From an uncultured Gammaproteobacteria bacterium (lineage in GTDB: Bacteria > Patescibacteriota > Patescibacteriia > Magasanikbacterales > GWA2-37-8), in assembly GCA_964540825.1 (NCBI GenBank), contig CAZINT010000001.1, positions 69,315-133,314 of the forward strand: a stretch of DNA of 64,000 bases, in the 5' to 3' direction. The translations under genes and the position numbers were made by a program. This document shows positions 1 through 64,000 of the stretch, one piece after another. The notes below the pieces were generated by a model. That model was not told where the DNA came from. It did not search any database and worked only from the letters and a program-made list of their open reading frames with translations. Each line of letters opens with the position of its first letter. Within the stretch, counting starts at the first letter, position 1.

Positions 1-2344
1 TGCAACCATCACAGAGATTTATGATTATTTGCGCGTCATGTTTGCGCGCGTCGGGAATCCGTATTGCCCGGTGTGTGGTACCAGAATCGAGAAGATGACC
101 GTCGACCAGATGATCGATCGGATAATTGTGGAAACAAAATCACAAAACGAAAAAACCAAAAAAATTAAAACGGAAGAAAATCATTTGACGATTTTTTCCC
201 CCGTAGTGCGTGGTCGCAAAGGGGAGTACTACCAAATGCTCTATGATTTGTATAATTCGGGATTTTTAGAAGTGCGTGTCGACGGCGCGATTAAAAGTTT
301 GCGTGAACGGGTGCTTTTGTCCAAAAATAATAAACATACCATTGAAGTCGTCGTGGATAAAATTCCGCTCGTTAAAAAATGGGAAGCCGATGATCTTTTG
401 CGTCTAACGGAAGCGGTGAACAAAGCAGTTGATTTATCGAATGGTTTGGCGACGGTGGCGTATCCAGGTCAAGCCGAGCATGTCTATAGTACCGAGTATT
501 CTTGTCCGAACGATGGGTTTAGTTTCCCGGAAATCGAGCCGCGGCTTTTTAGTTTCAATAGTCCATACGGCTACTGCGAAGCGTGCACGGGTCTTGGTAC
601 GAAAGAATTATTCAGCACCGAAATTTGCAGTGTCTGTGAAGGCAAGCGTCTTAATAAAACAGCGCTCAGCGTTCGTGTTGCCGGCAAAAATATTTGGGAA
701 GTCACGAGCCTGACGATTGGTGAAGCTCGTGAATTTTTTGCCGAAGTAGAATTGTCGCTCGATGCCAAGACCGTAGAAATTGCCGGAGCGGTGTTTCGAG
801 AAATTAGCAACCGCTTGCAGTTCATGTTTAATGTCGGGCTGTATTATCTTAATTTAAATCGTAAGGCCGGAACATTATCGGGAGGCGAAGCGCAGCGTAT
901 TCGTCTCGCGTCACAAGTTGGTACACGTCTCGTGGGTGCGCTCTACGTGCTTGATGAACCAACAATTGGGCTGCACCAGAAGGATAACGATCAATTGGTA
1001 AAAACTTTGCGAAGCCTTTGTGATATTGGTAACACCATTATTGTGGTTGAGCATGACGAAGACACTATTCTCGTCAGTGATTGGATTGTGGATATTGGTC
1101 CGGCTGCTGGAAAGCATGGCGGTGAGGTGGTGTATTCTGGTCCACTCGGAAAGTTGCTGCAAGGAAAACAAATGGCCACTGGCGTGATTAGTCCAACAGC
1201 CAAACGCAAAGCAGCCGCCCTGTCTGATGAAAATGAAACATGGGGTTGTAAGGTTTTGGGTGACCCTAAAAAATCGATCACGGGCAAATATTTACGCGGG
1301 GATCTTAAAATTGAAATTCCAGAAAAACGCCGCAAGGTAGATGCGTCGACGCCAAAAATTAAAATTAAAGGCGCCGAAGAACATAATCTCAAAAATATTT
1401 CGGTTGAGATTCCGCTGCGCCGGTTTGTGTGTTTGACTGGTGTGTCGGGTTCGGGAAAATCAACGCTGATGAATGATGTGCTTGAAAAAACGCTGGCCAA
1501 TCGTTTTTACCACATGAATAAAGAAGTGGGTAAGCACAAAGAAATTACCGGCACCGAATATATTGACCGCATGATTGTGATTGACCAAAGTCCGATTGGA
1601 CGTACACCGCGTTCGAACCCGGCAACCTATACGAAAGCGTTTGATTTAATTCGTGAATTATTTGCCTCCACAGCCGAAGCAAAATTGCGCGGTTTCAAGA
1701 GTGGGCGGTTTAGCTTTAACGTTCCGGGTGGGCGCTGCGAAAATTGTGAAGGGCGCGGAACTTTGGAAATCGAAATGCATTTCTTGCCAAGCGTCGAAAT
1801 TGTGTGTGACGTTTGTAAAGGAAAAAGATTTACCAACGAAATTTTGCAAGTACAATATAAAGATAAAAATGTAGCTGAAGTTTTGGCGATGACCGTAGAA
1901 GAAGCCGAAGAATTTTTCCGTGACATTCCGCTTATCAACGATAAATTAAAAATTCTCAATGAAGTCGGCTTGGATTATCTGACGCTTGGCCAATCAGCGA
2001 CGACCCTGTCGGGCGGTGAGGCGCAGCGTATTAAACTCTCCAAAGAATTGTCCAAACACGGTACAACGAAGACATTGTACCTGCTCGACGAGCCAACGAC
2101 CGGTTTACATTATGACGATGTGCGCAAATTAGTTGGTGTGCTTGATCGCTTGGTGGGGCAGGGAAATACAGTTATGGTTATTGAGCACAATCTTGATGTT
2201 ATCAAATGTGCGGACTGGATTATTGATTTGGGCCCCGAAGGCGGAGACAAGGGTGGTCAAGTAATAGCCACCGGTACCCCCGAAGAGGTTTCGATTAAAA
2301 AAGGCAGTTTTACCGGAGAGTATTTGAAACGAATGCTGAAGTAA
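1..2344 (+). CDS. uvrA: excinuclease ABC subunit A paralog (5' end lies upstream of window); lacks the ~110-aa insertion domain present in the second copy
   Basis: The frame is open to position 1 (translation ATITEIYDYLRV precedes the listed Met). It has two ABC signature/Walker regions (LSGGEAQRI x2, GVSGSGKST), Zn-finger CxxC pairs and a C-terminal GEYL tail typical of UvrA. Confidence 0.85.
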   Translation, partial: ATITEIYDYLRVMFARVGNPYCPVCGTRIEKMTVDQMIDRIIVETKSQNEKTKKIKTEENHLTIFSPVVRGRKGEYYQMLYDLYNSGFLEVRVDGAIKSLRERVLLSKNNKHTIEVVVDKIPLVKKWEADDLLRLTEAVNKAVDLSNGLATVAYPGQAEHVYSTEYSCPNDGFSFPEIEPRLFSFNSPYGYCEACTGLGTKELFSTEICSVCEGKRLNKTALSVRVAGKNIWEVTSLTIGEAREFFAEVELSLDAKTVEIAGAVFREISNRLQFMFNVGLYYLNLNRKAGTLSGGEAQRIRLASQVGTRLVGALYVLDEPTIGLHQKDNDQLVKTLRSLCDIGNTIIVVEHDEDTILVSDWIVDIGPAAGKHGGEVVYSGPLGKLLQGKQMATGVISPTAKRKAAALSDENETWGCKVLGDPKKSITGKYLRGDLKIEIPEKRRKVDASTPKIKIKGAEEHNLKNISVEIPLRRFVCLTGVSGSGKSTLMNDVLEKTLANRFYHMNKEVGKHKEITGTEYIDRMIVIDQSPIGRTPRSNPATYTKAFDLIRELFASTAEAKLRGFKSGRFSFNVPGGRCENCEGRGTLEIEMHFLPSVEIVCDVCKGKRFTNEILQVQYKDKNVAEVLAMTVEEAEEFFRDIPLINDKLKILNEVGLDYLTLGQSATTLSGGEAQRIKLSKELSKHGTTKTLYLLDEPTTGLHYDDVRKLVGVLDRLVGQGNTVMVIEHNLDVIKCADWIIDLGPEGGDKGGQVIATGTPEEVSIKKGSFTGEYLKRMLK

Positions 2345-2356
2345 ATTTTGACGAAT

Positions 2357-2424
2357 AAAAAATCATCCTTCGTCCTAATGTCACACACGTATATGAATTT
2401 AGGACGGGCGAAGGATGATTTTTG
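2357..2424 (+). terminator. long imperfect hairpin (about 21 bp stem with a 4-nt bulge) flanked by an A-run and a T-run; intrinsic terminator after uvrA copy 1
   Basis: AAAAAATCATCCTTCGTCCTAA ... TTAGGACGGGCGAAGGATGATTTTT read directly. Confidence 0.7.
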
Positions 2425-2481
2425 GTACGTCAATACTGTTTGGTGTTAGCCGCTATATTTACAAAATATTTTGTAGCAGCA

Positions 2482-2510
2482 TTGACTGAACCCTTAAAAT
2501 ATGTTATACT
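2482..2510 (+). promoter_or_regulatory. sigma70-type promoter TTGACT-N17-TATACT upstream of the GC-rich lipoprotein gene
   Basis: TTGACT at 2482-2487, TATACT at 2505-2510, 17-nt spacer. Confidence 0.6.
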
Positions 2511-2663
2511 CCGGTATCTTCTGCGCCGAGCAGAGGATTTTTTTATTTACAACGTTCTTTACCAGCTGTTTCTTGGTGGTGAAAAAGGCATTTTGTGCCT
2601 TATTTTCCACCAAGAAACCGCCGTGCGTCGGATACGCATGTTTGTGTCCCAGGAGTCCAGTAT

Positions 2664-3107
2664 ATGGAGAAGTCCCCAGTCATCGCCCGTCTCGCGTCCG
2701 GCATCATGATGCTCGCCGTTATCCTCAGCCTCATCGGGTGCGGTCAGGAGCTAGAGCCGGAACCCATCTATGACACGGAGATCAAGGATTATTACTACGC
2801 CGATTTTACCGCCAGCGGGCTTATCCCTGAGCAGCTGGCGTGGGTCACGGTGCGTAACATTCCGGATGGTGCAAAGCTCGCTCTCCTGTATGGAAGCAAC
2901 GCAAGCGATTCACGTCCCCACCAGATCGGGTTCCTGGTCTGCCTGGCGAATGAGCAGGTTCACTCGCTCGCCATCGGCGAGATGGGGATGATGGCTTCGA
3001 AGCGGGTCGAGGTCGGAAGCACCTACTACAGTGGCGCTACCACGGTCAAGATGATCTGCACAGTGCTGGTCGGTGGCGCCTACCACGCTGCTCTTCGTAA
3101 GAAGTAA
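2664..3107 (+). CDS. small lipoprotein (GC-rich island gene A), function unknown
   Basis: AGGAG RBS 8 nt upstream of the ATG. Signal peptide MEKSPVIARLASGIMMLAVILSLIGCG with a lipobox LIGC. GC content is clearly above the flanking DNA. Confidence 0.6.
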   Translation: MEKSPVIARLASGIMMLAVILSLIGCGQELEPEPIYDTEIKDYYYADFTASGLIPEQLAWVTVRNIPDGAKLALLYGSNASDSRPHQIGFLVCLANEQVHSLAIGEMGMMASKRVEVGSTYYSGATTVKMICTVLVGGAYHAALRKK

Positions 3108-3207
3108 CTCCCGTACCCGGTACCTGCCGGGTTCCCGGTCAGGCCGCGATTCAATTCGCGCTTGGCCGATGTTCCTGAGTACTTTTGCAAAAGTTTTGAG
3201 GAACAGA

Positions 3208-3236
3208 ATAAAAACCCCTGGTGTCAGGAGTTTTTT
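3208..3236. terminator. bidirectional terminator shared by convergent lipoprotein genes A and B
   Basis: AAAAACCCCTGGTGTCAGGAGTTTTTTT, a hairpin flanked by an A-run and a T-run. Confidence 0.55.
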
Positions 3237-3306
3237 TATTTTTAGTATGGGGGAGGGGTGGAGCGAGAGGGGGAAATATTTCTCGCTCCACAGTAGTTGG
3301 GGCGGG

Positions 3307-3771
3307 CTACTTGGCGCTCGCAGCAAGAACCAGTTGGATTTTGGTGCGCGCCTGGCCGCCGAGCGGAGTTGGTCCGATGCCGGGAACACGCTCTGTGCCG
3401 GTGATGAACTCGCTGTTCTCGCTCAGGAACGCTTCAGCGGTGATGTCGAACGTGAGCAGGCAGTTGAGCGGCGGAACGTGAATCGTCCAATAGGCCGGCA
3501 GCACACACTTGGCTGCTCCGATCTTGAGCTCGGCCATTTTAATGGCGCTACCGTCGCAGTCGATTGCGATGGCTGCCCCACTGATGCTGTCACACTGTTC
3601 GAAGCGGTTCGGCGCGCTGTTCGGTGTCAGGAGCTCGATCGCAAGGCACGCCTCGCTCGCGCTGCACATCGAGAAGGGGTCGCTGGGTGCTGCTTCGGTG
3701 GGTGTGGTGAAGCTACACCCGCCAATGAGGAGACTGATCAAAGCGGTCGCAATACCAATTGCTCTAGACAT
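3307..3771 (-). CDS. small lipoprotein (GC-rich island gene B), function unknown
   Basis: AAGGAG RBS 7 nt upstream. Signal peptide MSRAIGIATALISLLIGGCS with lipobox LIGGC. The long opposite-strand ORF 3073..3798 is considered an artefact of high GC. Confidence 0.6.
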   Translation of the reverse strand: MSRAIGIATALISLLIGGCSFTTPTEAAPSDPFSMCSASEACLAIELLTPNSAPNRFEQCDSISGAAIAIDCDGSAIKMAELKIGAAKCVLPAYWTIHVPPLNCLLTFDITAEAFLSENSEFITGTERVPGIGPTPLGGQARTKIQLVLAASAK

Positions 3772-3838
3772 GGTGCTCTCCTTCGTGAGTTGCTTTGACC
3801 CTACCAGGAAGCCCTTTGCTTTTCAAGTGCTTCTTTTT

Positions 3839-3847
3839 TGGTATACT
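3839..3847 (+). promoter_or_regulatory. extended -10 promoter element TGGTATACT immediately upstream of uvrC; implies a leaderless or near-leaderless mRNA
   Basis: TGGTATACT at 3839-3847, ATG at 3859. Confidence 0.45.
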
Positions 3848-3858
3848 ACCCGTATTCT

Positions 3859-5115
3859 ATGGCCTTAGCACTGCAGGAATATTTAAATGATCCAAGCCAG
3901 CTCCCCGACACCCCAGGGATTTATTTGTATTATGGCCACAACAAAGAATTACTCTACGTGGGTAAGGCTACCTCGCTGCGTAGTCGTGTGCGCAGTTATT
4001 TCCGAGGTAAACGTACCCCGCGCCCGATCGAAGAAATGATCCACGAGGTTGTCAAAATTGATTACCGACAAACTGATTCGGTGCTCGAGGCAATTATTTT
4101 AGAAGCTTTATCAATTCGACGGTTCCACCCAAAATACAACGTCCTCGGGAAAGATGATAAGAGCTGGAATTATTTAGTGCTTACCCGCGAAGAATTTCCG
4201 TCGCTCCGGACAGCGCGTGAGCATGATCTCGAGGCACTCAGTCGCGCTGAAATTAAAAAGAAGTATCTCAAAATTTTTGGTCCGTTCCCGGGCCTCAATG
4301 CCAAAGCGACGCTTAAACTTTTACGCCAGTTATTTTGTTTTTCAACGTGCGAGCCGGGTGCAGGGCGGCCTTGTTTTTATTATGAAATAGAGCAGTGCCT
4401 GGGTGTGTGTATGGGTACGGTTACGGCCAAAGAATATCACGAGCTGGTTATTCGGCCACTCAGTTTATTTTTGGATGGAAAGAAAAAACAGGTGGTTAAA
4501 GAATTTGAAAAACAAATGAAGGTTGCGAGTCGCGCTCAAAATTTTGAAACAGCGGCGCGCCTGCGCAATCAATTGCAGTCGCTCTATCGCATTCACGACG
4601 TCGCACTCCTTAATAATAGTTTTTATGCGGACGAAGGATCAAACGATCCGAATGCCAAACGGCTGCGTATTGAAGGCTATGATATTTCTAATCTGGGCAT
4701 GACCGACAAAGTAGGAAGCATGGTCGTGTTCGATAATAATGGGCCGATTTCAAGTCAGTACCGCAAATTTACGATTAAAACCGTGGAAGGTCAAAGCGAT
4801 GTTGATTCGCTCGCCGAAGTAATTAATCGTCGGCTTAATCATACCGAGTGGCCCTTTCCGGATGTATTTTTGATTGATGGCGGGCGACCGCAGGTTAACA
4901 AAGTGAATCAAGTATTGGGCGAACGCCAAATTCATATTCCGGTGGTGGGTATCGCGAAAGGACCTGAGCGCAAGCGTAATGATTTTATTTTGGGCACGCT
5001 TACACCTGCTTTTATCGGCTTTGTCGATGAACACCGGAGTCTTCTTGTTCGCGTGCGTGATGAAGCGCATCGTTTTGCTATTACCTTTAATCGCAGTAAA
5101 CGAAAAATTACATAA
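3859..5115 (+). CDS. uvrC: excinuclease ABC subunit C lacking the C-terminal (HhH)2 domain
   Basis: GIY-YIG motif (GIYLYYG...LYVGKA), Cys-rich segment (CEPGAGRPCFYYEIEQCLGVC), a UvrB-interacting region and an RNase-H-like endonuclease domain. It ends where E. coli UvrC begins its HhH tail. The start could also be ATG 3838. Confidence 0.8.
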   Translation: MALALQEYLNDPSQLPDTPGIYLYYGHNKELLYVGKATSLRSRVRSYFRGKRTPRPIEEMIHEVVKIDYRQTDSVLEAIILEALSIRRFHPKYNVLGKDDKSWNYLVLTREEFPSLRTAREHDLEALSRAEIKKKYLKIFGPFPGLNAKATLKLLRQLFCFSTCEPGAGRPCFYYEIEQCLGVCMGTVTAKEYHELVIRPLSLFLDGKKKQVVKEFEKQMKVASRAQNFETAARLRNQLQSLYRIHDVALLNNSFYADEGSNDPNAKRLRIEGYDISNLGMTDKVGSMVVFDNNGPISSQYRKFTIKTVEGQSDVDSLAEVINRRLNHTEWPFPDVFLIDGGRPQVNKVNQVLGERQIHIPVVGIAKGPERKRNDFILGTLTPAFIGFVDEHRSLLVRVRDEAHRFAITFNRSKRKIT

Positions 5116-5119
5116 CTGT

Positions 5120-5821
5120 ATGAAATTGCATTATTTTATAACGCCTTTTAGTGTCGTCGAAACAATTGTAACCGCAGCGGATACAAAAGTTATTCATCAT
5201 GTCAAAGATGTTTTAAAAATAAGTGTCGGCGAAAAGATTGTGCTGGCCGATGGAGCAGGGAATAAAGCGTTGGTTCGAATTGCAAAAATGGGTAAAGATT
5301 TTTTGGAAGGACAATTACTTGAGCGCGAAGTTGTGCTCCCTTTAACGCCTACAGTTGTACTCTACGCCGCACTACTCAAGCGGGATATGTTCGAGCTTGT
5401 CGTGCAAAAAGCAGTTGAGCTCGGGGTGACTAAAATTGTGCCGCTCATAACCGAGCGAACGGTAAAATTAGGTTTAAATACCGAGCGTTTGGAGCGTATT
5501 ATTATCGAGGCCGTGGAACAATCCGAACAAAGTATCGTTCCTGAGCTCAGTCGGCCACTAACTCTAGCTGCTGCACTTACCGAGGCCCAATCGAGTAGTT
5601 GTTATTTTTTTCAGCAAGAAGGAACTAAAATTGCCGAAGTAGTCCCGCCAAAAGAAAAACCAATCGCTCTTTTTATCGGCCCTGAAGGCGGCTTTGCGCC
5701 TGAGGAACTGCAGCAGGCTCAGTCGAGCGGGTGTACGTTAGTTAGTCTTGGCCCAACGATGCTGCGTGCTGAAACAGCGGCTATCACAACGATTTTTTGG
5801 GTACGAAATTTGGCTCAATAG
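5120..5821 (+). CDS. rsmE: 16S rRNA (uracil1498-N3)-methyltransferase RsmE
   Basis: RsmE-like fold pattern with a C-terminal GPEGGF motif. Confidence 0.75.
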   Translation: MKLHYFITPFSVVETIVTAADTKVIHHVKDVLKISVGEKIVLADGAGNKALVRIAKMGKDFLEGQLLEREVVLPLTPTVVLYAALLKRDMFELVVQKAVELGVTKIVPLITERTVKLGLNTERLERIIIEAVEQSEQSIVPELSRPLTLAAALTEAQSSSCYFFQQEGTKIAEVVPPKEKPIALFIGPEGGFAPEELQQAQSSGCTLVSLGPTMLRAETAAITTIFWVRNLAQ

Positions 5822-5829
5822 TTTTTCGG

Positions 5830-5858
5830 TTGTCAGAATAAGCTGTGGGGTTTATACT
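5830..5858 (+). promoter_or_regulatory. promoter TTGTCA-N17-TATACT for bcp, followed by a near-perfect 15-bp palindrome AGGATAATTAATCCT (5859-5873)
   Basis: Read directly. The palindrome sits between the -10 and the start codon (5880). Confidence 0.5.
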
Positions 5859-5879
5859 AGGATAATTAATCCTGATCAT

Positions 5880-6350
5880 ATGAAATTAAGCGTCAATTCC
5901 ATTGCCCCTGAATTTACCTTGCCTGACAGCGAAGGGAAAATGCACAGTCTTAAAGACTATCGCGGTAAATATGTGCTCATATACTTTTACCCCAAAGACG
6001 ATACGCCTGGCTGTACCACCGAAGCGTGCAGCTTCCGCGACAATCTGCCTCATTTTGAACAAAAAGGGTTGACCGTACTCGGCGTCAGTGCGGATAGTGC
6101 TGCAAAACACCAAAAATTTGCCGCGAAGTATAAGTTGCCGTTTACGCTGCTCTCCGATGAGTCAAAGGAAATGCTCTCGGCATATGGTGTTTGGGGAAAA
6201 AAGAAGTTTATGGGGCGAGAATATAATGGTATTTTTCGAAATTCTTTTTTGATTGACCCCGCGGGAAAAATTCTTAAGATCTACGAAAACGTCAAACCGG
6301 CCGAACATGTCGCTGAAGTATTGAAAGATTTTACGGAGCTTACAGCTTAA
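5880..6350 (+). CDS. bcp: thiol peroxidase / peroxiredoxin Bcp
   Basis: PKDDTPGCTTEAC active-site motif of the AhpC/TSA family. Confidence 0.85.
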   Translation: MKLSVNSIAPEFTLPDSEGKMHSLKDYRGKYVLIYFYPKDDTPGCTTEACSFRDNLPHFEQKGLTVLGVSADSAAKHQKFAAKYKLPFTLLSDESKEMLSAYGVWGKKKFMGREYNGIFRNSFLIDPAGKILKIYENVKPAEHVAEVLKDFTELTA

Positions 6351-6359
6351 ACCACGCTC

Positions 6360-6800
6360 ATGGCTGATCTATTTACGGTTTCATATGGAGAAATTTTATG
6401 GGATTCTTATGAAAATTCTACTGAGCGTATTTTAATAATGGCCACTCTGGCCAGTCAGTCAAAAGAAATGCTGGGGCTTGCTGCCACTGACGGCCTTGCA
6501 GAATTTGAAATGCAGAAAAATCAGCTGCTTTTTCCAAAACCAGATATTCGTTTGTTTAAAGCTAAAAGTGATGCTGCTCGAGGCTGGCAGCTGGTTGATT
6601 ACGACGATCGACTGTCAGGAGACAAGATTACGCTCAAAGACTGGGTTCGGGAATACGAATCTGTACTCGAATCGGATGTCGTAAAGAAGGCTTTAGAGGC
6701 AAAAATGCCGGTGCTTAGAGCGGGTTTTTTAGCGGAAATCGCTCGGCGTTTAGCTGCTGAAGAAGGTCAAAACCAGGCACTTCACCACCAAAAGTCTTGA
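6360..6800 (+). CDS. hypothetical protein
   Basis: ORF tightly packed between bcp and the next gene. No recognised motif. Confidence 0.45.
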   Translation: MADLFTVSYGEILWDSYENSTERILIMATLASQSKEMLGLAATDGLAEFEMQKNQLLFPKPDIRLFKAKSDAARGWQLVDYDDRLSGDKITLKDWVREYESVLESDVVKKALEAKMPVLRAGFLAEIARRLAAEEGQNQALHHQKS

Positions 6801-6813
6801 CAATTATTGTCAA
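6797..6813. promoter_or_regulatory. perfect 17-bp palindrome TTGACAATTATTGTCAA overlapping a -35 hexamer and the stop codon of the upstream gene; candidate operator
   Basis: Read directly. TATATT -10 at 6822-6827, downstream ATG at 6837. Confidence 0.5.
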
Positions 6814-6836
6814 ATTTACTAGTATATTACTGCCTT

Positions 6837-7193
6837 ATGCAGAAACAGCCGATCCCCACAGACTCCTGGCGCGAGGCATTAAAATTCATCAATAAATGCC
6901 CGATTTGCTCGAATAGCTATACGCCCGAGCAGGCAACTTTGTTTGGAAAAAACGAAGCGGCCAGTTTGGTGCATTTAACCTGTACAAAATGCCAAAGCTA
7001 TTTTGTGGCTATGATTCTGGTGCTCGGTCAGGGTTTTAGTTCTGTCGGTATGGTCACCGACCTGAGTCTCAAAGACGCTGAACGTCTTAGCAGTCTGCCG
7101 GCCTTAACCATGAATGAAGCAATTACCGGTTTTCAGTTGATTCAAAATACAGCAATGTTTAACTCATTAATTTTAAGTGGAACTACAGTATGA
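6837..7193 (+). CDS. hypothetical zinc-ribbon protein
   Basis: CPICSN...CTKCQ CxxC pairs. The ORF track starts at an upstream TTG (6807); ATG 6837 is preferred. Confidence 0.5.
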   Translation: MQKQPIPTDSWREALKFINKCPICSNSYTPEQATLFGKNEAASLVHLTCTKCQSYFVAMILVLGQGFSSVGMVTDLSLKDAERLSSLPALTMNEAITGFQLIQNTAMFNSLILSGTTV

Positions 7194-7891
7194 CATATTC
7201 GCTCTCCGCTACTTCGCGTACGACGCGAGGAGATACAACGCGTGAACAGGGCCAGATTCCAGCAGTACTCTATGGTGCGGGTGGAGAGCCTCAATCGCTT
7301 GCAGTTGATTTCCCAAGTTTTGTAAAATTATACAAATCCGCTGGTGAAGCCAGTCTTATCGACCTTACCGTTGATGGCAAGGATGCCGGTAAGGCTCTGG
7401 TGCAAGACGTACAGCTTGATCCGGTTAAAGATCGTGTAATCCACGTTGACCTGCGCCGTATCGACATGACTAAACCAATGACTGCTACGGTTGAACTTAA
7501 ATTTGTCGGTGAAGCACCGGTTGTTAAAGCTCAAGGCGGTACAGTTGTTACCAACGTTAGTACGGTTGAAGTTCGTTGTTTGCCAAAAGATCTCGTTTCC
7601 ACGCTGGAAATTGATTTGGGCGGACTCAATTCGTTTGAGGATGCAATCAAAATTAAAGATATTAAACTCCCTCAAGGTCTTGAAATTACTTCTCCTAGTG
7701 AAAACGACTTGGTTGTTAAAGCGACTCCGGCAATTACTGAAGACGAACTCAAGAAAATGGAAGAAGCCGGAACAAGTGCAGTTGATCTGAGTAAGATCGA
7801 ATCTGCTAAGAAGAAGAAAGAAGATGACGAAACTGCTGAAGGCGCTGCTCCAGCTGGCGACGACAAGAAAGCTGCCTCAGAAAAGAAATAA
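7190..7891 (+). CDS. rplY: 50S ribosomal protein L25 / general stress protein Ctc form
   Basis: RGxxxREQGxIPAVLYG N-terminus plus the beta-barrel C-domain, with an acidic/lysine-rich tail. Confidence 0.85.
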   Translation: MTYSLSATSRTTRGDTTREQGQIPAVLYGAGGEPQSLAVDFPSFVKLYKSAGEASLIDLTVDGKDAGKALVQDVQLDPVKDRVIHVDLRRIDMTKPMTATVELKFVGEAPVVKAQGGTVVTNVSTVEVRCLPKDLVSTLEIDLGGLNSFEDAIKIKDIKLPQGLEITSPSENDLVVKATPAITEDELKKMEEAGTSAVDLSKIESAKKKKEDDETAEGAAPAGDDKKAASEKK

Positions 7892-7900
7892 TATACTTCC

Positions 7901-7933
7901 AAAAATAGAGCGTTATAAACGCTCTATTTTTTT
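7901..7933 (+). terminator. intrinsic terminator after rplY
   Basis: AAAAATAGAGCGTTATAAACGCTCTATTTTTTT. Confidence 0.75.
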
Positions 7934-7945
7934 GTGCTCGGGGTG

Positions 7946-7954
7946 TGGTATACT
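7946..7954 (+). promoter_or_regulatory. extended -10 TGGTATACT; start codon at 7964 implies a leaderless transcript
   Basis: TGGTATACT at 7946-7954, ATG at 7964. Confidence 0.5.
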
Positions 7955-7963
7955 CATTATAGT

Positions 7964-9022
7964 ATGCCGCTAGTGTCACGTTTTAAACCTCAATATATCG
8001 GCCTCGTTGTAGTGGGACTTTTTTTGATTGTCGGCGCTGCAGTCGGGTATTTGTGGCTCCGAAAAAACGTGCCGCCGGCAATAGATACAATGCCTGAGCC
8101 GCCGGTTTCGTTGTGGCACAGTGCGTTGACCGGTTTACCGGTTGGCAGCGAAGCTGAAGAGCATCCGCAGGTGGTAGGGATTATGTTTGATAATCATGCC
8201 GATGCCCGGCCGCAGTCAGGTCTCGACAAGGCAAGTATCGTTTACGAAGCGCCGGTCGAAGGCGGAATCACTCGCTTTTTTGGAATTTTTTCGGCGAGTA
8301 CGACTGCTCTAAAGGTCGGCCCCGTCAGAAGCGCGCGCCCGTATTTTTTGGATTGGCTTCAGGAATATGGTGACGCAATGTACATGCATTCAGGGGGATC
8401 GCCCGAAGCATTGCGGCTTATTGGAGCACGGGATCTTTTTGATGCAAATGAATTTTATCGCGGGGCGTATTATTGGCGCGATGCCAGCCGCTTTGCCCCG
8501 CATAATTTATATTCAAGCAGCGCTAACTGGCAAAAAATGATTGTGAAGTATGGTGCCGATCGCACTGCCCTGCCGTGGGAAGGCTGGAAATTTGCTGACG
8601 AAACTACCCAGGCACGTACCGCTACGTCGCCGGTAAGTGTTATGGTTGCATATGCCAGTACCTACAAGGTTACCTGGCAATTTACCGCTGCAACGGGGCG
8701 GTATGCTCGCTTACTCAATGCTCAACCGTACACGACGCAAGAAGGCGTGCCGATCATTGCTGATTCGGTGGTTTTTCTTAGTATGAATGTCGCAACAATT
8801 GATGACGAAGGTAGGCGCGAAATTCAAACTGTTGGTTCAGGGGACGCTACAATTTTGACGGGTGGTAACCTAATCAGGGGTACGTGGAGAAAGAATGGTC
8901 TTACCGATCGAACGCGTTGGTATGACGCGGAGGGTGCTGAAATTACCTTAGTATCCGGGGTAACCTGGGTACAAATTGTACCCAGCGAAATTGGCCTTAC
9001 AATCGAGTCGAAAGACTCATAA
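7964..9022 (+). CDS. DUF3048 (YerB-like) domain protein with an N-terminal membrane anchor
   Basis: VVGIMFDNHADARPQSGLDKASIVYEAPVEGGITRFFGIF matches the DUF3048 core. Confidence 0.7.
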   Translation: MPLVSRFKPQYIGLVVVGLFLIVGAAVGYLWLRKNVPPAIDTMPEPPVSLWHSALTGLPVGSEAEEHPQVVGIMFDNHADARPQSGLDKASIVYEAPVEGGITRFFGIFSASTTALKVGPVRSARPYFLDWLQEYGDAMYMHSGGSPEALRLIGARDLFDANEFYRGAYYWRDASRFAPHNLYSSSANWQKMIVKYGADRTALPWEGWKFADETTQARTATSPVSVMVAYASTYKVTWQFTAATGRYARLLNAQPYTTQEGVPIIADSVVFLSMNVATIDDEGRREIQTVGSGDATILTGGNLIRGTWRKNGLTDRTRWYDAEGAEITLVSGVTWVQIVPSEIGLTIESKDS

Positions 9023-9875
9023 TGACCAGGCGATCAAACCCAGCTAAATCTTTGCGAAGCTCGATACTTGCCGTCGGCAAGTATTTTTTTATGAGCAAGC
9101 CTATACCACTCTGTTGACTTGGGTCAATTTCGAAATACACAACGAGTTTATTTTTATAGTAGGGGAGTAAGTTCCTGCTTATTTGCTCGAGTAATTGTCG
9201 GTACAAGGCTAAGCCGTTTTCAGCTGCGACCAAAGCTGATTTTGGCTCGCGTTGAATGCTTTTTTCCGCTTCAAATTGGCCAATAGTAAGGTACGGGAGG
9301 TTGGCCGTGATGACTATGGCAGATTCATTCAGGACTGCTTGATTTGGCTGATGATTAAAAAATGGTGCCAATAAGTTTCCTTTTAGAAGTGTAAGTTTTG
9401 TTTGGTGAAGTTGGCTGTTTTTTTGAGCAATTTTAAGAGCGCCTGAAGCAATGTCGGTAGCTAAAGCAATAATTTTTTGATGAGAGCATTTTTTAAGGAT
9501 GCTAATCGGTATACAGCCCGTGCCCGTGCCGATATCAATAAGTATGATGGTAGTCTGCTGTAAACTGCTTATGTATTCGCACGCAGCTTCAACCAGTATT
9601 TCAGTATCAGGACGGGGGATAAGGGTATGTGTAGTGACGTAAAAATCAAGACCGCAAAACTCTTTAGATCCGCGCAAAACAGCGACGGAGTAACCGCGCC
9701 GATACATCCAAAGAAAATAAAAAAACCGGAGCGTTTCGCTAACTGACAAACTATACTCCGGATGGGTAAAAATATATTCTTTTGTTTTTTTGAGTGCGAG
9801 TGACAGGAGGGCTTCAAAATCCTGATGCGGAATAAGCGAGTAGTACTTTTTTTCGAGCGCCTTGATACTGACCAT
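8997..9875 (-). CDS. prmC: release factor glutamine N5-methyltransferase PrmC/HemK
   Basis: DIGTGTGCI SAM motif and NLPY (NPPY-type) motif. Its start abuts the prfA stop. An alternative upstream Met at 9920 would overlap prfA. Confidence 0.8.
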   Translation of the reverse strand: MVSIKALEKKYYSLIPHQDFEALLSLALKKTKEYIFTHPEYSLSVSETLRFFYFLWMYRRGYSVAVLRGSKEFCGLDFYVTTHTLIPRPDTEILVEAACEYISSLQQTTIILIDIGTGTGCIPISILKKCSHQKIIALATDIASGALKIAQKNSQLHQTKLTLLKGNLLAPFFNHQPNQAVLNESAIVITANLPYLTIGQFEAEKSIQREPKSALVAAENGLALYRQLLEQISRNLLPYYKNKLVVYFEIDPSQQSGIGLLIKKYLPTASIELRKDLAGFDRLVIMSLSTRL

Positions 9876-9879
9876 ATTT

Positions 9880-10935
9880 TTAGGCGTCAAGCGCTTGGTC
9901 AGCTTCTTTGACCGCTGCAATAATAGGTTCTAAATGACCTTCGAGAATTGTGCTGATATTATTCCAGTTTTGGTGAATGCGGTGGTCGCTAATGCGATCC
10001 TGGGGGAAATTATAGGTACGAATTTTTTCACTGCGATCGCCGGTACCGATTTGACTGCGGCGTTTTTCAGATAATTCCGCTTCACGTTTTTCGCGTTCAA
10101 GTTCAAACAAGCGTGAGCGAAGCACCGCCATAGCTTTTTCGCGATTGGCAGTTTGCGAGCGTTCGTCTTGGCACTGCACCATCGTGCCGGTCGGAATGTG
10201 AACGATACGAACAGCCGAATAGGTGGTGTTAACACTCTGCCCGCCAGCACCGCCTGAACAAAACGTATCGATGCGTAAATCTTTGGCTTCGATTTTCATT
10301 TCCGTTTCTTCAATTTCGGGGAGGACTGCTACCGTAACGGTGGAGGTGTGAATACGCCCTGATTTTTCCGTATCCGGGACGCGCTGCACCCGGTGTACGC
10401 CCATTTCGTACTTCAGGTCGGCATAGACATTGTGCCCGGTAACGGAAAAAATAACTTCTTTGTAGCCGCCAATGCCAATTTTATTGCTATCAAGCAAGGT
10501 GGTTTTCCAGCCCTGGTTTTCAGCGTAGCGCTGGTACATGCGGGCAAGCTCAGCAGCAAAGAGTGCTGATTCGTCGCCGCCAACACCCGCCCGGATTTCG
10601 ACAATGACATTTTTTTTGTCGAGCGGGTCACGAACGCGCGTGAGTTCCACTAGTTCATTTTCCAAGGTTTGTTTTTTTGTCTGGAGTTCAGAGAGTTCGA
10701 TTTCAGCCAGGGCGCGCATTTCGCTGTCAGCTTCTGCATTTACCATTAAATCAGTTTCGGCAATTCCTTTTTCAACAGCTTCAAGCTCTTTAATTTTTTC
10801 CGCTACAATTTTGCCGTCACTATATTCCTGCGAAATTGTTTTTAATTTTTGAGTATTACCAATAACGGCCGGGTCCTGGAGGCTGGCTTCGAGTTCTCTA
10901 AAATGTTCAATAAATTGTTGATATTTGGGCAGCAT
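9880..10935 (-). CDS. prfA: peptide chain release factor 1
   Basis: GGQ motif ([12 protein letters not shown]). The RF1-type recognition region is VQRVPDTE. Confidence 0.9.
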
Positions 10936-10949
10936 ATGCTCGTTCTAAA

Positions 10950-10995
10950 AACTTCTGCTAAGAAAAAACAGACCAACCTAAAGAGAGTATAGTCT
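10950..10995 (-). terminator. hairpin plus T-run downstream of rpmE (weak; likely a partial terminator inside the rpmE-prfA-prmC operon)
   Basis: AAACAGAC ... GTCTGTTTTTT on the minus strand. Confidence 0.4.
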
Positions 10996-11015
10996 GTTTT
11001 TGGAAATTATAAAAG

Positions 11016-11318
11016 CTACTTGGCCTCTTTGCCTTCGGCTTCAGCTTTGGCTTTTTTCTTGGCAGCAGTGGCAGCCTTTTTGACTTTCTTGCCTTTGCGG
11101 GTAGCTGCGGCAGCTGAGATTTTTTCAGCGCGTTCCTGGAATTTCTCAACACGGCGAGCCGTATCAACAAATTTTTGTTTACCAGTGTAGAAAGGGTGGC
11201 AGGCACTGCAGAGTTCCACGCGAATTTCTTTCATGGTACTGCCTGTAACAAAGGTGTTTCCGCAAGCGCAGGTAACGACCGCGTCTACATGATATTCTGG
11301 ATGAATGTCCTTTTTCAT
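11016..11318 (-). CDS. rpmE: 50S ribosomal protein L31 with a Lys/Ala-rich C-terminal extension
   Basis: MKKDIHPEY...CxC...[11 protein letters not shown]. Confidence 0.9.
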
Positions 11319-11356
11319 ACTCTTTGGTGCTTAAAATGCAGGTTAAATGTGCGCTT

Positions 11357-11385
11357 AGTATAGCATGGGGGTGAAAGATTGTCAA
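11357..11385 (-). promoter_or_regulatory. consensus promoter TTGACA-N17-TATACT for rpmE
   Basis: Reverse complements read at 11380-11385 and 11357-11362. Confidence 0.6.
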
Positions 11386-11494
11386 TAATAACCGGGCTAT
11401 AGGCACTGTATTGCCAAAAAGTCATTGTTTAGTGTATACTGAGGGTAATTAAACGCTTATAAAGCGATCCCGATAGGGAATAAAGCGGTTAGGT

Positions 11495-12247
11495 ATGGAT
11501 GGTTTGCAGCCTCAAAGAGCTTGGTATAAACGATGGTGGGGAATACTACTCATCATTTTTTTGGTTATCGTGTTTATTATTATCGGTTTTGTCGCTGCAG
11601 TTACCTTTAGCTATTGGCGCCAAATTAAAAATGGCGGCGGAGCGCTGCTCGAGCAGGAAGTGTATAGCGGCTTTACAAAGGCTACTGATACATCGGCCTT
11701 TGGGTCAATCACTGCCCCGAGTCGTTCCGAGCTTGAGCGCTCGGACAGCCCGTATCTCGGGAACGCCGCTGCGCCGATTGTTATCGTTGAGTTTCTTGAT
11801 TTTCGTTGTCCGAACTGCGATACTGCGGCCCCGATTATGCGCCGGGTACTTGAAAAATATGGAAGCAAGATAAAGTATATTGCGCGCCATTTCCCTGTTG
11901 AATCAACACACCCTGGGGCATCACGGTATGCCGAGGTGGGGTGGTGTGCACAGCAGCAAGGACGATTTTGGCCCGTACTCAATTATTTTTTCGATCATCA
12001 GACCGATTTGTCTGACGTGTTGTCGCAATCTGAATTGGTCGCGGTAGCTGCGGCAACCCAACTTGATGTTGGAACGCTTACAGCTTGTCTGACAGGTTCA
12101 TCTGCTGCTAAGACTGCCGTGAATCGAGACTATGTTGATGGGGCAAAATTTGGCGTACGCGGCACGCCTACATTTTTTATTAACGGTGAAAAAGTAGAGG
12201 GTGTTATCCCGGAAGCAGTCTGGGAATCGTTCCTTAAACAACAATAA
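11495..12247 (+). CDS. membrane-anchored DsbA-family thiol:disulfide oxidoreductase
   Basis: N-terminal TM helix, thioredoxin fold with a CPNC active site. Confidence 0.8.
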   Translation: MDGLQPQRAWYKRWWGILLIIFLVIVFIIIGFVAAVTFSYWRQIKNGGGALLEQEVYSGFTKATDTSAFGSITAPSRSELERSDSPYLGNAAAPIVIVEFLDFRCPNCDTAAPIMRRVLEKYGSKIKYIARHFPVESTHPGASRYAEVGWCAQQQGRFWPVLNYFFDHQTDLSDVLSQSELVAVAAATQLDVGTLTACLTGSSAAKTAVNRDYVDGAKFGVRGTPTFFINGEKVEGVIPEAVWESFLKQQ

Positions 12248-12254
12248 ATTTCGT

Positions 12255-13658
12255 ATGTTTAAAAAAATCTACCTGATCGTTGTCTTCGGTACACTTTTGC
12301 TTTTGGGGCAGACTGCGCTTGCCCAGAGTGAGTCAAGTATTCCGGAACTCAATTCCTTATGCTGGCATAAGGCAGATTGTGTTGAGCAGCGTAAAGTGCT
12401 TGACCCGCTAGCCTCTCCGCAAGAATTAGAAAGAGGCTGGATTTCGCCGGAGGGTGATTGTAAAGGCGAGGATTGGGGTAAGTGTTTGCCTGCCGGGCAG
12501 ACGGAAACGAGTATTTCGTTTGGAGGCCGCAAACAGTTTTTGCATATCGGAGATTTTCTTGGAACAATGTATACCTATGCGATTGGCATTGCGGCTATTG
12601 TGGCGGTGCTTATGATTATTGTTTCGGGTTTTCAGTGGGCGCTTTCAGGCGGAAACAGTGAAACAATTTCTACGTCAAAATCACATATTGTTGGAGCTGT
12701 GATCGGGCTTTTAATTGTGTATTTATCATATTTTATTTTAAACACCCTTAATCCAACTCTGGTTAGTTTTCGTCTGCCGAGTGTCTGGATGGTTAAACCG
12801 CAAACCTCTATTCCGGCTTTTTGTTCGCAGCTGCCCGCTAGTACAAAATTTTCGTATGCTGCTGAATTTAAAGACCAAACCTCAGTGGTTAAACCGACAG
12901 ACAAAACCGTGTACGATATGTCACTTCAGGATACAAGTACCTCAAACCTGGAAAAATTTTATTGCGGCCATCGTTTTTTTGTTCAAAATGGCGGTAGTAA
13001 CACGTGCTTTGGCGACTACTGCCCGTCAGTAAACGGCAAAAGCGCATTTTGTATCTTTGATGGTGCTACTCAAAAATACGGCTGCCATGAAGGGAACATT
13101 TTTATCAATACAACGCATAATTCGCTTGTGAAAGATCTGTTCCCAGATTGGGCAACACGTGAATGGAATGACCCTTCGGTAAACACTATCCTTGATTTAG
13201 ATGCCCTTTGTTCGCCAACAACGGATTTTACATTGGGTATATCAAATTCAACCGTACAGTCTTTTGACGTAAAGCCCAGTAGTTACGCTGAAAATAAAAA
13301 GCAGAATATTGCTCTATCGATAGATCCTCAGAAAATTGATGAAGCAACACAGCGGTGTACGGGTAGCGGTGGTACGCTTAAGGGCTTTGTGCTTTCGTTT
13401 GACATGAACCAAAGCTATAACACGTCTAATCAGCGGCATTTTATTGGCACAAACGGTGAAGATTTAGGTGATGATTCGTTTTTCACTAAGCGATGGAATC
13501 AGATTCCGGTAAGTTATTTTTTTACGGGCGATCAGCTGAAGAAAAAGGTAATGTTAAATATTGAAGTGTCAAAAATAAAAGATATTTCTAATCTGTTTGG
13601 CAGAAGCAGTGTTGAAGATCAAAAAACATATTTTGAAAAATTTGGTATTTCACAATAG
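12255..13658 (+). CDS. secreted/membrane Cys-rich protein with a two-TM hairpin (VirB2/TrbC-pilin-like topology), function unknown
   Basis: Signal peptide MFKKIYLIVVFGTLLLLGQTALA. Central helices YAIGIAAIVAVLMIIVSGF and IVGAVIGLLIVYLSYFIL separated by a short loop. At least 14 Cys in the predicted extracellular parts. Confidence 0.55.
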   Translation: MFKKIYLIVVFGTLLLLGQTALAQSESSIPELNSLCWHKADCVEQRKVLDPLASPQELERGWISPEGDCKGEDWGKCLPAGQTETSISFGGRKQFLHIGDFLGTMYTYAIGIAAIVAVLMIIVSGFQWALSGGNSETISTSKSHIVGAVIGLLIVYLSYFILNTLNPTLVSFRLPSVWMVKPQTSIPAFCSQLPASTKFSYAAEFKDQTSVVKPTDKTVYDMSLQDTSTSNLEKFYCGHRFFVQNGGSNTCFGDYCPSVNGKSAFCIFDGATQKYGCHEGNIFINTTHNSLVKDLFPDWATREWNDPSVNTILDLDALCSPTTDFTLGISNSTVQSFDVKPSSYAENKKQNIALSIDPQKIDEATQRCTGSGGTLKGFVLSFDMNQSYNTSNQRHFIGTNGEDLGDDSFFTKRWNQIPVSYFFTGDQLKKKVMLNIEVSKIKDISNLFGRSSVEDQKTYFEKFGISQ

Positions 13659-13667
13659 TTAATCTAT

Positions 13668-16460
13668 ATGTCTGAAAATATTGTCATTAAAGGAGCGAGA
13701 GTTCACAATTTAAAAAATCTGACGATTGAAATTCCTAAGAATAAGCTCGTCGTTGTTACTGGTTTATCCGGCAGTGGAAAATCAAGTTTGGCCTTTGATA
13801 CGGTCTATGCCGAAGGTCAGCGCCGTTACGCCGAAAGTTTGTCGAGCTATGCCCGGCAATTTATGGAAACGCGTGATAAGCCTGACGTTGATTCAATCGA
13901 CGGATTGTCGCCAACTATTGCGATTGATCAGAAAATTTTTACCCAAAATCCCCGCTCCACGGTTGGAACCGTGACGGAAATTTATGATTACCTCCGCCTC
14001 CTGTTTGCGCGCGCTGGTGAACAGTACTGCCCGGACTGTCATATTTTGGTTGAGACGCATACTGCTGGCGAGGTGGTTGAAGCGGTCCGCGATTTGGCGC
14101 GTAAGAAAACGCTTGTTTTAATTTATGCACCCCTCATTCGCAAGGGTCATGTTGATCACAAAGTGCTGCTTGAACAGGTGGAAAAAACTGGGTATGAATG
14201 GCTGAGAATTGATGGCGAAGAAATAAAAATTAATGAGCTCGCTGATTTTGATTTTGACGCCAACAGTAACTACAACGTCGATTTATTGATCGGCAAAATT
14301 ACGGATATTAAAAAACAAGATCCAACCAAGCCGGTAGAAATTGCACTTGACCTGAGTGACGGTTTAGTAAACGTGGTAATTGATGAAAAGACTCAGGTAT
14401 TTTCAACGATTGGTCTGTGCTCAAACTGCGGCCGAACCATGCCAGTTCTTGATATGCGCAGCTTCAGCTTTAATAGTCCTTACGGTGCTTGTCAGCGCTG
14501 CACCGGTCTTGGAATTACGATGGAAGTTGATGCTGGTCTCGTGATACCGAATATGCGTCTTACCTTGGCAGAAGGCGCTATTCAGCCCTGGACACGCATT
14601 ACCGGTAGCCACAATGCCTATCAGAAATTATTGGCATCGGTAGCCGAAAAATATGGTTTTTCACTCAATACTCCAGTTGTCGATCTGCCGGCAAAAATGC
14701 TCAATATTATTTTGTATGGCACGGGTAGCGAAACCTTCCTGTCCGAAGGTAAAAAAATGACTTTTCCCGGGGTTATTCCTGATCTCATGGCCAAGCATTT
14801 AGAGACAACGTCTGAATATGTGCGCAAAGAAATAGAACAATACATGCGCGAAAAAATTTGCAGCGTGTGTCAGGGCAAACGTCTGCGTCCGGAGTCGTTG
14901 TCGGTGAAAATAGGTGAATACACTATTTCCGAGCTTGCTGCGATGAGTATTGAAGAAATGAAAGAGATTTTGCAGGCAAAAGTTAAGACTTCGAAATCGA
15001 AGATCATGCAATTAGTAACCAAAGAGATTGTTCCTCGCCTGACGAATTTAGAGCGTGTCGGTCTTAGTTATCTCAATATGGATCGCGCCATGAATACGTT
15101 GTCGGGCGGTGAAGTCACGCGCGTGCGCCTTGCAACTCAGTTATCAAGCGGGCTCTCAGGGATCATCTATATTCTTGACGAACCGTCGGTTGGTTTGCAT
15201 CCTCGCGATACTAAAAAATTGATTGAAACCCTTAAATATTTGCGTGATCTTGGCAACTCAATTTTGGTTGTCGAGCATGATGCCACTATGATGCATGCAG
15301 CAGACTACCTGATTGATATTGGCCCTGGAGCTGGTGTATACGGCGGAGAGCTCATGGCAGCTGGAACATTGCCGGATCTCAAAAAAGCCAAGCAATCACT
15401 CACGGCAGATTATTTGTTTGGACGCACTACAATTGCACGCCGTAAAAAATTACCTAAAAAAGGAGCAGCGGGAACAAAGTCGATTGTAATTACTGGTGCT
15501 CAAGCCCATAACCTCAAAAATGTTGATGTCGAAATTCCGCTGGGTCAGCTGGTTTGTGTAACTGGTGTTTCAGGTTCAGGTAAGTCTACGCTTATTATTG
15601 ATATTTTGAGTAAGGCCTTGGCCAAGCATTTTTATCGCGCCAAAGAAGAGCCGGGCGTTCATAAAGCAATTAAGGGTTTGTCAAATATCGATAAAGTTAT
15701 CGCGATTGATCAGTCGCCAATCGGACGAACGCCGCGTTCAAACCCGGCAACCTATACCGGTGTCTTTAATCTTATTCGTGATTTGTTTGCTGCACTCCCC
15801 GAGGCGCGTATGCGTGGGTACGATGCCGGCAAGTTTAGCTTTAATGTAAAAGGCGGCGGGCGCTGTGAGGCATGCAGCGGCGACGGCTCCATTCGTATTC
15901 CAATGCAATTTTTGGCCGACGTGTTTGTGGAATGTAACGAATGTAACGGCTGGAGATATAATCGCGAAGCCTTGGAGGTGCATTATCACAACAAACATAT
16001 TGCTGACGTTCTGCGTATGACGGTTGAAGAAGCGTATCAGTTCTTTGCGGATGTTGCCCCGATTGCTGAGAAATTAAACGTGCTTCGCGAAGTTGGTCTT
16101 GGCTACGTGCAGCTTGGACAATCCGCCACAACGCTTTCCGGCGGTGAGGCGCAGCGTATTAAATTGTCACTTGAACTTTCTCGCCATTCCACAGGCAAGA
16201 CATTATATATTCTTGACGAACCAACAACCGGTTTACATTTTGAAGATATCAAGCGCCTCCTCCAAGTACTTGATCGTTTGGTAGAAAAGGGAAATAGTGT
16301 TCTTATTATCGAACACAATGTTGAGCTCATCCGTTCGGCCGACTGGGTAATTGATATGGGCCCTGAGGGCGGCGACGGCGGCGGGGAAGTCGTGTGTGTC
16401 GGAACACCGGACGATATCCGTAAATGTAAAAAGAGCTGGACCGGAAAGTATTTGCTCTAA
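13668..16460 (+). CDS. uvrA: excinuclease ABC subunit A (canonical, full length)
   Basis: 930 aa. N-terminal GLSGSGKSSLAFDT, two ABC modules, Zn fingers, and a full insertion domain. Confidence 0.95.
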   Translation: MSENIVIKGARVHNLKNLTIEIPKNKLVVVTGLSGSGKSSLAFDTVYAEGQRRYAESLSSYARQFMETRDKPDVDSIDGLSPTIAIDQKIFTQNPRSTVGTVTEIYDYLRLLFARAGEQYCPDCHILVETHTAGEVVEAVRDLARKKTLVLIYAPLIRKGHVDHKVLLEQVEKTGYEWLRIDGEEIKINELADFDFDANSNYNVDLLIGKITDIKKQDPTKPVEIALDLSDGLVNVVIDEKTQVFSTIGLCSNCGRTMPVLDMRSFSFNSPYGACQRCTGLGITMEVDAGLVIPNMRLTLAEGAIQPWTRITGSHNAYQKLLASVAEKYGFSLNTPVVDLPAKMLNIILYGTGSETFLSEGKKMTFPGVIPDLMAKHLETTSEYVRKEIEQYMREKICSVCQGKRLRPESLSVKIGEYTISELAAMSIEEMKEILQAKVKTSKSKIMQLVTKEIVPRLTNLERVGLSYLNMDRAMNTLSGGEVTRVRLATQLSSGLSGIIYILDEPSVGLHPRDTKKLIETLKYLRDLGNSILVVEHDATMMHAADYLIDIGPGAGVYGGELMAAGTLPDLKKAKQSLTADYLFGRTTIARRKKLPKKGAAGTKSIVITGAQAHNLKNVDVEIPLGQLVCVTGVSGSGKSTLIIDILSKALAKHFYRAKEEPGVHKAIKGLSNIDKVIAIDQSPIGRTPRSNPATYTGVFNLIRDLFAALPEARMRGYDAGKFSFNVKGGGRCEACSGDGSIRIPMQFLADVFVECNECNGWRYNREALEVHYHNKHIADVLRMTVEEAYQFFADVAPIAEKLNVLREVGLGYVQLGQSATTLSGGEAQRIKLSLELSRHSTGKTLYILDEPTTGLHFEDIKRLLQVLDRLVEKGNSVLIIEHNVELIRSADWVIDMGPEGGDGGGEVVCVGTPDDIRKCKKSWTGKYLL

Positions 16461-16467
16461 ACTAAAT

Positions 16468-16499
16468 AAAAAATCTCCCAAATGCTTGGGAGATTTTTT
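16468..16499. terminator. bidirectional intrinsic terminator between uvrA and rplS
   Basis: AAAAAATCTCCCAAATGCTTGGGAGATTTTTT. Confidence 0.8.
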
Positions 16500-16506
16500 A
16501 TTTTTC

Positions 16507-16863
16507 TTATTTTGCAGTAGTTGGAGCTTTCTTTTCAACCATCTTGCGTTTGAAGTCTTTGTCGCGCAGGAAGTTAAGTTTAGCGCGGCGAACTTCGAAC
16601 TGGCGAACAATTTCGATCTTGGCAATCACTGGGGAGAGGATTGGGTAGATCTTTTCTACACCAATGCCTTCAGAGACTTTGCGAACGGTGATCGTGGCGC
16701 CAGCTTCATTGCCGTGTTTCACGGAGATAATGGTGCCTTCGTAGATTTGAATACGTTCCTTTTCTTCACCTTTAGTGTTGGTTTCTTTAATTTTTTGATG
16801 AACTTTGACGACCATGCCCGGTTTATACTGGACTGGAGCGTTTGCTTGCATTTCTTCGGCCAT
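16507..16863 (-). CDS. rplS: 50S ribosomal protein L19
   Basis: Typical L19 sequence (...RRAKLYYLR-like end). Confidence 0.9.
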
Positions 16864-16942
16864 ACAAATCTTGGGTTAAAATGTGATTTCGAGTGTCCAG
16901 CGGAAGGGCCGGGGCCAGCTCTGAAGTAAATAAGGTAGGCCT

Positions 16943-16971
16943 ATTTTAGCTAAATTAGGCTTTTTTGTCAA
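16943..16971 (-). promoter_or_regulatory. promoter TTGACA-N17-TAAAAT for rplS, located in the 3' end of gmk
   Basis: Reverse complements at 16966-16971 and 16943-16948. Confidence 0.5.
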
Positions 16972-17542
16972 TACCCGAGGTCGTAGCTATGGCTGGCTCA
17001 ATTATTTTGGCTATTTTCTCAATAGTTTCCGAAAGCTTACCTTCTTTATTAATGATCTGATTTTGGAACATTTCACGCTTGCCAAGCTCAAATTCAGCCG
17101 ATTTAAGCCGAGTTTGGAAGTCTCCTTCGGACATTTCGCCGCGGTTTTTGATATGGTCAACCATCTGTTCTTGAGATTCGGGCACCAAAAAGATGGTTAG
17201 GCAATTCCCCGGAAAGGTTTTCATCAGCTGTTCAGCGCCTTGCACATCAATATTAAAAAGTACCGGATTAGTCTGTAAAATTTCAACTGTTTCGTCTTTT
17301 GCGGTACCGTAATAATCACCATGCACTTTAGCCCATTCCAAGAAACCGTTGGCTTCTTTTTTTTGCGTAAACTCTTCAACTGTAACGTAGTACATTTTTT
17401 TATCTTCCGTTGAAAGCGTGCGCGGCTTGCGGGTTGTGTAGGTTACACTCGAGCGCAGCTCGGGGTACATTTTGAAAAGGGCTTTGGCAACTGTTGTTTT
17501 GCCAACGCCGGCAGGGCCGCTAATGATGATAAGAGGGTGCAT
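16955..17542 (-). CDS. gmk: guanylate kinase
   Basis: P-loop GPAGVGKTT plus Gmk core. Confidence 0.85.
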   Translation of the reverse strand: MHPLIIISGPAGVGKTTVAKALFKMYPELRSSVTYTTRKPRTLSTEDKKMYYVTVEEFTQKKEANGFLEWAKVHGDYYGTAKDETVEILQTNPVLFNIDVQGAEQLMKTFPGNCLTIFLVPESQEQMVDHIKNRGEMSEGDFQTRLKSAEFELGKREMFQNQIINKEGKLSETIEKIAKIIEPAIATTSGIDKKA

Positions 17543-17558
17543 AAAAAAGTACAATTTG

Positions 17559-18533
17559 TTATTTTATTTTTTTCAAAAAGTCAGATAATTGTGGGGGTAG
17601 CGGTGACTCGAACACTTGATAGTTTCCTTCGAGATCAACGAAGCCTAATTTAGTAGAATGTAAAAACAGGCGCCCGAGCTCATCGTCCCAGCGGTGTTTA
17701 CGTTTTTTTTGAAAGTAGAGTGGGTCGCCGACAACGGGGTGATTATACGCCAGCATGTGCGCTCGAATCTGGTGCATGCGGCCGGTATGAATTTTGACTT
17801 TGAGAAGTCCAAAATTAACAAAACGTTTTTCAATCAAGAATTCAGTTTTGGCTTCTTTGCCTACGGCGTTAACTTTGCCGCGCATCATTTCGGGGTGCGC
17901 CGCCATGCGGTCATTATTTTGCGAGCGAGAAAGCGGAAAATTAATTTCGTCCCAATCCTTGGCTACTTTGCCGTGTACGAGCACGGAGTACTCCTTTTCA
18001 ATCGTGCGTTTTTTAAATTGCGCTTTGAGGTGGTCAAACATTTTCTGCGTGCGCGCGACAACAAGGAGGCCTGAAGCATCTTTATCGAGACGATGCACGA
18101 TACCGGGGCGTTTTGGATCGTCACCAACTTTTTTAATTTCCGGATATTTTTTACTTAAAATCGAAGCAACCGAATTTTTTTCCTGAGCCTGAGTAACGTG
18201 GGTAAGAAGCCCGGTTGGTTTATTAACAACAATATAATCAGGCGTTTCAGCAATTATTTCTAATTTTGGCTCAGTTTTGGAAACCGCTTTCTTTTGAGTC
18301 GGTGTAGGGGTTGCCGGGGCCGCGACAGGTTCAATGAAAGTTATTTTTGCTCCGGCCGATACCAAATCACCAGCCTTGCGGGGCAGTTTACCGTTTACCT
18401 GAACACATTCTTCCTCTATCATTTTTTGTACTTGTGAGCGGCTAATATTAAGCTTTTCGGCTAAAAAAACATCCAGCCGCCGAGCGGCTGTTTCAGGGGT
18501 GATGATAATTGTATCAGGAGTTTTTTTAACCAT
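17559..18533 (-). CDS. RluA-family 23S rRNA pseudouridine synthase (RluD-like) with an S4 domain
   Basis: HRLDKDASGLLVVA catalytic motif. N-terminal S4-like region. Confidence 0.8.
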   Translation of the reverse strand: MVKKTPDTIIITPETAARRLDVFLAEKLNISRSQVQKMIEEECVQVNGKLPRKAGDLVSAGAKITFIEPVAAPATPTPTQKKAVSKTEPKLEIIAETPDYIVVNKPTGLLTHVTQAQEKNSVASILSKKYPEIKKVGDDPKRPGIVHRLDKDASGLLVVARTQKMFDHLKAQFKKRTIEKEYSVLVHGKVAKDWDEINFPLSRSQNNDRMAAHPEMMRGKVNAVGKEAKTEFLIEKRFVNFGLLKVKIHTGRMHQIRAHMLAYNHPVVGDPLYFQKKRKHRWDDELGRLFLHSTKLGFVDLEGNYQVFESPLPPQLSDFLKKIK

Positions 18534-18665
18534 ACATGTGTACGTGCACGTTAGCATAGCTCATTCAAGCCAAAAATACAAGTTGTGAAGCCTCTTGACA
18601 CTGCTTTTAAAAGGCTCGTTTAAAAGCGTAAAAAATGCTATACTTAAACTAATTTTAGAGTATTT

Positions 18666-18712
18666 GTGCCTGAATGCATCTCTCTTTGATTCAGGCACTG
18701 CAAAGAGAGGGG
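18666..18712 (+). promoter_or_regulatory. leader RNA element: 10-bp hairpin GUGCCUGAAU/AUUCAGGCAC whose loop (CUCUCUUUG) is complementary to the downstream RBS region CAAAGAGAGGGGG. Forms a pseudoknot and could sequester the RBS
   Basis: Complementarity read directly. TGcTATACT promoter at 18636-18644. Confidence 0.4.
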
Positions 18713-18721
18713 GTGATTTCT

Positions 18722-18961
18722 GTGGGTAGCAAAAAAGCACTTCATATGATCACGTTTCTTTTACTGGTGATCGGTGGTTTAAATTGGTTATTAGTAGGTT
18801 TATTTAGTTGGGATGTCGGCATGCTCTTTGGCGGCATGGGCGCAACAATTTCGCGAATTATCTACGTTTTAGTTGGTTTGTCCGCCATTTACGTTTTAGC
18901 AACGCATAAGGGCGATTGCAAAATGTGTGGCAACAGTATGGGGATGAAGTCTCCAATGTAG
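18722..18961 (+). CDS. DUF378 family small membrane protein
   Basis: GGLNWLLVGLF...RIIYVLVGLSAIY matches DUF378. GTG 18722 has the GAGGGGG RBS. ATG 18746 is an alternative start. Confidence 0.65.
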   Translation: MGSKKALHMITFLLLVIGGLNWLLVGLFSWDVGMLFGGMGATISRIIYVLVGLSAIYVLATHKGDCKMCGNSMGMKSPM

Positions 18962-18980
18962 TCTATAGTTTTACAAAAAT

Positions 18981-19007
18981 AAAAATCCGCCAATGGGGCG
19001 GGTTTTT
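18981..19007. terminator. intrinsic terminator
   Basis: AAAAATCCGCCAATGGGGCGGGTTTTT. Confidence 0.75.
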
Positions 19008-19017
19008 ATTTTTAAAA

Positions 19018-19306
19018 TTATTTAAGGAGCGGCATAATTGGTCTGGTGCCACCCGACGGTTTAATTGGCCCGCCAATTCCACCTTTTTTGAGTGTTTGAG
19101 CAATGCTCCCAACGGCGTGGCTGCCAGCGCCTTCGCTCGATCCGTGCATGCTAGTCGAATCGCCGACTTGGTAAATGTGGGATGACTCGTGCATTTGGCT
19201 GATGCTGGTTAGGCCTTTTGGGGTGCTTGGTGTGCTCGGTCGTCCAAGGCTGCCGCCGATGCCGACGGTGTTAGTGGGACGTCGAAGTGGGGGAGTAATT
19301 GCCATA
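19018..19306 (-). CDS. hypothetical low-complexity Gly/Ser/Pro/Thr-rich protein inside a GC-rich segment next to tRNA-Ile. Coding status doubtful
   Basis: Longest frame in a GC-elevated stretch. No clear RBS. A plus-strand hairpin plus T-run at 19058-19092 lies inside it. Confidence 0.25.
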
Positions 19307-19331
19307 TACTCTAGGTTATGGATAAAAAATG

Positions 19332-19404
19332 TGCGCCCAGATGGAATTGAACCATCGACATCCACCTTATAAGGGTGGCGCTCTAACCCCTGAGCTATGG
19401 GCGC
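19332..19404 (-). tRNA. tRNA-Ile with anticodon UAU (reads AUA); CCA not encoded
   Basis: Manual fold. Acceptor GCGCCCA/UGGGCGC, D-stem GCUC/GAGC, anticodon stem CCACC/GGUGG with loop CUUAUAA, T-stem GAUGG/CCAUC with loop UUCAAUU, discriminator A. Confidence 0.8.
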
Positions 19405-19519
19405 GTTGTAACAGGCCTTACACGTAGTGCGCAAAAGTGCCGTTAGTATACCAGGTACTTAATCTTTTTCAAGCAGGTTGGCGGGTTGCTAAACACACGT
19501 AAAATTGGTACTATAAAGA

Positions 19520-20038
19520 GTGATTATGAGCCTTAACACCCGTCTTTTTTTTAAGATAAATTCACTCGTCGGCCGAAATAGGGTCTTCGATTTTTTTGGT
19601 AAAGTCGGCGCCGAATACGTTATCATAGCAATGGCCGGGTACTTTGGAGCAGTTATTTTAATTCAAAATTGGCCAGATTATATTACTTCATTTGGAAAAT
19701 TACTCTTTACGCTATGTGCGTGGTCATTTGGGTGGCTTATTAACTTGGGTGTTGGAAAAATCGTTCGAGAACCGCGGCCGCATATTACCTATCCCAAGAG
19801 TAAGCTTTTATTTTCCCCTCTGATGTCGTGGAAGTCGTTTCCTTCGGATCACAGCATGTCAGCTTGGCTGCTCGTTTTCATGGCGCTAGTTCTTCAAATT
19901 CCTTTTGCCGTACTCTTGCTTGGAGCAGTCTGGGTTTCGTGGGGTAGGGTATTTGCCGGCGTCCACTATCCTTTAGATGTGGTGGGGGGAATATCTACGG
20001 CAGGATTGGTAACAGTCCTTTTTTATTTTTTAGCGTAA
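19520..20038 (+). CDS. PAP2-family membrane phosphatase (undecaprenyl-diphosphatase-like)
   Basis: KxxxxxxRP (REPRPH), PSDHS and VHYPLDVVGG motifs. Confidence 0.75.
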   Translation: MIMSLNTRLFFKINSLVGRNRVFDFFGKVGAEYVIIAMAGYFGAVILIQNWPDYITSFGKLLFTLCAWSFGWLINLGVGKIVREPRPHITYPKSKLLFSPLMSWKSFPSDHSMSAWLLVFMALVLQIPFAVLLLGAVWVSWGRVFAGVHYPLDVVGGISTAGLVTVLFYFLA

Positions 20039-20099
20039 GTAATTATATATGTCAGAGTCAAAGAATCCGGTCGGTACAAAAAATTAAGATTTTATTGTT

Positions 20100-21191
20100 T
20101 TGAGTATGAATATTGTTATATTGGCTGGGGGGCAGGGGACACGTTTGTGGCCGCTCGGACGCAAAAATAATCCGAAACAATTTTTTCCGATGATCAGCAA
20201 AAAACCGCTGGTCAAAGAAACATATGATCGTTTCGTAAAGCGTTTTGGAAAGAAAAAAATATTTTTCTCGGTTACTCAAGAACTGGTGCCGTATCTTAAA
20301 AAGATTTTCCCCAGTGTTCCTAAAGAGCAGTTTATTGTAGAGCCAAGCCGTCGCGATACGGCGCCGGCAATGGGGTATGTGGCGGCAAATCTGTTTCTAA
20401 CTCATCCTGATGAACCAATGGTGTTTGTCCCGGCAGACCATTTTATTGCTGATCAGCAAAAATTTCTAGACTGCCTTTCCATTGGTGAACAGCTTGTTGC
20501 TAAGACAGGAAAATTATTGGATATTGGCATAACGGCCACATTTCCAAGCACGGTGCTGGGTTATACGAAAATTGGTAAATTGTTGGAAAAGAAAGAAGGT
20601 ATAGAGATTTTTCGTTTTGAGGGGCATACCGAAAAACCTGATTTAAAAAGAGCGACAAAATATGTCACGAGCGGGCAATACTTGTGGCACGGCAATTATT
20701 ACATGTGGACCCCGCGTTCTTTTTTAGCGGCTTTTGAGCGATATCAGCCCAAGATGTCACTAGTGCTTGAAAGTATCGTGTCAGCTCTTGCAAATAAGCA
20801 GTTCAAAAATATACCTGGCCTTTATGATCAGCTTGATAAAAACGCTTTTGATTATGCAATAACTGAAAAAATTTCCAAAAAAGATGTCCTTATCGTCAAA
20901 GGTGAATTTGGCTGGAGTGATATTGGCGCGTGGGATGTGCTGCACGAACAACTCCGTGAGCCAGAAGGAGATGCTAGTGGTAATGTGATAAAGGGAAATG
21001 TTGTGCATATTGATACAACCAATTGTTTGATCTACGGTGAAGAAAAACACATTGTTGCGGCAGTGGGCCTCGATAATATTATTATTGTTGATACCCCAGA
21101 CGCACTTTTGGTGTGCCCCAAAAATCGCGCCCAAGATGTAAAAAAATTATTACCTGAGATTGAGAAACGAGGTTTAAAGAAATATTTATAA
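20100..21191 (+). CDS. sugar-1-phosphate nucleotidyltransferase (mannose-1-phosphate guanylyltransferase-like)
   Basis: N-terminal LAGGQGTRLWPL nucleotidyltransferase motif. Confidence 0.75.
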   Translation: MSMNIVILAGGQGTRLWPLGRKNNPKQFFPMISKKPLVKETYDRFVKRFGKKKIFFSVTQELVPYLKKIFPSVPKEQFIVEPSRRDTAPAMGYVAANLFLTHPDEPMVFVPADHFIADQQKFLDCLSIGEQLVAKTGKLLDIGITATFPSTVLGYTKIGKLLEKKEGIEIFRFEGHTEKPDLKRATKYVTSGQYLWHGNYYMWTPRSFLAAFERYQPKMSLVLESIVSALANKQFKNIPGLYDQLDKNAFDYAITEKISKKDVLIVKGEFGWSDIGAWDVLHEQLREPEGDASGNVIKGNVVHIDTTNCLIYGEEKHIVAAVGLDNIIIVDTPDALLVCPKNRAQDVKKLLPEIEKRGLKKYL

Positions 21192-21195
21192 ACCT

Positions 21196-22080
21196 ATGTC
21201 TTTTAATACCAAGGCAATCATATTTTCTTTAGTCATTTTCGTTGCTGTTCCGCTGGTAGGTTGGCACTATTATCGCAAGCTTCATCCTGTATACGTGCCC
21301 GTGCCAATTCCGCCTCGTCCAGAAGTTACCATCACGCTTTTACCGGGTTGGAACCTTCGCCAAATTGGTGATTATTTAGTGCAAATGAAACTTGCGAGCT
21401 CCACCCAGGATCTCTATGATTTAGTAGGCGAACCGGCTGTCCTTAGAACGCGCCGCGCCGGGCCACCACCAAACCTTGTTCCCGAGCTTACGACACTCAG
21501 CCGAAAACCGGCGACGGTTTCATATGAAGGCTACCTGGCACCCGAGACATATCGGGTATTTAAGGACGCGAGCCTAGAAAGCATTGTTACAAAAGTGATG
21601 GGTCAACGTGAGCGGGAACTGGTTGATCTTAAAATTGGAGAACTGGATATTAGCCAACATGTTTTTGGTAGTAAAAAAGGCATATCAGATCTGACGGTCC
21701 ATGATGTTATGACGATGGCGAGTATCTTAGAGCGAGAAGCGCGCACTCCGGAAGATAAAAAAATTGTTGCCGATATTATGTGGCGACGGGCAGCGGCTGG
21801 AGCTGCGCTTCAGATTGATTCAAGTGTTCATTATGTTGTGGACCGCCTCGGCGATGTTTTTACCACCGACAAAGAACGTGATGTTGATTCACTCTGGAAT
21901 ACCTATAAATATCCCGGACTTCCGCCCGGCCCAATTTCTAACCCGAGTGTAGTGTCTATCAAGGCTGCGCTTGACCCGACACCGAACGATTATTGGTATT
22001 TTTTGAGCGGGAGCGATGGGGCAATGCATTATGCCAAGACACTTGAGGAGCATAATCAAAATAGAGTTAAGTATCTTTAA
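21196..22080 (+). CDS. mltG: endolytic murein transglycosylase MltG (YceG family)
   Basis: N-terminal TM. EGYLAPETY, ASILEREA, TYKYPGLPPGPISNP and the C-terminal HYAKTLEEHNQN motifs match YceG/MltG. Confidence 0.8.
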   Translation: MSFNTKAIIFSLVIFVAVPLVGWHYYRKLHPVYVPVPIPPRPEVTITLLPGWNLRQIGDYLVQMKLASSTQDLYDLVGEPAVLRTRRAGPPPNLVPELTTLSRKPATVSYEGYLAPETYRVFKDASLESIVTKVMGQRERELVDLKIGELDISQHVFGSKKGISDLTVHDVMTMASILEREARTPEDKKIVADIMWRRAAAGAALQIDSSVHYVVDRLGDVFTTDKERDVDSLWNTYKYPGLPPGPISNPSVVSIKAALDPTPNDYWYFLSGSDGAMHYAKTLEEHNQNRVKYL

Positions 22081-22097
22081 GTTTTATTTATAGTAGT

Positions 22098-23831
22098 ATG
22101 GAACGTCCGCGCGGCCGATTGTCAGATTCACCCCCGTTATCTTCGGAGTTAATCCGACAAAAAGAATTGGAATATAAAGAAAAGGATGAAATGCTGGCGG
22201 CCGAGCATAGTCATCGCGAAGGTATTTTTCAGCTTTATCTGGAGCGGTTTTTGAAAAGTTCACTCCAGCATAAAGAAGGTTTGATCAAATCATTTAACGA
22301 CGATCTTGATGATAGTTTGGGAGAACAGATAGTAAAACTTCAGCGTCAGTTCGCAGCCATCGTTAAGAGTATTGGTGGTAAAGAAGGTGTGCCAACAGAA
22401 GTTGTTGAAAAATACCAAAAAATTATTTTTGAGTATACGCTTGCGCGTCAGGAATCATGCAACGATGATCAACGCCTTAGTGAGATAAGTGTTGAACTGT
22501 GCGGGAACAGTACTCCTCCCTCAAAAGGAAAAACTCTTTTTCACGAGCATCTGGGCCGTATGCCTCAAGGAATGATCGATGCTGTTCATGAAGAAGCTTA
22601 TTTTATTGTGACCTGTCATACGGCTGAAGATTATTACGCTCTTCGTCCTAGGCAGCGAGAGGATATTCAGAGTGGTGGAAGTTATCATCGTTCTTTTATT
22701 CTACCATTTGAAGCTGAATTAGCTCCTCGAATTTTATTGGTAAATGCCTCAGATGACCTCAATTCCTTGTCTCAGGAGCGAATCGTGCTCCACGAGCGCC
22801 AACATTTTATTAACGACATCCTTTTCAATGTTCAGGATAGAATTAAGGATGAAATTGTGGCATATATCCGAGATATGAGTTCAGGAAAGGAGTTGGTGCG
22901 AGCCTTAAATGAACCTCTCTATAAAGATCTTTTTGCTAAACTTGAAGGTAAGCAGTTAATAAAAGTCAGGCTTTTGATTGATGAGGTTGGTGGTCTGCTT
23001 GATAAAATTGATCATCTCGCAGGTGCAGCTACATGGGGGCATGTTGGATCTGAACGTCAGTCTCAAATTCGAGCAGTAATTGTGGGACAATTAACCCAAG
23101 GGACAATAGAAGAACTAGTTGAAAAACTTCGTCAGATAGAAAAATTTTACCGGCTACGCGCTCAAGAGATTGACCGGGGGATTAGTGCTATGATTGATTT
23201 TAGCACCCTTGATTTTATAGCTTTTAACGGGGTTCAGGAAGGAATTATATTCCCGCGCGCTTATCAGGCGCACGTTAAAAAATATCTTCACGCTCAGTCC
23301 ACTTGGGAAGATGCCAAACGCCGTGCTCTAGAAGACCATTTTTTTGACCCGCGTTCGACTGCCACCATGCTTGCTGAATTAAAACCTTTTGCTCAAAAAT
23401 ATAAGGAAACCCGCGCACCTCTTCTTCGAGATGGCATAAGTATTCCTTTTGGCTCGCTGGAGTGTCGCGTAGAATCTTTGCGAGACGGCATCTATATGGG
23501 TCGAGATCCAGGTAACTCGCTTGCAGCTGTGCGAAGGTCTGAGAATATTTTGGATGCCTTTACAAAACTTTCTCACGAAGAACTCGTTACCATGATTCAT
23601 GCAAAAGATACTCGAGTACCGGCACAAAGTCCTGAGACTGAATTTGTAAAAAATATTTTAGCGAAAGAGAATGTTTTTCCGGAAAGTATTGAAGTGTATG
23701 GTAAAGAAGACCAGCACGAAATAGTATTTTTGATTTACTATTATATATCTCAAAAACCTGACTCCACAGTGACGTTTAATTTTACCGTTACTATTCCCAA
23801 GTTAGAAGGTTTTTTAGATATATATTATTAG
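22098..23831 (+). CDS. hypothetical cytoplasmic protein, 577 aa, no recognised domain
   Basis: Long uninterrupted frame with host-like composition. Contains an isolated HERQH (HExxH-like) pentapeptide of uncertain meaning. Confidence 0.6.
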   Translation: MERPRGRLSDSPPLSSELIRQKELEYKEKDEMLAAEHSHREGIFQLYLERFLKSSLQHKEGLIKSFNDDLDDSLGEQIVKLQRQFAAIVKSIGGKEGVPTEVVEKYQKIIFEYTLARQESCNDDQRLSEISVELCGNSTPPSKGKTLFHEHLGRMPQGMIDAVHEEAYFIVTCHTAEDYYALRPRQREDIQSGGSYHRSFILPFEAELAPRILLVNASDDLNSLSQERIVLHERQHFINDILFNVQDRIKDEIVAYIRDMSSGKELVRALNEPLYKDLFAKLEGKQLIKVRLLIDEVGGLLDKIDHLAGAATWGHVGSERQSQIRAVIVGQLTQGTIEELVEKLRQIEKFYRLRAQEIDRGISAMIDFSTLDFIAFNGVQEGIIFPRAYQAHVKKYLHAQSTWEDAKRRALEDHFFDPRSTATMLAELKPFAQKYKETRAPLLRDGISIPFGSLECRVESLRDGIYMGRDPGNSLAAVRRSENILDAFTKLSHEELVTMIHAKDTRVPAQSPETEFVKNILAKENVFPESIEVYGKEDQHEIVFLIYYYISQKPDSTVTFNFTVTIPKLEGFLDIYY

Positions 23832-23841
23832 TTTGATTTGT

Positions 23842-24960
23842 ATGCTCACAACTGATTTTGATTTTGAACTTCCGACTGATCGTATTGCTCAAACACCCAT
23901 TGAGCCGCGCGATCATTCACGCCTCATGGTAATCGATAAAAAAACGCATGAAGTTCACCATAAACATTTTTACGATATTCTTGACGATCTCAAATCAGGA
24001 GATCTTTTGGTTTGGAATAACTCCAAGGTTTTTAAAGCGCGTCTCTACGGCCGTATCATGCTCGACGAGGCAACTGATGGCCTTAAAAAAACAACCGGCA
24101 ACAGCAGTTCGCCATATTCAGATGTTATTTTGAATGTTCCGGAAGTGGAAGTTTTTTTGGTTCGCCCCATGCCCAATCCAGGTGTCTGGAAAGTGCTCGC
24201 AAAACCCGGCAAAAAATTGCGCCTGGGTATGAAAGTGGTTTTTGCCGAAGACTTTGCAGCCGAAATTCTATGCAAAGAAAAAGACGGAACGATTTTGGTG
24301 CAGTTTAATGAAGACGATTTCAGCGTGCGTGCCAAAGCTAATAAGTATGGTGAGGTACCGCTCCCGCCATATATTTCTAATGAACAAGCTCAAAGCCCGA
24401 CCGCGTCGATTGATGCTCGATACCAAACTGTCTATGCTAAAGAAGAAGGGTCTGTGGCGGCTCCAACCGCTGGATTCCATTTTACTCCGCAACTGATTCA
24501 AAAATTAAAAGCAAAAGGTATCCAGTTTGCCGAAGTCACACTTCACGTGGGGCTTGGTACATTTCTTCCCGTAAAAACCGACAACGTTGAAGAACACAAA
24601 ATGCATAGCGAATGGGTAGAGGTGACGAGTAAAAATGCCGACCTGATCAACGCTGCTAAAGCTGAAGGCAGACGAGTGGTCGCAGTTGGCACAACAACAG
24701 TGCGTACGCTTGAGGGCGTATATCAGACGTGCGGAGAATTAAAAGCGTTTTGTGGCGACATTAATATTTTCATCACACCTGGATTTGTGTTCAATGTTAT
24801 CGACGCGATGATCACTAATTTTCATTTACCAAAGTCGACGCTTCTCATGCTCGTAAGTGCGTTTGCGGGGGATAGGGAATTTATGCTGGAGTGTTATAGA
24901 AAAGCAGTGGAAGCTAAGTATCGCTTTTATAGTTTTGGGGATGCGATGTTTATAGTGTAA
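23842..24960 (+). CDS. queA: S-adenosylmethionine:tRNA ribosyltransferase-isomerase
   Basis: TDFDFELP N-terminus, GFHFTPQL, VAVGTTTVRTLE and TNFHLPKSTLLMLVSAF motifs. Contains an internal insertion. Confidence 0.85.
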   Translation: MLTTDFDFELPTDRIAQTPIEPRDHSRLMVIDKKTHEVHHKHFYDILDDLKSGDLLVWNNSKVFKARLYGRIMLDEATDGLKKTTGNSSSPYSDVILNVPEVEVFLVRPMPNPGVWKVLAKPGKKLRLGMKVVFAEDFAAEILCKEKDGTILVQFNEDDFSVRAKANKYGEVPLPPYISNEQAQSPTASIDARYQTVYAKEEGSVAAPTAGFHFTPQLIQKLKAKGIQFAEVTLHVGLGTFLPVKTDNVEEHKMHSEWVEVTSKNADLINAAKAEGRRVVAVGTTTVRTLEGVYQTCGELKAFCGDINIFITPGFVFNVIDAMITNFHLPKSTLLMLVSAFAGDREFMLECYRKAVEAKYRFYSFGDAMFIV

Positions 24961-24965
24961 AATAA

Positions 24966-24997
24966 TAAAAAAACCATCGTCTTTTGACGATGGTTTT
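24966..24997. terminator. bidirectional intrinsic terminator between queA and rplK
   Basis: AAAAAAACCATCGTCTTTTGACGATGGTTTTT. Confidence 0.8.
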
Positions 24998-25008
24998 TAT
25001 TTTTGAGT

Positions 25009-25434
25009 TTAACCTTCAACCTTCACACCCATCTGCTTAGCTGTTCCTTCAACCATGCTCATAGCTGCTTCAACTGTGTGGGCATTGAGGTCGGGCATTT
25101 TCTTTTCAGCAATTTCACGAACCTGAGCGCGGGTGATTTTGCCGACTTTTTCCTGGAGTGGTTTGCCGGAACCTTTTTTGATGCCAGCGGCTTTCTTGAT
25201 CATTTCAGCGACCGGCGCAGTCTTCATGATGAAGCTGTAGGTGCGATCGGCATAGACCGAGATGATCACCGGTACTACTTCGCCTTTTTTGTCTTGGGTC
25301 TTGTCGTTGAATTCTTTACAGAAACCAGCGATGTTAAGACCGTGCTGACCGAGGGCTGGACCGACTGGTGGGGCTGGGTTTGCAGCGCCGCCAACGATTT
25401 GGAGTTTGATTTGCGTAAGGACTTTTTTTGCCAT
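25009..25434 (-). CDS. rplK: 50S ribosomal protein L11
   Basis: [11 protein letters not shown] motif. Confidence 0.95.
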
Positions 25435-25510
25435 AACGGAAATTAATTTTTAAATGTTGTAGTATCTAGGCTGAGAAGCCCCCGTTTGCACGGAGCAGCC
25501 TAGTTTATAC

Positions 25511-26056
25511 TTATACTTTTTTCGCTTGCAGCGCATCCAGTTCAACCGGTGTTTCGCGACCAAACATATTAACCATAACTTTAATGCGTCCGCGTTCGTG
25601 GTCAACATGGCTGATTTTACCTTCAAAGTTTTTGAAAGGACCATCGACGATGCGTACCATTTCATTCACTTCCATATCTACTTTTTGTTCTGGTTCGCTG
25701 CCATTGATGCGCTTCAAGAGCGAATCAACTTCTTTCTGATCGATCGGGGTTGGGGTAGTACCAGAGCCGATGAAACCGGTGACGTTTGGGGTGTTGCGGA
25801 CAACATACCACGAATCATCCGTCACAATCATTTCTACCAAGATGTATCCCGGAAAGATTTTTTCTTCCACCGAAGTCCGTTTGCCGTTTTTAATTTTAAT
25901 CTTCTTTTCTTTGGGAACGAGAACATTAAAAATTTTATCCTGCATATCGAATGATTCGATACGCTGGCTCAGATTACTTTTAACATTTTCTTCGTAGCCG
26001 CTGTAGGTGTGGAGCACATACCAGCGTCGTCCGAGGTTCAGGGTTTGCTTGGCCAT
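25511..26056 (-). CDS. nusG: transcription termination/antitermination factor NusG
   Basis: NGN domain (WYVLHTYSGYE) and KOW domain. Confidence 0.9.
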   Translation of the reverse strand: MAKQTLNLGRRWYVLHTYSGYEENVKSNLSQRIESFDMQDKIFNVLVPKEKKIKIKNGKRTSVEEKIFPGYILVEMIVTDDSWYVVRNTPNVTGFIGSGTTPTPIDQKEVDSLLKRINGSEPEQKVDMEVNEMVRIVDGPFKNFEGKISHVDHERGRIKVMVNMFGRETPVELDALQAKKV

Positions 26057-26093
26057 AGTTTTAAAAAGTCTCCTCCTTGGAGGACAGGTAAAA

Positions 26094-26288
26094 TTAACGA
26101 GAAATTAAAGCGGTAATGCCGGTAGAAAAGCCGTAGTCGAGTACTGCAAAGAATACAGCGAGACCGAGACTGAGGGCAATAACCAAAATACTATAGTTGA
26201 TAGTCTGTTCTTTTGTTGGCCAGGTCACCTTTTTCATTTCAGTGTATGACCCTACAAAATAGTTTTTGATTGAGGTAAAAAAGCTCAT
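26094..26288 (-). CDS. secE: preprotein translocase subunit SecE
   Basis: 64 aa with a single TM and the E(L/M)KKVxWP motif. Conserved secE-nusG-rplK order. Confidence 0.85.
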   Translation of the reverse strand: MSFFTSIKNYFVGSYTEMKKVTWPTKEQTINYSILVIALSLGLAVFFAVLDYGFSTGITALISR

Positions 26289-26371
26289 AAATATCAGGTT
26301 TTTTAAAACAGCCCTGGGGCTGTATTTACAAAGAGAATATACCGTATTGGTAATTATTTGTCAAGAGTAGC

Positions 26372-26398
26372 AAAAAGCCACCTAAAAGTGGCTTTTTG
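26372..26398 (-). terminator. intrinsic terminator downstream of gyrB
   Basis: AAAAAGCCACCTAAAAGTGGCTTTTTG. Confidence 0.7.
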
Positions 26399-26420
26399 TG
26401 CATAAATACCGGGATTTTCA

Positions 26421-28520
<2,100 letters not shown>

Positions 28521-28655
28521 TTAAGAGGCGTAAGTAACTAAATAGGACTTTGATTAAGTCGCTCTCATTCTATCATGCCCCGAAAGGCGAGGCAAGCAGC
28601 TCAGGCGGTGTTCCGGGTCCTTTGGAGGATTTACGAGGAAGTAGAATTTAGAATA

Positions 28656-28684
28656 TTGACATATTTTTAACTTTCCGCTAGAAT
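28656..28684 (+). promoter_or_regulatory. promoter TTGACA-N17-TAGAAT for rpsB, followed by a ~100-nt structured leader
   Basis: Read directly. The leader contains the CTCGATTTTTCGAG hairpin and a CCCTAGGG palindrome. Confidence 0.55.
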
Positions 28685-28793
28685 AAGCCTACTTTAATTA
28701 TCACTCATTAGCTCATTTCTCGATTTTTCGAGTAATTTTCCTCCCTAGGGCCACCCCAAGGGTAAGGCTAAGAGGCAGTAATAAGGAAAAAAT

Positions 28794-29648
28794 ATGACAA
28801 AACTTCCATCTCTCGTTGAGATGCTCAAGGCCGGCGTCCATTTCGGCCATCAGGGTTCCCGTTGGCACCCTAAAATGCAACCGTATATCTTTGGTTCTCG
28901 CAATGGGATCCACGTGATTGATTTGGAAAAAACACTCGAACAGCTCGAGACTACACTTGCGTACGTAAAAGCTGAGGCTGCTCAGGGTAAGAAAATTTTG
29001 TTTGTTGGCACTAAACGCCAGGCGCGCGAAATTATTAAAGCTGCTGCGGAAAGTTGTGGAATGCCGTTTTTGGTTGAACGCTGGATTGGCGGTCTCCTTA
29101 CTAACTTTGATGAATTTAAACGTCGTCTTAAAAAATACACCGGTCTCAAAGAACAGGTTAAAACTGGTGAAATTGAAAAATATACTAAAAAAGAACAGTC
29201 GACCCTTAAGAAACAGCTTGAAAAAATGGATAAATACCTCAGTGGTTTGGTAGATGTTACTAGTCTTCCAGACGCACTTTTCATCGCCGATATGCGCGTT
29301 GAAAAAACAGCGATTACCGAAGCTCGCCGCGTTAACCTTCCGGTTGTGGCGGTTTGTGATACCAACGTTGACCCAACGAAGGCTACCTACGTTATTCCGG
29401 CTAATGATGACGCCATTAATTCTATCCGCATGATTGCTCAGCTCGTGGCTGAAGCGGTTAATGAAGGCAAGCGTGAAGGCGAAAAGAATCGCGCTGCTAT
29501 GGTAGTTGAGCGTGAAAAAGAAGTTGTAGCTGCCAAAGAAGCTAAAGTTGTGGTAGAATCTAAAGAAGAAAAGAAACCAACTAGTCCAAAAGCCGCCACT
29601 GCTCCTAAAAAGGAAAAGCGTGCCCTTCAGGTTGGTGAATCTATCTAG
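28794..29648 (+). CDS. rpsB: 30S ribosomal protein S2 (with a charged C-terminal extension)
   Basis: GVHFGHQ motif. Confidence 0.95.
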   Translation: MTKLPSLVEMLKAGVHFGHQGSRWHPKMQPYIFGSRNGIHVIDLEKTLEQLETTLAYVKAEAAQGKKILFVGTKRQAREIIKAAAESCGMPFLVERWIGGLLTNFDEFKRRLKKYTGLKEQVKTGEIEKYTKKEQSTLKKQLEKMDKYLSGLVDVTSLPDALFIADMRVEKTAITEARRVNLPVVAVCDTNVDPTKATYVIPANDDAINSIRMIAQLVAEAVNEGKREGEKNRAAMVVEREKEVVAAKEAKVVVESKEEKKPTSPKAATAPKKEKRALQVGESI

Positions 29649-29750
29649 TAATAAATAACAAAACACAAAATACAAATAACAAGTATTTTTTGTTTTTTGA
29701 TTTGTATTCTGCTTGGTTATTAAAAAATTTGAAATTAAGACTATAATTAT

Positions 29751-30392
29751 ATGACTACAGCTGCTGATATCTCGAAGCTTCGTGCTTCAACAGGCGCTGG
29801 CATGCTTGACTGCAAAGCTGCGCTTGAAGAAGCGAATGGCGACCAGGACAAAGCTGGTGAAATCCTTCGTAAAAAGGGTGTTGTTAAGGCCGCTAAACGC
29901 GCGGACAAAGTTGCTGGTGAAGGAGTGGTTGCCAGCTATATTCATGGCGGCGGTCGCATTGGTGTCCTCGTTGAAGTAAACTGTGAAACTGATTTCGTGG
30001 CGCGCACTGATGCCTTTAAAGATTTAGTCAAAGAAATTGCCCTTCATATTTCTGCGGCTAATCCAAAATTTTTGGATCGCACCGAAGTGCCCGCTGAAAT
30101 GATCGCCAAAGAAAAAGAAATCTATGCTGAACAGCTTAAAGGCAAACCAGCTGAAATGATGGAAAATATTCTTAAAGGTAAAATTGAAAAGTTTTACGAA
30201 GAAATTTGCTTGGTAGATCAATTCTACATCAAGGATGACAGTAAAAAAATTCATCAACTTCTTGCCGAAAAGACCGGTGAAACCGGTGAAAAAATTACGA
30301 TCCGTCGCTTTGCTCGCTTTGAGCTTGGTGAAGGCATCGAAAAACACACTAAGAATTTTGCCGATGAAGTGGCTGAGCAGGTTGCAAAATAA
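29751..30392 (+). CDS. tsf: elongation factor Ts (short form)
   Basis: LRxxTGAGMxDCKxAL N-terminus. Confidence 0.9.
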   Translation: MTTAADISKLRASTGAGMLDCKAALEEANGDQDKAGEILRKKGVVKAAKRADKVAGEGVVASYIHGGGRIGVLVEVNCETDFVARTDAFKDLVKEIALHISAANPKFLDRTEVPAEMIAKEKEIYAEQLKGKPAEMMENILKGKIEKFYEEICLVDQFYIKDDSKKIHQLLAEKTGETGEKITIRRFARFELGEGIEKHTKNFADEVAEQVAK

Positions 30393-30403
30393 AATAGAAT
30401 TTA

Positions 30404-30436
30404 AAAAGACGTTCCACTTGTGGAACGTCTTTTTTG
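30404..30436. terminator. bidirectional intrinsic terminator after tsf
   Basis: AAAAAGACGTTCCACTTGTGGAACGTCTTTTTTG. Confidence 0.85.
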
Positions 30437-30448
30437 TTTTGTATAAAC

Positions 30449-30503
30449 TTCGAGCCAAATATATTTCCAATTTTTTGGAAACATATTTGGGAGGCTCGAA
30501 GTT
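30449..30503. repeat. nested imperfect palindromes at the edge of a GC-rich island (CTTCGAGCC...GGCTCGAAG enclosing TTTCCAATTTTTTGGAAA)
   Basis: Read directly. Confidence 0.5.
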
Positions 30504-30596
30504 TTTTCTCAGCCTCCCCACACGCGTTCAAGCGTTAGTTGAAAGGTGATCCTGAGAGGGTGTGAAGTAGCTTGTTTTGTTCGTGCGCTACTTTTG

Positions 30597-31184
30597 TTAG
30601 TTGGTCGGCAGCCTCAGGAGGCCGCCGGTCTTGTTGATCGGGGTTCCCTCATGGCGCACGCCGCCCGCGATGTAGAAGTAGGAGCCCAGGTTAAACTGGA
30701 ACTCGCGGCCGTCCAGCGCGAACGCCGTGGTGTCCATGCGCAGTGCGAGGATCGTCTTGTAGGGGATGGGTGCCGAGATCGGGGTTCCCATCTGGTTGGG
30801 TCCCCAGTGGGCCGCGCCGTTGGCGAAGGACCAGTTGTGGACCTGGTGGGTCCTGTCCAGGGTCTCGAGGACGTAGCGGGTACCGTCGAGGTTGCTCGCC
30901 AGGCTCCCGGACGCCAGGATGAAGGCCTCGTTGAAGTAGGCCTGGACACAGTCCGTCCCGACCTGACCTTCCACCGAGATGTGGAGCACGTCGGTGTCGG
31001 TGTTCACCGTGATCTCGCCGCTGGGGGTCGAGGGATCCACCTCGAAGTAGGCCCAGGCGTCGCTCAGCTCCCCGGTTCGGCTGACGCACAGGCCGCTTGA
31101 CGAGCTGGTGCTGGCTTGCGGGCTACCGCAGGCGCCGAGCACGAGGTTGAGGCTGATGAGAAGGGATCTGGTTGAGTTTTTCAT
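30597..31184 (-). CDS. small lipoprotein (GC-rich island gene C), function unknown
   Basis: GGAG RBS. Signal MKNSTRSLLISLNLVLGACGS with lipobox LGAC. GC-rich. The in-frame upstream extension to 31337 is considered non-coding. Confidence 0.6.
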   Translation of the reverse strand: MKNSTRSLLISLNLVLGACGSPQASTSSSSGLCVSRTGELSDAWAYFEVDPSTPSGEITVNTDTDVLHISVEGQVGTDCVQAYFNEAFILASGSLASNLDGTRYVLETLDRTHQVHNWSFANGAAHWGPNQMGTPISAPIPYKTILALRMDTTAFALDGREFQFNLGSYFYIAGGVRHEGTPINKTGGLLRLPTN

Positions 31185-31378
31185 TAAGGCTCCGTTGTCA
31201 GAGTGCATATTTTTAGGAGCCGGGCTCCTAGGGATTCCCGTGACGATTATCACGGGCACCTGTTGAGAGGAAGGTGGCAAGCCTAGCACAAAAAAACCAT
31301 TTTTGTCAATGGTTGAGCGGTTTTTTGTTATTGCCAAGCTAATTATTATTTGGTACAGTACGCGAGTTATTATATTAT

Positions 31379-32563
31379 ATGATTTCTCTAACTGTAGCTC
31401 AAAAACGAAGTGGCCCGATTAAAGGCCGACACCCGTGGGTATTCTCCGGGGCTCTCCTCAAAATTCCCGAAGGTCTCAAAAGCGGGGACACCGTAAAACT
31501 CGTTGATGAAACCGGTGCTTTTTTAGCGCACGGCTATTTTAATTCATATTCCCAAATTGCTGTTCGTCTCTGGAGCTGGGATGTAGACGAAACTATTGAT
31601 CAATCATTTTTTGAAAAAAGAATTCTGTCGGCGCTTGACGTGCGCGAACGCTTTGTGGCCAGCAAAGAAACGAATGGTTACCGTGTCGTATATGGTGAGA
31701 ATGATTTACTTCCTGGACTGGTTGTTGATCGCTATGCCGACTATGCAGTGGTTCAATTTCACAACGCCGGTATCGCAGCGTGGAAAAAAGAAATTACCGC
31801 GGCGCTGATAAGCATTCTCGAGCCAAAAGGAATTTACGAACGTTCCGATATGAAAACGCGTCACCTTGAAGCAGGGGAGACGGAAGAAAAAAATAATTTG
31901 CTCTACGGCAAAGTTCCGGACCAGATTAAAATCAAAGAAAACGGATTTACCTTTGTGGTTGATGTTAAGACCGGTCAGAAGACAGGGTTTTTCTTGGATC
32001 AGCGTGACAAACGCGCGGCGCTTCAGAAATACGTGAAAGGAAAACATGTTTTGAATTGTTTTTCCTATACTGGTGGCTTTAGCGTCTATGCTGCTGCGGC
32101 CGGAGCCAAAAGTGTGACGAGCGTGGACGGCTCGGAATCGGCACTCCATCTTGCTGAAGAAAATTTTAAGGTTAATAAACTTGATGAGAAAAAAGCTGAA
32201 TTTATTTTGGCTGATGTAAAACAGTATTTGCCTGAACAAAAGAAGGGCAGCTTTGACGTCATTATCCTCGATCCGCCAGCTTTTGTAAAAGATCGCCATA
32301 AAGTTAGGGAAGGACTGCAGGGATATCGTAAAATCAATGAAATGGCCTTGCGAATTCTGCCTGAAAACGGTATTCTGGTAACAGCGTCGTGCTCGGCGCA
32401 TGTTTCGATGCAAGATTTTCGGTTTATGTTGTCAGAGGCCGCTGCACGAACAGGCCGAACAGTGCAGATTATCGAAACGTTTACGCACGGCATCGATCAC
32501 CCCGAGCTCGTCGCATTTACGGAAGGGGAGTACCTTAAATGTCTGTTTGCGATTGTTCGTTAA
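31379..32563 (+). CDS. class I SAM-dependent 23S rRNA m5C methyltransferase (RlmI-like, PUA domain plus MTase)
   Basis: N-terminal PUA-like region (KGRHPWVF), FSYTGGFSVYAA and ILDPPAF motifs. Confidence 0.75.
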   Translation: MISLTVAQKRSGPIKGRHPWVFSGALLKIPEGLKSGDTVKLVDETGAFLAHGYFNSYSQIAVRLWSWDVDETIDQSFFEKRILSALDVRERFVASKETNGYRVVYGENDLLPGLVVDRYADYAVVQFHNAGIAAWKKEITAALISILEPKGIYERSDMKTRHLEAGETEEKNNLLYGKVPDQIKIKENGFTFVVDVKTGQKTGFFLDQRDKRAALQKYVKGKHVLNCFSYTGGFSVYAAAAGAKSVTSVDGSESALHLAEENFKVNKLDEKKAEFILADVKQYLPEQKKGSFDVIILDPPAFVKDRHKVREGLQGYRKINEMALRILPENGILVTASCSAHVSMQDFRFMLSEAAARTGRTVQIIETFTHGIDHPELVAFTEGEYLKCLFAIVR

Positions 32564-32565
32564 AC

Positions 32566-32790
32566 ATGAAAGATGTTCTATATTTTGTATTGGGCCTGGT
32601 AATGATTTTTATTGCACAGCTTATCGGGGCAGGCTTTTTTTGGCTTCTTCACGGTAATGGAACACCGCAAGAGTTCTGGAGTGAATTCGACAAGGGGATT
32701 GTGTTTCGTAACGAAGTCGTCGGTGGGTTCATTTTGGTGCTTATTATGTATATTATTTTAGAAATAACCGGTAAAATTAATTTTCTATGA
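32566..32790 (+). CDS. small hypothetical two-TM membrane protein
   Basis: Hydrophobic helices. Its start directly follows the rlmI stop. Confidence 0.45.
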   Translation: MKDVLYFVLGLVMIFIAQLIGAGFFWLLHGNGTPQEFWSEFDKGIVFRNEVVGGFILVLIMYIILEITGKINFL

Positions 32791-33788
32791 TTACTATCGC
32801 TATCAATGGTTTTGGTCGTATTGGTCGCCAGGCGTTCCGTGCCGGATTTGGAAAAAAGAATGTGTCCTTTGTCGGTATCAATGACTTAACTGACACCAAA
32901 ACACTCGCGCATCTTTTAAAGCATGATACTTCGTATGGCGCCTATGACCACGAGGTAAGTTTTGACGAAAAAAATATTATTGTCGACGGTACTAAAATTC
33001 CGGTGTTTGCCGAAAAAGATCCAAGCGTTTTGCCGTGGGGAAAAATGAATGTCGATGTTGTGCTTGAGTGCACGGGCCGTTTTACAGAAAAGGCTGGGGC
33101 CGAGCTTCACATCAAAGCCGGTGCTAAAAAAGTAATTGTCAGCGCGCCGGCAAAAGGTGGTGTGCCCACCTACGTCCTCGGTGTTAATTCCGATTTCCTA
33201 TCCAAGGAAACCTCAGAAGTCATTAATAATGCTTCTTGCACCACAAACTGCATTTCACCGGTTATGTTTGTGCTTGAAAAAAACTTTGGGATTGAAAAAG
33301 CAATGATGACCACGGTGCATGGTTATACCGCTGACCAAAATTTACAGGATGGCCCCCACAAAGATCTGCGCCGCGCCCGTGCAGCAGCAGAAAATATTGT
33401 TCCTACCACTACGGGTGCGGCACTAGCTACCACCGAAGCAATTCCATCGCTCGTTGGCAGGTTTGACGGTGTCGCGATTCGTGTGCCAGTGCCGAACGTA
33501 TCGCTTTCTGATATCACGGTCGTTCTTAAAGAAGACGTTACTATTGAGCGAGTAAATCAGGCATTTATTACTGCTGCCAGCGGAAGTACATTCAAAAATA
33601 TTTTAGGCACAACTTCGGAAGAATTAGTATCGTCAGATTTTCGAGGCAGCAGTTTTTCGGCCGTGGTGGATTTAAAATTAACGAATGTGGTTGGAGGAAA
33701 TCTGGTAAAGGTTGTTGCTTGGTATGATAATGAATACGGTTACGCGCACCGGTTAGTTGAGATGGCTGAAGAGTTTGGTAAAAAGTAA
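32787..33788 (+). CDS. gap: glyceraldehyde-3-phosphate dehydrogenase (type I)
   Basis: NGFGRIGR Rossmann motif and SCTTNC active-site motif. Confidence 0.95.
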   Translation: MITIAINGFGRIGRQAFRAGFGKKNVSFVGINDLTDTKTLAHLLKHDTSYGAYDHEVSFDEKNIIVDGTKIPVFAEKDPSVLPWGKMNVDVVLECTGRFTEKAGAELHIKAGAKKVIVSAPAKGGVPTYVLGVNSDFLSKETSEVINNASCTTNCISPVMFVLEKNFGIEKAMMTTVHGYTADQNLQDGPHKDLRRARAAAENIVPTTTGAALATTEAIPSLVGRFDGVAIRVPVPNVSLSDITVVLKEDVTIERVNQAFITAASGSTFKNILGTTSEELVSSDFRGSSFSAVVDLKLTNVVGGNLVKVVAWYDNEYGYAHRLVEMAEEFGKK

Positions 33789-33841
33789 ACTGAAATGCGA
33801 AACCTCCCGGGTGCGGGAGGTGGTGTGGCTCAGAACGAGCT

Positions 33842-34075
33842 TCAGCTGAGCGGGTGGTGGGCGGCGTAGTAGGCCGCGCAGGTGAGGATGGTAAGGCCGA
33901 TGAAGATCGGCAACCAGACAGTTTTGAGCCATCCAGCCGCTTTGGGCGTGCCTTGCAAGAGCAGGGCACGCAGGGTTGTCACGACGATCATGGCGGCGCA
34001 GAACACTGCTGCGGCGAAGCAGAGCGTCGTTGCCAGGGTGAACAGGTTCATCTGGCCCTGCATGTTTGGATCCAT
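33842..34075 (-). CDS. small GC-rich two-TM membrane protein (island gene D), function unknown
   Basis: GAGGAGGG RBS 5 nt upstream. Consensus promoter TTGACA-N17-TATTTT upstream. Hairpin CCTCCCGGGTGCGGGAGG downstream. Confidence 0.6.
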   Translation of the reverse strand: MDPNMQGQMNLFTLATTLCFAAAVFCAAMIVVTTLRALLLQGTPKAAGWLKTVWLPIFIGLTILTCAAYYAAHHPLS

Positions 34076-34103
34076 TGGTCCCTCCTCGGTAAAAGAGCTA
34101 GAT

Positions 34104-34132
34104 AAAATATCCTATTTAACAATTCTTGTCAA
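34104..34132 (-). promoter_or_regulatory. promoter TTGACA-N17-TATTTT driving the small GC-rich membrane-protein gene
   Basis: Reverse complements at 34127-34132 and 34104-34109. Confidence 0.55.
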
Positions 34133-34147
34133 GATAAAATACTTTAT

Positions 34148-35539
34148 ATGAAACGTAGTTTAAGTGTAGAAACAGTAGGGCAGGTTGGTCAGGAAGTTGT
34201 CCTCAAGGGCTGGATCAATGCCCGGCGCAACATGGGCAAGATTGTGTTTTTGGATTTGCGTGATCGAGAAGGAATTACGCAGCTCGTGGGCGTTCCTGCT
34301 GAACTTGATGAGGCCTCACAAGAGCGCCTCAAAGAAGTCCGTCCGGAGTGGGTAATCGAAGTGCGTGGTATCGTGAAAGAACGCGGTGAAAAACAAAAAA
34401 ACCCGGCTATGGCTACGGGTACGATTGAAGTTTTATTGAAAGAACTGATTGTTCTTAACACAGCTGAAACACCGCCCTTTGAAATCGATAAGGATACTAA
34501 AGGCATCACTGAAGAACTTCGCCTTAAATATCGCTATTTAGATTTGCGCAGTGAACGCATGCAGAAAAATATTCGTTTGCGCGACAAAATTATTACGTTT
34601 TTCCGGAGCTACATGCACGACAATGGCTTTTTGGAAGTTGAGACGCCGATCCTGATGAAGGGGACTCCAGAAGGCTCGCGTGAATATATTGTGCCTTCGC
34701 GTCTTCATTCCGGACAATTTTATGTCTTACCGCAGTCACCGCAGCAGTTTAAGCAGCTCCTTATGGTTTCCGGGTTTGAGCGTTATTTTCAAATTGCCCG
34801 CTGCTTCCGCGATGAAGATCAGCGCGGGGATCGTCAGCCGGAGTTCACGCAGCTTGATTTTGAAATGTCATTCGTAAAGCAAGAAGATATTTTGACGTAT
34901 ACCGAAGCGATGTTTATCGAGCTAGTAAAGCAGGTTGCGCCGGAAAAAACCATTTCTACTACACCATTCCCGCGTCTTACCTACGCTGAAGCAGTAGCGC
35001 AATATGGCAGCGATAAGCCGGATATGCGTAAAGATAAAAACGATCCAAATGAGCTCGCTTTTTGCTGGGTGCTTGATTTTCCAATGTTTGAAAAAGATGA
35101 AGAAGGAAATATCCAAGCCATGCATCATCCTTTTTGCAGTGTGAAAGAAGGGGATGAAGCACTGCTTGATACTGACCCGATGAAAGTTCGAGCGAACGCG
35201 TATGATCTAGTCTTAAATGGTTTTGAGCTGAGTAGCGGCAGTATTCGTATTCATACGCGCGATATGCAGAAAAAGATTTTTGATTTGTTGCAGATTAGCG
35301 AGCAAGATCAACAAGAACGCTTCGGCCATATGCTTGAGGCCTTTACCTTTGGCGCGCCACCGCACGGTGGTTTTGCGCCGGGAATTGATCGCATCGTTAT
35401 GCTCCTTGCGGGTGAACCTAACATCCGCGAAGTGATTGCCTTCCCGAAGACGGGCGACGCGCGCGATCTCATGATGGGTGCGCCATCAACGCTTCCAAGC
35501 AAAACACTCGACGAAGTTCATGTATCCCTCAAAAAATAA
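34148..35539 (+). CDS. aspS: aspartate--tRNA ligase, bacterial type but lacking the GAD insertion domain
   Basis: LPQSPQQFKQLLM flipping loop and CFRDEDQRGDRQPEFTQLD motif 2. Only ~20 aa lie between GSDKPDMR and the VLDFPMFE region, where E. coli AspRS carries the ~130-aa GAD domain. Confidence 0.85.
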   Translation: MKRSLSVETVGQVGQEVVLKGWINARRNMGKIVFLDLRDREGITQLVGVPAELDEASQERLKEVRPEWVIEVRGIVKERGEKQKNPAMATGTIEVLLKELIVLNTAETPPFEIDKDTKGITEELRLKYRYLDLRSERMQKNIRLRDKIITFFRSYMHDNGFLEVETPILMKGTPEGSREYIVPSRLHSGQFYVLPQSPQQFKQLLMVSGFERYFQIARCFRDEDQRGDRQPEFTQLDFEMSFVKQEDILTYTEAMFIELVKQVAPEKTISTTPFPRLTYAEAVAQYGSDKPDMRKDKNDPNELAFCWVLDFPMFEKDEEGNIQAMHHPFCSVKEGDEALLDTDPMKVRANAYDLVLNGFELSSGSIRIHTRDMQKKIFDLLQISEQDQQERFGHMLEAFTFGAPPHGGFAPGIDRIVMLLAGEPNIREVIAFPKTGDARDLMMGAPSTLPSKTLDEVHVSLKK

Positions 35540-35545
35540 TTTTCT

Positions 35546-36238
35546 ATGGCGACAAGCGTCAAATTGAAACAATTTGAAGGACCGCTTGATTTGCTGTTGT
35601 CGCTTATCGAGCAGCAACAAATGAATATTAGCGAAGTCTCACTCTCGGATATTACTGAACAATATTTGAAATGGGTGAGCGAGCTCGAGGAACGTTCCGA
35701 AGAATTGGCGGATTTTTTGGTGATCGCTACCAAGCTTTTATATCTTAAATCTCGCTTACTGCTTCCATACCTTTATCCTGCTGAAGAAGAAAACGGGGTA
35801 GGTTTGGCGGATCAGCTTAAGCTCTATAAGCGGTTTGTGGCGGCGAGCGAGCATGTCCACGAGCTCTGGCAGCGTCTTTTTATCAGTTATGGTAGAATAG
35901 AGCCTCCCCTAAAACAGGAAGGATTCACCGTTCCGGCCAATGCGCTGCCAGACAATCTGCATTCGAGTATGCACCTCCTGCTGAAGCGGCTTAAACCGGT
36001 TAATCCGCTCCCGCAGTTGTCGATTGATCGGACTGTTTCGGTCAAAGAACGGATTGAGTCCATCTACGAGGCGCTGCAAAAAATTAAACAGCTTAGTTTT
36101 AAACAAATGCTTGGAAAGACTGAAAGTCGCAGTGAAGTAATCATTACGTTTTTGGCGATTCTTGAATTGGTTAAACAAGAAAAAGTTTCTATTGATCAGG
36201 TCGACAGTTTTGCCGACATGATGCTTAAAAAAGTGTAA
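35546..36238 (+). CDS. scpA: segregation and condensation protein A
   Basis: FEGPLDLLLSLIEQQQMNI N-terminal kleisin motif. Confidence 0.85.
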   Translation: MATSVKLKQFEGPLDLLLSLIEQQQMNISEVSLSDITEQYLKWVSELEERSEELADFLVIATKLLYLKSRLLLPYLYPAEEENGVGLADQLKLYKRFVAASEHVHELWQRLFISYGRIEPPLKQEGFTVPANALPDNLHSSMHLLLKRLKPVNPLPQLSIDRTVSVKERIESIYEALQKIKQLSFKQMLGKTESRSEVIITFLAILELVKQEKVSIDQVDSFADMMLKKV

Positions 36239-36244
36239 TAGCGT

Positions 36245-36799
36245 ATGTCACTCCGTTCTCAATTAGAATCTGTTTTATTTGTTGCGAGTAAACCCCTGAC
36301 GCTCAAAAAGCTGGCAGCAGTGCTTGCAGTTAGCGAAGAAGAAACCGAAAGCTTGCTTAAGGAAGTCGCTGTGCGCTACAATGACCCAGACTCGGGTATT
36401 GTGCTCATACAAAATAACGATGAATGGCAGTTGGTGTCACGAGCAGAAAATCGTGAATTAACTGAACAATTTTTAAAAGCCGAAATTACCGAAGAATTAA
36501 CTCGTCCGCAGCTAGAAACATTGACGGTTATTTCGTATTGCGGTCCGATTACCAAGCCTGAGCTTGAGCAGATTCGCGGTGTTAACTGCAGCATTATCCT
36601 GCGTAACCTTATGCTCCGGGGCCTCGTTAAAGAACTCGATGATGAACTGCACTTGTTGCCGCGCTATCAAATAACAATGGAATATTTGCGTCACTTGGGT
36701 TTAACGAGTGTTGAAGAACTCCCCGAGTATAACGAACTCCATGCCCACGAATTTGTGGAAACAATTCGTGCTGCGAGCGCTCCGCTGTCTAACGGTTAA
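36245..36799 (+). CDS. scpB: segregation and condensation protein B
   Basis: LESVLFVASKPL N-terminus with tandem winged-helix pattern. Confidence 0.85.
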   Translation: MSLRSQLESVLFVASKPLTLKKLAAVLAVSEEETESLLKEVAVRYNDPDSGIVLIQNNDEWQLVSRAENRELTEQFLKAEITEELTRPQLETLTVISYCGPITKPELEQIRGVNCSIILRNLMLRGLVKELDDELHLLPRYQITMEYLRHLGLTSVEELPEYNELHAHEFVETIRAASAPLSNG

Positions 36800-36804
36800 T
36801 AGGT

Positions 36805-37827
36805 ATGTTTAAAACCAAACTCCTTAATTTTATTTCGAGCTACGGCACCATGGGGCTTGGTGTTATTTTGCTGTTTACCGGATCGGTTTTTTTCACTCAA
36901 GCCAAGACGGAAAAATATCACCCTTTCCCGGTAGCTGGAAACCGTTCTGATGCGGGGATTGGCGGAGATATACATGTAACGCTGCCTGCAGCGCAGCCGA
37001 CCATACCTCTCCTTAAAAATGTGAGCAGTACGTTTGACACTGTGCTGAGTGCCCCTGCGGTTATTGCGGTTGACGATGTCTCGGGAGCAATTCTCTATAG
37101 TAAAAATGCCGATGCCGTTCGCCCCCTGGCCAGTATTACCAAGCTCATGACCGCACTTGTGCTTCTTGACCTGCCAGTTTCTTGGGCGAGCACAACTATT
37201 ATTACCGCTGAAGATTGGGACGGTGAAAGTCATTTAGTTGAAGTGGGTGAAAAATATACCTTAGAAGATCTTTGGCATATTGCGCTGATTGGTTCTTCAA
37301 ATACTGCTATTAGCGCACTGGTGAGGAGTAGTGGTGTTTCAAGCACGCAATTTGTAGCGCTTATGAATGCTAAGGCGCAAAGTCTTGGTCTTACCACAGC
37401 CTCATTTATAGAACCGACGGGTTTACATAGCGGCAATGTGGCCAGCCCCAGTGATACGGTTGTGCTTCTAAAAGAAGCGGTGCGGCGCGACAAAATTTTT
37501 AAAGCACTTCATACGGGCGAATACTATGCTTCGCCGCTGGGCGGTGCTAAACAGCGGCGTATTTGGAGTACTAATTGGCTCCTTACCAAGTGGATCCCTA
37601 ATGAGTTTAGTGTTGAAAATATTGTCGGAAAAACTGGGTACATTAATGATTCTTTGTATAATTTTACAGTGAGACTTACCGATGAGCGCGGGCATGCCGT
37701 CCGCGTGGCGGTGCTCGGGGCTGCAACTGCGGAGGATCGTTTTACCGAAGCACGGGACAGTGCCATGTGGGTCTTTAAAAATTATGTTTGGCCGGGAGAT
37801 CCGGGTTACGATACGCTCGCTGAATAG
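36805..37827 (+). CDS. D-alanyl-D-alanine carboxypeptidase (S11 family, low-molecular-weight PBP)
   Basis: SITK (SxxK), SSN and KTG motifs. N-terminal TM/signal. Confidence 0.8.
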   Translation: MFKTKLLNFISSYGTMGLGVILLFTGSVFFTQAKTEKYHPFPVAGNRSDAGIGGDIHVTLPAAQPTIPLLKNVSSTFDTVLSAPAVIAVDDVSGAILYSKNADAVRPLASITKLMTALVLLDLPVSWASTTIITAEDWDGESHLVEVGEKYTLEDLWHIALIGSSNTAISALVRSSGVSSTQFVALMNAKAQSLGLTTASFIEPTGLHSGNVASPSDTVVLLKEAVRRDKIFKALHTGEYYASPLGGAKQRRIWSTNWLLTKWIPNEFSVENIVGKTGYINDSLYNFTVRLTDERGHAVRVAVLGAATAEDRFTEARDSAMWVFKNYVWPGDPGYDTLAE

Positions 37828-37881
37828 AAAAGACATTCAAAGTGTGCTATACTAAATTAGTAGCACGCTTTTTATTTTAGT

Positions 37882-39048
37882 ATGAACGTAAAGTTACTCA
37901 AAGATGGTGCAAAAATATCCCGGCGACGAGTGCTTTTGAGGGTTGATTTTAATGTTCCTTTAAAAAATGGAAAAGTAGTGGATGATTTTAAGATTGCTCA
38001 GACACTGCCAACAATTGAATATCTGCTTAAACATAAAGCGGAGATATTTATTGTCAGTCATTTAGGTAGGCCCGAGCGTGCAATAGCAGCTTTAAGCCTA
38101 AAACCCGTGTGCGACCATTTAGCTAAAATGCTGAAGACAAAAATTGTCTTTACAACATTAGAAAAATTAGAAAAAAATAAAAAAACCGCTACGCCGATTA
38201 CTTTTTTAGAAAATATTCGATTTTATAAAGAAGAAGAAAAAAATACCCCAGCCTTCGCCCAACGTCTCGCTGCTTTGGCTGATGTGTTTGTACTCGATGG
38301 TTTCGGTGTAAGCCATCGCGCTGCCGCATCAGTCGTTGGCGTAGCTCGTTATCTGCCCACCTATGCTGGACTGCTGTTAGCGGCTGAAATTAGCGGGCTC
38401 GACCATGTTTTACGCAAACCAAAAAAGCCGTTTGTAGTCGTGCTTGGTGGGGCAAAAATGGAAACTAAAATTCCTGTCCTCAAAAAATTACTACCACTAG
38501 CGGATCACATATTGGTTGGTGGCGGTTTAGCTAATACCTATTACGCATCGCAAGGCTGTAAAGTCGGGAAGTCTTTGGTGGAAAAAAAATTTATTGCTGA
38601 AATGCGGCAATTAGGTAAAAAGAAAAAAATAATTTTCCCCATCGATGCAGTGTATGGAACACAGAGAGGTAAAAAAATTGGGGTTATGTCAGTCGTTCCC
38701 AAATCTAGATTACCCGATCAAGCGCTTGGAATTTATGATATTGGGCCAAAAACAATTCAGCTATTCGCCAAGTATATACGCAATGCCGAAACAATTGTGT
38801 GGAACGGTGCGCTCGGCTTTTTTGAATGCAGCCCCTATAATTTTGGTACGTACGCTCTAGCGGGGGCCATTGCTGCCCGGGCAAAGGGTAGAGCATTTGG
38901 AGTTGTCGGCGGCGGCGAAACAGTTGAAGTTGTTGCGAAGCTCGGCTTGCTTAAGCAAATTGACTTGGTTTCAACCGGCGGGGGAGCAATGCTTGAATTT
39001 CTCAGTGGAGTAAAGTTGCCGGGTGTTGCAGTAGTAACAAAAAAATAA
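37882..39048 (+). CDS. pgk: phosphoglycerate kinase
   Basis: RVDFNVP N-terminal motif. Hinge and C-terminal GGGA motifs. Confidence 0.9.
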   Translation: MNVKLLKDGAKISRRRVLLRVDFNVPLKNGKVVDDFKIAQTLPTIEYLLKHKAEIFIVSHLGRPERAIAALSLKPVCDHLAKMLKTKIVFTTLEKLEKNKKTATPITFLENIRFYKEEEKNTPAFAQRLAALADVFVLDGFGVSHRAAASVVGVARYLPTYAGLLLAAEISGLDHVLRKPKKPFVVVLGGAKMETKIPVLKKLLPLADHILVGGGLANTYYASQGCKVGKSLVEKKFIAEMRQLGKKKKIIFPIDAVYGTQRGKKIGVMSVVPKSRLPDQALGIYDIGPKTIQLFAKYIRNAETIVWNGALGFFECSPYNFGTYALAGAIAARAKGRAFGVVGGGETVEVVAKLGLLKQIDLVSTGGGAMLEFLSGVKLPGVAVVTKK

Positions 39049-39113
39049 AAGCACTATATTTAATTAACCTAAGCAGTCTCTCTGACGAGGATTGTTTATT
39101 AAGGAGTAAAAGT

Positions 39114-40016
39114 ATGCCAACGAATAGTCGACCAATGATGTCCGAGCCGCCGCGACGCGCTCCCACATCTCCTCTGGCCCCGCCACCAGGAGACATAGAT
39201 CCGAAAAATGGTCACCACCACGATCCGTGGTATAACCGCGGTAGTTTTTTTAGAAAATTCATGAGTGCACTGGTGGGTGTGCTTCTCGTATACGTTATTT
39301 TTTACGTTGGCACGCTGATCCGTAACAATATTAAAAAATATGATTCTATCGGTCAGGCTGACCGCATGGAGCGTACTATTACCATCAATGGCTATGGCAA
39401 AGTAACGGGCAATAATGACATTGCAGTTACTTCGATTGGATACTCCAATACCGACAAAGATGTTTCGGTTGCGCAGGCCGCCAACAAAAAAACCATGGAT
39501 AGTATCACGACTGAATTGACCCGTATGGGAATTGATCCAAAAGATCTGCAAACTGACTACACAATCTATCCTGATTATAATTATACGCAGGATAAGGGCC
39601 AGGAACTCAAAGGATATCGCGTCGCAAGCAACATCACGATCAAAATTCGTGATTTAAGTAAGATTCCAACTATTCTTTCCTTAGCCGGGAAGTACGGCGC
39701 TACTCAGGTTAGCGGCCTTAATTTTACGATTGACGACACTGAAAATCTGAAAACACAAGCTCGCGATAAAGCTTTAGCAAATGCTCATCAGAAAGCTGCG
39801 GATTTGGCAGCTGCACTCGGGGTCCGTATGGTAAGTGTCTTATCATATAGTGAGTATGAGGGTAATAACGGTTACGATATGTATAGTAAGTCTGCTGCAT
39901 ATCCAATGGGCGCCGGTGTATCAGCCGAGGCCTATGCGCCACAAGTAGCTTCTGGCAGCAAAGATGTCGAAATGAATGTTGCCATCACCTACGAAATTCA
40001 ACCCCTCAAAAAATAG
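39114..40016 (+). CDS. SIMPL/DUF541 domain protein with a Pro-rich N-terminal region and a TM anchor
   Basis: AAGGAG RBS. ITINGYGKVTG...DKALANAHQKAADLAAALG matches the SIMPL family. Confidence 0.7.
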   Translation: MPTNSRPMMSEPPRRAPTSPLAPPPGDIDPKNGHHHDPWYNRGSFFRKFMSALVGVLLVYVIFYVGTLIRNNIKKYDSIGQADRMERTITINGYGKVTGNNDIAVTSIGYSNTDKDVSVAQAANKKTMDSITTELTRMGIDPKDLQTDYTIYPDYNYTQDKGQELKGYRVASNITIKIRDLSKIPTILSLAGKYGATQVSGLNFTIDDTENLKTQARDKALANAHQKAADLAAALGVRMVSVLSYSEYEGNNGYDMYSKSAAYPMGAGVSAEAYAPQVASGSKDVEMNVAITYEIQPLKK

Positions 40017-40030
40017 TAATTTCAAGTTTA

Positions 40031-40062
40031 AAAGAGCCCTTATAGCAGGGCTCTTTTATTTT
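40031..40062 (+). terminator. intrinsic terminator
   Basis: AAAAGAGCCCTTATAGCAGGGCTCTTTTATTTTT. Confidence 0.8.
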
Positions 40063-40147
40063 TAGCTGCCGACGGCTGGTACTATCTTCGTGGCTGATTT
40101 GGCGCTACTGTGGTATACTATTTTTTGAACCTTAATCTTTTTTGTGT

Positions 40148-41395
40148 ATGAAAATCAAGTCTATCAGTGCACGGGAGGTGCTGGACTCGCGAGGCAATCC
40201 GACAGTCGAAGGTAAAGTGGTGTTAGAAAATGGTTTAGTTGCCACCGCTAAAGTTCCTTCGGGCGCTTCAACCGGCACCCATGAAGCGCTCGAGCTTCGT
40301 GATGGCGGTAAACGCTACGGTGGTAAAGGCGTGCTTAAGGCAGTACGAAATGTTAACGCCCTTATCGCTAAAGCTTTGGTAGGTAAAGACGTAGAACAGC
40401 TCGCCCTTCTTGACCGCACCATGATTGAACTTGATGGAACAAAAAATAAAGCTCGTTTAGGCGCGAATGCTATTTTAGCCGTGTCGCTGGCCGCAGCACG
40501 CGTCGGAGCTTTAGCAATGAATCTGCCGCTGTATCAGTATATTCGCTATATCTATAAAATTCCGGAAAAAGGCTATCGTTTGCCGGTTGCTACTATGAAT
40601 ATTTTAAACGGCGGCAGACATGCTGATAATGGACTTTCCATTCAGGAGTTTATGATTATCCCCAAGGCCCCCCTCATGCGCGAACGGGTGCGTATGGGTT
40701 CGCAGATTTTTCATTCGCTGGCCAATTTATTGGGACAAAAAGGATATGTTACGAGTGTGGGGGATGAAGGTGGGTTTGCACCCGAACTCCTTAATAATGA
40801 ACGGGGTCTTCAGTTAATTGTCGAAGCAATTAAGTCAGCTGGTTGGACACCAGGAAAACATGTGTTTTTAGGATTAGACTTAGCTTCGTCTGAATTTTAT
40901 CACAATGGTAAATATTATTTTATTAACAAAAAACAAGGGTGGCGCGGTGAAAAAATGATTGAAGTTTTGGAAGGCTGGGTCAAGAAATATCCGCTCGTTT
41001 CGCTGGAAGACGCTCTTAGCGAAGACGATTGGACTAATTGGCAACTCCTTACCAAATCACTCGGCCGAAAAGTAAGTTTGATTGGGGACGACTTGTTCGT
41101 TACTAACCCCGAGCGCCTTACCAAAGGTATAGAACAAAAAGTCGCCAATGGTATTTTAATTAAAGTAAATCAGATTGGCACGCTTACCGAAACGATTGAA
41201 ACGATTTTACTCGCCAAAAAACATGGCTATCGCATCAGTGTTTCGCACCGGAGCGGTGAAACTTCTGATACTTTCATTGCCGACCTCAGCGTTGCGGTCA
41301 ATGCGGACTTTATCAAAACCGGTTCTATGTCACGTTCAGAGCGCGTGGAGAAATATAACCGCTTGATGGAAATTGAAGTAGAGTTGGGTTTATAG
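40148..41395 (+). CDS. eno: enolase
   Basis: [14 protein letters not shown]-terminal motif. TGTGGTATACT extended -10 upstream (~40118-40128). Confidence 0.95.
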
Positions 41396-41420
41396 TTTTT
41401 TGCAGTAATTAAGGAGTACC

Positions 41421-43001
41421 ATGAAAAAGAATTCAACAACATTGCTTTTGATTCTTGATGGTTTTGGTTTGCCAGGGCCCAAGGATACAAACACTGTGGT
41501 GAATGCCAAAAACACGCCGCACTTTTTTAAGTGGCTTAAAAAATTTCCAAATACCGCACTTGAAGCGAGCGGTGCTGCTGTGGGCCTTTTTAAAGGCCAG
41601 GAAGGTAATAGCGAGGCCGGGCATCTGAATTTGGGTGCGGGGCGTATTGTTAAACAAGATGCGCTCTATATTACGGATGCTATTAACGACGGAACATTTT
41701 TTAAGAATAATGCCTTTCATGAAGCAATTCACCATGTCAAAAAATATCGGACCAGCGCTCATATCATGGGGCTGCTCTCCAATCACAATAGTGCTCATTC
41801 GAGCCCTGAACATTTGTATGCGCTGTTAGAACTTTTACATCGTGAAGGGGTCAAAAAAGTCTATCTCCATTTATTTACCGATGGCCGTGACTCCGGACAG
41901 CATGATGCGATGCATCACCTCAAAAAATTGGAACAGCAGCTCTATGGCAACCAAAAAGTTGCTACGCTTATGGGGCGACTGTATGGCATGGATCGCAATA
42001 AGATTTGGAAGCGTACCAAAGCTGCCTACGAAGCAATTGTGCTGGGTGAAGCCCTTCATCACGCTGCTTCTGCAGAAGAAGCGCTGGCCCAAGGGTACAA
42101 CCGTTCTGAAACTGATGAGTTTATTTTTCCGACGGTAATTACTGATATCGAAGGAGATCCGGTAGCCAAAATTAAGGATAACGACGTGATGTTTTTCTTT
42201 AATTTACGCAGCGACCGAGCACGCCAACTTACTAAAGCTCTCGTGCAGCCCGATTTTGAAAAGATGAATCCGGGAGCGTTTCATCGGCGTGGTTTTCCAA
42301 AACATACCCGTTTTGTCGCTATGACGGATTTTGGTCCAGACTTACCGGGGGTGTTAACTGCTTTTCCGAGCCGGGATATTAAAAATGGCTTAGTTGAGAC
42401 GCTTCGTTCATTAAAGCAACTGTATATTGCCGAGTCAGAAAAATTTGCCCATATTACCTATTTTTTAAATGGTGGGTATCCTAAGCCGTTTGGTGACGAA
42501 ACCTGGGCAAAGGTTGCCTCGGATGGGGTTTTAAGCTATGATAGTAGGCCTAAGATGCAGGCACGTAAGATAGCCGATCAGGTGATTAAGGCTATTCAGG
42601 CCGGTACGTACGACTTTATTGCAGTTAACCTGGCAAATGCCGACATGGTTGGCCATACCGGGGATCTTAAAGCGGCTCTCGTTGCCGTTCAAACGCTTGA
42701 TCAGGAATTAAACCGCATGATTACCACACTTTTAGCGGCAGGAGGGCAGGGTCTGCTTACTGCTGATCATGGTAATATAGAGGAGTTGATAAACCTTAAA
42801 ACCGGCGAAAAAGATACGGAGCATTCAATTAATCCTGTCCCGTGTGTGCTTTTTGCTTCGGCTGCTCAGCTCAGAGACTGGAAGATAGCTGGTAAACGCC
42901 TTAAATCGCGCGGAGCAAAATTGGCAAACGTTGCTCCGACGCTGCTCAAAATGCTTAAAATCTCCAAACCCAAAGAAATGACCGCCACCTCCTTATTTTA
43001 G
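41421..43001 (+). CDS. gpmI: 2,3-bisphosphoglycerate-independent phosphoglycerate mutase, paralog 1
   Basis: LILDGFG...GNSEAGHLNLGAGR metalloenzyme motifs. AAGGAG RBS. Confidence 0.85.
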   Translation: MKKNSTTLLLILDGFGLPGPKDTNTVVNAKNTPHFFKWLKKFPNTALEASGAAVGLFKGQEGNSEAGHLNLGAGRIVKQDALYITDAINDGTFFKNNAFHEAIHHVKKYRTSAHIMGLLSNHNSAHSSPEHLYALLELLHREGVKKVYLHLFTDGRDSGQHDAMHHLKKLEQQLYGNQKVATLMGRLYGMDRNKIWKRTKAAYEAIVLGEALHHAASAEEALAQGYNRSETDEFIFPTVITDIEGDPVAKIKDNDVMFFFNLRSDRARQLTKALVQPDFEKMNPGAFHRRGFPKHTRFVAMTDFGPDLPGVLTAFPSRDIKNGLVETLRSLKQLYIAESEKFAHITYFLNGGYPKPFGDETWAKVASDGVLSYDSRPKMQARKIADQVIKAIQAGTYDFIAVNLANADMVGHTGDLKAALVAVQTLDQELNRMITTLLAAGGQGLLTADHGNIEELINLKTGEKDTEHSINPVPCVLFASAAQLRDWKIAGKRLKSRGAKLANVAPTLLKMLKISKPKEMTATSLF

Positions 43002-43014
43002 TTTTCTGTAGCGT

Positions 43015-44592
43015 ATGAAATATAAGCCGGTTGTACTCGCCATTTTCGATGGTTGGGGTGTTGCTCCAGATAGCGAAGGTAATGCAATAACCCGATCAAG
43101 AACGCCCAATTTTTTGTCGTACGTTAAAAATTATCCAGTGATGACGCTCTACGCATCAGGAAATGAAGTCGGCATTAACCCGGGCGAGATGGGTAATTCA
43201 GAAGTGGGCCACCTCAATATTGGAGCTGGGCGTGTGTACTACCAATCGTGTCCACGTATTAATCAGTCAATTTCAAGTCAGGATTTTTATACCAATCGTG
43301 CTTTTACTGGGGCAGCAGAACATGTGCGTACCCACAAATCAAAATTACACATTATCGGTCTGGTCGGGTCGGGAAATGTGCACGCGAGCAGTGAACATTT
43401 GATTGCGCTCCTACAGTTTTGTAAACAGCAAGGTCTTGGCAAAGAAGTGTTCGTGCATGCAATTTTGGATGGCCGTGATGCGGTTTATAATTCCGGGCAA
43501 GTGTTCGTGAAGGAACTAGAAAAAAAGATGGGTGAACTTAAGGTTGGTAAAATTGCTACAATTTCCGGTCGCTATTACGCGATGGATCGTGATAATCGCT
43601 GGGACAGAATTGAAAAAGCTTACGCTGCTATGGCTGAAGGGCGCTCTGAACAATCCGCTGCATCAGCAGCTGAGGCTATTGCAGCATCATATGACCAGAA
43701 AAAGTTTGACGAAGAGCTGATGCCAACAGTTATTACAAAAAATGGCGCTCCACTCGCGACAGTCGGCGAAGGAGACGCTGTTATCTTTTTTAATTTTAGA
43801 CCGGATCGTGCACGCGAATTAACGCACGCCTTTGTTTTGCCTGGTTTTGAAAAATTCAAACGTGAGTATATAAAAGATTTGTATTTTGTCACCATGACTG
43901 AATACGAAAAAGATTTGCCCGTCGTAGTTGCCTATCCGCCAATTATTGTTACGAATTGTCTGGCGGAAGTGATCAGTAAAGCGGGCCTCAAGCAGCTCCA
44001 TGTCGCTGAGACCGAGAAATATGCCCACATCACTTTCTTCTTGAACGGTACTGTAGAAAATCCGTTTCCAGGCGAAGACAGAGCGCTTGTTCCGTCGCCG
44101 CAAGTCGGCAGCTATGCCGAAGCCCCAGAAATGTCAGTTAAGGGTGTGGTTAAAGAAGTGATTAAGGGTATTGATAGCGGTACCTATGATTTTATAGCGC
44201 TCAATTTTGCAAATCCGGATATGGTTGGCCACACCGGTAGCCTTGAGGCAACCATCGCTGCCTGTGAGGCTGCTGACAGTGCGCTTCGCGAGGTGGTTGA
44301 ACATACTTTGGCTAAAGGCGGCGTTGTTGTCATGACCGCAGATCATGGTAATGCCGAGGGAGTTATTAATTTACAAACCGGTGAAATTGATAAAGAACAC
44401 TCAACGAGTCCGGTACCGCTTTTGATTATTGGTAAAGATTTTCAAGGTCAAGCCGGCCCGGCAGGGGACCCACCTGACGAAGACCTGAGCCTTCTGTCGC
44501 CGGTCGGTATGCTCGCGGATGTTGCGCCCACAGTTCTTAAATTAATGGGGCTTGAGCAGCCGCCCGAAATGACCGGAACGCCGCTCGTATAA
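43015..44592 (+). CDS. gpmI: 2,3-bisphosphoglycerate-independent phosphoglycerate mutase, paralog 2
   Basis: AIFDGWG...GNSEVGHLNIGAGR. Same architecture as the adjacent paralog. Confidence 0.85.
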   Translation: MKYKPVVLAIFDGWGVAPDSEGNAITRSRTPNFLSYVKNYPVMTLYASGNEVGINPGEMGNSEVGHLNIGAGRVYYQSCPRINQSISSQDFYTNRAFTGAAEHVRTHKSKLHIIGLVGSGNVHASSEHLIALLQFCKQQGLGKEVFVHAILDGRDAVYNSGQVFVKELEKKMGELKVGKIATISGRYYAMDRDNRWDRIEKAYAAMAEGRSEQSAASAAEAIAASYDQKKFDEELMPTVITKNGAPLATVGEGDAVIFFNFRPDRARELTHAFVLPGFEKFKREYIKDLYFVTMTEYEKDLPVVVAYPPIIVTNCLAEVISKAGLKQLHVAETEKYAHITFFLNGTVENPFPGEDRALVPSPQVGSYAEAPEMSVKGVVKEVIKGIDSGTYDFIALNFANPDMVGHTGSLEATIAACEAADSALREVVEHTLAKGGVVVMTADHGNAEGVINLQTGEIDKEHSTSPVPLLIIGKDFQGQAGPAGDPPDEDLSLLSPVGMLADVAPTVLKLMGLEQPPEMTGTPLV

Positions 44593-44593
44593 A

Positions 44594-44628
44594 AATACCT
44601 CGTCCAATTTGGACGAGGTATTTTTTAT
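44594..44628. terminator. bidirectional intrinsic terminator
   Basis: AAAAATACCTCGTCCAATTTGGACGAGGTATTTTTT. Confidence 0.8.
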
Positions 44629-44638
44629 GTAAATATAT

Positions 44639-45793
44639 TTATATTTTTGCTTCTAAGCTTTGCGCCAGCAGCCGCAGGGCATATGCTTCACTTTCTTGTA
44701 GATTTTTTCCTTCAATAACAAAGGTGGCTTGTTTCTTGTCTCCTGTGGCACGCAGTTCTTTGCCAAGCTGTAATGCGCTATGATGACGTTCGCTTGAAAT
44801 AAGTCCATAGACTTTGCCGGCGGCTGCTTCACCAGGGAGTTCGTAGAGAAGAACAATAATCTTAGCTTCGGGTGAATTGCTGATTAGATCATCCACGACG
44901 CCTTTAAGATCCTGTGCTTCAGCGCCGGAATGAATAAAATCTTCGCGCGTAATCATGGTAGATACAATGCCGAGTGCCGGGTCGCTCTTAAGGTGTGTGA
45001 GAGCCTGGCCCCAGAGCTTGAGTGTTGCGAGCGAGCGGGTGCGGTACAAATTTTGAATAATAGTTTCGCGTTCGCCTCCAAGTTTAATAAGACTGCTCGC
45101 CACATTCAGTGCTTGTGGAGTAACGTTCGCAGTTTTAAAACTCTTGGTCGCGGCAATCATGCCGGTCAAAAGCGCAGTCGCAATTTCTTTGCCAATAGCC
45201 GATTCGTCAACTTGGCGCAGAAGCTGGTAGACAATTTCAGAAGTAGAAGTGGCTGTTAAATCAACGGCATTGATTTGACCGTAGCGTTCGTTATTGCCAT
45301 GGTAGTCGATATTTACGACCGGCGTCCGGTAAAACAAGTCGGTGTTGTTCAGGAAGATACCGCCGAGGGATTCGAGGTCGGGAGTGTTAAGGGTGATGAT
45401 CAAATCAAATTTGAAACTGGACTGAGCAGTACGAAGTTCGTTTTTGGTAATAAGTCCCTGTTCTGGCGTAAGGTAAATAGAGAGCCAATTATCTTTAATA
45501 TCATAACTGATGGTTTCGAGTTTTACCTTGGAAACATCAACCTTGATAATAAATTTTTGTAAGTGGCTGAGTTCATTTTTAATTTTGGCAGCGCCAGGGA
45601 GAAAGTGGAATTGTTTAGGGGTAGTAAAACCTTCAGCCGCAAGCTCGACTTGCTTATTGGTTTGTTCCAAAAAAAGCTTTAGGGCAACAGCTGCGCCGAT
45701 CGAATCCGCAGTTTCGGTACCATTAAAAACCACCAAGACATACTTGCTGTTTTCAAGAAGTGTTTTGAGTTGTGCCGGTTCGTTAAGGGCCAT
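44639..45793 (-). CDS. DHH-family phosphoesterase (NrnA-like) with degenerate catalytic motifs
   Basis: DHH/DHHA1-like layout, but motif III reads DYH and the motif I His/Asp residues are not evident. Confidence 0.5.
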   Translation of the reverse strand: MALNEPAQLKTLLENSKYVLVVFNGTETADSIGAAVALKLFLEQTNKQVELAAEGFTTPKQFHFLPGAAKIKNELSHLQKFIIKVDVSKVKLETISYDIKDNWLSIYLTPEQGLITKNELRTAQSSFKFDLIITLNTPDLESLGGIFLNNTDLFYRTPVVNIDYHGNNERYGQINAVDLTATSTSEIVYQLLRQVDESAIGKEIATALLTGMIAATKSFKTANVTPQALNVASSLIKLGGERETIIQNLYRTRSLATLKLWGQALTHLKSDPALGIVSTMITREDFIHSGAEAQDLKGVVDDLISNSPEAKIIVLLYELPGEAAAGKVYGLISSERHHSALQLGKELRATGDKKQATFVIEGKNLQESEAYALRLLAQSLEAKI

Positions 45794-45965
45794 AAAATCA
45801 AGTGTACCAAGAACGCGTGATTCTAGCAGGTATTAAGGCGTCTGTCAAATTTGCTACCCCCGGCAAGGCAGTAAGGGTGTAATGCTCTAAAAAGAGCTGT
45901 AGCAAGGCCAAAACCTCTTGCGTTTTTAAGGGTTTTTTAGTACGATAGACAGGTATTTTACCCCT

Positions 45966-48752
45966 ATGAAAGAACTGCCTAAAGCCTACGAACCAGCTAC
46001 GTACGAAGACGGTATCTATAACGCCTGGGAACAGAGCGATTTTTTTAATCCCGATACCTGTCTCAAAGCGAAAATTACCCATGAAGATGATAAGTCTTTT
46101 TCGATTGCTTTGCCGCCGCCAAATGTGACAGGGACTTTGCATATGGGCCACGCCGCTATGCTCGCGATTGAGGATGTTTTGGTGCGTTACCACCGTATGA
46201 AAGGGGATCGAACGCTGTGGGTGCCGGGGACTGACCACGCCGCTGTTGCGACTGAATCAAAAGTAGAAAGTTTGCTTATCAAAAATGAAGGTTTTAAAAA
46301 ACCAAAAACAGAACTTGGCCGTGATGCCTTCCTGGATCGAGTTAAAGAATTTGCTCAGGCAAGTCACGATACGATTGTTAACCAATCAAAAAAAATGGGT
46401 GCATCGCTCGATTGGAGCCGTGAAGCCTATACGTTTGATGAAACCCGCAACAAAGCCGTCCGCATGGTGTTTAAAAAAATGTATGACGACGGTCTTATTT
46501 ATCGCGGCTACCGCGTCGTGAACTGGTCGGTGAAAGGCCAATCAACCTGTAGCGATGATGAGCTTGAATACGTCGAGCGCCCGGCAAAACTCTACTTTTT
46601 TAAATACTCTGAAGAGTTTCCAATTACTATTGCTACCTCTAGACCCGAGACAAAGTTGGGTGATACGGCTGTTGCCGTTAATCCGCACGACAAGCGATAT
46701 AAACAGTATATTGGTAAAGAGTATAAAGTTAATTTTTTGGGGCAACCCTTAAGTATTAAAATTGTAGCAGACGACGGTGTTAATCCCGATTTTGGTACTG
46801 GTGCGCTTGGAGTCACACCTGCTCATTCCATGGTTGATTATGAAATTGCGAATAAAAATGGATTAAAAATGATTCGAGTCATTAGTGAAACAGGGCTTGT
46901 CGATATTCATGATCCTGAAAATATTCATAGAGAAAATGATTTTTATATTGATTCGGCGGTTTGGGAATTGGCAGCAGAGGCAAAGAGGAAGTTTAATGGT
47001 CTTACGGTTACCGACGCACGCAAGGCTATAGTTGAAGAACTTAATAAAAAAGGTTTAATTGAAAAAGAAGAAGATATTGTTCAGAACGTCAGCACCTCCG
47101 ATCGCTTCAAAGATATTGTGGAACCGCTCCCCAAAGTGCAGTGGTTTGTTGACGTTAATAAAAAATTTGTTTTGCCACATTCAAATATTATTGGCGTAAA
47201 AGATGGCCAGGAAGTAACCTTAAAAGAATTGATGCAGCAGGTAGTAACGAACAAACAAATTCAAATTCTTCCCGAGCGTTTTGAAAAAACCTATTTCCAT
47301 TGGATCAATAACTTGCGCGACTGGTGTATCAGCCGTCAGATTTGGTTTGGGCACCAGGTGCCGGTGTGGTATAGGGGCGAAGAAATGTACTGTGGAGTAG
47401 AAGCTCCCGAAGGTGAAGGTTGGCAGCAAGATTCCGATACGCTCGACACCTGGTTTTCTTCTGGTCTCTGGACGTTTTCAACATTGCTTAATAAAGATTT
47501 TGAAAAGTATTCTTCACTCGAAGACTGGCTTGCCAATTCTCCGGACTTCAAAAATTTTCACCCAACCAGCGTACTTGAAACAGGCTATGATATCTTGTTC
47601 TTTTGGGTGGCGCGCATGATTCTCATGACCACGTACACGCTTGGAACTATTCCGTTTAAGACGGTGTACCTGCATGGCCTCGTTCGTGATGAACAGGGGA
47701 GAAAGATGAGTAAGACGCTCGGGAATATTATCGATCCCCTCGACATGATCGCGAAGTATGGTACCGATGCGACTCGTTTGTCGCTTCTTATTGGGACCGC
47801 GCCCGGGAACGATTTAAAGTTGTCGGAAGAGAAAATTGCTGGCTTCAGGAATTTTGCGAATAAACTGTGGAATATTAGCCGGTTCATGTTATTAAAAATT
47901 GATACTCCAAAAGCAGATTGTTTACTTCCTGATTCAACTGGTTTAACACTGGCTGATAAGGCACTTTTATACCGACTTAATAAAATTATAATTGATACAG
48001 CAAAAAACCTCGAAGCTTTTAATATTTCTTACGCAGGGGAGCAATTAAGAGATTTTACTTGGCGTTATCTTGCTGATAGATATTTAGAGGAAGCGAAAAG
48101 TGAAGGAGAAAAATCTCAGATATTTAATTTTGTTTTGAATGTAGTGCTTAAACTTTGGCATCCATTCATGCCCTTTGTTACCGAAACTATTTGGAAAGAA
48201 ATGTACGGCGAGACTGAATATTTGATGGTTGCTAAGTGGCCACAAAATTTTGGTGAGGAAGATTTGTACTATGAAGAGCAGGGAAAGTTTCAAAATATAG
48301 TTCAAGACACATACATCTTTATCAGATCGTTCAGAAGTGAAAATCGGATTGAACCAGCTAAGAAATTAAATGGGCAGTTTGTCTCTGGTAGTCTTGATCA
48401 AGATCTTAAAAATAGTCTTCAAATAATTATCGATCAGGCTCGATTAGATTCGGTTAACTTTGTAACCAAGGAAGAAATTAATGCTAGTTTTAAGTTAGTG
48501 CCCTTAACAATTAATACTGAATTTTATCTTGACGTTGGGAGTGCAATGGATGTTGAAAAAGAAAAAGTCCGTCTCGAAAAAGACCTTGCCGAAGCCGAAA
48601 AATACGTTACCGTTCTCCAAAATAAATTAGCTAACCAGGATTTTGTTGCTCGCGCCCCGGAAGCGGTTATTGCTGGCGAACGAGCTAAGCTCGCAGCAGC
48701 CGAAGAGAAGGTATCCAAAACACGGGCTACTCTCGAGTCGTTATTGAAGTAA
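45966..48752 (+). CDS. valS: valine--tRNA ligase
   Basis: PPPNVTGTLHMGHA (HIGH) and KMSKTLGN (KMSKS) motifs. C-terminal coiled coil. Confidence 0.9.
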   Translation: MKELPKAYEPATYEDGIYNAWEQSDFFNPDTCLKAKITHEDDKSFSIALPPPNVTGTLHMGHAAMLAIEDVLVRYHRMKGDRTLWVPGTDHAAVATESKVESLLIKNEGFKKPKTELGRDAFLDRVKEFAQASHDTIVNQSKKMGASLDWSREAYTFDETRNKAVRMVFKKMYDDGLIYRGYRVVNWSVKGQSTCSDDELEYVERPAKLYFFKYSEEFPITIATSRPETKLGDTAVAVNPHDKRYKQYIGKEYKVNFLGQPLSIKIVADDGVNPDFGTGALGVTPAHSMVDYEIANKNGLKMIRVISETGLVDIHDPENIHRENDFYIDSAVWELAAEAKRKFNGLTVTDARKAIVEELNKKGLIEKEEDIVQNVSTSDRFKDIVEPLPKVQWFVDVNKKFVLPHSNIIGVKDGQEVTLKELMQQVVTNKQIQILPERFEKTYFHWINNLRDWCISRQIWFGHQVPVWYRGEEMYCGVEAPEGEGWQQDSDTLDTWFSSGLWTFSTLLNKDFEKYSSLEDWLANSPDFKNFHPTSVLETGYDILFFWVARMILMTTYTLGTIPFKTVYLHGLVRDEQGRKMSKTLGNIIDPLDMIAKYGTDATRLSLLIGTAPGNDLKLSEEKIAGFRNFANKLWNISRFMLLKIDTPKADCLLPDSTGLTLADKALLYRLNKIIIDTAKNLEAFNISYAGEQLRDFTWRYLADRYLEEAKSEGEKSQIFNFVLNVVLKLWHPFMPFVTETIWKEMYGETEYLMVAKWPQNFGEEDLYYEEQGKFQNIVQDTYIFIRSFRSENRIEPAKKLNGQFVSGSLDQDLKNSLQIIIDQARLDSVNFVTKEEINASFKLVPLTINTEFYLDVGSAMDVEKEKVRLEKDLAEAEKYVTVLQNKLANQDFVARAPEAVIAGERAKLAAAEEKVSKTRATLESLLK

Positions 48753-48755
48753 TAT

Positions 48756-49157
48756 ATGGAACACAGAGAATTTACACCGCTTACATTTAACGAAGAAGTG
48801 CGTCAGCTGCATGAAAAGAACGGTGTTCATTTTACTGAGTTGATTGCCACAGTTGAATCGGGTGACGTAAGTGTAGAAACGATGCGCAAAGTAAAAGGGT
48901 GTCTTGATGAAGTTTTGCGCTTGGCAAATGTTACTCGCTATCAAAAGTTACGTGATACGATTCAGAGCGATGAACCTCGCAAAGAACTACAGCAAGTTTG
49001 GACAACTCTTTTTCTTAAGGTTCAAAATTTGAAGGCAAGATTGCATCAATTATCTGTTCATGACACTAGCCAAATGGCCGCTGAGCTCCGCGATGTCCAG
49101 GACGCGCTCAATCACTTCTGCACACTTGTAGAAAAAATATTTAATAGTCCTTCTTAG
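48756..49157 (+). CDS. hypothetical protein
   Basis: Tightly packed ORF between valS and tyrS. No recognised motif. Confidence 0.5.
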   Translation: MEHREFTPLTFNEEVRQLHEKNGVHFTELIATVESGDVSVETMRKVKGCLDEVLRLANVTRYQKLRDTIQSDEPRKELQQVWTTLFLKVQNLKARLHQLSVHDTSQMAAELRDVQDALNHFCTLVEKIFNSPS

Positions 49158-49175
49158 TAATTTATTTCGTTCCGT

Positions 49176-50357
49176 ATGAACGTTTCGCATGACCCTCAAA
49201 AAATTAATCAGCTGCTTACGCGTGGTGTAGAAAATATCTATCCTAAGCCCGACTTTTTGAAAGCACGCCTTGAGGAGGATAAACAGCTCACGCTCTACAC
49301 CGGGTACGACCCAACCGCGCCAACGCTTCATATTGGCCACGGTATTACCATGCTTAAACTCCGTCAGTTTCAGGACTTAGGGCACAAGATTATCATGCTC
49401 ATTGGCGACTTCACCGGTATGATCGGCGACCCAACTGACAAATCTTCGGCGCGTCAAAAATTAACCCGTGAGCAAGTACTGGAGAACTGCAAAGCATACA
49501 AAAAGCAAGCGGAAGCTATTTTGGATTTTGGTGGCAGTAATCCTGTGGAAGTGAAATTTAATAGTGAATGGCTGGCAAAGATGACTTTTGCGGAGGTGGT
49601 GGAACTGTCCAGCCATTTTACGGTACAACAAATGATGGAGCGCGACATGTTTGAAAAGCGCCTTACCGAAGAAAAACCAATTTATCTCCATGAATTTTTG
49701 TATCCACTCATGCAGGGCTATGACAGTGTTGCTATGGATGTGGACGGCGAAATTGGCGGCAACGATCAAACCTTCAACATGCTTGCTGGCCGAACCCTCA
49801 TGCGCGAGATGAAGCAGAAAGAAAAATTTGTTCTTACTATTAAGTTGCTTGCTGATGATAATGGTAAGAAAATGGGCAAGACCGAAGGTAATATGATTGC
49901 CTTATCGGACAGCCCAGAAGACATGTTTGGTAAAGTCATGCGCTGGAGCGATGGTATGATCGCCTCGGGTTTTACACTCTGCACCACTGTGCCAGAATCA
50001 GAAATTAAAGAAATTACAGCTGCGAAAAATCCTCGGGACGCCAAACTTCGTTTAGCCTACGAAATTACTAAAACATTTTTAGGTGAAGCTGCGGCCGAGC
50101 AAGGTAAAAAGCGTTTCGAAGAAGTCATTCAGAACAAAGAGGTTCCAGCCGAAATTCCAGAAATTGCACCAACTGCTTACGACATTGTCACTGTTTTAAC
50201 ACAGGCAAAATTGGTGAAAAGTAAATCCGAAGCGCGCCAGGTTATTGCGCAAGGCGGTGTAAAAATTAATGATCAAAAAGTTGAAGCAATCGATGTTGTG
50301 GTTAAGGCAGGAGATGTTGTTCAGAAAGGCAATCGGTTCTTTGTTAGGGTGAAATAG
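49176..50357 (+). CDS. tyrS: tyrosine--tRNA ligase
   Basis: HIGHG and KMGKT motifs. C-terminal S4 domain. Confidence 0.9.
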   Translation: MNVSHDPQKINQLLTRGVENIYPKPDFLKARLEEDKQLTLYTGYDPTAPTLHIGHGITMLKLRQFQDLGHKIIMLIGDFTGMIGDPTDKSSARQKLTREQVLENCKAYKKQAEAILDFGGSNPVEVKFNSEWLAKMTFAEVVELSSHFTVQQMMERDMFEKRLTEEKPIYLHEFLYPLMQGYDSVAMDVDGEIGGNDQTFNMLAGRTLMREMKQKEKFVLTIKLLADDNGKKMGKTEGNMIALSDSPEDMFGKVMRWSDGMIASGFTLCTTVPESEIKEITAAKNPRDAKLRLAYEITKTFLGEAAAEQGKKRFEEVIQNKEVPAEIPEIAPTAYDIVTVLTQAKLVKSKSEARQVIAQGGVKINDQKVEAIDVVVKAGDVVQKGNRFFVRVK

Positions 50358-50358
50358 T

Positions 50359-50895
50359 ATGAAGCTCATTGTTCTTTACGGTATTCCCGGAGTTGGTAAG
50401 AAAACAGTCGCTCTCGAACTTGAAAAAGTGACTGGTTTTAAGTTGATGGATAATCATACTGTAATTGATCTGGTACGGAGGCTTATTCCTCAAAAATTTC
50501 CAGTCTCAGTTGAAATTGCCCGACAAATTCGTTTGCTTTTAATTAAGGGTTTACTGGCTATTGACTGTCCGGGACTCATTATAACGTTTGCTGGAGGATC
50601 GTCAGGAGCAGCTGATTATTTAAAAGAACTAGTAAAAATGATCGAAGATGCTTGTGGTCAAGTTTATTTTGTTGAGCTGTCATGCGAGCTTAATGAAGTT
50701 CGTAGACGTATCGAGGAGCCTTCGCGCAAAGGGCACTTTAAAGTAGTGTTGCAGCAAGAACTCGATGAATTTTTGCTCAAAGATTATTTTAAGGGTTTGC
50801 CTGATTATGAATCTTTACGTGTTGACACAACTTATATCCCCCCTGAGGAATCTGCTGCGAAAATTGCTTCACACTTAAACATGGCAAATAAATAG
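50359..50895 (+). CDS. P-loop NTPase (small kinase-like ATP-binding protein)
   Basis: Walker A GIPGVGKKT. Confidence 0.55.
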   Translation: MKLIVLYGIPGVGKKTVALELEKVTGFKLMDNHTVIDLVRRLIPQKFPVSVEIARQIRLLLIKGLLAIDCPGLIITFAGGSSGAADYLKELVKMIEDACGQVYFVELSCELNEVRRRIEEPSRKGHFKVVLQQELDEFLLKDYFKGLPDYESLRVDTTYIPPEESAAKIASHLNMANK

Positions 50896-50896
50896 T

Positions 50897-52612
50897 ATGC
50901 TCAACCAGATCAAGAACGATTTAAAAAATTTACTTATTAAAGCGGGGGTTACTAATCCGCCCGAACTAACGACACCACCAAATCCAGACATGGGCGATTT
51001 TGCTTTGCCTTGTTTTGCGCTCGCCAAAGAACAAAAAAAGAGTCCAAATGAAGTGGCAAATGCTATTGTGGATGCGCTTGATAAGGCTGAATGGGAAAAG
51101 TATGAACTACTTCAGGATGTTGCTGCCGAAGGGCCGTATGTTAATTTTTTTCTTAAAAATTCAGCGCTCGCCGAGGGTGTCATTGAAGCGGTCAAAACGC
51201 AGAAAGAAAACTATGGCAGTAATAACCTGGGGCAGGGTAAGAAAGTAATGGTGGAGTACCCGTCCAATAATACCCATAAAGAATTTCATATTGGTCATCT
51301 GCGTAACGTGTGTATCGGCAACACGCTGGTAGAATTGTATCGCAAGAGTGGCTACGACGTAGTGGTTGTTAATTACCTTAATGACTTTGGTGCCCATGTA
51401 GCGAAGTGTCTCTGGGGGCTCATGAAATTTCATCAAAATGAGCAGCCCCCTGAGAATAAGCAAAAATGGCTTGGGGACATCTACGCTGAAGCCAGCCAGT
51501 ATGCCAAAGAGCACCCCGAATCAGCGGAAGAAATTGCCGCTGTTCAGAAGCGTCTTGAGCAGCACGAGCCAACGCTCGAAGAGGTGTTCATGATGACGCG
51601 TCAGTGGAGTATCGATCGCTTTGAAGAAATTTTTAAAGAACTGGGCGTGCAGCACCAGGCAGTTTTTTACGAAAAAGATTTGAAAGATCAGGGACAAAAA
51701 ATGGTGGAAGATTTGCTGGCCAAAGGAATTGCCAAGGTAGGGGAGCGAGGCGCAATTATTATTGATCTTGCCGAGTTTAATTTGGACGTAGCACTCTTAC
51801 GTAAAGCCGATGGTAGTGGCTTGTACCTCACCAGCGATCTACCGCTATCACAAGAAAAGTTTAAACAGTTCGATGTCGTTGAAAGTATCTATATCACCGG
51901 TCAAGAACAAAATTTTTATTTCAAGCAGTTGTTCAAAATCTTGGAGTTAATGGGCTTTCATAAAAAGATGACTCATATCGGCTACGGGCTCGTCAATAAA
52001 CCCGAGGGCAAAATGTCGTCCCGTCTGGGCAATGTCGTTTTGTATGATGAACTTCGTTCGGATGTTGAAACCCTTCTTATGGCGGCAAGCCGTGAACGGC
52101 ATCCGGATTGGGCGCCCGAGAAGCTTGAGGAGGTTGTGCGAGCAATTACCTTTGCGGCGCTTAAGTTCAACATGCAGCAGCACGAGGCGGCTAAAACATT
52201 TACCTTTGATGCCAAACAAGCCGTAAGTTTTGAAGGGTTTAGCGCGCCGTATATTTTGTACGTCGTTGCTCGTATTTCCAGCCTCTTCAAAAAAGCTCCA
52301 GTTGCATACCAGCACAACCTGCAAAGTGATTATGCACTTTTAATTGAACCAGAAGAAAAGAAACTGGTTATGATGATGGCTAGGTACGGGGGAGTGATCG
52401 AAAAGGCCCTTGAGACGTATAATCCGTCGGTTATAACCACCTACTGCTTTGAACTTGCTCAAGCTTTCAATGATTTTTATACGAAACAAAGCATTCTGAA
52501 CGCTGCTGACGAACTGCTTATTCAGACTCGTCTGACGCTCTGCGGGGCAGTGCAGCAGGTGCTTAAAAACGCTCTAGGGATTCTTACAATTAATACTATC
52601 GATGAAATGTAA
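50897..52612 (+). CDS. argS: arginine--tRNA ligase
   Basis: PSNNTHKEFHIGHLRN HIGH region. DALRYM-like C-terminal anticodon-binding domain. Confidence 0.85.
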   Translation: MLNQIKNDLKNLLIKAGVTNPPELTTPPNPDMGDFALPCFALAKEQKKSPNEVANAIVDALDKAEWEKYELLQDVAAEGPYVNFFLKNSALAEGVIEAVKTQKENYGSNNLGQGKKVMVEYPSNNTHKEFHIGHLRNVCIGNTLVELYRKSGYDVVVVNYLNDFGAHVAKCLWGLMKFHQNEQPPENKQKWLGDIYAEASQYAKEHPESAEEIAAVQKRLEQHEPTLEEVFMMTRQWSIDRFEEIFKELGVQHQAVFYEKDLKDQGQKMVEDLLAKGIAKVGERGAIIIDLAEFNLDVALLRKADGSGLYLTSDLPLSQEKFKQFDVVESIYITGQEQNFYFKQLFKILELMGFHKKMTHIGYGLVNKPEGKMSSRLGNVVLYDELRSDVETLLMAASRERHPDWAPEKLEEVVRAITFAALKFNMQQHEAAKTFTFDAKQAVSFEGFSAPYILYVVARISSLFKKAPVAYQHNLQSDYALLIEPEEKKLVMMMARYGGVIEKALETYNPSVITTYCFELAQAFNDFYTKQSILNAADELLIQTRLTLCGAVQQVLKNALGILTINTIDEM

Positions 52613-52676
52613 ACACCTTGAGTACAAAATGTACTCAAAATAGCGGGAGGGGCATATTTTGTTTTTTCACAAAAAG

Positions 52677-52685
52677 TGCTATACT
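52677..52685 (+). promoter_or_regulatory. extended -10 TGCTATACT upstream of the bactofilin gene
   Basis: Read directly. Confidence 0.4.
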
Positions 52686-52720
52686 CTTGGTAGACTTCTT
52701 AACCTTTATTTTCCTTTACT

Positions 52721-53212
52721 ATGATCTTTCAAAAAGCTGCTCCCAAATATGTACCAGAAGCCCCTGTTATCGATGATGAGGAAGACATGGACGTTATGGA
52801 AGAAACGCGGGATGAGGTAGAAACAGTGGTTGGTCCTTCGGTAAATGTTGAGGGTGATTTTGCTTCTGAGGGAAACATTATCGTCAAAGGAACGGTTTCG
52901 GGAAGTGTTGCTACTAGTAAATTTTTACTTGTGGAACAGGGTGCTAAAATCGTTGCCAATGTACGGGCAGGCAGCGCCAAAATTTCTGGTGAAGTAAAAG
53001 GCAATATGAAGGTAAAAGAAACCCTTGAATTGACGAGTACTGCCAAAGTGCTTGGTGATATTGAAGCGCGCACCTTGGTTATCGAAGGGGGCGCGATTTT
53101 GTATGGCAAGGTTACTATGCCGGGCCTTGAAGGGGCAGATATGAAACCAGCTCGCACTACACGATCTTCAACTATTAAACGAAACAACGACGAAGTATCT
53201 CTTGTTAGCTGA
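52721..53212 (+). CDS. bactofilin-family cytoskeletal protein
   Basis: Repetitive beta-helical segments (VEGDF...GNIIVKGTVSGSV...KISGEVKGNMKVKE...LVIEGGAILYGKV) typical of DUF583/bactofilin. Confidence 0.75.
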   Translation: MIFQKAAPKYVPEAPVIDDEEDMDVMEETRDEVETVVGPSVNVEGDFASEGNIIVKGTVSGSVATSKFLLVEQGAKIVANVRAGSAKISGEVKGNMKVKETLELTSTAKVLGDIEARTLVIEGGAILYGKVTMPGLEGADMKPARTTRSSTIKRNNDEVSLVS

Positions 53213-53271
53213 TAATAAATAATTTCTACTGTTCACGTGCTTGACGATAGAAATGATGTAGTGCATCAGCT

Positions 53272-54036
53272 ATGTATGTTTACCTCTACGACAACTTCTT
53301 GCGGGACAAGAAGTATCTTCCGACCATTAAAGCAATTGAAGTGCAATTGACTGATTTTGGTATTACGGGCAAAATTTTGCGCCTTACCAATTACGCTGAT
53401 GCTAAGCCGATTATTGACGACGAAATCAAACGCGGAGCCAAGACGGTGGTAATTGTGGGTAATGATCAAACCTTCGGTCATGTACTTTCCAAAAGCGCGA
53501 CGTGCAACGTTGTGTTTGGCTTTTTACCCATTGGCCCTGACAACACTATTGCCGAAGTTTTGGGCATCCCCGTTGGTGTCGAGGCCTGCTCAGTATTGTC
53601 ACAGCGTCGGCGTGAAAAATTAGATGTCGGGCTGATTAATAACCGGTATTTTGTCTCGCGCCTGCATGTTAAGCCGTCGCGCGTCGCGGTCACCTATGAC
53701 GACAAGTTTATGGTCAAAGCGAACGACCTTATGGAAGTTATTGTCTGTAACCTGCAGCCTTTTTATTGGAAACGAAGCAAAAAAGACAGCGACCTGGAAG
53801 TGGTTCATCCACAGGATGGCAAGCTCGAAGCGTTTTTACGGCCATTGACAAAGAAGGGGTGGTTCGGGTATACCTATGAGGAGCCAAGCGTGTTTCCGTT
53901 TGGTGAAATGCGGATTGAATCCGATGACCCGTTCGTGGTTGAGGCCGACGGCAAGACTACGAAAGAGCTTAAGGTAACAATTACTATGGCCAAAGAAAAG
54001 ATTGACATGATCGTTGGCCGCAATCGGAAGTTTTAA
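53272..54036 (+). CDS. DAGK_cat (diacylglycerol/lipid kinase catalytic)-like protein with a degenerate GGDG motif (VGNDQT)
   Basis: Overall YegS/BmrU-like pattern. The catalytic glycines are partly replaced. Confidence 0.45.
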   Translation: MYVYLYDNFLRDKKYLPTIKAIEVQLTDFGITGKILRLTNYADAKPIIDDEIKRGAKTVVIVGNDQTFGHVLSKSATCNVVFGFLPIGPDNTIAEVLGIPVGVEACSVLSQRRREKLDVGLINNRYFVSRLHVKPSRVAVTYDDKFMVKANDLMEVIVCNLQPFYWKRSKKDSDLEVVHPQDGKLEAFLRPLTKKGWFGYTYEEPSVFPFGEMRIESDDPFVVEADGKTTKELKVTITMAKEKIDMIVGRNRKF

Positions 54037-54043
54037 ACCACAT

Positions 54044-54130
54044 GCCCAGGTGGCGAAATTGGTAGACGCACTACCTTGAGGTGGTAGCTCCCGCAAGGGA
54101 ATGGAAGTTCGAGTCTTCTCCTGGGCACCA
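54044..54130 (+). tRNA. tRNA-Leu (anticodon GAG), class II with a long variable arm; CCA encoded
   Basis: Manual fold. Acceptor GCCCAGG/CCUGGGC, anticodon stem CUACC/GGUAG with loop UUGAGGU, long variable arm CUCCCGCAAGGG, T-loop UUCGAGU, 3' ACCA. Followed by terminator AAAAAACAGAAATACGAGTATTTCTGTTTTTT (54130-54161). Confidence 0.85.
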
Positions 54131-54168
54131 AAAAACAGAAATACGAGTATTTCTGTTTTTTAATATTA

Positions 54169-54197
54169 TTGACAAATAAGCCTTTATTAAGTAGAAT
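54169..54197 (+). promoter_or_regulatory. consensus promoter TTGACA-N17-TAGAAT driving the GC-rich island gene downstream of tRNA-Leu
   Basis: Read directly. Confidence 0.55.
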
Positions 54198-54276
54198 TTT
54201 GTATTCTTTGTAGTTCAGTCGGTAAAAGTAAACACGCTTTGTTTATTGCTACCGCCTGAATACGGAGAACAGCGTC

Positions 54277-54549
54277 ATGCAAAACCCCAGATCGCAGCGT
54301 TTGCGTGCAGCCTTGTTGATTGGCGTGTGTCTTTTCTGCGGCTGCCCAAACAAGGGTGTGGTTCAGCCAACGAGCGGCTCAGCCGTCGTTGCTCAGCCTC
54401 AGCACCAGCCGGATTTGGCGCCGGCCAGCCCTGACCTCACCGGGATTCCCTGGGCCAAGCAGCCTCACCCGATCAAGGTCAGTCCCGGAGAGCCTGATCC
54501 GGGTGCGTTTGAGCCTGCTTACGATACCGAGGAGAACAATCAGGAATGA
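54277..54549 (+). CDS. small GC-rich secreted/lipoprotein-like protein (island gene E), Pro-rich, function unknown
   Basis: GGAG RBS. N-terminal hydrophobic segment with Cys cluster LLIGVCLFCGC. Followed by the CAGCGAAGCGT...ACGCTTCGCTG inverted repeat and an ACTACTT/AAGTAGT + T6 terminator (54607-54631). Confidence 0.5.
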   Translation: MQNPRSQRLRAALLIGVCLFCGCPNKGVVQPTSGSAVVAQPQHQPDLAPASPDLTGIPWAKQPHPIKVSPGEPDPGAFEPAYDTEENNQE

Positions 54550-54690
54550 AAATCTACCAGCGAAGCGTAGGACTTCTGTGTCCACGCTTCGCTGCTGCCC
54601 CCCTCGACTACTTGCTGAAAGTAGTTTTTTACTTTTAAAAAATCATTTTTTTAAGTATACTATAGAAGACAGGTATTATTTATAAAAGCT

Positions 54691-54933
54691 ATGCATTACA
54701 TTTTAGGATTTATTATGGTCGTTGTTGGCGGTCTCTTAGTTGTAAAATCCGAATGGTTTTTGCAAAATTTTGGAACCGTTGCCTGGGCCGAAGAGCATTT
54801 GGGTTTTAATGGCGGGAGCCGTTTGTTTTACAAACTCACTGGTATTGTCATCATTTTTTTCGGATTTATGGTGGTTACCAATTTGATGGGTGCTTTTTTA
54901 ATGGGCACCGTTGGTAAACTTTTTGTTCGCTAA
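54691..54933 (+). CDS. small hypothetical two-TM membrane protein
   Basis: Hydrophobic helices. TATACT -10 upstream. Confidence 0.5.
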   Translation: MHYILGFIMVVVGGLLVVKSEWFLQNFGTVAWAEEHLGFNGGSRLFYKLTGIVIIFFGFMVVTNLMGAFLMGTVGKLFVR

Positions 54934-54934
54934 T

Positions 54935-55483
54935 ATGTCGCACGCTGGGCTTGCCCTTATTGATCCGCATGTTATCTTTGAAAAGATCGGCCTTAACAAA
55001 GGTATGCGTGTTGCCGATCTCGGGTGTGGGCGCACCGGGCATTTTGTTTTTACAGCTTCGCGCCAAGTCAAAGAAACCGGTGTTGTCTATGCAGTTGATA
55101 TTTTGAAAGATGTCTTGGAAAATATTAAAAGTCGCATTCGTTCCGAAGGATACGATAACGTCCAAACAGTTTGGTCAAATATCGAAATGGTCGGTAAAAC
55201 AGCTATTCCGGCCGAAACACTCGATGGCTGCTTTTTTGTAAATGTACTTTCTCGGTTAGGGGATAAGCGTGCTGCAATGGCCGAGGGGGCGCGCCTCTTG
55301 AAAAAAAACGGCTTTCTCGCTATCATTGAGTGGGCTAAACCGCTAGGAGTCCTGGGTCCAAGTCCGTCTGTCATGCTTACCGAGGAGCAGCTTAAGGAGA
55401 TTGCGGCGAAACAAGGATTAATGCCGGTAGAATCGTTTCCGTCGGGTGACTATCATTACTGCAGTATTTTTAGAAAGGAATAA
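54935..55483 (+). CDS. class I SAM-dependent methyltransferase
   Basis: Motif I VADLGCGRTG. Confidence 0.7.
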   Translation: MSHAGLALIDPHVIFEKIGLNKGMRVADLGCGRTGHFVFTASRQVKETGVVYAVDILKDVLENIKSRIRSEGYDNVQTVWSNIEMVGKTAIPAETLDGCFFVNVLSRLGDKRAAMAEGARLLKKNGFLAIIEWAKPLGVLGPSPSVMLTEEQLKEIAAKQGLMPVESFPSGDYHYCSIFRKE

Positions 55484-55525
55484 ATTTAATTTAAAACAGA
55501 GGGGGTTGTAATGTAATTAACGAAT

Positions 55526-55930
55526 ATGAGTCCTAAGAACTTTTTGTACTGGTCCTATTGGTTTTCGCAACCGCTCATTGCGCGTGATTGGGTTTTTTAC
55601 GTTTGGTTTGGTTGGTTCGCTGCCTTTTTGCTCGCGGGTATCGGTTTATTTATTGTGCGTTATTACGAAAAAGATTCACTTAAAAAAGAAGTGTACAAGC
55701 GCTACGGAATGATCGGTCTTGTTATGGGGTTCCTCGGACTCGTCTGGTTTTTCTTCCGTCAAGAACGCATTCCGTTTTTCTCCTGGCGTTTTTGGCTTCT
55801 GCCTTGGTTACCCTTGTTGGTGTGGTGGATTCGCAAAGTAACTCGTTTTGCCACCAAACGTGTACCGGTTATCCGCCAGCAACAACAACAAAAATCGATC
55901 AAAGATAAATATCTTCCAAAGCGGGCATAA
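55526..55930 (+). CDS. hypothetical Trp-rich membrane protein
   Basis: Several hydrophobic helices and a basic C-terminal tail. Confidence 0.5.
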   Translation: MSPKNFLYWSYWFSQPLIARDWVFYVWFGWFAAFLLAGIGLFIVRYYEKDSLKKEVYKRYGMIGLVMGFLGLVWFFFRQERIPFFSWRFWLLPWLPLLVWWIRKVTRFATKRVPVIRQQQQQKSIKDKYLPKRA

Positions 55931-55936
55931 ACTGTC

Positions 55937-56305
55937 TTGTCTATGGTAGTGCGAAGGGGGACAACGGTCGTAGGCGCTTGGGGAGAGTCACAGGCCTGCG
56001 ACTTTTTAGTTAGACAAAAGTTTTTAATTCGCGAGCGCAATTATCACACCACGGCTGGTGAAATTGATATAATAGCCGAGAAAGGAGGGGATTATTACTT
56101 TATTGAAGTCAAAACCCGGGCTGCTGGTGAAATGGCCACCGACCTGGCGATCACTCCAGCTAAACTACACAAACTGCAGAAAACCCTTAAAATGTATTGT
56201 TATCAGCGTAATATTGCCGACCGGTCATTAATTCTTGCGGGTCTCCTCGTTACTTTTAACCGAGCGACAGCACGAATCTCGTTTAGATTGGCGGTATTCT
56301 GTTGA
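55937..56305 (+). CDS. YraN-family (UPF0102) endonuclease-like protein
   Basis: GEIDIIAEKGGDYYFIEVKTR PD-(D/E)xK core typical of YraN. Confidence 0.7.
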   Translation: MSMVVRRGTTVVGAWGESQACDFLVRQKFLIRERNYHTTAGEIDIIAEKGGDYYFIEVKTRAAGEMATDLAITPAKLHKLQKTLKMYCYQRNIADRSLILAGLLVTFNRATARISFRLAVFC

Positions 56306-56374
56306 CACCACAAAGGTTTTCTGCTATATTTCGTCCATTAAAAGGCACTTCTTAAATTATCTAAGTATCCTCCT

Positions 56375-56956
56375 ATGAACTTTAAAAAAGAACGAACCTA
56401 CGCCATGATTAAGCCCGACGGTGTGCAAAAAGGCTTGATCGGTGAAATTATTCGTCGTTTTGAACAGCGCGATCTTAAAATCGTTGCTCTTGAAATGTTC
56501 CAGCCAACCCATGACCAAATCGACAACCATTATCCAAAAGAAGAAGCCTGGATCCGTCGCGTTGGCCAGAAGACCCTTGGAACCTACGAAAAATATGGTA
56601 TGGATGCTACGAAAGATTTTGGTACCAACGAAGACCTTGAAATCGGTAAACAAGTTCGCAGCTGGCTTGTAAGTTATATGACCTCCGCCCCACTTGTTCG
56701 CATGGTTGTGGAAGGCGTACATGCGGTAGATATGGTACGCAAGATTTGTGGAGCCACTATGCCATACCTCGCTGATATGGGTACGATCCGCGGAGATTAC
56801 TCTGCTGATTCACCGGCAATTGCCAACATTGAAAAACGTCCAGTTATGAACCTTATTCATGCATCCGAAACTCCGGCAGAAGCAGAGCATGAAATTAAGC
56901 ACTGGTTTGGCGGACGTGAAGATGTCATTTTTGACTACAAGCGCATTACTGACTAG
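56375..56956 (+). CDS. ndk: nucleoside diphosphate kinase (with internal insertions)
   Basis: ERTYAMIKPDGV N-terminus and NLIHASETPAEAEHEIKHWF active-site region. Confidence 0.8.
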   Translation: MNFKKERTYAMIKPDGVQKGLIGEIIRRFEQRDLKIVALEMFQPTHDQIDNHYPKEEAWIRRVGQKTLGTYEKYGMDATKDFGTNEDLEIGKQVRSWLVSYMTSAPLVRMVVEGVHAVDMVRKICGATMPYLADMGTIRGDYSADSPAIANIEKRPVMNLIHASETPAEAEHEIKHWFGGREDVIFDYKRITD

Positions 56957-56968
56957 TCTCTGGTACTT

Positions 56969-56997
56969 AAAAAATCCGCTCAAGCAGCGGATTTTTT
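56969..56997 (+). terminator. intrinsic terminator after ndk
   Basis: AAAAAATCCGCTCAAGCAGCGGATTTTTT. Confidence 0.8.
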
Positions 56998-57005
56998 GAT
57001 TTTAT

Positions 57006-57034
57006 TTGACAGTATTTTTCCACCCCTTTATACT
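57006..57034 (+). promoter_or_regulatory. orphan consensus promoter TTGACA-N17-TATACT with no protein gene downstream on this strand
   Basis: TTGACA at 57006-57011, TATACT at 57029-57034. Confidence 0.55.
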
Positions 57035-57040
57035 ACAAAA

Positions 57041-57232
57041 CAGATCGAGCGCTGAGGCGGCAAAAATGTTCTACAATACAAATTTTAGGTTTACTCATAT
57101 TGCTTAGACCTGAGGGTCTTTGCTGCGGTTTACCACTTACTTTGACGGAACACGTCAAACCGCTTTGGTTAGCCGATCGATAACAAGTAACTCCTTTTCG
57201 CCCCCTTGGCGCTCTGGGGTTATTTTTTTGTG
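57041..57232 (+). ncRNA. candidate small structured RNA (~190 nt) of unknown class
   Basis: Begins ~7 nt after the orphan promoter. Contains nested stems (AGACC/GGUCU, GCGGUUU/AAACCGC enclosing GACG/CGUC). Ends with a GC stem plus U7 (CCCC...GGGGTTATTTTTTT). No similarity to tRNA, tmRNA, RNase P or SRP consensus motifs was recognised. Confidence 0.3.
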
Positions 57233-57235
57233 AAG

Positions 57236-57318
57236 CAGATTAAGCAGGGTAGGCAGAGTAGGCAAATTAAGTAGAAATTCGCTACTTAATCTGCTTAGTA
57301 CTTACTCTGCCTACTCTG
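57236..57318. repeat. inverted arrays of a 9-bp unit: four direct copies CAGATTAAG/CAGGGTAGG/CAGAGTAGG/CAAATTAAG, a 10-bp centre, then four inverted copies (CTTAATCTG, CTTAGTA partial, CTTACTCTG, CCTACTCTG)
   Basis: Read directly. Could form a ~38-bp imperfect RNA stem or serve as a protein-binding array. Confidence 0.6.
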
Positions 57319-57346
57319 CTTTTAAATAAGTCATTTTTGGTTTAAA

Positions 57347-57375
57347 TAAAAAACTACTCTGTTGCGAGTAGTTTT
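57347..57375. terminator. bidirectional intrinsic terminator (also serves rpmB on the minus strand), built from the same ACTACTCTG-like motif
   Basis: AAAAAACTACTCTGTTGCGAGTAGTTTTT. Confidence 0.8.
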
Positions 57376-57389
57376 TCGGAAGATATGGT

Positions 57390-57566
57390 TTATACCGTAG
57401 CTTTGGTAATGGTACGGCGGCAGGTGGAGCAAGCCTTCAAACGGTCACCGGCAACAGAGAGGAGTTGGAGGTTTGGTTTTTGACGGCGAGGAACCTTCTG
57501 GTTCGAGTGGCTAACGTGGTTGGCGCGGACAGCCTTTTTTCCGCAGAGTTCACAGGAACGGCTCAT
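57390..57566 (-). CDS. rpmB: 50S ribosomal protein L28 (58 aa; below the ORF-track length cutoff)
   Basis: Hand translation MSRSCELCGKKAVRANHVSHSNQKVPRRQKPNLQLLSVAGDRLKACSTCRRTITKATV shows the L28 N-terminal motif and Cys pairs. Consensus promoter TTGACA-N17-TATACT at 57621-57649 (minus strand). Confidence 0.8.
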   Translation of the reverse strand: MSRSCELCGKKAVRANHVSHSNQKVPRRQKPNLQLLSVAGDRLKACSTCRRTITKATV

Positions 57567-57653
57567 ATTGATACCTTAAAGAAAATTGAGTATACTTAGC
57601 TAATAGATTGAAGTAGGACTAGTATAGCTAAACTACATTAAATTGTCAATACT

Positions 57654-58274
57654 ATGGATTTTACCTCCCCGGAAGCCTTTATTTCGCTCTTGTTTTACTT
57701 CGTTATTATCATTCCTTCGAGCATTATTCATGAATATGCTCATGGGGCCATGGCTGATTACCTGGGTGACCCGACCGCACGGTATGCGGGGAGACTGACG
57801 GTTAACCCCAGGCCGCATATTGATCTCTGGGGTACTATTTTGCTGCCTGTTATTCTATTTCTCTCAACAGGCGGCAAATTTTTGTTTGCCTATGCTAAAC
57901 CCGTACCATATAACCCGTATAACTTAAAAAATCAAAAATGGGGTCCGGCTTTGGTGGGGCTCGCCGGTCCGGTTGCTAATTTTTTACTTGCTGCAGCTAC
58001 CGCCATTATCTTGCGCTTTGTGAGTACTTCTGCAATCGCGCCGTTTTTGGCAATTATCGTTTACGCCAATTTGATGCTCATGGTGTTTAATCTGGTGCCG
58101 CTGCCTCCTTTGGACGGTTCAAAAATTTTGTTTGCGATCTTGCCTGATTCCATGGTCGGTGTGCGGAATTTTTTGGAACGTTACGGCACCATTCTTGTTC
58201 TCGTTTTTGTTTTCTTTCTCTTTCAAATGCTTTCGCCAGTGATTGAATTTTTATTTACTCTGTTGGTTGGATAA
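57654..58274 (+). CDS. M50-family (site-2 protease-like) membrane metalloprotease
   Basis: HEYAH (HExxH) within a TM helix and the NLVPLPPLDG motif. Confidence 0.75.
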   Translation: MDFTSPEAFISLLFYFVIIIPSSIIHEYAHGAMADYLGDPTARYAGRLTVNPRPHIDLWGTILLPVILFLSTGGKFLFAYAKPVPYNPYNLKNQKWGPALVGLAGPVANFLLAAATAIILRFVSTSAIAPFLAIIVYANLMLMVFNLVPLPPLDGSKILFAILPDSMVGVRNFLERYGTILVLVFVFFLFQMLSPVIEFLFTLLVG

Positions 58275-58277
58275 TTT

Positions 58278-59438
58278 GTGTCTTCAGTTTTTTCGGTCAG
58301 CGAATTTATTAAAAACATCAACGACATTATTGCTGGTGAGTTTGTGGTTGAAGGTGAAATTTCGCAGTATAAAATTTCGCAAGGCAAGTGGATCTTTTTT
58401 GATATCAAAGATGAGTATAGTTGTCTTAATTGTTTTTCGACGGTGTACATGTTGCCTGCACCTCTTGAGGATGGTATGCGGGTGCAGGTACTAGGTTATC
58501 CTAAAATTCATGATAAAAGCGGCCGGTTTAGTTTTACCGTTCAGAAAGTGGTGCCGATTGGAGTCGGCGCCTTACAGCGGGCGTATGCACTCCTCAAAGA
58601 AAAATTAACGTTAGAAGGATTGTTCGTTGCTGAGCGTAAGCGTGCTTTACCGGAAATGCCGCAGCGTATTGGTGTAATTGCCTCGCGCGACAGCGCTGCG
58701 TTCGGAGATTTTAAAAGAATTATTACGGAACGTTGGGGAGGCCTCGAAATACTCTTGCGTCACGTAACTGTGCAGGGCGAGAGTGCAACTGGCGAGATCG
58801 TAGCTGCTTTTCAGGAGTTCAATGCCCTGCCAGAGGCCTGCGAGGTGATTGCACTCATACGTGGTGGCGGGTCGCTCGAAGATTTGGCTGCATTTAATTC
58901 TGAAGAAGTCGTGCGGGCAGTATATGGAAGCAAGAGTCCGGTTGTAACCGGCGTCGGGCATGAACAGGATGTTACCCTTGTTGATTTTGTCGCCGACGTG
59001 CGTGCGGCAACACCAACGCACGCGGCCCAGCTAGTAACTGCTGATCGACGAGAATTTGTGCTAAACCTTGACCTGGGGCTGCGACGGATTCAAGATGTGC
59101 TCGAGTATCGCCTGGTCCGGCAGCGAAGTAATATCGATGAGCAGACAAATGTATTTAATCGTTTTTTCGATCGCTGCATTCAACAGGGGCGATTTATGAT
59201 CGAGCGTTTTGAAAGTGTGCCGCGTACGCTACTGGCCTTGACGACCGAACGCCTCACAGCCGTGACGCATGCTGAACAACTGCTCGCGAGCGGTAATCCG
59301 CGCCGGGTACTTGCCCGGGGGTATAGTATTGTACGAAATGCCAAGGGTAAAATACTTAAGAAAGCCGGCAGCGTAGACAGTGGCGAAACGCTCATGGTAG
59401 AATTAGCAGAAGGAGAGATTGCCGCGAAGGTTATTTAA
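58278..59438 (+). CDS. xseA: exodeoxyribonuclease VII large subunit
   Basis: N-terminal OB fold. IRGGGSLEDLAAFN catalytic-region motif. The start codon at 58278 is GTG. Confidence 0.85.
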   Translation: MSSVFSVSEFIKNINDIIAGEFVVEGEISQYKISQGKWIFFDIKDEYSCLNCFSTVYMLPAPLEDGMRVQVLGYPKIHDKSGRFSFTVQKVVPIGVGALQRAYALLKEKLTLEGLFVAERKRALPEMPQRIGVIASRDSAAFGDFKRIITERWGGLEILLRHVTVQGESATGEIVAAFQEFNALPEACEVIALIRGGGSLEDLAAFNSEEVVRAVYGSKSPVVTGVGHEQDVTLVDFVADVRAATPTHAAQLVTADRREFVLNLDLGLRRIQDVLEYRLVRQRSNIDEQTNVFNRFFDRCIQQGRFMIERFESVPRTLLALTTERLTAVTHAEQLLASGNPRRVLARGYSIVRNAKGKILKKAGSVDSGETLMVELAEGEIAAKVI

Positions 59439-59447
59439 TTTATTTAT

Positions 59448-59651
59448 ATGGCTGCAGCTGAAAAGAAAAAATTCAATTTTGCAAAAAATTATCAAGAACT
59501 TCAAAAATTAGTCGCTTGGTTTGAAAGCGACACCGTTGACCTCGAAGAAGGTATCGTTAAATTTGAAGAGGGGATTAAGCTCACAAAAGAACTTAAAGAA
59601 TACCTCAGTACCATGGAAAATAAAATAAAAGAACTTAAGAAGCTTGCTTAG
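59448..59651 (+). CDS. xseB: exodeoxyribonuclease VII small subunit
   Basis: 67-aa helical protein FEESLxxLExIVxxLExGxxxLEE pattern, immediately after xseA. Confidence 0.8.
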   Translation: MAAAEKKKFNFAKNYQELQKLVAWFESDTVDLEEGIVKFEEGIKLTKELKEYLSTMENKIKELKKLA

Positions 59652-59735
59652 CCGCTTATGTTTTGGAGGGACTATTTTATTCTTATTCGCAAAATGCTCT
59701 AACGTAAGAGCATTTTGTTGTTTTTAATTAAATGT

Positions 59736-60248
59736 ATGCAGCCCACGCGTTATGCTTTGCCCCAGGAAATTTTACTCCGAGAAGCGGATGGCGCCAACGA
59801 TCGTTTTAAGGCGCTCTTACTTCGTGAAATCAATAAAGTAAATTACCAGGCAGCGCCAGGACATTTTAATTTCAATAACAAGCAGGAAATGGTTCGTATT
59901 TTGCTTTGCTTGCAGTTGGTAGAAATATATAATTATCCGCTTCAGCAAATTCGCATCGAAGTTTTAGTGCCCAAAACGCATCCACGGCAACGAGCTGATG
60001 TTGTCGTGTATACTGATGAAGCCCGAACCAAACCATTTTTGGTCTTTGAATGTCTGAAACCTGGCGCTTCCTTTGCCGAACTTAATCGTTCAATCTTACG
60101 TGTTATTCATCAGGCAAAAATTTTATCTGCTGAGTATGCTATTGTGACCAGCGGAACCGTGCGCAAAGTTGTCAAAGTAGCGGCCTGCCGAGGGGCAGTT
60201 ATCCCGCGGAGTGCCTGGCAAGAAGACTGGCCAATGGCTTCGGCGTAA
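59736..60248 (+). CDS. small PD-(D/E)xK nuclease-fold protein (restriction-endonuclease-like, HsdR-N/Mrr-like core)
   Basis: RADVVVY...FLVFECLKP matches the D...(D/E)xK arrangement. ORF-track start 59715; Met at 59736 preferred. Confidence 0.5.
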   Translation: MQPTRYALPQEILLREADGANDRFKALLLREINKVNYQAAPGHFNFNNKQEMVRILLCLQLVEIYNYPLQQIRIEVLVPKTHPRQRADVVVYTDEARTKPFLVFECLKPGASFAELNRSILRVIHQAKILSAEYAIVTSGTVRKVVKVAACRGAVIPRSAWQEDWPMASA

Positions 60249-60311
60249 AGCTTGCTATTTGAACTATTCTGTTGGTATACTCAGATAAACTTATTTGTAA
60301 GTATAATATAT

Positions 60312-60650
60312 ATGAAATTATTACTTCGTTGGCTCTTTAGCGCCGGCCTCCTGATGCTCATCGCGTACTATTTGCCTGGCGTACATATTTTTAGTTTTTA
60401 TAACGCCCTTATCGCCGCGCTTATTTTAGGCCTGATCAACGCAATTATTCGGCCGATTATTATTCTTTTAACGCTACCCGTAAATGTAATTACACTCGGA
60501 TTATTTAGTTTGGTAATTAATGCGCTCATGTTCTGGCTGGCAGGCAGTATTGTCAAAGGTTTTTATGTTGACGGGTTTACGCCGGCTTTGTTTGGGTCAT
60601 TGATTATGTCTGTGGGCGGCTGGATTTTTAGCAGTTTGTTTAAAGAGTAG
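60312..60650 (+). CDS. DUF360 (YvlD / Phage_holin_4_2-like) four-TM membrane protein
   Basis: LPGVHIF...ALILGLINAIIRPIIILLTLPVNVITLGLFSLVINALMFWLA matches the family consensus. TGGTATACT promoter upstream (60280-60288). Confidence 0.65.
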   Translation: MKLLLRWLFSAGLLMLIAYYLPGVHIFSFYNALIAALILGLINAIIRPIIILLTLPVNVITLGLFSLVINALMFWLAGSIVKGFYVDGFTPALFGSLIMSVGGWIFSSLFKE

Positions 60651-60840
60651 TGTGAAAAAATATTCCTCGAATCGTGCTCAAAAAGGCAAAACAGCCTATC
60701 GTACACCAAGCCGTTGGCTCGCTGGTCGGCCAGAAGCGTTTAAACGGCGCGATAATACTAAAATTATGCGCGGTATGCAAAAGTCTCATTTTCCACTTGG
60801 TAGTAAAGACACGAATGTTTAGTCTGTAATCTGTACTTCT

Positions 60841-61527
60841 ATGAAACAAAACTATAAAATTGTATCAGTCGGTGGTTCAATTGTTATTCCGCAAACTGGT
60901 TTTGATATTGAATTTTTAAAAAAGTTTAAAGCGTTAATTTTGAAAGAGGTTAAAAAAGGCCAAAAATTTATTTTGGTAATTGGAGGTGGTGGAACGGCGC
61001 GGAGTTATCAGGCAGCTGCTAAAGCAGTGGCCGGATTATCAAATGACAATTTAGATTGGGTTGGTATTTATGCCACACAATTGAATGCTCAGTTTGTGCG
61101 CATGCTTTTTGGGGCGGATGCGCATGCCGAGATTATTACTAATCCAACTAGAAAGTTTATTACAAAAAAATCCATTATTATTGGTGCTGGGTGGAAACCG
61201 GGCTGCTCAACGGATAATGACGCGGTACTCTTGGCTAAAACATTTGGAGCTAAAGAAATAATCAATTTATCCAATATTGATTACGTTTACACAAGCGACC
61301 CGAAAATTAATCCAAGTGCTACGAAGCTTGAAAATATCGGCTGGAAAGAATTGCGCAAGATTATTGGCGACAAATGGACGCCTGGTGCAAACGTACCGTT
61401 TGACCCCACAGCTGCCAAGACTGCGGAGAAGCTAAAATTGAAAGTTTCGTTTGTGAAAGGAACGGATCTGGGTGAAGTCGCTAAAGTAATTCAGGGCAGA
61501 AAATGTTTAGGAACAGTAATTATATAA
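60841..61527 (+). CDS. pyrH: amino-acid-kinase-family protein, probably archaeal-type UMP kinase
   Basis: KIVSVGGS and VIGGGGTAR motifs. ~228 aa, resembling archaeal-type UMPK more than bacterial PyrH. Confidence 0.55.
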   Translation: MKQNYKIVSVGGSIVIPQTGFDIEFLKKFKALILKEVKKGQKFILVIGGGGTARSYQAAAKAVAGLSNDNLDWVGIYATQLNAQFVRMLFGADAHAEIITNPTRKFITKKSIIIGAGWKPGCSTDNDAVLLAKTFGAKEIINLSNIDYVYTSDPKINPSATKLENIGWKELRKIIGDKWTPGANVPFDPTAAKTAEKLKLKVSFVKGTDLGEVAKVIQGRKCLGTVII

Positions 61528-61532
61528 TTTTT

Positions 61533-61570
61533 AAAAAATAACCTGCCATTGGTGATGGCAGGTTATTTTT
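61533..61570. terminator. bidirectional intrinsic terminator (serves pyrH and the minus-strand CSD gene)
   Basis: AAAAAATAACCTGCCATTGGTGATGGCAGGTTATTTTT. Confidence 0.8.
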
Positions 61571-61635
61571 GTACAGGAAGGCGGTAAGGCCTTCCTGGGG
61601 GTTGTGGTTCCGGCTCTGCTTACCCAGAGCACCCG

Positions 61636-62157
61636 CTACTTGTCCTTGATCTTGATGTTCGGCGGCAGACTGGCCTTCGGCAGCTGGGGCTGGTAGCTGC
61701 TGTTCTCGCCGTCCCAGCACGCGATTCTGAAGATCTGCGTTGTGGCGGGTCGCCAGATGATCCCCGTCCAGTAAACGGGGTTATTGCCGCCAGAGTTGAA
61801 GGTGACCTCGAGGGAGAAGTCACCCGCTCGGAGCTGCTTCTCCGTGATCCAGGGGATCGTGGAGAGGGGGATCATCTGGGACTCACCGCTGTCGCTGATG
61901 GTGACGGGCTCCTCGTCCTCGAAGCACCAGCGGCAGGCCTGCGGGCCTTTTCCGTTTCTGCCCGGCTCGACCTTGCACACTAGGCGATCACCCTTCTGAG
62001 GTGTCCGGCTGAGCGGCTGGTCGCCGAGCCAGGGGGAGTACCGGGCGGCGTGGAAGAACACGTCGCCCCCGTTGTTGTCGAGGACGATGAAGCCGTACCG
62101 CTCCTCTGGCTTGAAGAACTTGACGATTCCGCTCTTGGTGTCAGGCTGTCGCTTCAC
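61636..62157 (-). CDS. cold-shock-domain protein with a ~100-aa C-terminal extension (GC-rich island gene F)
   Basis: GTG start with AGGAGG RBS 7 nt upstream. GIVKFFKPEERYGFIVLDNNGGDVFFHAARY...KGDRLVCKVEPGRNGKGPQA is a canonical CSD. ~105-nt 5' UTR with a 10-bp stem TTTGGGTCGC/GCGACCCAAA and a TCGGCGC/GCGCCGA stem, like csp leaders. Promoter TTGACA-N17-TATATT at 62261-62289 (minus). Confidence 0.65.
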   Translation of the reverse strand: MKRQPDTKSGIVKFFKPEERYGFIVLDNNGGDVFFHAARYSPWLGDQPLSRTPQKGDRLVCKVEPGRNGKGPQACRWCFEDEEPVTISDSGESQMIPLSTIPWITEKQLRAGDFSLEVTFNSGGNNPVYWTGIIWRPATTQIFRIACWDGENSSYQPQLPKASLPPNIKIKDK

Positions 62158-62304
62158 TTTGTTCCCTCCTGAACTTTGTCGGCGCGTTGGCGCCGAGGTT
62201 TGGGTCGCGCTAAACACTGCTACGTGTGTAATGCGACCCAAATCTAGCAGGAAACAGCTGAATATATCATAAAAAAGTACTTTTGTCAATGTGCTGGAGC
62301 CTTG

Positions 62305-62333
62305 TTGACAATTTTTAAAACTTTGGATATACT
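62305..62333 (+). promoter_or_regulatory. consensus promoter TTGACA-N17-TATACT for rplJ-rplL, divergent from and partly overlapping the CSD-gene promoter
   Basis: Read directly. Confidence 0.6.
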
Positions 62334-62339
62334 TTACTC

Positions 62340-62475
62340 ACCATAGACAGCAGGGCTCTTCAAGCGAAGGGTTAATCATCCTGCCGAGGTAATCTATTTG
62401 GCTAATTTTAGCCAATTCCGGTCGAGATTTACCTGTTTTTCAAGTCTGTGGATATCACAGATTTTTTTATTTGGT
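62340..62475 (+). promoter_or_regulatory. rplJ leader region with hairpins and an attenuator-like stem CTGTGGATATCACAG plus T7 directly before the start codon
   Basis: TTGGCTAATTTTAGCCAA hairpin (62395-62412) and CTGTGGATATCACAG (62446-62460) followed by a T-run. rplJ leaders are known autoregulatory targets of L10-L12. Confidence 0.5.
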
Positions 62476-63000
62476 ATGCCAAAATCAAAACAACAGAAAC
62501 ACAATGAAGTCGACGCCCTCCAGAAAGGCCTTGCTGCCGCTAAAGCAGTAGTATTTGCCAATTTTCAGGGTTTAACCGTCGCTCAAAGTGAAGAACTCCG
62601 CAAAAGTGCTCGCGCCGTTGGTGTTGACGTGTTTGCGGCCAAGAAGACGTTAGTCAAACGCGCACTCGAAGGAGCTGGTATCAAAGACATCGGTACTGAT
62701 GCCTTTCAGGGCGGCGTAGCAACGTTCCTGGCTACACAAGACGAAGTATCAGCTGCTAAGGTGGTCAATGACTTTGCTAAAACTCACGAGATTGTAACGA
62801 TCTTCGGTGGTGTATTAGAAAACAAATTCATTACTGCTGCCAGCGTTAAAAGTTTAGCCGCACTCCCAACCAAACAGCAATTACTTGGTCAACTCGTTGG
62901 TACGCTTAACGCTCCAGTTTCTGGATTCGTTAATGTCCTTGCAGGCAACCTTCGTAATTTGGTGGGCGTTTTGAACAATATCAAAAACGCTAAGGCCTAA
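62476..63000 (+). CDS. rplJ: 50S ribosomal protein L10
   Basis: MPKSKQQKHNEVDALQKG...FANFQGLTV. The ORF-track start at 62398 runs through the leader and is rejected. Confidence 0.9.
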   Translation: MPKSKQQKHNEVDALQKGLAAAKAVVFANFQGLTVAQSEELRKSARAVGVDVFAAKKTLVKRALEGAGIKDIGTDAFQGGVATFLATQDEVSAAKVVNDFAKTHEIVTIFGGVLENKFITAASVKSLAALPTKQQLLGQLVGTLNAPVSGFVNVLAGNLRNLVGVLNNIKNAKA

Positions 63001-63036
63001 ATTCATTTACTTACACATTTATTAATTCTTATACAT

Positions 63037-63444
63037 ATGGAAGACAACAAAATGGTAGAAGTACCAGAAAAATTCAAGAGCCTCGTAGAACAAGTTGAAA
63101 AAATGTCTGTTCTCGACCTCGCTGAGCTCGTTAAAGTGCTCGAAGAGAAATTTGGCGTTTCAGCCGCTGCTCCGGCCATGATGATGGCTGCTCCTGCTGC
63201 TGGTGCTGCCGGAGGCGCTGCCGCTGAAGAGAAGACTGAGTTCAACGTTGAGCTTACTGACGCTGGTGCAAACAAAATCAACGTTATCAAGGCTGTGAAA
63301 GAAATCACCGGTCTTGGACTTGCTGATGCTAAAGGCCTCGTAGACGGTGCTCCAAAACTTATTAAAGAAGGTGTTAAGAAAGAAGAAGCTGAAACAATGA
63401 AAAAGAAAATCGAAGAAGCTGGTGGTAAAGTTACCCTCAAATAA
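63037..63444 (+). CDS. rplL: 50S ribosomal protein L7/L12
   Basis: N-terminal dimerisation helix, Ala/Gly-rich hinge, C-terminal domain [40 protein letters not shown]. Confidence 0.95.
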
Positions 63445-63462
63445 GCTCTACAAAAATAAAAA

Positions 63463-63492
63463 AACAGCTCTCGTTTATTGGGAGCTGTTTTT
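63463..63492. terminator. bidirectional intrinsic terminator
   Basis: AAACAGCTCTCGTTTATTGGGAGCTGTTTTT. Confidence 0.75.
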
Positions 63493-63494
63493 AT

Positions 63495-64000
63495 TTAAAG
63501 CGGAAGAGCAAGCGAATACAAGGTGTTCTGGTCTATAATATACGCGATTTTATTTGCTTCATCGACTATAAGATCGCTTGCTGCGCCAAGATCACTAATA
63601 GGAATTTGTGCTTTGAGCGCGCCATTTTTATCGAAGATAATGAAGCGCTTGTTATCCGGGTCAAGAATATAAAGATACGTAAGATCGGTATAGGTCCAAA
63701 TACGTGCCTTTTTGCCAATGGTTGGCGATAACGCCTGGGCTGTAAAAGTTTGCTGGACGCCGGCGGTTAATTTAATAATTTGCCCGGTATCCTTGAGGGC
63801 AAAAATGTCGCCATCAATAGTGATATCGGTGACTCCTTCAAGGGTGCTGGCAGCGTCTTTGAGCCACGGCCGGCCAATAGCAAAACCGGTTTTGATTGGT
63901 TCGTAGCGATAAATTTGGTGCTTCGTGCCATCAAGGGCATACAAGCGTCCGTTATAGATAACGGTGCTGTCGAGCTTTGTTTGATCGTCGGGAAGGGTTA
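63495..64000 (-). CDS. hypothetical protein, 5' end probably beyond the window
   Basis: Open frame continues to the window edge. No recognised motif. Confidence 0.35.
   Translation of the reverse strand, partial: TLPDDQTKLDSTVIYNGRLYALDGTKHQIYRYEPIKTGFAIGRPWLKDAASTLEGVTDITIDGDIFALKDTGQIIKLTAGVQQTFTAQALSPTIGKKARIWTYTDLTYLYILDPDNKRFIIFDKNGALKAQIPISDLGAASDLIVDEANKIAYIIDQNTLYSLALPL

Follow-up and report, generated by a model that had tools for sequence, protein, structure and literature searches.

The DNA analysed in this study, hereafter the window, is a stretch of 64,000 nucleotides with a GC content of 44.9% (standard deviation 0.064 among 150-bp windows). Six segments had been singled out as GC-rich in a first-pass annotation, and are referred to here as islands 1 to 6. 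They are located between uvrA and uvrC, a DUF378 gene and tRNA-Ile, tsf and rlmI, gap and aspS, tRNA-Leu and a membrane gene, and pyrH and rplJ, respectively. The names given to these neighbours agree with the Pfam annotation of contigs that are identical or syntenic, and both tRNA genes are borne out (Table 1).

Sliding-window GC and codon-usage analysis revealed that composition is not uniform. Islands 1, 3, 4, 5 and 6 are strong outliers (about 58-65% GC) at coordinates that match those annotated initially, while island 2 is weaker. The excess falls at third codon positions. Host ORFs (n = 60) have a GC3 of 0.432 ± 0.053 with a maximum of 0.585; the genes of the five outlier islands stand at z = 4.1-8.7, and a scan of the window ORFs found none other near their values. 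Preference in two-fold codon families is inverted, as indicated by cassette and host frequencies of AAC (0.91 vs 0.31), TTC (0.90 vs 0.21) and GAG (0.84 vs 0.24). In most UTRs and spacers of the islands, GC content is 46-63%, compared with 34 ± 7% for host intergenic DNA; two AT-rich island flanks have 31% and 39% GC.

Table 1. Islands 1 to 6 and their features, in window coordinates
Island	Feature	Position	Strand	Basis
1	GC-rich run, 57.4% GC	2592-3820		computed
1	Promoter-like site of lipoA, TTGACT-N17-TATACT, AT-rich island edge	2482-2510	+	read from sequence
1	Long hairpin with 26-nt arms, lipoA 5' UTR	2565-2621	+	inverted-repeat search
1	lipoA, 147-aa predicted lipoprotein, lipobox LIGC, GC 58%, GC3 0.74	2664-3107	+	GC3 periodicity
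1	lipoA-lipoB spacer, terminator-like hairpins, 53% GC (host intergenic, 34%)	3108-3306	.	repeats, composition
1	lipoB, 154-aa Cys-rich predicted lipoprotein, lipobox LIGGC, GC 60%, GC3 0.72	3307-3771	-	frame, lipobox
2	GC-rich segment, 53-55% GC	19022-19313		computed
2	Conserved 96-aa ORF, Gly/Ser/Pro/Thr-rich, directly downstream of tRNA-Ile(UAU), GC3 0.53	19018-19305	-	comparison with L032
2	tRNA-Ile, anticodon TAT	19331-19404	-	ARAGORN, Rfam
3	GC-rich run, 61.6% GC	30508-31263		computed
3	Orphan 195-aa predicted lipoprotein, lipobox LGAC, GC 64.5%, GC3 0.89	30597-31184	-	GC3 frame analysis
4	GC-rich run, 56% GC	33729-34114		computed
4	Core of the run as first annotated, 61.6% GC	33800-34080		computed
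4	77-aa peptide, two hydrophobic helices (2-TM), GC3 0.81	33842-34075	-	GC3 frame analysis
5	tRNA-Leu, anticodon GAG, left neighbour	54044-54130	+	ARAGORN, Rfam
5	Insert: terminator hairpin, promoter-like site (54169-54197), lipoprotein gene, 3' UTR	54141-54627	+	sister-genome comparison
5	GC-rich run, 58.4% GC	54243-54619		computed
5	90-aa predicted lipoprotein, LFCGC, GC3 0.65	54277-54549	+	lipobox, GC3
6	Insert, including a GC-rich 3' UTR	61531-62326	-	missing from JGI sister genome
6	GC-rich run, 60.3% GC	61538-62243		computed
6	Bidirectional terminator	61534-61570		
6	Cold-shock-domain (CSD) protein, probable 173-aa product, GTG start behind AGGAGGG, GC3 0.87	61636-62157	-	
6	Hairpin, CSD-gene 5' UTR	62196-62245		
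6	Putative promoter-like site of CSD gene	62261-62289		

Genes and signals of the islands

The five outlier islands are cassettes of simple architecture. Each occupies an intergenic gap flanked by conserved housekeeping genes and consists of a single gene or two convergent ones, equipped with a promoter-like site, a Shine-Dalgarno sequence and a terminator of its own. The AGGAG-type ribosome-binding sites, the TTGACA-like promoter-like sites with N17 spacing and a -10 element, and the four lipoboxes are all found as the first-pass annotation described them, and the coding frames are those it had chosen, supported as protein-coding by strong three-base GC periodicity. The promoter-like sites and T-tract terminators are AT-rich and host-like. 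Rfam shows no family match inside any of the six islands. Automated gene callers often place the strand or start wrongly within them.

Export or membrane anchoring is predicted for the four lipoproteins and the 2-TM peptide. In island 1, the ribosome-binding site of lipoA is CAGGAG, 8 nt upstream, and the protein has no match in Pfam, PHROG or NCBIfam. Its orthologues share 77% (L029, dN/dS 0.28) and 95% (L030) of amino acids. The L029 orthologue of lipoB shares 79% (dN/dS 0.18), and only two relatives of lipoB, similar small lipoproteins with 56% and 42% identity, are found among 1.84 billion representatives. The island-3 gene is preceded by GGAG, and the sole match of its product among 5.8 billion proteins is a strain copy, 93% identical. 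Upstream of the island-4 gene lie GAGGAGGG and a promoter-like site, TTGACA-N17-TATTTT; its orthologues share 57% (L003, GC3 0.59) and 71% (L013, GC3 0.77) of amino acids, with dN/dS of 0.21-0.36.

Island 6 encodes a divergent cold-shock-domain protein, which is cytoplasmic. Databases hold a 217-aa form that starts at a TTG at 62289. As in the CspA family (PF00313), the N-terminal 65 residues pass the Pfam CSD cut-off (29.9 bits, cut-off 27), RNP1-like (RYGFIV) and RNP2-like (VFFHA) motifs are present, and the 5' UTR of the gene is long and structured. Unlike Csp proteins, the island-6 product is extended at its C-terminus by about 100 aa that belong to no known family, and its cold-shock matches in NCBIfam and PHROG are well under their cut-offs (about 17-23 bits against 115-144 for the NCBIfam Csp equivalogs). 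Its best plasmid-borne match is 38-40% identical, and a search of 5.8 billion proteins found no relatives beyond near-identical strain copies.

Island 2 is a different case. It had been annotated as a foreign segment with no supported gene beside tRNA-Ile, and neither point held. The 96-aa ORF shows a coding substitution pattern when compared with L032 (12/5/48 differences by codon position, dN/dS 0.05), its synonymous divergence is host-like (dS 1.75), and its GC3 (z = 1.9) is no codon-usage outlier. RNA folding is no better than in shuffled sequences (z-score -0.23), and no Rfam family was detected. We thus judge from these sequence comparisons that island 2 is a native conserved gene and not a foreign cassette, GC-rich because its protein is rich in Gly, Pro, Ser and Thr.

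Occurrence and divergence in related genomes

All six islands recur in independent assemblies or sister genomes, and are therefore no chimeras. L001 and L002 are 100% identical to the window across islands 3 and 4; L012, an independent assembly, is 99.8% identical across both island-6 junctions; islands 1, 5 and 2 are carried by strain contig L030, genome L025 and genome L032, respectively.

Synteny comparison of genomes with 75-90% nucleotide identity in the flanking genes revealed gain, loss and exchange of cassettes:

(i). Island 5 is missing from two sister genomes, in which 16 bp (L021) or 121 bp (L022) replace about 490-580 bp. It is present in L025, where the frame of the orthologue is kept through 3-nt indels.

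(ii). Island 6 is missing from L022 also, with 40 bp there and 797 bp in the window.

(iii). A different gene (184 aa, with a weak Sigma70_r4 Pfam match) takes the place of island 1 in L026.

(iv). The tsf/rlmI site harbors three mutually unrelated GC-rich lipoprotein genes: one in the window and L019, another in L003 (GC3 0.82) and a third in L013 (GC3 0.74). The flanking terminator, promoter and start region are kept despite the gene swap.

(v). The secE/gyrB gap, empty in the window and in L003, is occupied in L019 by a gene for a 145-aa lipoprotein (GC3 0.83), which has a promoter and terminator of its own.

Island 4 was found in all three relatives with a readable site; it is therefore old and not a recent gain. 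Other GC-rich accessory genes of the relatives encode an FA_desaturase (GC3 0.69), MFS proteins (0.76-0.78) and POT proteins (0.81-0.92), and the contig that carries the POT gene's nearest JGI relative has a uniform GC content of 65%.

Synonymous divergence of the island genes is roughly 1.2- to 7-fold below that of nearby host genes. Values of dS are 0.54 for lipoA and 0.65 for lipoB (host genes, 0.87-1.70), 0.17 for the island-3 gene (0.61-1.25), 0.53 for the 2-TM gene compared with L013 (0.66-1.34), and 0.05 for lipoA compared with L030 (0.31). At fourfold sites, lipoA and lipoB differ by 33-36% and uvrC by 60%. An exception is the 2-TM gene compared with L003, whose dS of 1.36 is within or above the host range (0.87-1.70). 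In every orthologue pair dN/dS is below 1, and it is about 0.2-0.55 for the exported or membrane products. The lipoproteins and the 2-TM peptide evolve faster than core genes, and are still under purifying selection.

Polarised changes in island 1 comprise 20 GC→AT and 4 AT→GC, compared with 48:54 in adjacent host genes (Fisher p = 0.0013), a contrast that rests on 24 changes polarised by parsimony, which can over-count common-to-rare changes. Pooling islands 1 and 4 yields 37:16, compared with 252:278 in host genes (p = 0.002); island 4 alone shows a non-significant excess (17:12). Lower dS and the GC→AT decay of island 1 are consistent with foreign DNA that arrived later than its neighbours and is now ameliorating. 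In principle, lower dS could alternatively mean constraint on synonymous sites, not younger age.

Origin of the cassettes

The explanation we favor, with a probability of about 70%, is that islands 1, 3, 4, 5 and 6 represent small cassettes of accessory genes, compositionally foreign in origin, in a Patescibacteria (CPR) chromosome. The DNA would ultimately derive from a source at roughly 60-70% GC, and may have entered without site-specific scarring, for example by illegitimate or homology-facilitated recombination following DNA uptake. Homologous recombination in the conserved flanks would later have carried cassettes from one related lineage to another, and their composition would still be drifting slowly toward that of the host. 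Spread by flank recombination would explain why the cassette genes look younger than their neighbours, and also why their divergence is mosaic. Repeated acquisition, as first proposed, is supported for these five islands by their inverse codon usage, GC-rich non-coding parts, presence/absence or replacement, lower dS and, in island 1, net GC→AT decay; it fails for island 2.

The proposed high-GC donor fares less evenly: composition speaks for such a source, and protein searches found no donor for the island-3 and CSD proteins (5.8 billion proteins) or for lipoB (1.84 billion representatives). Plasmid and viral collections gave no match other than that of the cold-shock domain itself (38-40%). 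The observation has an awkward side for a foreign origin, as a GC3 near 0.9 should mean recent arrival and yet the donor homologue is missing. In addition, DNA taken straight from a high-GC bacterium would not be expected to contain host-like AT-rich promoter-like sites and terminators; these elements either arose once the cassettes were in place, or other low-GC relatives were the immediate donors. That the donor was a high-GC host bacterium is a speculation.

Of the alternatives, the one that survives best, though we regard it as unlikely, is a pool of rapidly evolving surface-protein genes private to the lineage, shared only among relatives through core-flanked recombination hot spots. Their GC content would be set not by a cellular high-GC donor but, for example, by an unsampled GC-rich virus or plasmid of these bacteria or by a GC-enriching process. 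Such a pool would fit the orphan status of the proteins even in the 5.8-billion-protein search, the similar small lipoproteins that are the only relatives of lipoB, the host-type signals, the three unrelated genes at a single site, and break points of divergence near the boundary between signal peptide and mature protein. It accords poorly with the lack of viral or plasmid matches, with a GC content that in island 1 is falling, neither held nor gained, and with the membership of the relatives' GC-rich accessory genes in ordinary cellular families (MFS, POT, desaturase), including the POT relative on the 65% GC contig. Furthermore, searches of the window revealed neither repeats nor a reverse transcriptase signature or a template copy.

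Less probable still is that the genes are native and that selection maintains codons that end in G or C and are rare in the host, for instance for slower translation of exported or membrane proteins or for mRNA stability. Five of the six products are indeed exported or membrane proteins, most other GC-rich genes of the relatives likewise (MFS, POT, desaturase, lipoproteins), and constraint would give low synonymous divergence. Against this, the native membrane proteins of the window (SecE, DUF378, PAP2, an M50 peptidase and an 80-aa protein) are not GC3 outliers, and the CSD protein is cytoplasmic. The GC richness extends to non-coding UTRs and spacers, and low divergence is common to the lipoA-lipoB spacer (only 13% from L029) and the adjacent uvrC start. 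Net flux in island 1 is GC→AT, and the indel polymorphisms, with clean presence/absence and replacement in sister genomes, already largely refute this possibility.

The first-pass annotation had viewed tRNA genes as landing sites. Remnants of tRNA-targeted integrative elements, or of integron-type cassettes, would agree with single-gene units and with the location of islands 2 and 5 beside tRNA genes, as in islands formed by tyrosine integrases; we consider such remnants very improbable. At the islands there is no duplicated tRNA 3' end, att-like repeat, inverted terminal repeat, target duplication or flanking repeat besides terminator hairpins, and no integrase or transposase occurs among the Pfam-labelled genes adjoining them; four of the six sites are away from tRNA genes, and one of the two tRNA-adjacent segments, island 2, is a native gene. 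Integron cassettes are promoterless, carry attC and are arrayed beside intI. The cassettes described here are likewise compact single-ORF units and often orphans, but each has its own promoter-like site, and they are dispersed and free of attC-like structures.

Finally, a GC-rich patch in a low-GC genome is often an RNA gene, and chimeras can occur in metagenome bins. An origin as assembly chimeras, contamination or structured RNA genes mistaken for coding DNA is nevertheless for practical purposes already refuted by the recurrence of islands and both junctions in sister genomes and in independent assemblies of separate sequencing runs, by three-base GC periodicity and a coding substitution pattern, and by the Rfam and island-2 folding results.

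Among known systems, the closest are genomic islets, integration hot spots and 'replacement' flexible genomic islands, which have atypical composition, lie between core genes, are present, absent or replaced among relatives, and are enriched in surface products. The cassettes share these traits, including same-site swaps. They differ in their small size (0.4-1.2 kb, one or two genes), in the lack of mobility genes and site-specific scars, and in that almost all are orphans. Surface variation in Mycoplasma (vsp/vlp) and Borrelia (vls/erp) involves paralogous families, silent cassettes, repeats or invertible promoters inside one genome. The present case resembles it in the small genome and in lipoproteins that vary between strains and change more quickly than core genes; in contrast, the genes are single-copy and mutually unrelated, the window holds no repeats, and variation occurs between genomes, not within one. 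Another difference concerns the direction of the compositional bias: the cassettes are GC-richer than the host, unlike the usual acquired DNA, as acquired genes and ORFans are usually AT-richer than the host (PMC3514957; PMC2718499).

Altogether, we view the cassettes as ordinary horizontal-transfer islets that are unusual as GC-rich orphans. Because most of their products are predicted lipoproteins, it seems reasonable to regard them as a variable cell-surface repertoire, a role that would fit the observations.

Composition and authenticity of the GC-rich segments

When the window (44.9% GC over its 64 kb) was scanned in 150-bp sliding windows, GC-rich runs were detected that agree in position with those of the first-pass annotation, which had described six GC-rich outliers. 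The segments, here called islands 1 to 6, lie at uvrA/uvrC, tRNA-Ile, tsf/rlmI, gap/aspS, tRNA-Leu and pyrH/rplJ, respectively. The names given to the flanking genes agree with Pfam labels on identical or syntenic contigs, and both tRNAs are confirmed.

Coordinates (window positions), composition and anatomy of the islands and of other loci mentioned in the text
Feature	Position	Strand	GC	GC3	Remarks
Island 1, GC-rich run	2592-3820		57.4%		
Island 1, promoter-like site	2482-2510				left edge, after the uvrA terminator; TTGACT-N17-TATACT
lipoA 5' UTR, long hairpin	2565-2621				26-nt arms; UTR of 150 nt
lipoA	2664-3107	+		0.74	lipobox LIGC
lipoB	3307-3771	-		0.72	lipobox LIGGC; ribosome-binding site AAGGAGAG
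Island 2, weaker GC-rich run	19022-19313		53-55%		
Island 2, 96-aa ORF	19018-19305	-		0.53	within region 19018-19404 (-), with the tRNA
tRNA-Ile(UAU)	19331-19404	-			
Island 3, GC-rich run	30508-31263		61.6%		
Island 3, 195-aa lipoprotein gene	30597-31184	-		0.89	lipobox LGAC; between tsf terminator and rlmI promoter
Island 4, GC-rich run	33729-34114		56%		core as first delimited, 33800-34080: 61.6%
Island 4, 77-aa peptide gene				0.81	two hydrophobic helices (2-TM); preceded by GAGGAGGG
Island 5, GC-rich run	54243-54619		58.4%		
Island 5, 90-aa predicted lipoprotein gene				0.65	order: tRNA-Leu, hairpin, TTGACA-N17-TAGAAT site, gene (LFCGC), 3' UTR
Island 6, GC-rich run	61538-62243		60.3%		order: bidirectional terminator, CSD gene, 5' UTR with hairpin
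CSD gene (probable limits)	61636-62157	-		0.87	GTG start after AGGAGGG; TTGACA-N17-TATATT site precedes gene
CSD gene 5' UTR, long hairpin	62196-62245				22-nt arms
secE/gyrB gap	26365-26421				empty in the window
577-aa ORF	22098-23831			0.32	z = -2.1
485-aa ORF	12201-13658				beside a DsbA-like gene
UvrA-like genes	29-2344; 13668-16460				
iPGM genes, tandem	41421-43001; 43015-44592				

Islands 1, 3, 4, 5 and 6 differ from the remainder of the window in base composition and codon usage, and their genes reach GC3 z-scores of 4.1 to 8.7 against the 60 other ORFs (mean 0.432 ± 0.053, maximum 0.585). Island 2 is the exception (z = 1.9), so that five of the six proposed outliers stand. The GC excess is mostly a third-codon-position effect, and the frames that carry it are exactly those chosen in the first-pass annotation; in the other frames and strands within the islands the periodicity is displaced, as is typical when a frame is non-coding, and GC1 or GC2 is near 0.9. 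Preference between two-fold codons is inverted in the islands relative to the host, that is, the source Patescibacteria genome (AAC 0.91 versus 0.31; TTC 0.90 versus 0.21; GAG 0.84 versus 0.24; ATC 0.77 versus 0.24). UTRs and spacers within the islands are GC-rich too, mostly 46-63% (two AT-rich flanks have 31% and 39%), compared with 34 ± 7% in host intergenic DNA. Hence, the compositional anomaly is a property of the whole DNA segment and goes beyond codon choice.

An assembly artefact is ruled out by the recurrence of the islands with both junctions in independent Logan assemblies from other sequencing runs and in sister genomes. Two such assemblies (L001 and L002) are 100% identical to the window across islands 3 and 4, and a third one (L012) is 99.8% identical across island 6. 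Island 1 is carried by a 95%-identical strain (contig L030), and islands 1, 2, 3, 4 and 5 also occur in sister genomes. Structured non-coding RNA is likewise ruled out: a search of the whole window against Rfam at gathering thresholds returned only the two tRNAs and an L10 leader, with no match in any island, island 2 gave nothing credible in E-value mode, and its fold has a z-score of -0.23 against shuffles.

Anatomy of the cassettes and the native gene of island 2

As read from the sequence, each cassette forms a small and complete transcription unit with promoter-like sites and terminators. In island 1, lipoA and lipoB are convergent and separated by a spacer with terminator-like hairpins, and the promoter-like sites of lipoB and uvrC stand back to back. 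The lipoboxes of lipoA (LIGC), lipoB (IGGC) and the island-3 protein (LGAC) conform to the consensus [LVI][ASTVI][GAS]C, and the (F/L)CGC motif of the island-5 protein is non-canonical. The hairpins in the 5' UTRs of lipoA and the CSD (cold-shock-domain) gene may be regulatory structures; that of the CSD gene resembles the structured leaders of cold-shock genes.

No sequence is common to any two islands, or to an island and the remainder of the 64-kb window. Nothing but terminator hairpins was seen at the borders: direct or inverted terminal repeats are missing, as is any duplication of a tRNA end, and the islands share neither a border motif nor a target-site duplication.

Gene callers chose the antisense strand or an upstream GTG inside islands at several places (L001 3946-4500, L030 885-1436, L019 10907-11356 and P0008; L019 is a contig of the relative CAZECR). 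Public protein sets therefore hold spurious proteins and miss some real lipoproteins.

Island 2 had been described as lacking a supported gene. This is contradicted by comparison with contig L032 of CAZECR, the one relative compared at this site, in which a 96-aa ORF is conserved without gaps. The two copies differ at 65 sites, distributed 12/5/48 by codon position, and their dN/dS of 0.05 and dS of 1.75 are as in host genes. The extra GC of the island stems from a protein rich in Gly, Ser, Pro and Thr, which is probably disordered and has no family match. Island 2 is thus a native gene directly downstream of tRNA-Ile(UAU), and it was excluded from the cassette set. The ORF begins 25 nt past the tRNA, and no Shine-Dalgarno sequence is visible; hence it may be leaderless or share a transcript with the tRNA. 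The tRNA itself has a UAU anticodon instead of the usual lysidine-modified CAU type for AUA, a feature kept in L032.

Turnover, relative age and compositional drift

The organism falls within Patescibacteria by the RlmI relatives that GTDB genomes contain, the nearest named RlmI records being a 'Patescibacteria group bacterium' (66% identity) and a Falkowbacteria MAG (59%). In their TPA records, L003 and L005, contigs of the closest public genomes, carry the label 'uncultured Gammaproteobacteria'. As gene order and the nearest named relatives point to Patescibacteria, this label probably reflects a taxonomic error. Through 90%-identity cluster members of the flanking proteins, three close genomes were obtained: CAZECR (GCA_964510495), whose nucleotide identity to the window was about 87-90% in the regions compared at first and 80-91% in a region compared later; CAZWKA (GCA_964634875; about 76-86%), which comes from a wastewater study (SRP286056, cited in a passage of PMC9405806); and a JGI population (Ga04900xx; about 75-89%).

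The synteny comparison was in keeping with the proposal that short gene cassettes have been acquired: flanks are conserved and presence is patchy, with islands 5 and 6 absent, islands 1 and 3 replaced, and extra inserts elsewhere. At island 1, read in two of the three genomes, CAZWKA has both lipoA and lipoB (77-79% amino acid identity), and the JGI population has in their place a different gene of 184 aa (GC3 0.52) that weakly matches Sigma70_r4. At island 3, CAZECR carries an orthologue of the 195-aa lipoprotein (88% identity, with a diverged signal peptide), CAZWKA an unrelated 207-aa lipoprotein (GC3 0.82), and the JGI population an unrelated lipoprotein of 143 to 159 aa (GC3 0.74); the terminator of tsf, the promoter of rlmI and the initial codons are conserved in all three versions. 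Island 4 is present in the three relatives with a readable site, and orthologues of its peptide show 57% (CAZWKA) and 71% (JGI) identity; the CAZECR contig stops short of this island. The 90-aa gene of island 5 has an orthologue in CAZECR, and the site holds 16 bp in CAZWKA and 121 bp in the JGI population. At island 6, the JGI population, the only relative read there, has 40 bp where the window has 797 bp. The secE/gyrB gap is a further insertion hot spot: also empty in CAZWKA (L003), it contains in CAZECR a gene for a 145-aa lipoprotein (L019 6159-6596; GC3 0.83) that has a promoter and a terminator of its own, and in the JGI population a different 87-aa gene (L013 6372-6635).

Other GC-rich accessory genes of the relatives belong to ordinary families. 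An acyl-CoA desaturase gene (57% GC, GC3 0.69) lies between iPGM and DHH genes in the JGI population (L022 1056-1880), and is absent from the window at 44592-44720. Upstream of uvrA, a region that the window does not reach because it starts inside this gene, GC-rich transporter genes are found in CAZWKA (L029 804-5020) and in the JGI population (L026 2823-5847): an MFS gene conserved in both (GC3 0.76-0.78), and POT genes of 822 aa (GC3 0.92) and 435 aa (0.81) whose mutual identity is only 28%. Variable genes are not uniformly GC-rich, as several small ones in the relatives have host-like or lower GC. The 577-aa ORF, which the JGI population lacks, is also variable and deviates in the opposite direction, to low GC3; no Pfam family is assigned to the 561-aa protein that corresponds to it in CAZECR.

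Two duplications conserved in the relatives, that of the UvrA-like genes and that of the tandem iPGM (phosphoglycerate mutase) genes, are unexpected in a streamlined genome. Counterparts of the 485-aa ORF in the relatives give a weak T4SS_pilin Pfam match. This ORF may have a bearing on DNA uptake or cell contact.

The island genes are under purifying selection, weaker than that on core genes (dN/dS 0.18-0.55 versus 0.01-0.10). In most comparisons, their dS is below that of host genes: 0.54 for lipoA and 0.65 for lipoB versus 0.87-1.70 (CAZWKA), 0.17 for the island-3 gene versus 0.61-1.25 (CAZECR), 0.53 for the 2-TM gene versus 0.66-1.34 (JGI), and 0.05 for lipoA versus 0.31 for uvrC (strain L030). 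The exception is the 2-TM gene compared with CAZWKA, whose dS of 1.36 is within or above the host range (0.87-1.70). Raw differences at fourfold sites amount to 33-36% in lipoA and lipoB and 60% in uvrC. At island 1, the low divergence is patchy and also extends over the non-coding spacer and into the first 100 nt of uvrC, which argues for recent shared ancestry via recombination, not for selection on codons. In addition, the stretch with the terminator, the promoter, the 5' UTR and the signal-peptide portion of lipoA (2345-2741) is 43-55% diverged from CAZWKA (L029), unlike the stretch from the mature part of lipoA through to uvrC (13-19%). Hence the locus is a mosaic, with a recombination break point near the boundary between signal peptide and mature protein. 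A divergence break near the same boundary is seen when the island-3 gene is compared with contig L010.

Substitutions between the window and L030 were polarised by parsimony, using CAZWKA as outgroup. Island 1 shows 20 GC→AT changes versus 4 AT→GC, and adjacent host genes 48 versus 54 (Fisher p = 0.0013); these numbers are low, and parsimony may overcount changes from common to rare states. A weak trend was found in island 4 (17:12, host 204:224), and the two islands pooled gave 37:16 versus 252:278 in the host (p = 0.002). The excess in island 1 indicates that this segment is out of compositional equilibrium and drifting towards host composition.

Source of the cassettes and comparison with known systems

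Altogether, these observations show small and complete transcription units of foreign composition that enter, leave and replace one another in the intergenic gaps that separate core genes; one of them (island 1) is demonstrably ameliorating. By synonymous divergence, the cassettes appear younger than their flanks, the 2-TM gene against CAZWKA excepted. Because a GC3 near 0.9 is typical of genomes of about 60-70% GC, their ultimate source would be a genome of that kind. Entry would occur by recombination without site-specific machinery, spread between relatives by homologous recombination via the conserved flanks, and the products would make up a variable set of surface lipoproteins.

The first-pass annotation had proposed a high-GC donor, and our homology searches, run with the island-3, CSD and lipoB proteins, identified none. 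The lipoproteins and the 2-TM peptide have no match in Pfam, NCBIfam or PHROGs. Among 5.8 billion proteins, the island-3 protein matched a single strain copy (93% identical), and the CSD protein only itself. An HMMER search with lipoB against 1.84 billion representatives found two real relatives, small lipoproteins of about 150 aa with 56% and 42% identity; a third match was discarded as a spurious repeat match. The lipoB family excepted, no family ties were detected between lipoproteins, whether of the window or of its relatives. By tblastn against plasmids, the island-3 protein gave nothing and the CSD protein only a 38-40% cold-shock match, and IMG/VR yielded no match to the lipoB family or to the island-3 protein. 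A phage or plasmid origin was accordingly rejected, as neither a PHROGs lipoprotein family nor a useful plasmid or viral match was found. AlphaFold2 models of the island-3 lipoprotein (pLDDT 31, two-sequence alignment) and of the CSD protein (42, single sequence) were too poor for a fold search.

The CSD domain reaches 29.9 bits against Pfam PF00313 (cut-off 27, E = 5e-7; residues 53-119 of the 217-aa form), and retains RNP1-like and RNP2-like motifs. Against the NCBIfam CspA/CspE equivalogs the protein scores about 17-23 bits, far below their cut-offs of 115-144. CspA and CspE are stand-alone proteins of about 70 aa, whereas this protein has 173-217 aa, of which about 100 form an unrelated C-terminal part.

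For the accessory genes of the relatives, the POT transporter of L029 matched one JGI contig of 65% GC (45% identity) and plasmids at no more than 33%, and plasmid-borne matches to the desaturase of L022, from mixed phyla, reached at most 49%. The POT matches fit a high-GC source for that gene, and all of these matches are too distant to name a donor.

A different account dispenses with imports from a cellular high-GC donor. The cassettes would form a private, rapidly turning-over pool of surface genes, exchanged among related Patescibacteria via hot spots flanked by core genes, and would owe their composition to an unsampled GC-rich mobile element or virus, or to another process. We regard this account as improbable, and retain it because the promoter-like sites and terminators of the cassettes are AT-rich and host-like, and because no donor homologues were found for genes that look freshly imported.

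Repeated insertion of foreign cassettes, the reading that we favor, matches genomic islets, or replacement-type flexible islands at integration hot spots. Deviant composition (in five islands), patchy presence and amelioration (in island 1) are shared with horizontally acquired islets; mobility signatures, and an identifiable donor lineage with the homologues nested in a foreign clade, were not found. Two islands adjoin tRNA genes, and these had been suggested as landing sites. This idea, and with it that of an integrase-borne or tRNA-associated island, did not hold, as the neighboring genes carry no Pfam mobility families (integrases and transposases included), and no att repeat or duplication of the tRNA end is present. 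Integron cassettes were discarded because attC-like imperfect inverted repeats are missing from the ends, and the units are dispersed and have their own promoter-like sites. A diversity-generating retroelement or intragenomic antigenic variation was dismissed because the 64-kb window contains neither template/variable repeats nor silent copies.

Acquired genes and ORFans are normally AT-richer, as indicated in passages of PMC3514957 and PMC2718499. The GC-rich composition found here is the reverse of that bias; its direction, the single-gene size of the cassettes and the occurrence of orphan products in a CPR genome are unusual. Our literature search found nothing specific on GC-rich islets in Patescibacteria. 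Overall, the window offers a clear and well-documented instance of ordinary horizontal gene flux that involves no new mechanism.

The genomes of CPR/Patescibacteria are very small, and these bacteria are believed to live in attachment to other cells. For this reason, genes that differ between close relatives, of which there are few, are prime candidates for a role in recognition of the host or in attachment. Much of the variation between the relatives compared here consists of single-gene cassettes, mostly encoding lipoproteins, placed between housekeeping genes. The source of the cassettes, if found, might reveal the physical partner organism or a mobile element of this uncultured lineage.

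Follow-up and report, generated by a model that had tools for sequence, protein, structure and literature searches.

The spacer between ndk and rpmB in a Magasanikbacteria-like CPR genome contains two unrelated objects, an RNA gene and a hairpin made of 9-mer units. The promoter-to-terminator unit 3' of ndk is a genuine structured non-coding RNA gene, stand-alone and present as a single copy per locus. We consider it probable that the two objects are independent features, the RNA gene (57006-57229) being a compact and highly divergent 6S RNA (SsrS-like) and the hairpin (57235-57319) an ORF-less, MITE-like derivative of an IVS-type cassette. In Patescibacteria (CPR), genomes are tiny and recognisable regulators scarce; if the RNA is a 6S RNA, a global polymerase regulator would be kept even in minimal cells.

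Features of the ndk–rpmB spacer

The window is the whole stretch of DNA that was analysed, 64 kb long, and positions are counted from its first letter. The features considered here are the following.

56375-56956: ndk (PF00334, E=5.5e-37)
56969-56997, + strand: intrinsic terminator of ndk, a perfect 12-bp inverted repeat with a T-run; upstream limit of the RNA gene
57006-57034, + strand: sigma-70-type promoter of the RNA gene, TTGACA (57006-57011)-N17-TATACT (57029-57034), 11/12 match
57041-57229, + strand: predicted primary transcript of ~187 nt, composed of a putative divergent 6S-like core (57043-57178) and the terminator hairpin
57043-57060 with 57160-57178, + strand: closing stem, 17 bp with two bulges, from RNAfold and covariation
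57066-57107, + strand: 13-codon ORF MFYNTNFRFTHIA, from ATG 57066 to TAG 57107, with GAGG (57054-57057) 8 nt upstream
57067-57072 with 57147-57152, + strand: short helix next to the bubble, UGUUCU with GGAACA, the equivalent of the 'downstream duplex', from covariation
57073-57087, + strand: 5' strand of the central bubble, ACAAUACAAAUUUUA, left single-stranded by the consensus structure
57088-57134, + strand: apical stem-loop, made up of a GGUUUACU/GGUUUACC helix that contains a UU/UU mismatch, of the internal loop AUAUU / UGC and of a hairpin with a UGAG loop
57135-57146, + strand: 3' strand of the central bubble, ACUUACUUUGAC, which starts with the form of the CCCACCU motif found in this clade (ACCACUUA, 57132-57139)
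57141-57159, + strand: alternative 7-bp hairpin UUUGACG-GAACA-CGUCAAA, part of the unconstrained minimum free energy structure
57185-57229, + strand: intrinsic terminator of the RNA gene, with an outer stem of 10 bp (57185-57194/57216-57225), an inner CGCC/GGCG stem and U7 at 57223-57229
57235-57319, no strand assigned: ORF-less inverted-repeat element, in the order left arm, GTAG, 7-nt loop, CTAC, right arm
57235-57270: left arm, four tandem 9-mers GCAGATTAA GCAGGGTAG GCAGAGTAG GCAAATTAA (register GCAGAKTAR)
57286-57319: right arm in inverse orientation, three full units (57286-57294, 57302-57310, 57311-57319) and a 7-nt unit (57295-57301)
57349-57376, - strand: bidirectional terminator, mainly that of rpmB, -14.4 kcal/mol (z=-8.4) on the - strand and -12.1 kcal/mol (z=-5.9) on the + strand
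57390-57566, - strand: rpmB (L28; PF00830, E=6.8e-11)

The earlier note on this DNA had described a consensus promoter without a coding gene behind it, a structured transcript and an end made of a GC stem and U7, and all of these were found, with small corrections of detail. The next + strand ORF of any size 3' of the RNA gene is that of an M50 peptidase at 57654, which has a promoter of its own (TTGATA-N17-TATACT, 57568-57596). Both ends of the transcript are predictions: the promoter position gives the 5' end, the U-tract the 3' end. The segment 57041-57235 folded at -61.4 kcal/mol, compared to -45.7 ± 3.9 kcal/mol in shuffled sequences (z = -4.05; 0 of 200 as good), and its structure is also supported by covariation in the family described below. 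The terminator of the RNA gene (-16.8 kcal/mol, z=-3.65) was found by a pattern scan too; its U7 tract overlaps the last three paired bases of the stem. A tRNA and tmRNA scan detected none here, and an Rfam scan at the gathering score detected no rRNA in the 64-kb window. Further upstream, the apparently non-coding segment 54131-54690 holds a promoter and a lipoprotein-like ORF.

A structured RNA family 3' of ndk

Homologues of the RNA gene located 3' of ndk were found by blastn and nhmmer. Their closing stem was aligned inconsistently by MAFFT, so a model was built from the window and from its closest relative (L003), whose RNA is 98% identical, and the sequences were then realigned. A first covariance model (R1) gave 27 matches. 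The second (R2) recovered exactly one copy in each of 61 of the 81 sources, namely the window and 80 ndk-linked loci, with 129.4 bits (E=2.7e-32) for the window copy. The copies lie on the ndk strand in 59 of these 61 sources and start less than 300 nt after ndk in 37 of them, and the ndk-linked loci that carry the family belong to several CPR classes. A promoter-like site (at least 9 of 12 matches, within 20 nt) accompanies 33 of the 61 members and a terminator-like site within 110 nt accompanies 52; equivalents of the TTGACA/TATAxT promoter stand 6-14 nt 5' of most close homologues.

The structural alignments were fitted to the covariance model, so the covariation figures that follow are not model-free: 93-96% of paired cells were occupied by pairs (93.1% in alignment A5), compensatory changes were seen in 32 of 36 pairs in A4 and in all 36 in A5, and the covariation score was 0.79-0.81 (0.81 for A5) compared to at most 0.15 in slid controls. 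The closing stem (helices 1-3 of A5) was 87-96% paired, with compensatory changes at all 17 pairs. Those of the short UGUUCU:GGAACA helix (helix 4 in A4 and A5) concern all 6 pairs, the helix reading UAUUC:GGAUA in L019 and UAUCC:GGGUA in L027. RNAalifold gave 15 pairs in the apical stem-loop, 10 of them with compensatory changes; the apical GGU:ACC of the window is GGG:CCC elsewhere and GGA:UCC in L036, and even between the window and L003 a pair differs by a compensatory change (A66:U75 versus G:C). The junction and bubble nucleotides UCUACAA, AUAUU, UGCGG and CCACCU are conserved across the superphylum. UCUACAA (57070-57076) opens the 5' bubble strand and is invariant or nearly so in alignment A2.

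On the 3' side of the bubble, most family members have the GGAACA-type strand in a nested helix, and most have a preformed 3'-bubble hairpin. The window copy has the alternative hairpin at 57141-57159, and an analogous one is found in L007. This hairpin and the helix 57067-57072/57147-57152 are unlikely to form together because G57147 is common to both and GAACA turns into the hairpin loop; forcing UGUUC:GAACA over the hairpin costs 4.6 kcal/mol.

The earlier note had also suggested that the transcript might encode a 13-codon peptide. The ORF and its GAGG are indeed present, 8 nt apart, but neither the start codon nor the length is conserved. If the transcript were an mRNA for the 13-residue MFYNTNFRFTHIA, acting as a leader peptide or micro-protein, one could point to the first four codons (xFYN), which recur in the homologues; they do so because they overlap the conserved UUCUACAA motif. 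The homologous ORFs begin with ATG, TTG, CTG, CTA, ATA or GTG and vary from 4 to 29 codons, with a stop after 4 codons in L009 and L019. Substitutions track base-pairing rather than codon structure, and covarying helices enclose the Shine-Dalgarno-like GAGG as well as the ATG. We therefore rejected peptide coding, which has hardly any probability left, on the ground that the 13-codon ORF is not conserved across the homologues.

Likeness of the RNA to 6S RNA

In three of three relatives tested, 6S RNA (RF00013) was the best or third-best Rfam match, with 17-20 bits, under the gathering score of 46.4 bits that none of the members (the window and 30 homologous loci) reached. It was the top match for L027 (20.3 bits, E=0.021) and for L023 (19.2 bits, E=0.033, over the full-length model 1-187), and was listed third for L072 (17.5 bits, lowest E=0.083); these three matches are not independent because they come from homologous sequences. 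All three relatives align GGGAG…CACCCACCUG and both bubble strands to the Rfam model, the 5' bubble strand of L027 and L023 falling on the 5' bubble of 6S. The 6S signature GGGAG…CACCCACCU occupies the same structural positions in the family as in the Rfam model, and in L027, L072 and L023 the family consensus …GGgag…cacCCACcUa… matches the Rfam 6S consensus column for column. The 3' bubble motif reads ...cacCCACcUa... in the A5 consensus, and CCCACCU in upper case is found in the Rfam 6S consensus too. The window clade carries a compensated variant of the signature, GGU…ACCACUUA.

For the window copy itself, Rfam returned no 6S match at the gathering score or, with the limit relaxed to E<=10, in searches of 801 nt and of 150 nt, and the 6S assignment is therefore transitive, via the family. 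The outcome of the Rfam check, in which the earlier note had set a match to a known family as refuting its proposal, is thus mixed: sub-threshold 6S matches in the relatives and nothing for the window copy. The idea of a new kind of sRNA nevertheless did not survive, given the 6S architecture and signature of the family together with those three sub-threshold matches. A reverse test was negative in its sole test case, E. coli: with filters off, R2 did not detect ssrS on the + strand of the E. coli locus (L214), and its best match anywhere had 7.7 bits. No other Rfam family covers the RNA, either in the window or at the homologous loci. The weak Rfam matches in the spacer (SpF43 and microRNA precursors on the hairpin, others on the terminators) were dismissed as generic hairpin matches. 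Two further identities were tried. GUUUACCA resembles the asymmetric loop of E. coli 4.5S RNA and CCCACCUG occurs in 5S rRNA, but SRP RNA and 5S rRNA were both rejected for a misfit in motif order and strand and for want of an Rfam match, the former also because a GGAA tetraloop with AGCAGCC is absent, the latter because CCGAAC and loop E are absent.

The likeness extends to the organisation of the gene and to its fold. Like E. coli 6S and B. subtilis 6S-1, the RNA comes from a stand-alone gene of the abundant type, single-copy, with its own strong promoter, a defined 3' end and no dependent downstream ORF. It folds as a rod with a closing stem, a large central bubble (15 nt and 12 nt in the window) and an apical stem-loop, and in the family the bubble is bordered on its apical side by the GGG…CCCACCU signature. 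On the closing side stands a short helix that product-RNA synthesis could unzip. The 3' bubble has hairpin potential of either type, preformed as in 6S-1 or by rearrangement as in E. coli; according to energetic predictions the window copy and L007 could rearrange, with a stable hairpin overlapping UGUUCU:GGAACA, while most other members have the preformed hairpin. The 6S architecture with its 3'-bubble hairpins has been described, and 6S RNAs of either type are known (PMC8876501). Several features are unlike 6S RNA. The family core measures 110-165 nt (136 nt in the window), compared to typically ~185-200 nt, and the apical arm is only ~17 bp, so short that it possibly lacks a -35-like element. 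GGU:ACC replaces GGG:CCC in the window's clade and the bubble sequences are unusually conserved. Synteny is with ndk, whereas E. coli 6S lies with a 5-formyltetrahydrofolate cyclo-ligase gene.

These differences leave room for another reading, in which the RNA belongs to a new class of structured RNAs specific to Patescibacteria, being for instance a protein-binding scaffold or a trans-acting, ligand-sensing three-way junction or pseudoknot, and its likeness to 6S is convergent or coincidental. Besides the low Rfam scores, the unmatched window copy and the failure of R2 on E. coli ssrS, it draws on the junction and bubble nucleotides kept across the superphylum, as in an aptamer or a protein-binding core, and on the position of GAACA, which in the window and L007 is the loop of a stable hairpin, so that UGUUC:GAACA could be a loop-to-junction pseudoknot. 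However, the matches in the relatives cover the most conserved positions of the 6S model and both bubble strands, the fold backed by covariation is a rod with a central bubble, and the RNA has its own promoter and terminator and no downstream gene to regulate. In most members, moreover, the 3' bubble folds into a hairpin that is nested like the one of B. subtilis 6S-1 and is not a pseudoknot (PMC8876501). Because the GGAACA-type strand is nested in most members and Rfam matches 6S, the riboswitch-like model with a three-way junction or pseudoknot was demoted to a rival, and we regard a new class as unlikely.

If the RNA is a 6S RNA, established 6S biology suggests how it would work. It would mimic an open promoter and sequester the sigma-70-type RNA polymerase holoenzyme. 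Upon nutrient upshift, the polymerase would copy the 5' bubble strand into a short product RNA, predicted to begin 5'-GUAGAACAU… from the invariant UCUACAA. Its synthesis would unzip the UGUUCU:GGAACA helix, and the freed 3' strand could then snap into the 57141-57159 hairpin and release the RNA, in parallel to the 3'-bubble hairpin of E. coli 6S. In vitro, 6S-1 truncated to short arms can still go through the whole 6S cycle (PMC8876501), and a 6S identity would make the present RNA a natural truncation that parallels this activity. A literature search for 6S RNA in CPR found no paper linking the two in the library searched. Rfam 15 at curated thresholds reports nothing at the loci where the covariance model recovers one ndk-adjacent RNA gene each, and a 6S identity would correct a systematic annotation gap.

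The 9-mer hairpin and 23S_rRNA_IVP cassettes

The second object starts 6 nt beyond the U-tract of the RNA gene. Four tandem 9-mers mirrored by four inverted copies across a 10-bp centre had been described: the four left units are there, the right arm has three full units and one of 7 nt, and the centre is in fact GTAG / 7-nt loop / CTAC. Folding energies of the hairpin are -46.1 kcal/mol (z = -8.6) for the + strand and -43.0 kcal/mol (z = -7.9) for the - strand. The search for CAGRKTARG elsewhere that the earlier note had proposed was run and gave 8 matches in 64 kb compared to 2.24 expected, 6 of them within the hairpin, as well as hairpins of the same units in other metagenome contigs. The window contains no further 9-mer array and thus a single copy. 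The adjacent rpmB terminator had been thought to be built from the same motif. It is alike in 8 of 9 bases, on one arm only; its position is kept in L003, and there the stem differs. The likeness is not conserved, since the orthologous L003 terminator reads CCACTC/GAGTGG, and the motif common to terminator and array is probably a coincidence.

We then considered whether the hairpin belongs to the RNA gene. The earlier note had envisaged a novel sRNA with a long hairpin as one design, but L003, with nearly the same RNA, lacks the hairpin and has an unrelated, different element in its place. That the hairpin evolved in place as part of the sRNA transcription unit, either as an additional terminator of great stability or to stabilise the 3' end, might be argued from its proximity to the U-tract, from the UUUU (57320-57323) that follows it and from the long hairpins of other sequence found at the same spot in L003 and L015. 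On the other hand, the upstream terminator is already good, most homologues have a simple terminator followed directly by the next gene, and the sequence of the hairpin is common to dispersed elements at unrelated loci. A role within the transcription unit is thus very improbable. Lying between two terminators, the hairpin is possibly not transcribed at all.

Solo hairpins of the same units occur at unrelated loci (L093, L112, L120, two copies in L133, L150, L153 and L194), and among the metagenome contigs, L112 and L152 code for proteins with 62-75% identity to proteins of the window. Gene-less hairpins of GCAGAKTAR units fill short intergenic gaps, including gaps of 80-90 nt inside operons. 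A 17-mer scan of metagenomes returned ~120 loci, about 10 of which are true inverted arrays, the rest being mostly single matches that probably arose by chance or from coding repeats. The same scan of viral sequences added 11 loci, among them L210 with a multi-unit tandem array on one strand.

In related Magasanikbacteria, at five distinct loci (L159, L215/216, L217/218, L219/220 and L221), arms of GCAGAKTAR units tightly bracket genes of the PF05635 family (23S_rRNA_IVP), with E=2.7e-37 for the L159 gene; the arms of L219/220 are the GCAGAGTCA variant of the unit. Blocks of 24, 21 and 19 nt are identical between the window arms and those flanking PF05635 in L221, L159 and L215. In L037, L223 and L224, IVP genes lie within analogous inverted arrays of other units, of 8 bp or ~7 bp. 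Other IVP flanks are AT-rich and ambiguous (L050, L059) or incomplete (L022), and L222 has a left arm only. A tblastn search with the L159 IVP found no IVP gene in the 64-kb window.

These arms connect the hairpin to the intervening sequences (IVSs) that carry 23S_rRNA_IVP ('S23p', a four-helix-bundle protein): as in IVSs, the related copies consist of a PF05635 ORF held tightly within long, stem-forming inverted repeats. Such an arrangement has been described, with RNase III excision and presumed horizontal spread; rRNA IVSs are cut by RNase III, and 23S_rRNA_IVP ORFs have been found in rRNA insertions of CPR (PMC11270868). Unlike IVSs, the related cassettes stand between protein-coding genes and not in rRNA, as does the window copy, located in the ndk–rpmB spacer, and the cassette arms are made of 3-4 tandem 9-bp units, a feature that we did not find described. 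Nothing specific on repeats that flank IVP genes came out of a literature search. The window copy has no ORF, with only 7 nt between its arms (13 nt counting GTAG/CTAC), and for lack of a PF05635 ORF between the arms we call it an ORF-less derivative and not a member of the cassettes proper.

Of the three options offered for this 83-bp element, the evidence favours a MITE-like mobile remnant. The hairpin resembles MITEs and palindromic repeats (REP/BIME, Correia/NEMIS, RUP, BOX) in being a short (~85 bp), palindromic and non-coding element with terminal inverted repeats, dispersed in intergenic gaps, also within operons, and present or absent between close relatives. It differs from them by arms that are internally tandem-repetitive, by its one copy in 64 kb and by an 'autonomous' partner whose product is an IVP protein instead of a recognised transposase or RAYT; since IVP is not a known transposase, it does not supply a mechanism of mobility. 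No direct repeat (target-site duplication) is evident at its borders, and no clean empty site was found, the L003 site carrying another insert and synteny with L112 coming to an end. A counter-point to the derivation is that simple recombination would not be expected to remove an ORF lying between inverted repeats.

The strict 9-bp tandem periodicity, direct and inverted, could instead indicate a protein-binding site at the DNA level (an iteron, an operator, a centromere-like site or an IVP recognition array) with a role in the control of rpmB or the RNA gene or in plasmid-like partition, and the genes of a bAvd-like four-helix-bundle protein to which the arrays are tightly tied provide a candidate binder. 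But the element is absent in L003 despite the same flanking genes, it lies 3' of both convergent genes and not at a promoter or origin, and its neighbours (ndk, L28 and the M50 peptidase) include neither a replication or partition gene nor, anywhere in the window, an IVP gene. Copies sit in the 80-90-nt gaps inside operons, and equivalent arrays of other lineages use 8-bp and ~7-bp units around related genes, so that the arrays do not in general keep to a phasing of 9 bp. We hold such a binding site to be quite improbable. The best reading of the sequences is that the hairpin would be an ORF-less, MITE-like or 'empty' derivative of an IVS-type cassette, which may have landed in a neutral gap between two convergent terminators. 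Read-through transcription would yield a ~31-bp double-stranded RNA, by analogy with rRNA IVSs a substrate of RNase III, and could insulate both convergent units.

IVP genes located outside rRNA within inverted short-unit arrays, together with scattered ORF-less stems, point to a candidate binding or processing target for the 23S_rRNA_IVP/bAvd-like family. More tentatively, we speculate that the inverted arrays of tandem units, whether or not they enclose a 23S_rRNA_IVP gene, might constitute a mobile or RNA-processing cassette of Patescibacteria, diversified by lineage and not described before, in which IVP would recognise the 7-9-nt units, as DNA or as an RNA stem, and the gene-less hairpins would be non-autonomous derivatives, and that, separately, the RNA might be the first described representative of a 6S lineage reduced in size. 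Were the first part true, the long-uncharacterised IVP family would gain a function and a cognate nucleic-acid target; were the second, the RNA would show how small an architecture is enough to capture the polymerase in vivo. Finally, contigs break at the hairpin elements, and the hairpins may explain some of the contig breaks in CPR assemblies.

An RNA gene and a hairpin between ndk and rpmB

The feature is real but consists of two separate objects, a small-RNA gene and a hairpin of 9-mer units, both located in the 433-bp spacer that separates the convergent genes ndk and rpmB.

Features of the locus and of the window (window positions)
56375-56956, +, ndk (PF00334)
57006-57034, +, RNA promoter TTGACA-N17-TATACT
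57185-57225, RNA terminator stem, with U7 tract at 57223-57229
57235-57319, 9-mer hairpin
57349-57376, terminator belonging primarily to rpmB
57390-57566, -, rpmB (ribosomal protein L28, PF00830)
57568-57596, +, near-consensus M50 peptidase promoter TTGATA-N17-TATACT
57649-57621, -, near-consensus rpmB promoter TTGACA-N17-TATACT
from 57654, M50 peptidase gene, beyond rpmB
19332-19404, tRNA-Ile(TAT)
54044-54130, tRNA-Leu(GAG)
62323-62478, L10 leader (56.6 bits)

The ndk protein shares 98% identity with its counterparts in two metagenome-assembled genomes (L003, L004) and 77-88% with those of many Candidatus Magasanikbacteria and Patescibacteria genomes, which places the window in a bacterium of the Patescibacteria (CPR). 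The L10 leader and the two tRNAs are the sole features of the window above threshold in Rfam/ARAGORN scans. The 560-nt stretch 3' of tRNA-Leu was rejected as a further RNA gene: a promoter and an ORF for a lipoprotein-like product of 90 residues (54277-54549) lie there. In the 87-bp rpmB-M50 spacer, the promoters of both genes stand back-to-back.

The RNA promoter matches the consensus at 11 of 12 positions, and the transcript is structured as the earlier note had predicted, positions 57041-57235 folding at -61.4 kcal/mol against -45.7 kcal/mol for shuffles (z = -4.05). The terminator was also confirmed; its U7 tract runs over the last three paired bases of the stem. The 13-codon ORF with GAGG 8 nt upstream exists but is not conserved: start codon and length vary, and the homologous short ORF of two relatives (L009, L019) meets a stop codon after only four codons. 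That the locus is a peptide gene appears extremely improbable. We also observed an alternative pairing between 57047-57066 (5' strand of the closing stem, GAGCGCUGAGGCGGCAAAAA) and 57195-57214 (terminator interior, UUUUCGCCCCCUUGGCGCUC), with complementarity of 18/20 including G-U by hand count and 80% by repeat search, which would compete with closing stem and terminator alike. Pairing of this type also occurs in L003 and is absent in more distant homologues with simple terminators.

Conservation and fold of the RNA

The RNA gene is conserved independently of the 9-mer hairpin. In L003 the 136-nt core differs from that of the window at three positions, two forming a compensatory pair (A:U to G:C) and the third turning a U•G pair into U-A. 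The flanks directly upstream of the promoter and downstream of the terminator are unrelated to those of the window, and a different inverted-repeat element of 125 nt takes the place of the hairpin, which is missing. More distant homologues were located downstream of ndk by blastn and nhmmer. A first covariance model, made of the window and L003 with the structure set by hand, recovered 27 members, from which a second model (R2) was built; it gave 61 matches among 81 sources, never more than one per source (the window and 60 of the 80 ndk-linked loci, L003-L082). The RNA shares the ndk strand in 59 of these 61, being inverted in L009 and L056, and its start lies less than 300 nt past the ndk stop in 37. 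This synteny extends over genomes of Magasanikbacteria, of the Paceibacteria/Nomurabacteria type and of other Patescibacteria. In most close members a TTGACA/TATAxT promoter of its own precedes the RNA by 6-14 nt, and across the family a terminator-like site lies at most 110 nt away in 52/61; tRNA genes come next in two loci (L027, L036).

The RNA is modelled as a rod with the following elements.

Elements of the RNA fold (window positions, all on the + strand)
57043-57060 with 57160-57178, closing stem, 17 bp, followed by an internal loop
57067-57072 with 57147-57152, 6-bp helix UGUUCU:GGAACA
57073-57087, 5' strand of the large bubble, 15 nt
57135-57146, 3' strand of the large bubble, 12 nt
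57088-57134, short apical stem-loop

Compensatory changes in 10 of 15 pairs support the apical helices (RNAalifold, MAFFT alignment). In alignments of 27 and 61 sequences, standard pairs made up 95.9% and 93.1% of cells, double changes affected 32/36 and 36/36 pairs, and the covariation score was 0.79-0.81 compared to at most 0.15 with partners slid by 1-3 columns, and none of 500 shuffles attained what was observed; these figures are upper bounds, since model-based alignments favour the model. In the window and L007, an alternative stable hairpin (57141-57159) overlaps the 6-bp helix, whose GAACA strand forms its loop, while most other members carry a small preformed hairpin CCUR…YAGG in the 3' bubble strand.

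Likeness to 6S RNA

At curated thresholds the RNA matched no Rfam family, whether in the window or at 30 homologous loci, and the window's copy had no match even at E ≤ 10, but sub-threshold matches to 6S RNA (RF00013) appeared in three more typical members scanned singly. It was the top match for L027 (20.3 bits, E = 0.021) and L023 (19.2 bits, E = 0.033, spanning the whole model, 1-187), and was listed third but with the lowest E-value for L072 (17.5 bits, E = 0.083); against 6S identity, these scores lie far under the 46.4-bit threshold, the three matches are not independent, the sequences being homologous to one another, and the family covariance model had no match to E. coli ssrS. The family's invariant GGGAG and CACCCACCU fall on GGG and CCCACCU, both uppercase in the Rfam 6S consensus, and its two unpaired strands fall on the bubble strands, 5' and 3'. 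6S RNAs are rod-shaped, with a central bubble between closing and apical arms; a product RNA copied from the 5' bubble strand opens the adjacent helix, a 3'-bubble hairpin forming after that unwinding in gamma-proteobacteria and being already preformed in B. subtilis 6S-1, of which a short-armed truncated version still completes the cycle in vitro (PMC8876501). The family fits this description in its architecture and in both types of predicted 3'-bubble hairpin, and its small size is in keeping with the truncated version. On these comparisons the RNA is probably a miniaturised, divergent 6S RNA; a new RNA class with mere likeness to 6S is unlikely. By analogy with 6S biology, the putative 6S RNA would capture a sigma-70-type holoenzyme, its product RNA (predicted 5'-GUAGAACAU…) would begin close to the invariant UCUACAA, and release would proceed via the 57141-57159 hairpin. 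Such a variant, new and invisible to Rfam, would help the annotation of CPR genomes and offer a natural minimal 6S.

The 9-mer hairpin and IVP cassettes

The 9-mer cluster was confirmed, six of the eight CAGRKTARG matches in the window falling within 57236-57318 (2.24 expected per 64 kb), and the folding energy of the element is -46.1 kcal/mol (z = -8.6). The mirrored arms are present, although the right one consists of three complete units plus a unit of 7 nt; instead of the proposed 10-bp centre we found GTAG, a 7-nt loop and CTAC. The closing terminator shares 8/9 bases with the unit, a likeness that is probably coincidental and that the L003 ortholog lacks. No second copy was found within the 64-kb window. 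Two other long inverted repeats there, 2348-2433 and 2565-2621 (arms of 28 nt at 86% and 26 nt at 85%), are not built of 9-mer units.

At the hairpin's position, just after the RNA terminator, L003 and L015 hold different hairpins, long, non-tandem and unrelated in sequence: L003:3907-4031 (17-bp terminal arms, GC-rich structured insert, -54.1 kcal/mol, z = -7.05) and L015:3787-3848 (stem of about 28 bp). Palindromic inserts seem to have a hot spot in the gap that separates the RNA gene from rpmB. L001 and L004, assembled independently from the same organism or one nearly identical to it, end inside or exactly before the element (at 1173 and 3856), as expected of a multi-copy or strain-variable repeat. 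These contig ends, the other hairpins and the element's absence from L003 are consistent with an insert that is mobile, or at least unstable, in a permissive stretch bounded by two terminators. That it acts as a local second terminator is highly improbable.

When metagenome contigs were scanned with a 17-mer made up of two units, most of the matches were single. True relatives, with the same tandem units in inverted arrays forming hairpins, were found in L093, L112, L120, L133 (two copies), L150, L153 and L194, filling intergenic gaps of 80-100 nt, also within an rfb-type operon. Two contigs from the scan, L112 (full hairpin) and L152 (array with one arm, where the contig ends), code for proteins that share 62-75% identity with window proteins and therefore come from related bacteria. 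The idea of a MITE-like remnant stands in that the element is gene-less, with dispersed relatives and absent from L003, but neither target duplication nor transposase was found.

In L159 the arms lie about 380 bp apart around a 124-residue 23S_rRNA_IVP (IVP) ORF (PF05635, E = 2.7e-37; also bAvd-like); most homologues of this protein are Magasanikbacteria entries named 'four helix bundle' or 'S23 ribosomal' protein. At four further distinct loci an IVP ORF is preceded by 3-4 tandem GCAGAKTAR units and followed by the inverse of these; in 4/5 cassettes the stop codon is inside or directly abuts the first downstream unit. Since its arms are made of the same units as the IVP-bracketing arms and agree with them exactly over stretches of 24, 21 and 19 nt, the window element is, on sequence grounds, an ORF-less copy of the cassette's stem. 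In other CPR lineages, inverted arrays of different units flank the IVP genes; L222 has one arm only.

IVP genes with sister arrays
L037, arrays 2437-2496 and 2892-2911, 8-mer ATTGTTAC, 7.5 and 2.5 copies
L224, arrays 556-602 and 962-995, GCAGTAAG-type units
L223, arrays ~525-560 and ~975-1005, ACTAAGT-type units

The tandem-unit stem seems a general but lineage-specific trait of IVP cassettes in CPR. The 9-bp periodicity, from which ordered protein binding had been deduced, is real, but sister arrays use 8-bp and ~7-bp units, so that fixed helical phasing is not general; a protein-binding array at the DNA level is an improbable explanation. rRNA intervening sequences (IVSs) are excised by RNase III, and 23S_rRNA_IVP ORFs are known in rRNA insertions of CPR, the protein being uncharacterised (PMC11270868). 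By analogy, cassette-type stems may be processed as in rRNA IVSs. The hairpin is best read as an IVS-type cassette that lacks its gene; arms of this kind, composed of tandem units, seem not to have been described before. Related 9-mers, such as CTTACTCTG / CTACTTTGA, also occur as long tandem arrays on one strand in other metagenome and giant-virus contigs (L155:1800-2020, L094:8380-8600, L210:15-160). These arrays form no hairpins; they may be satellite or coding repeats that have nothing to do with the element.
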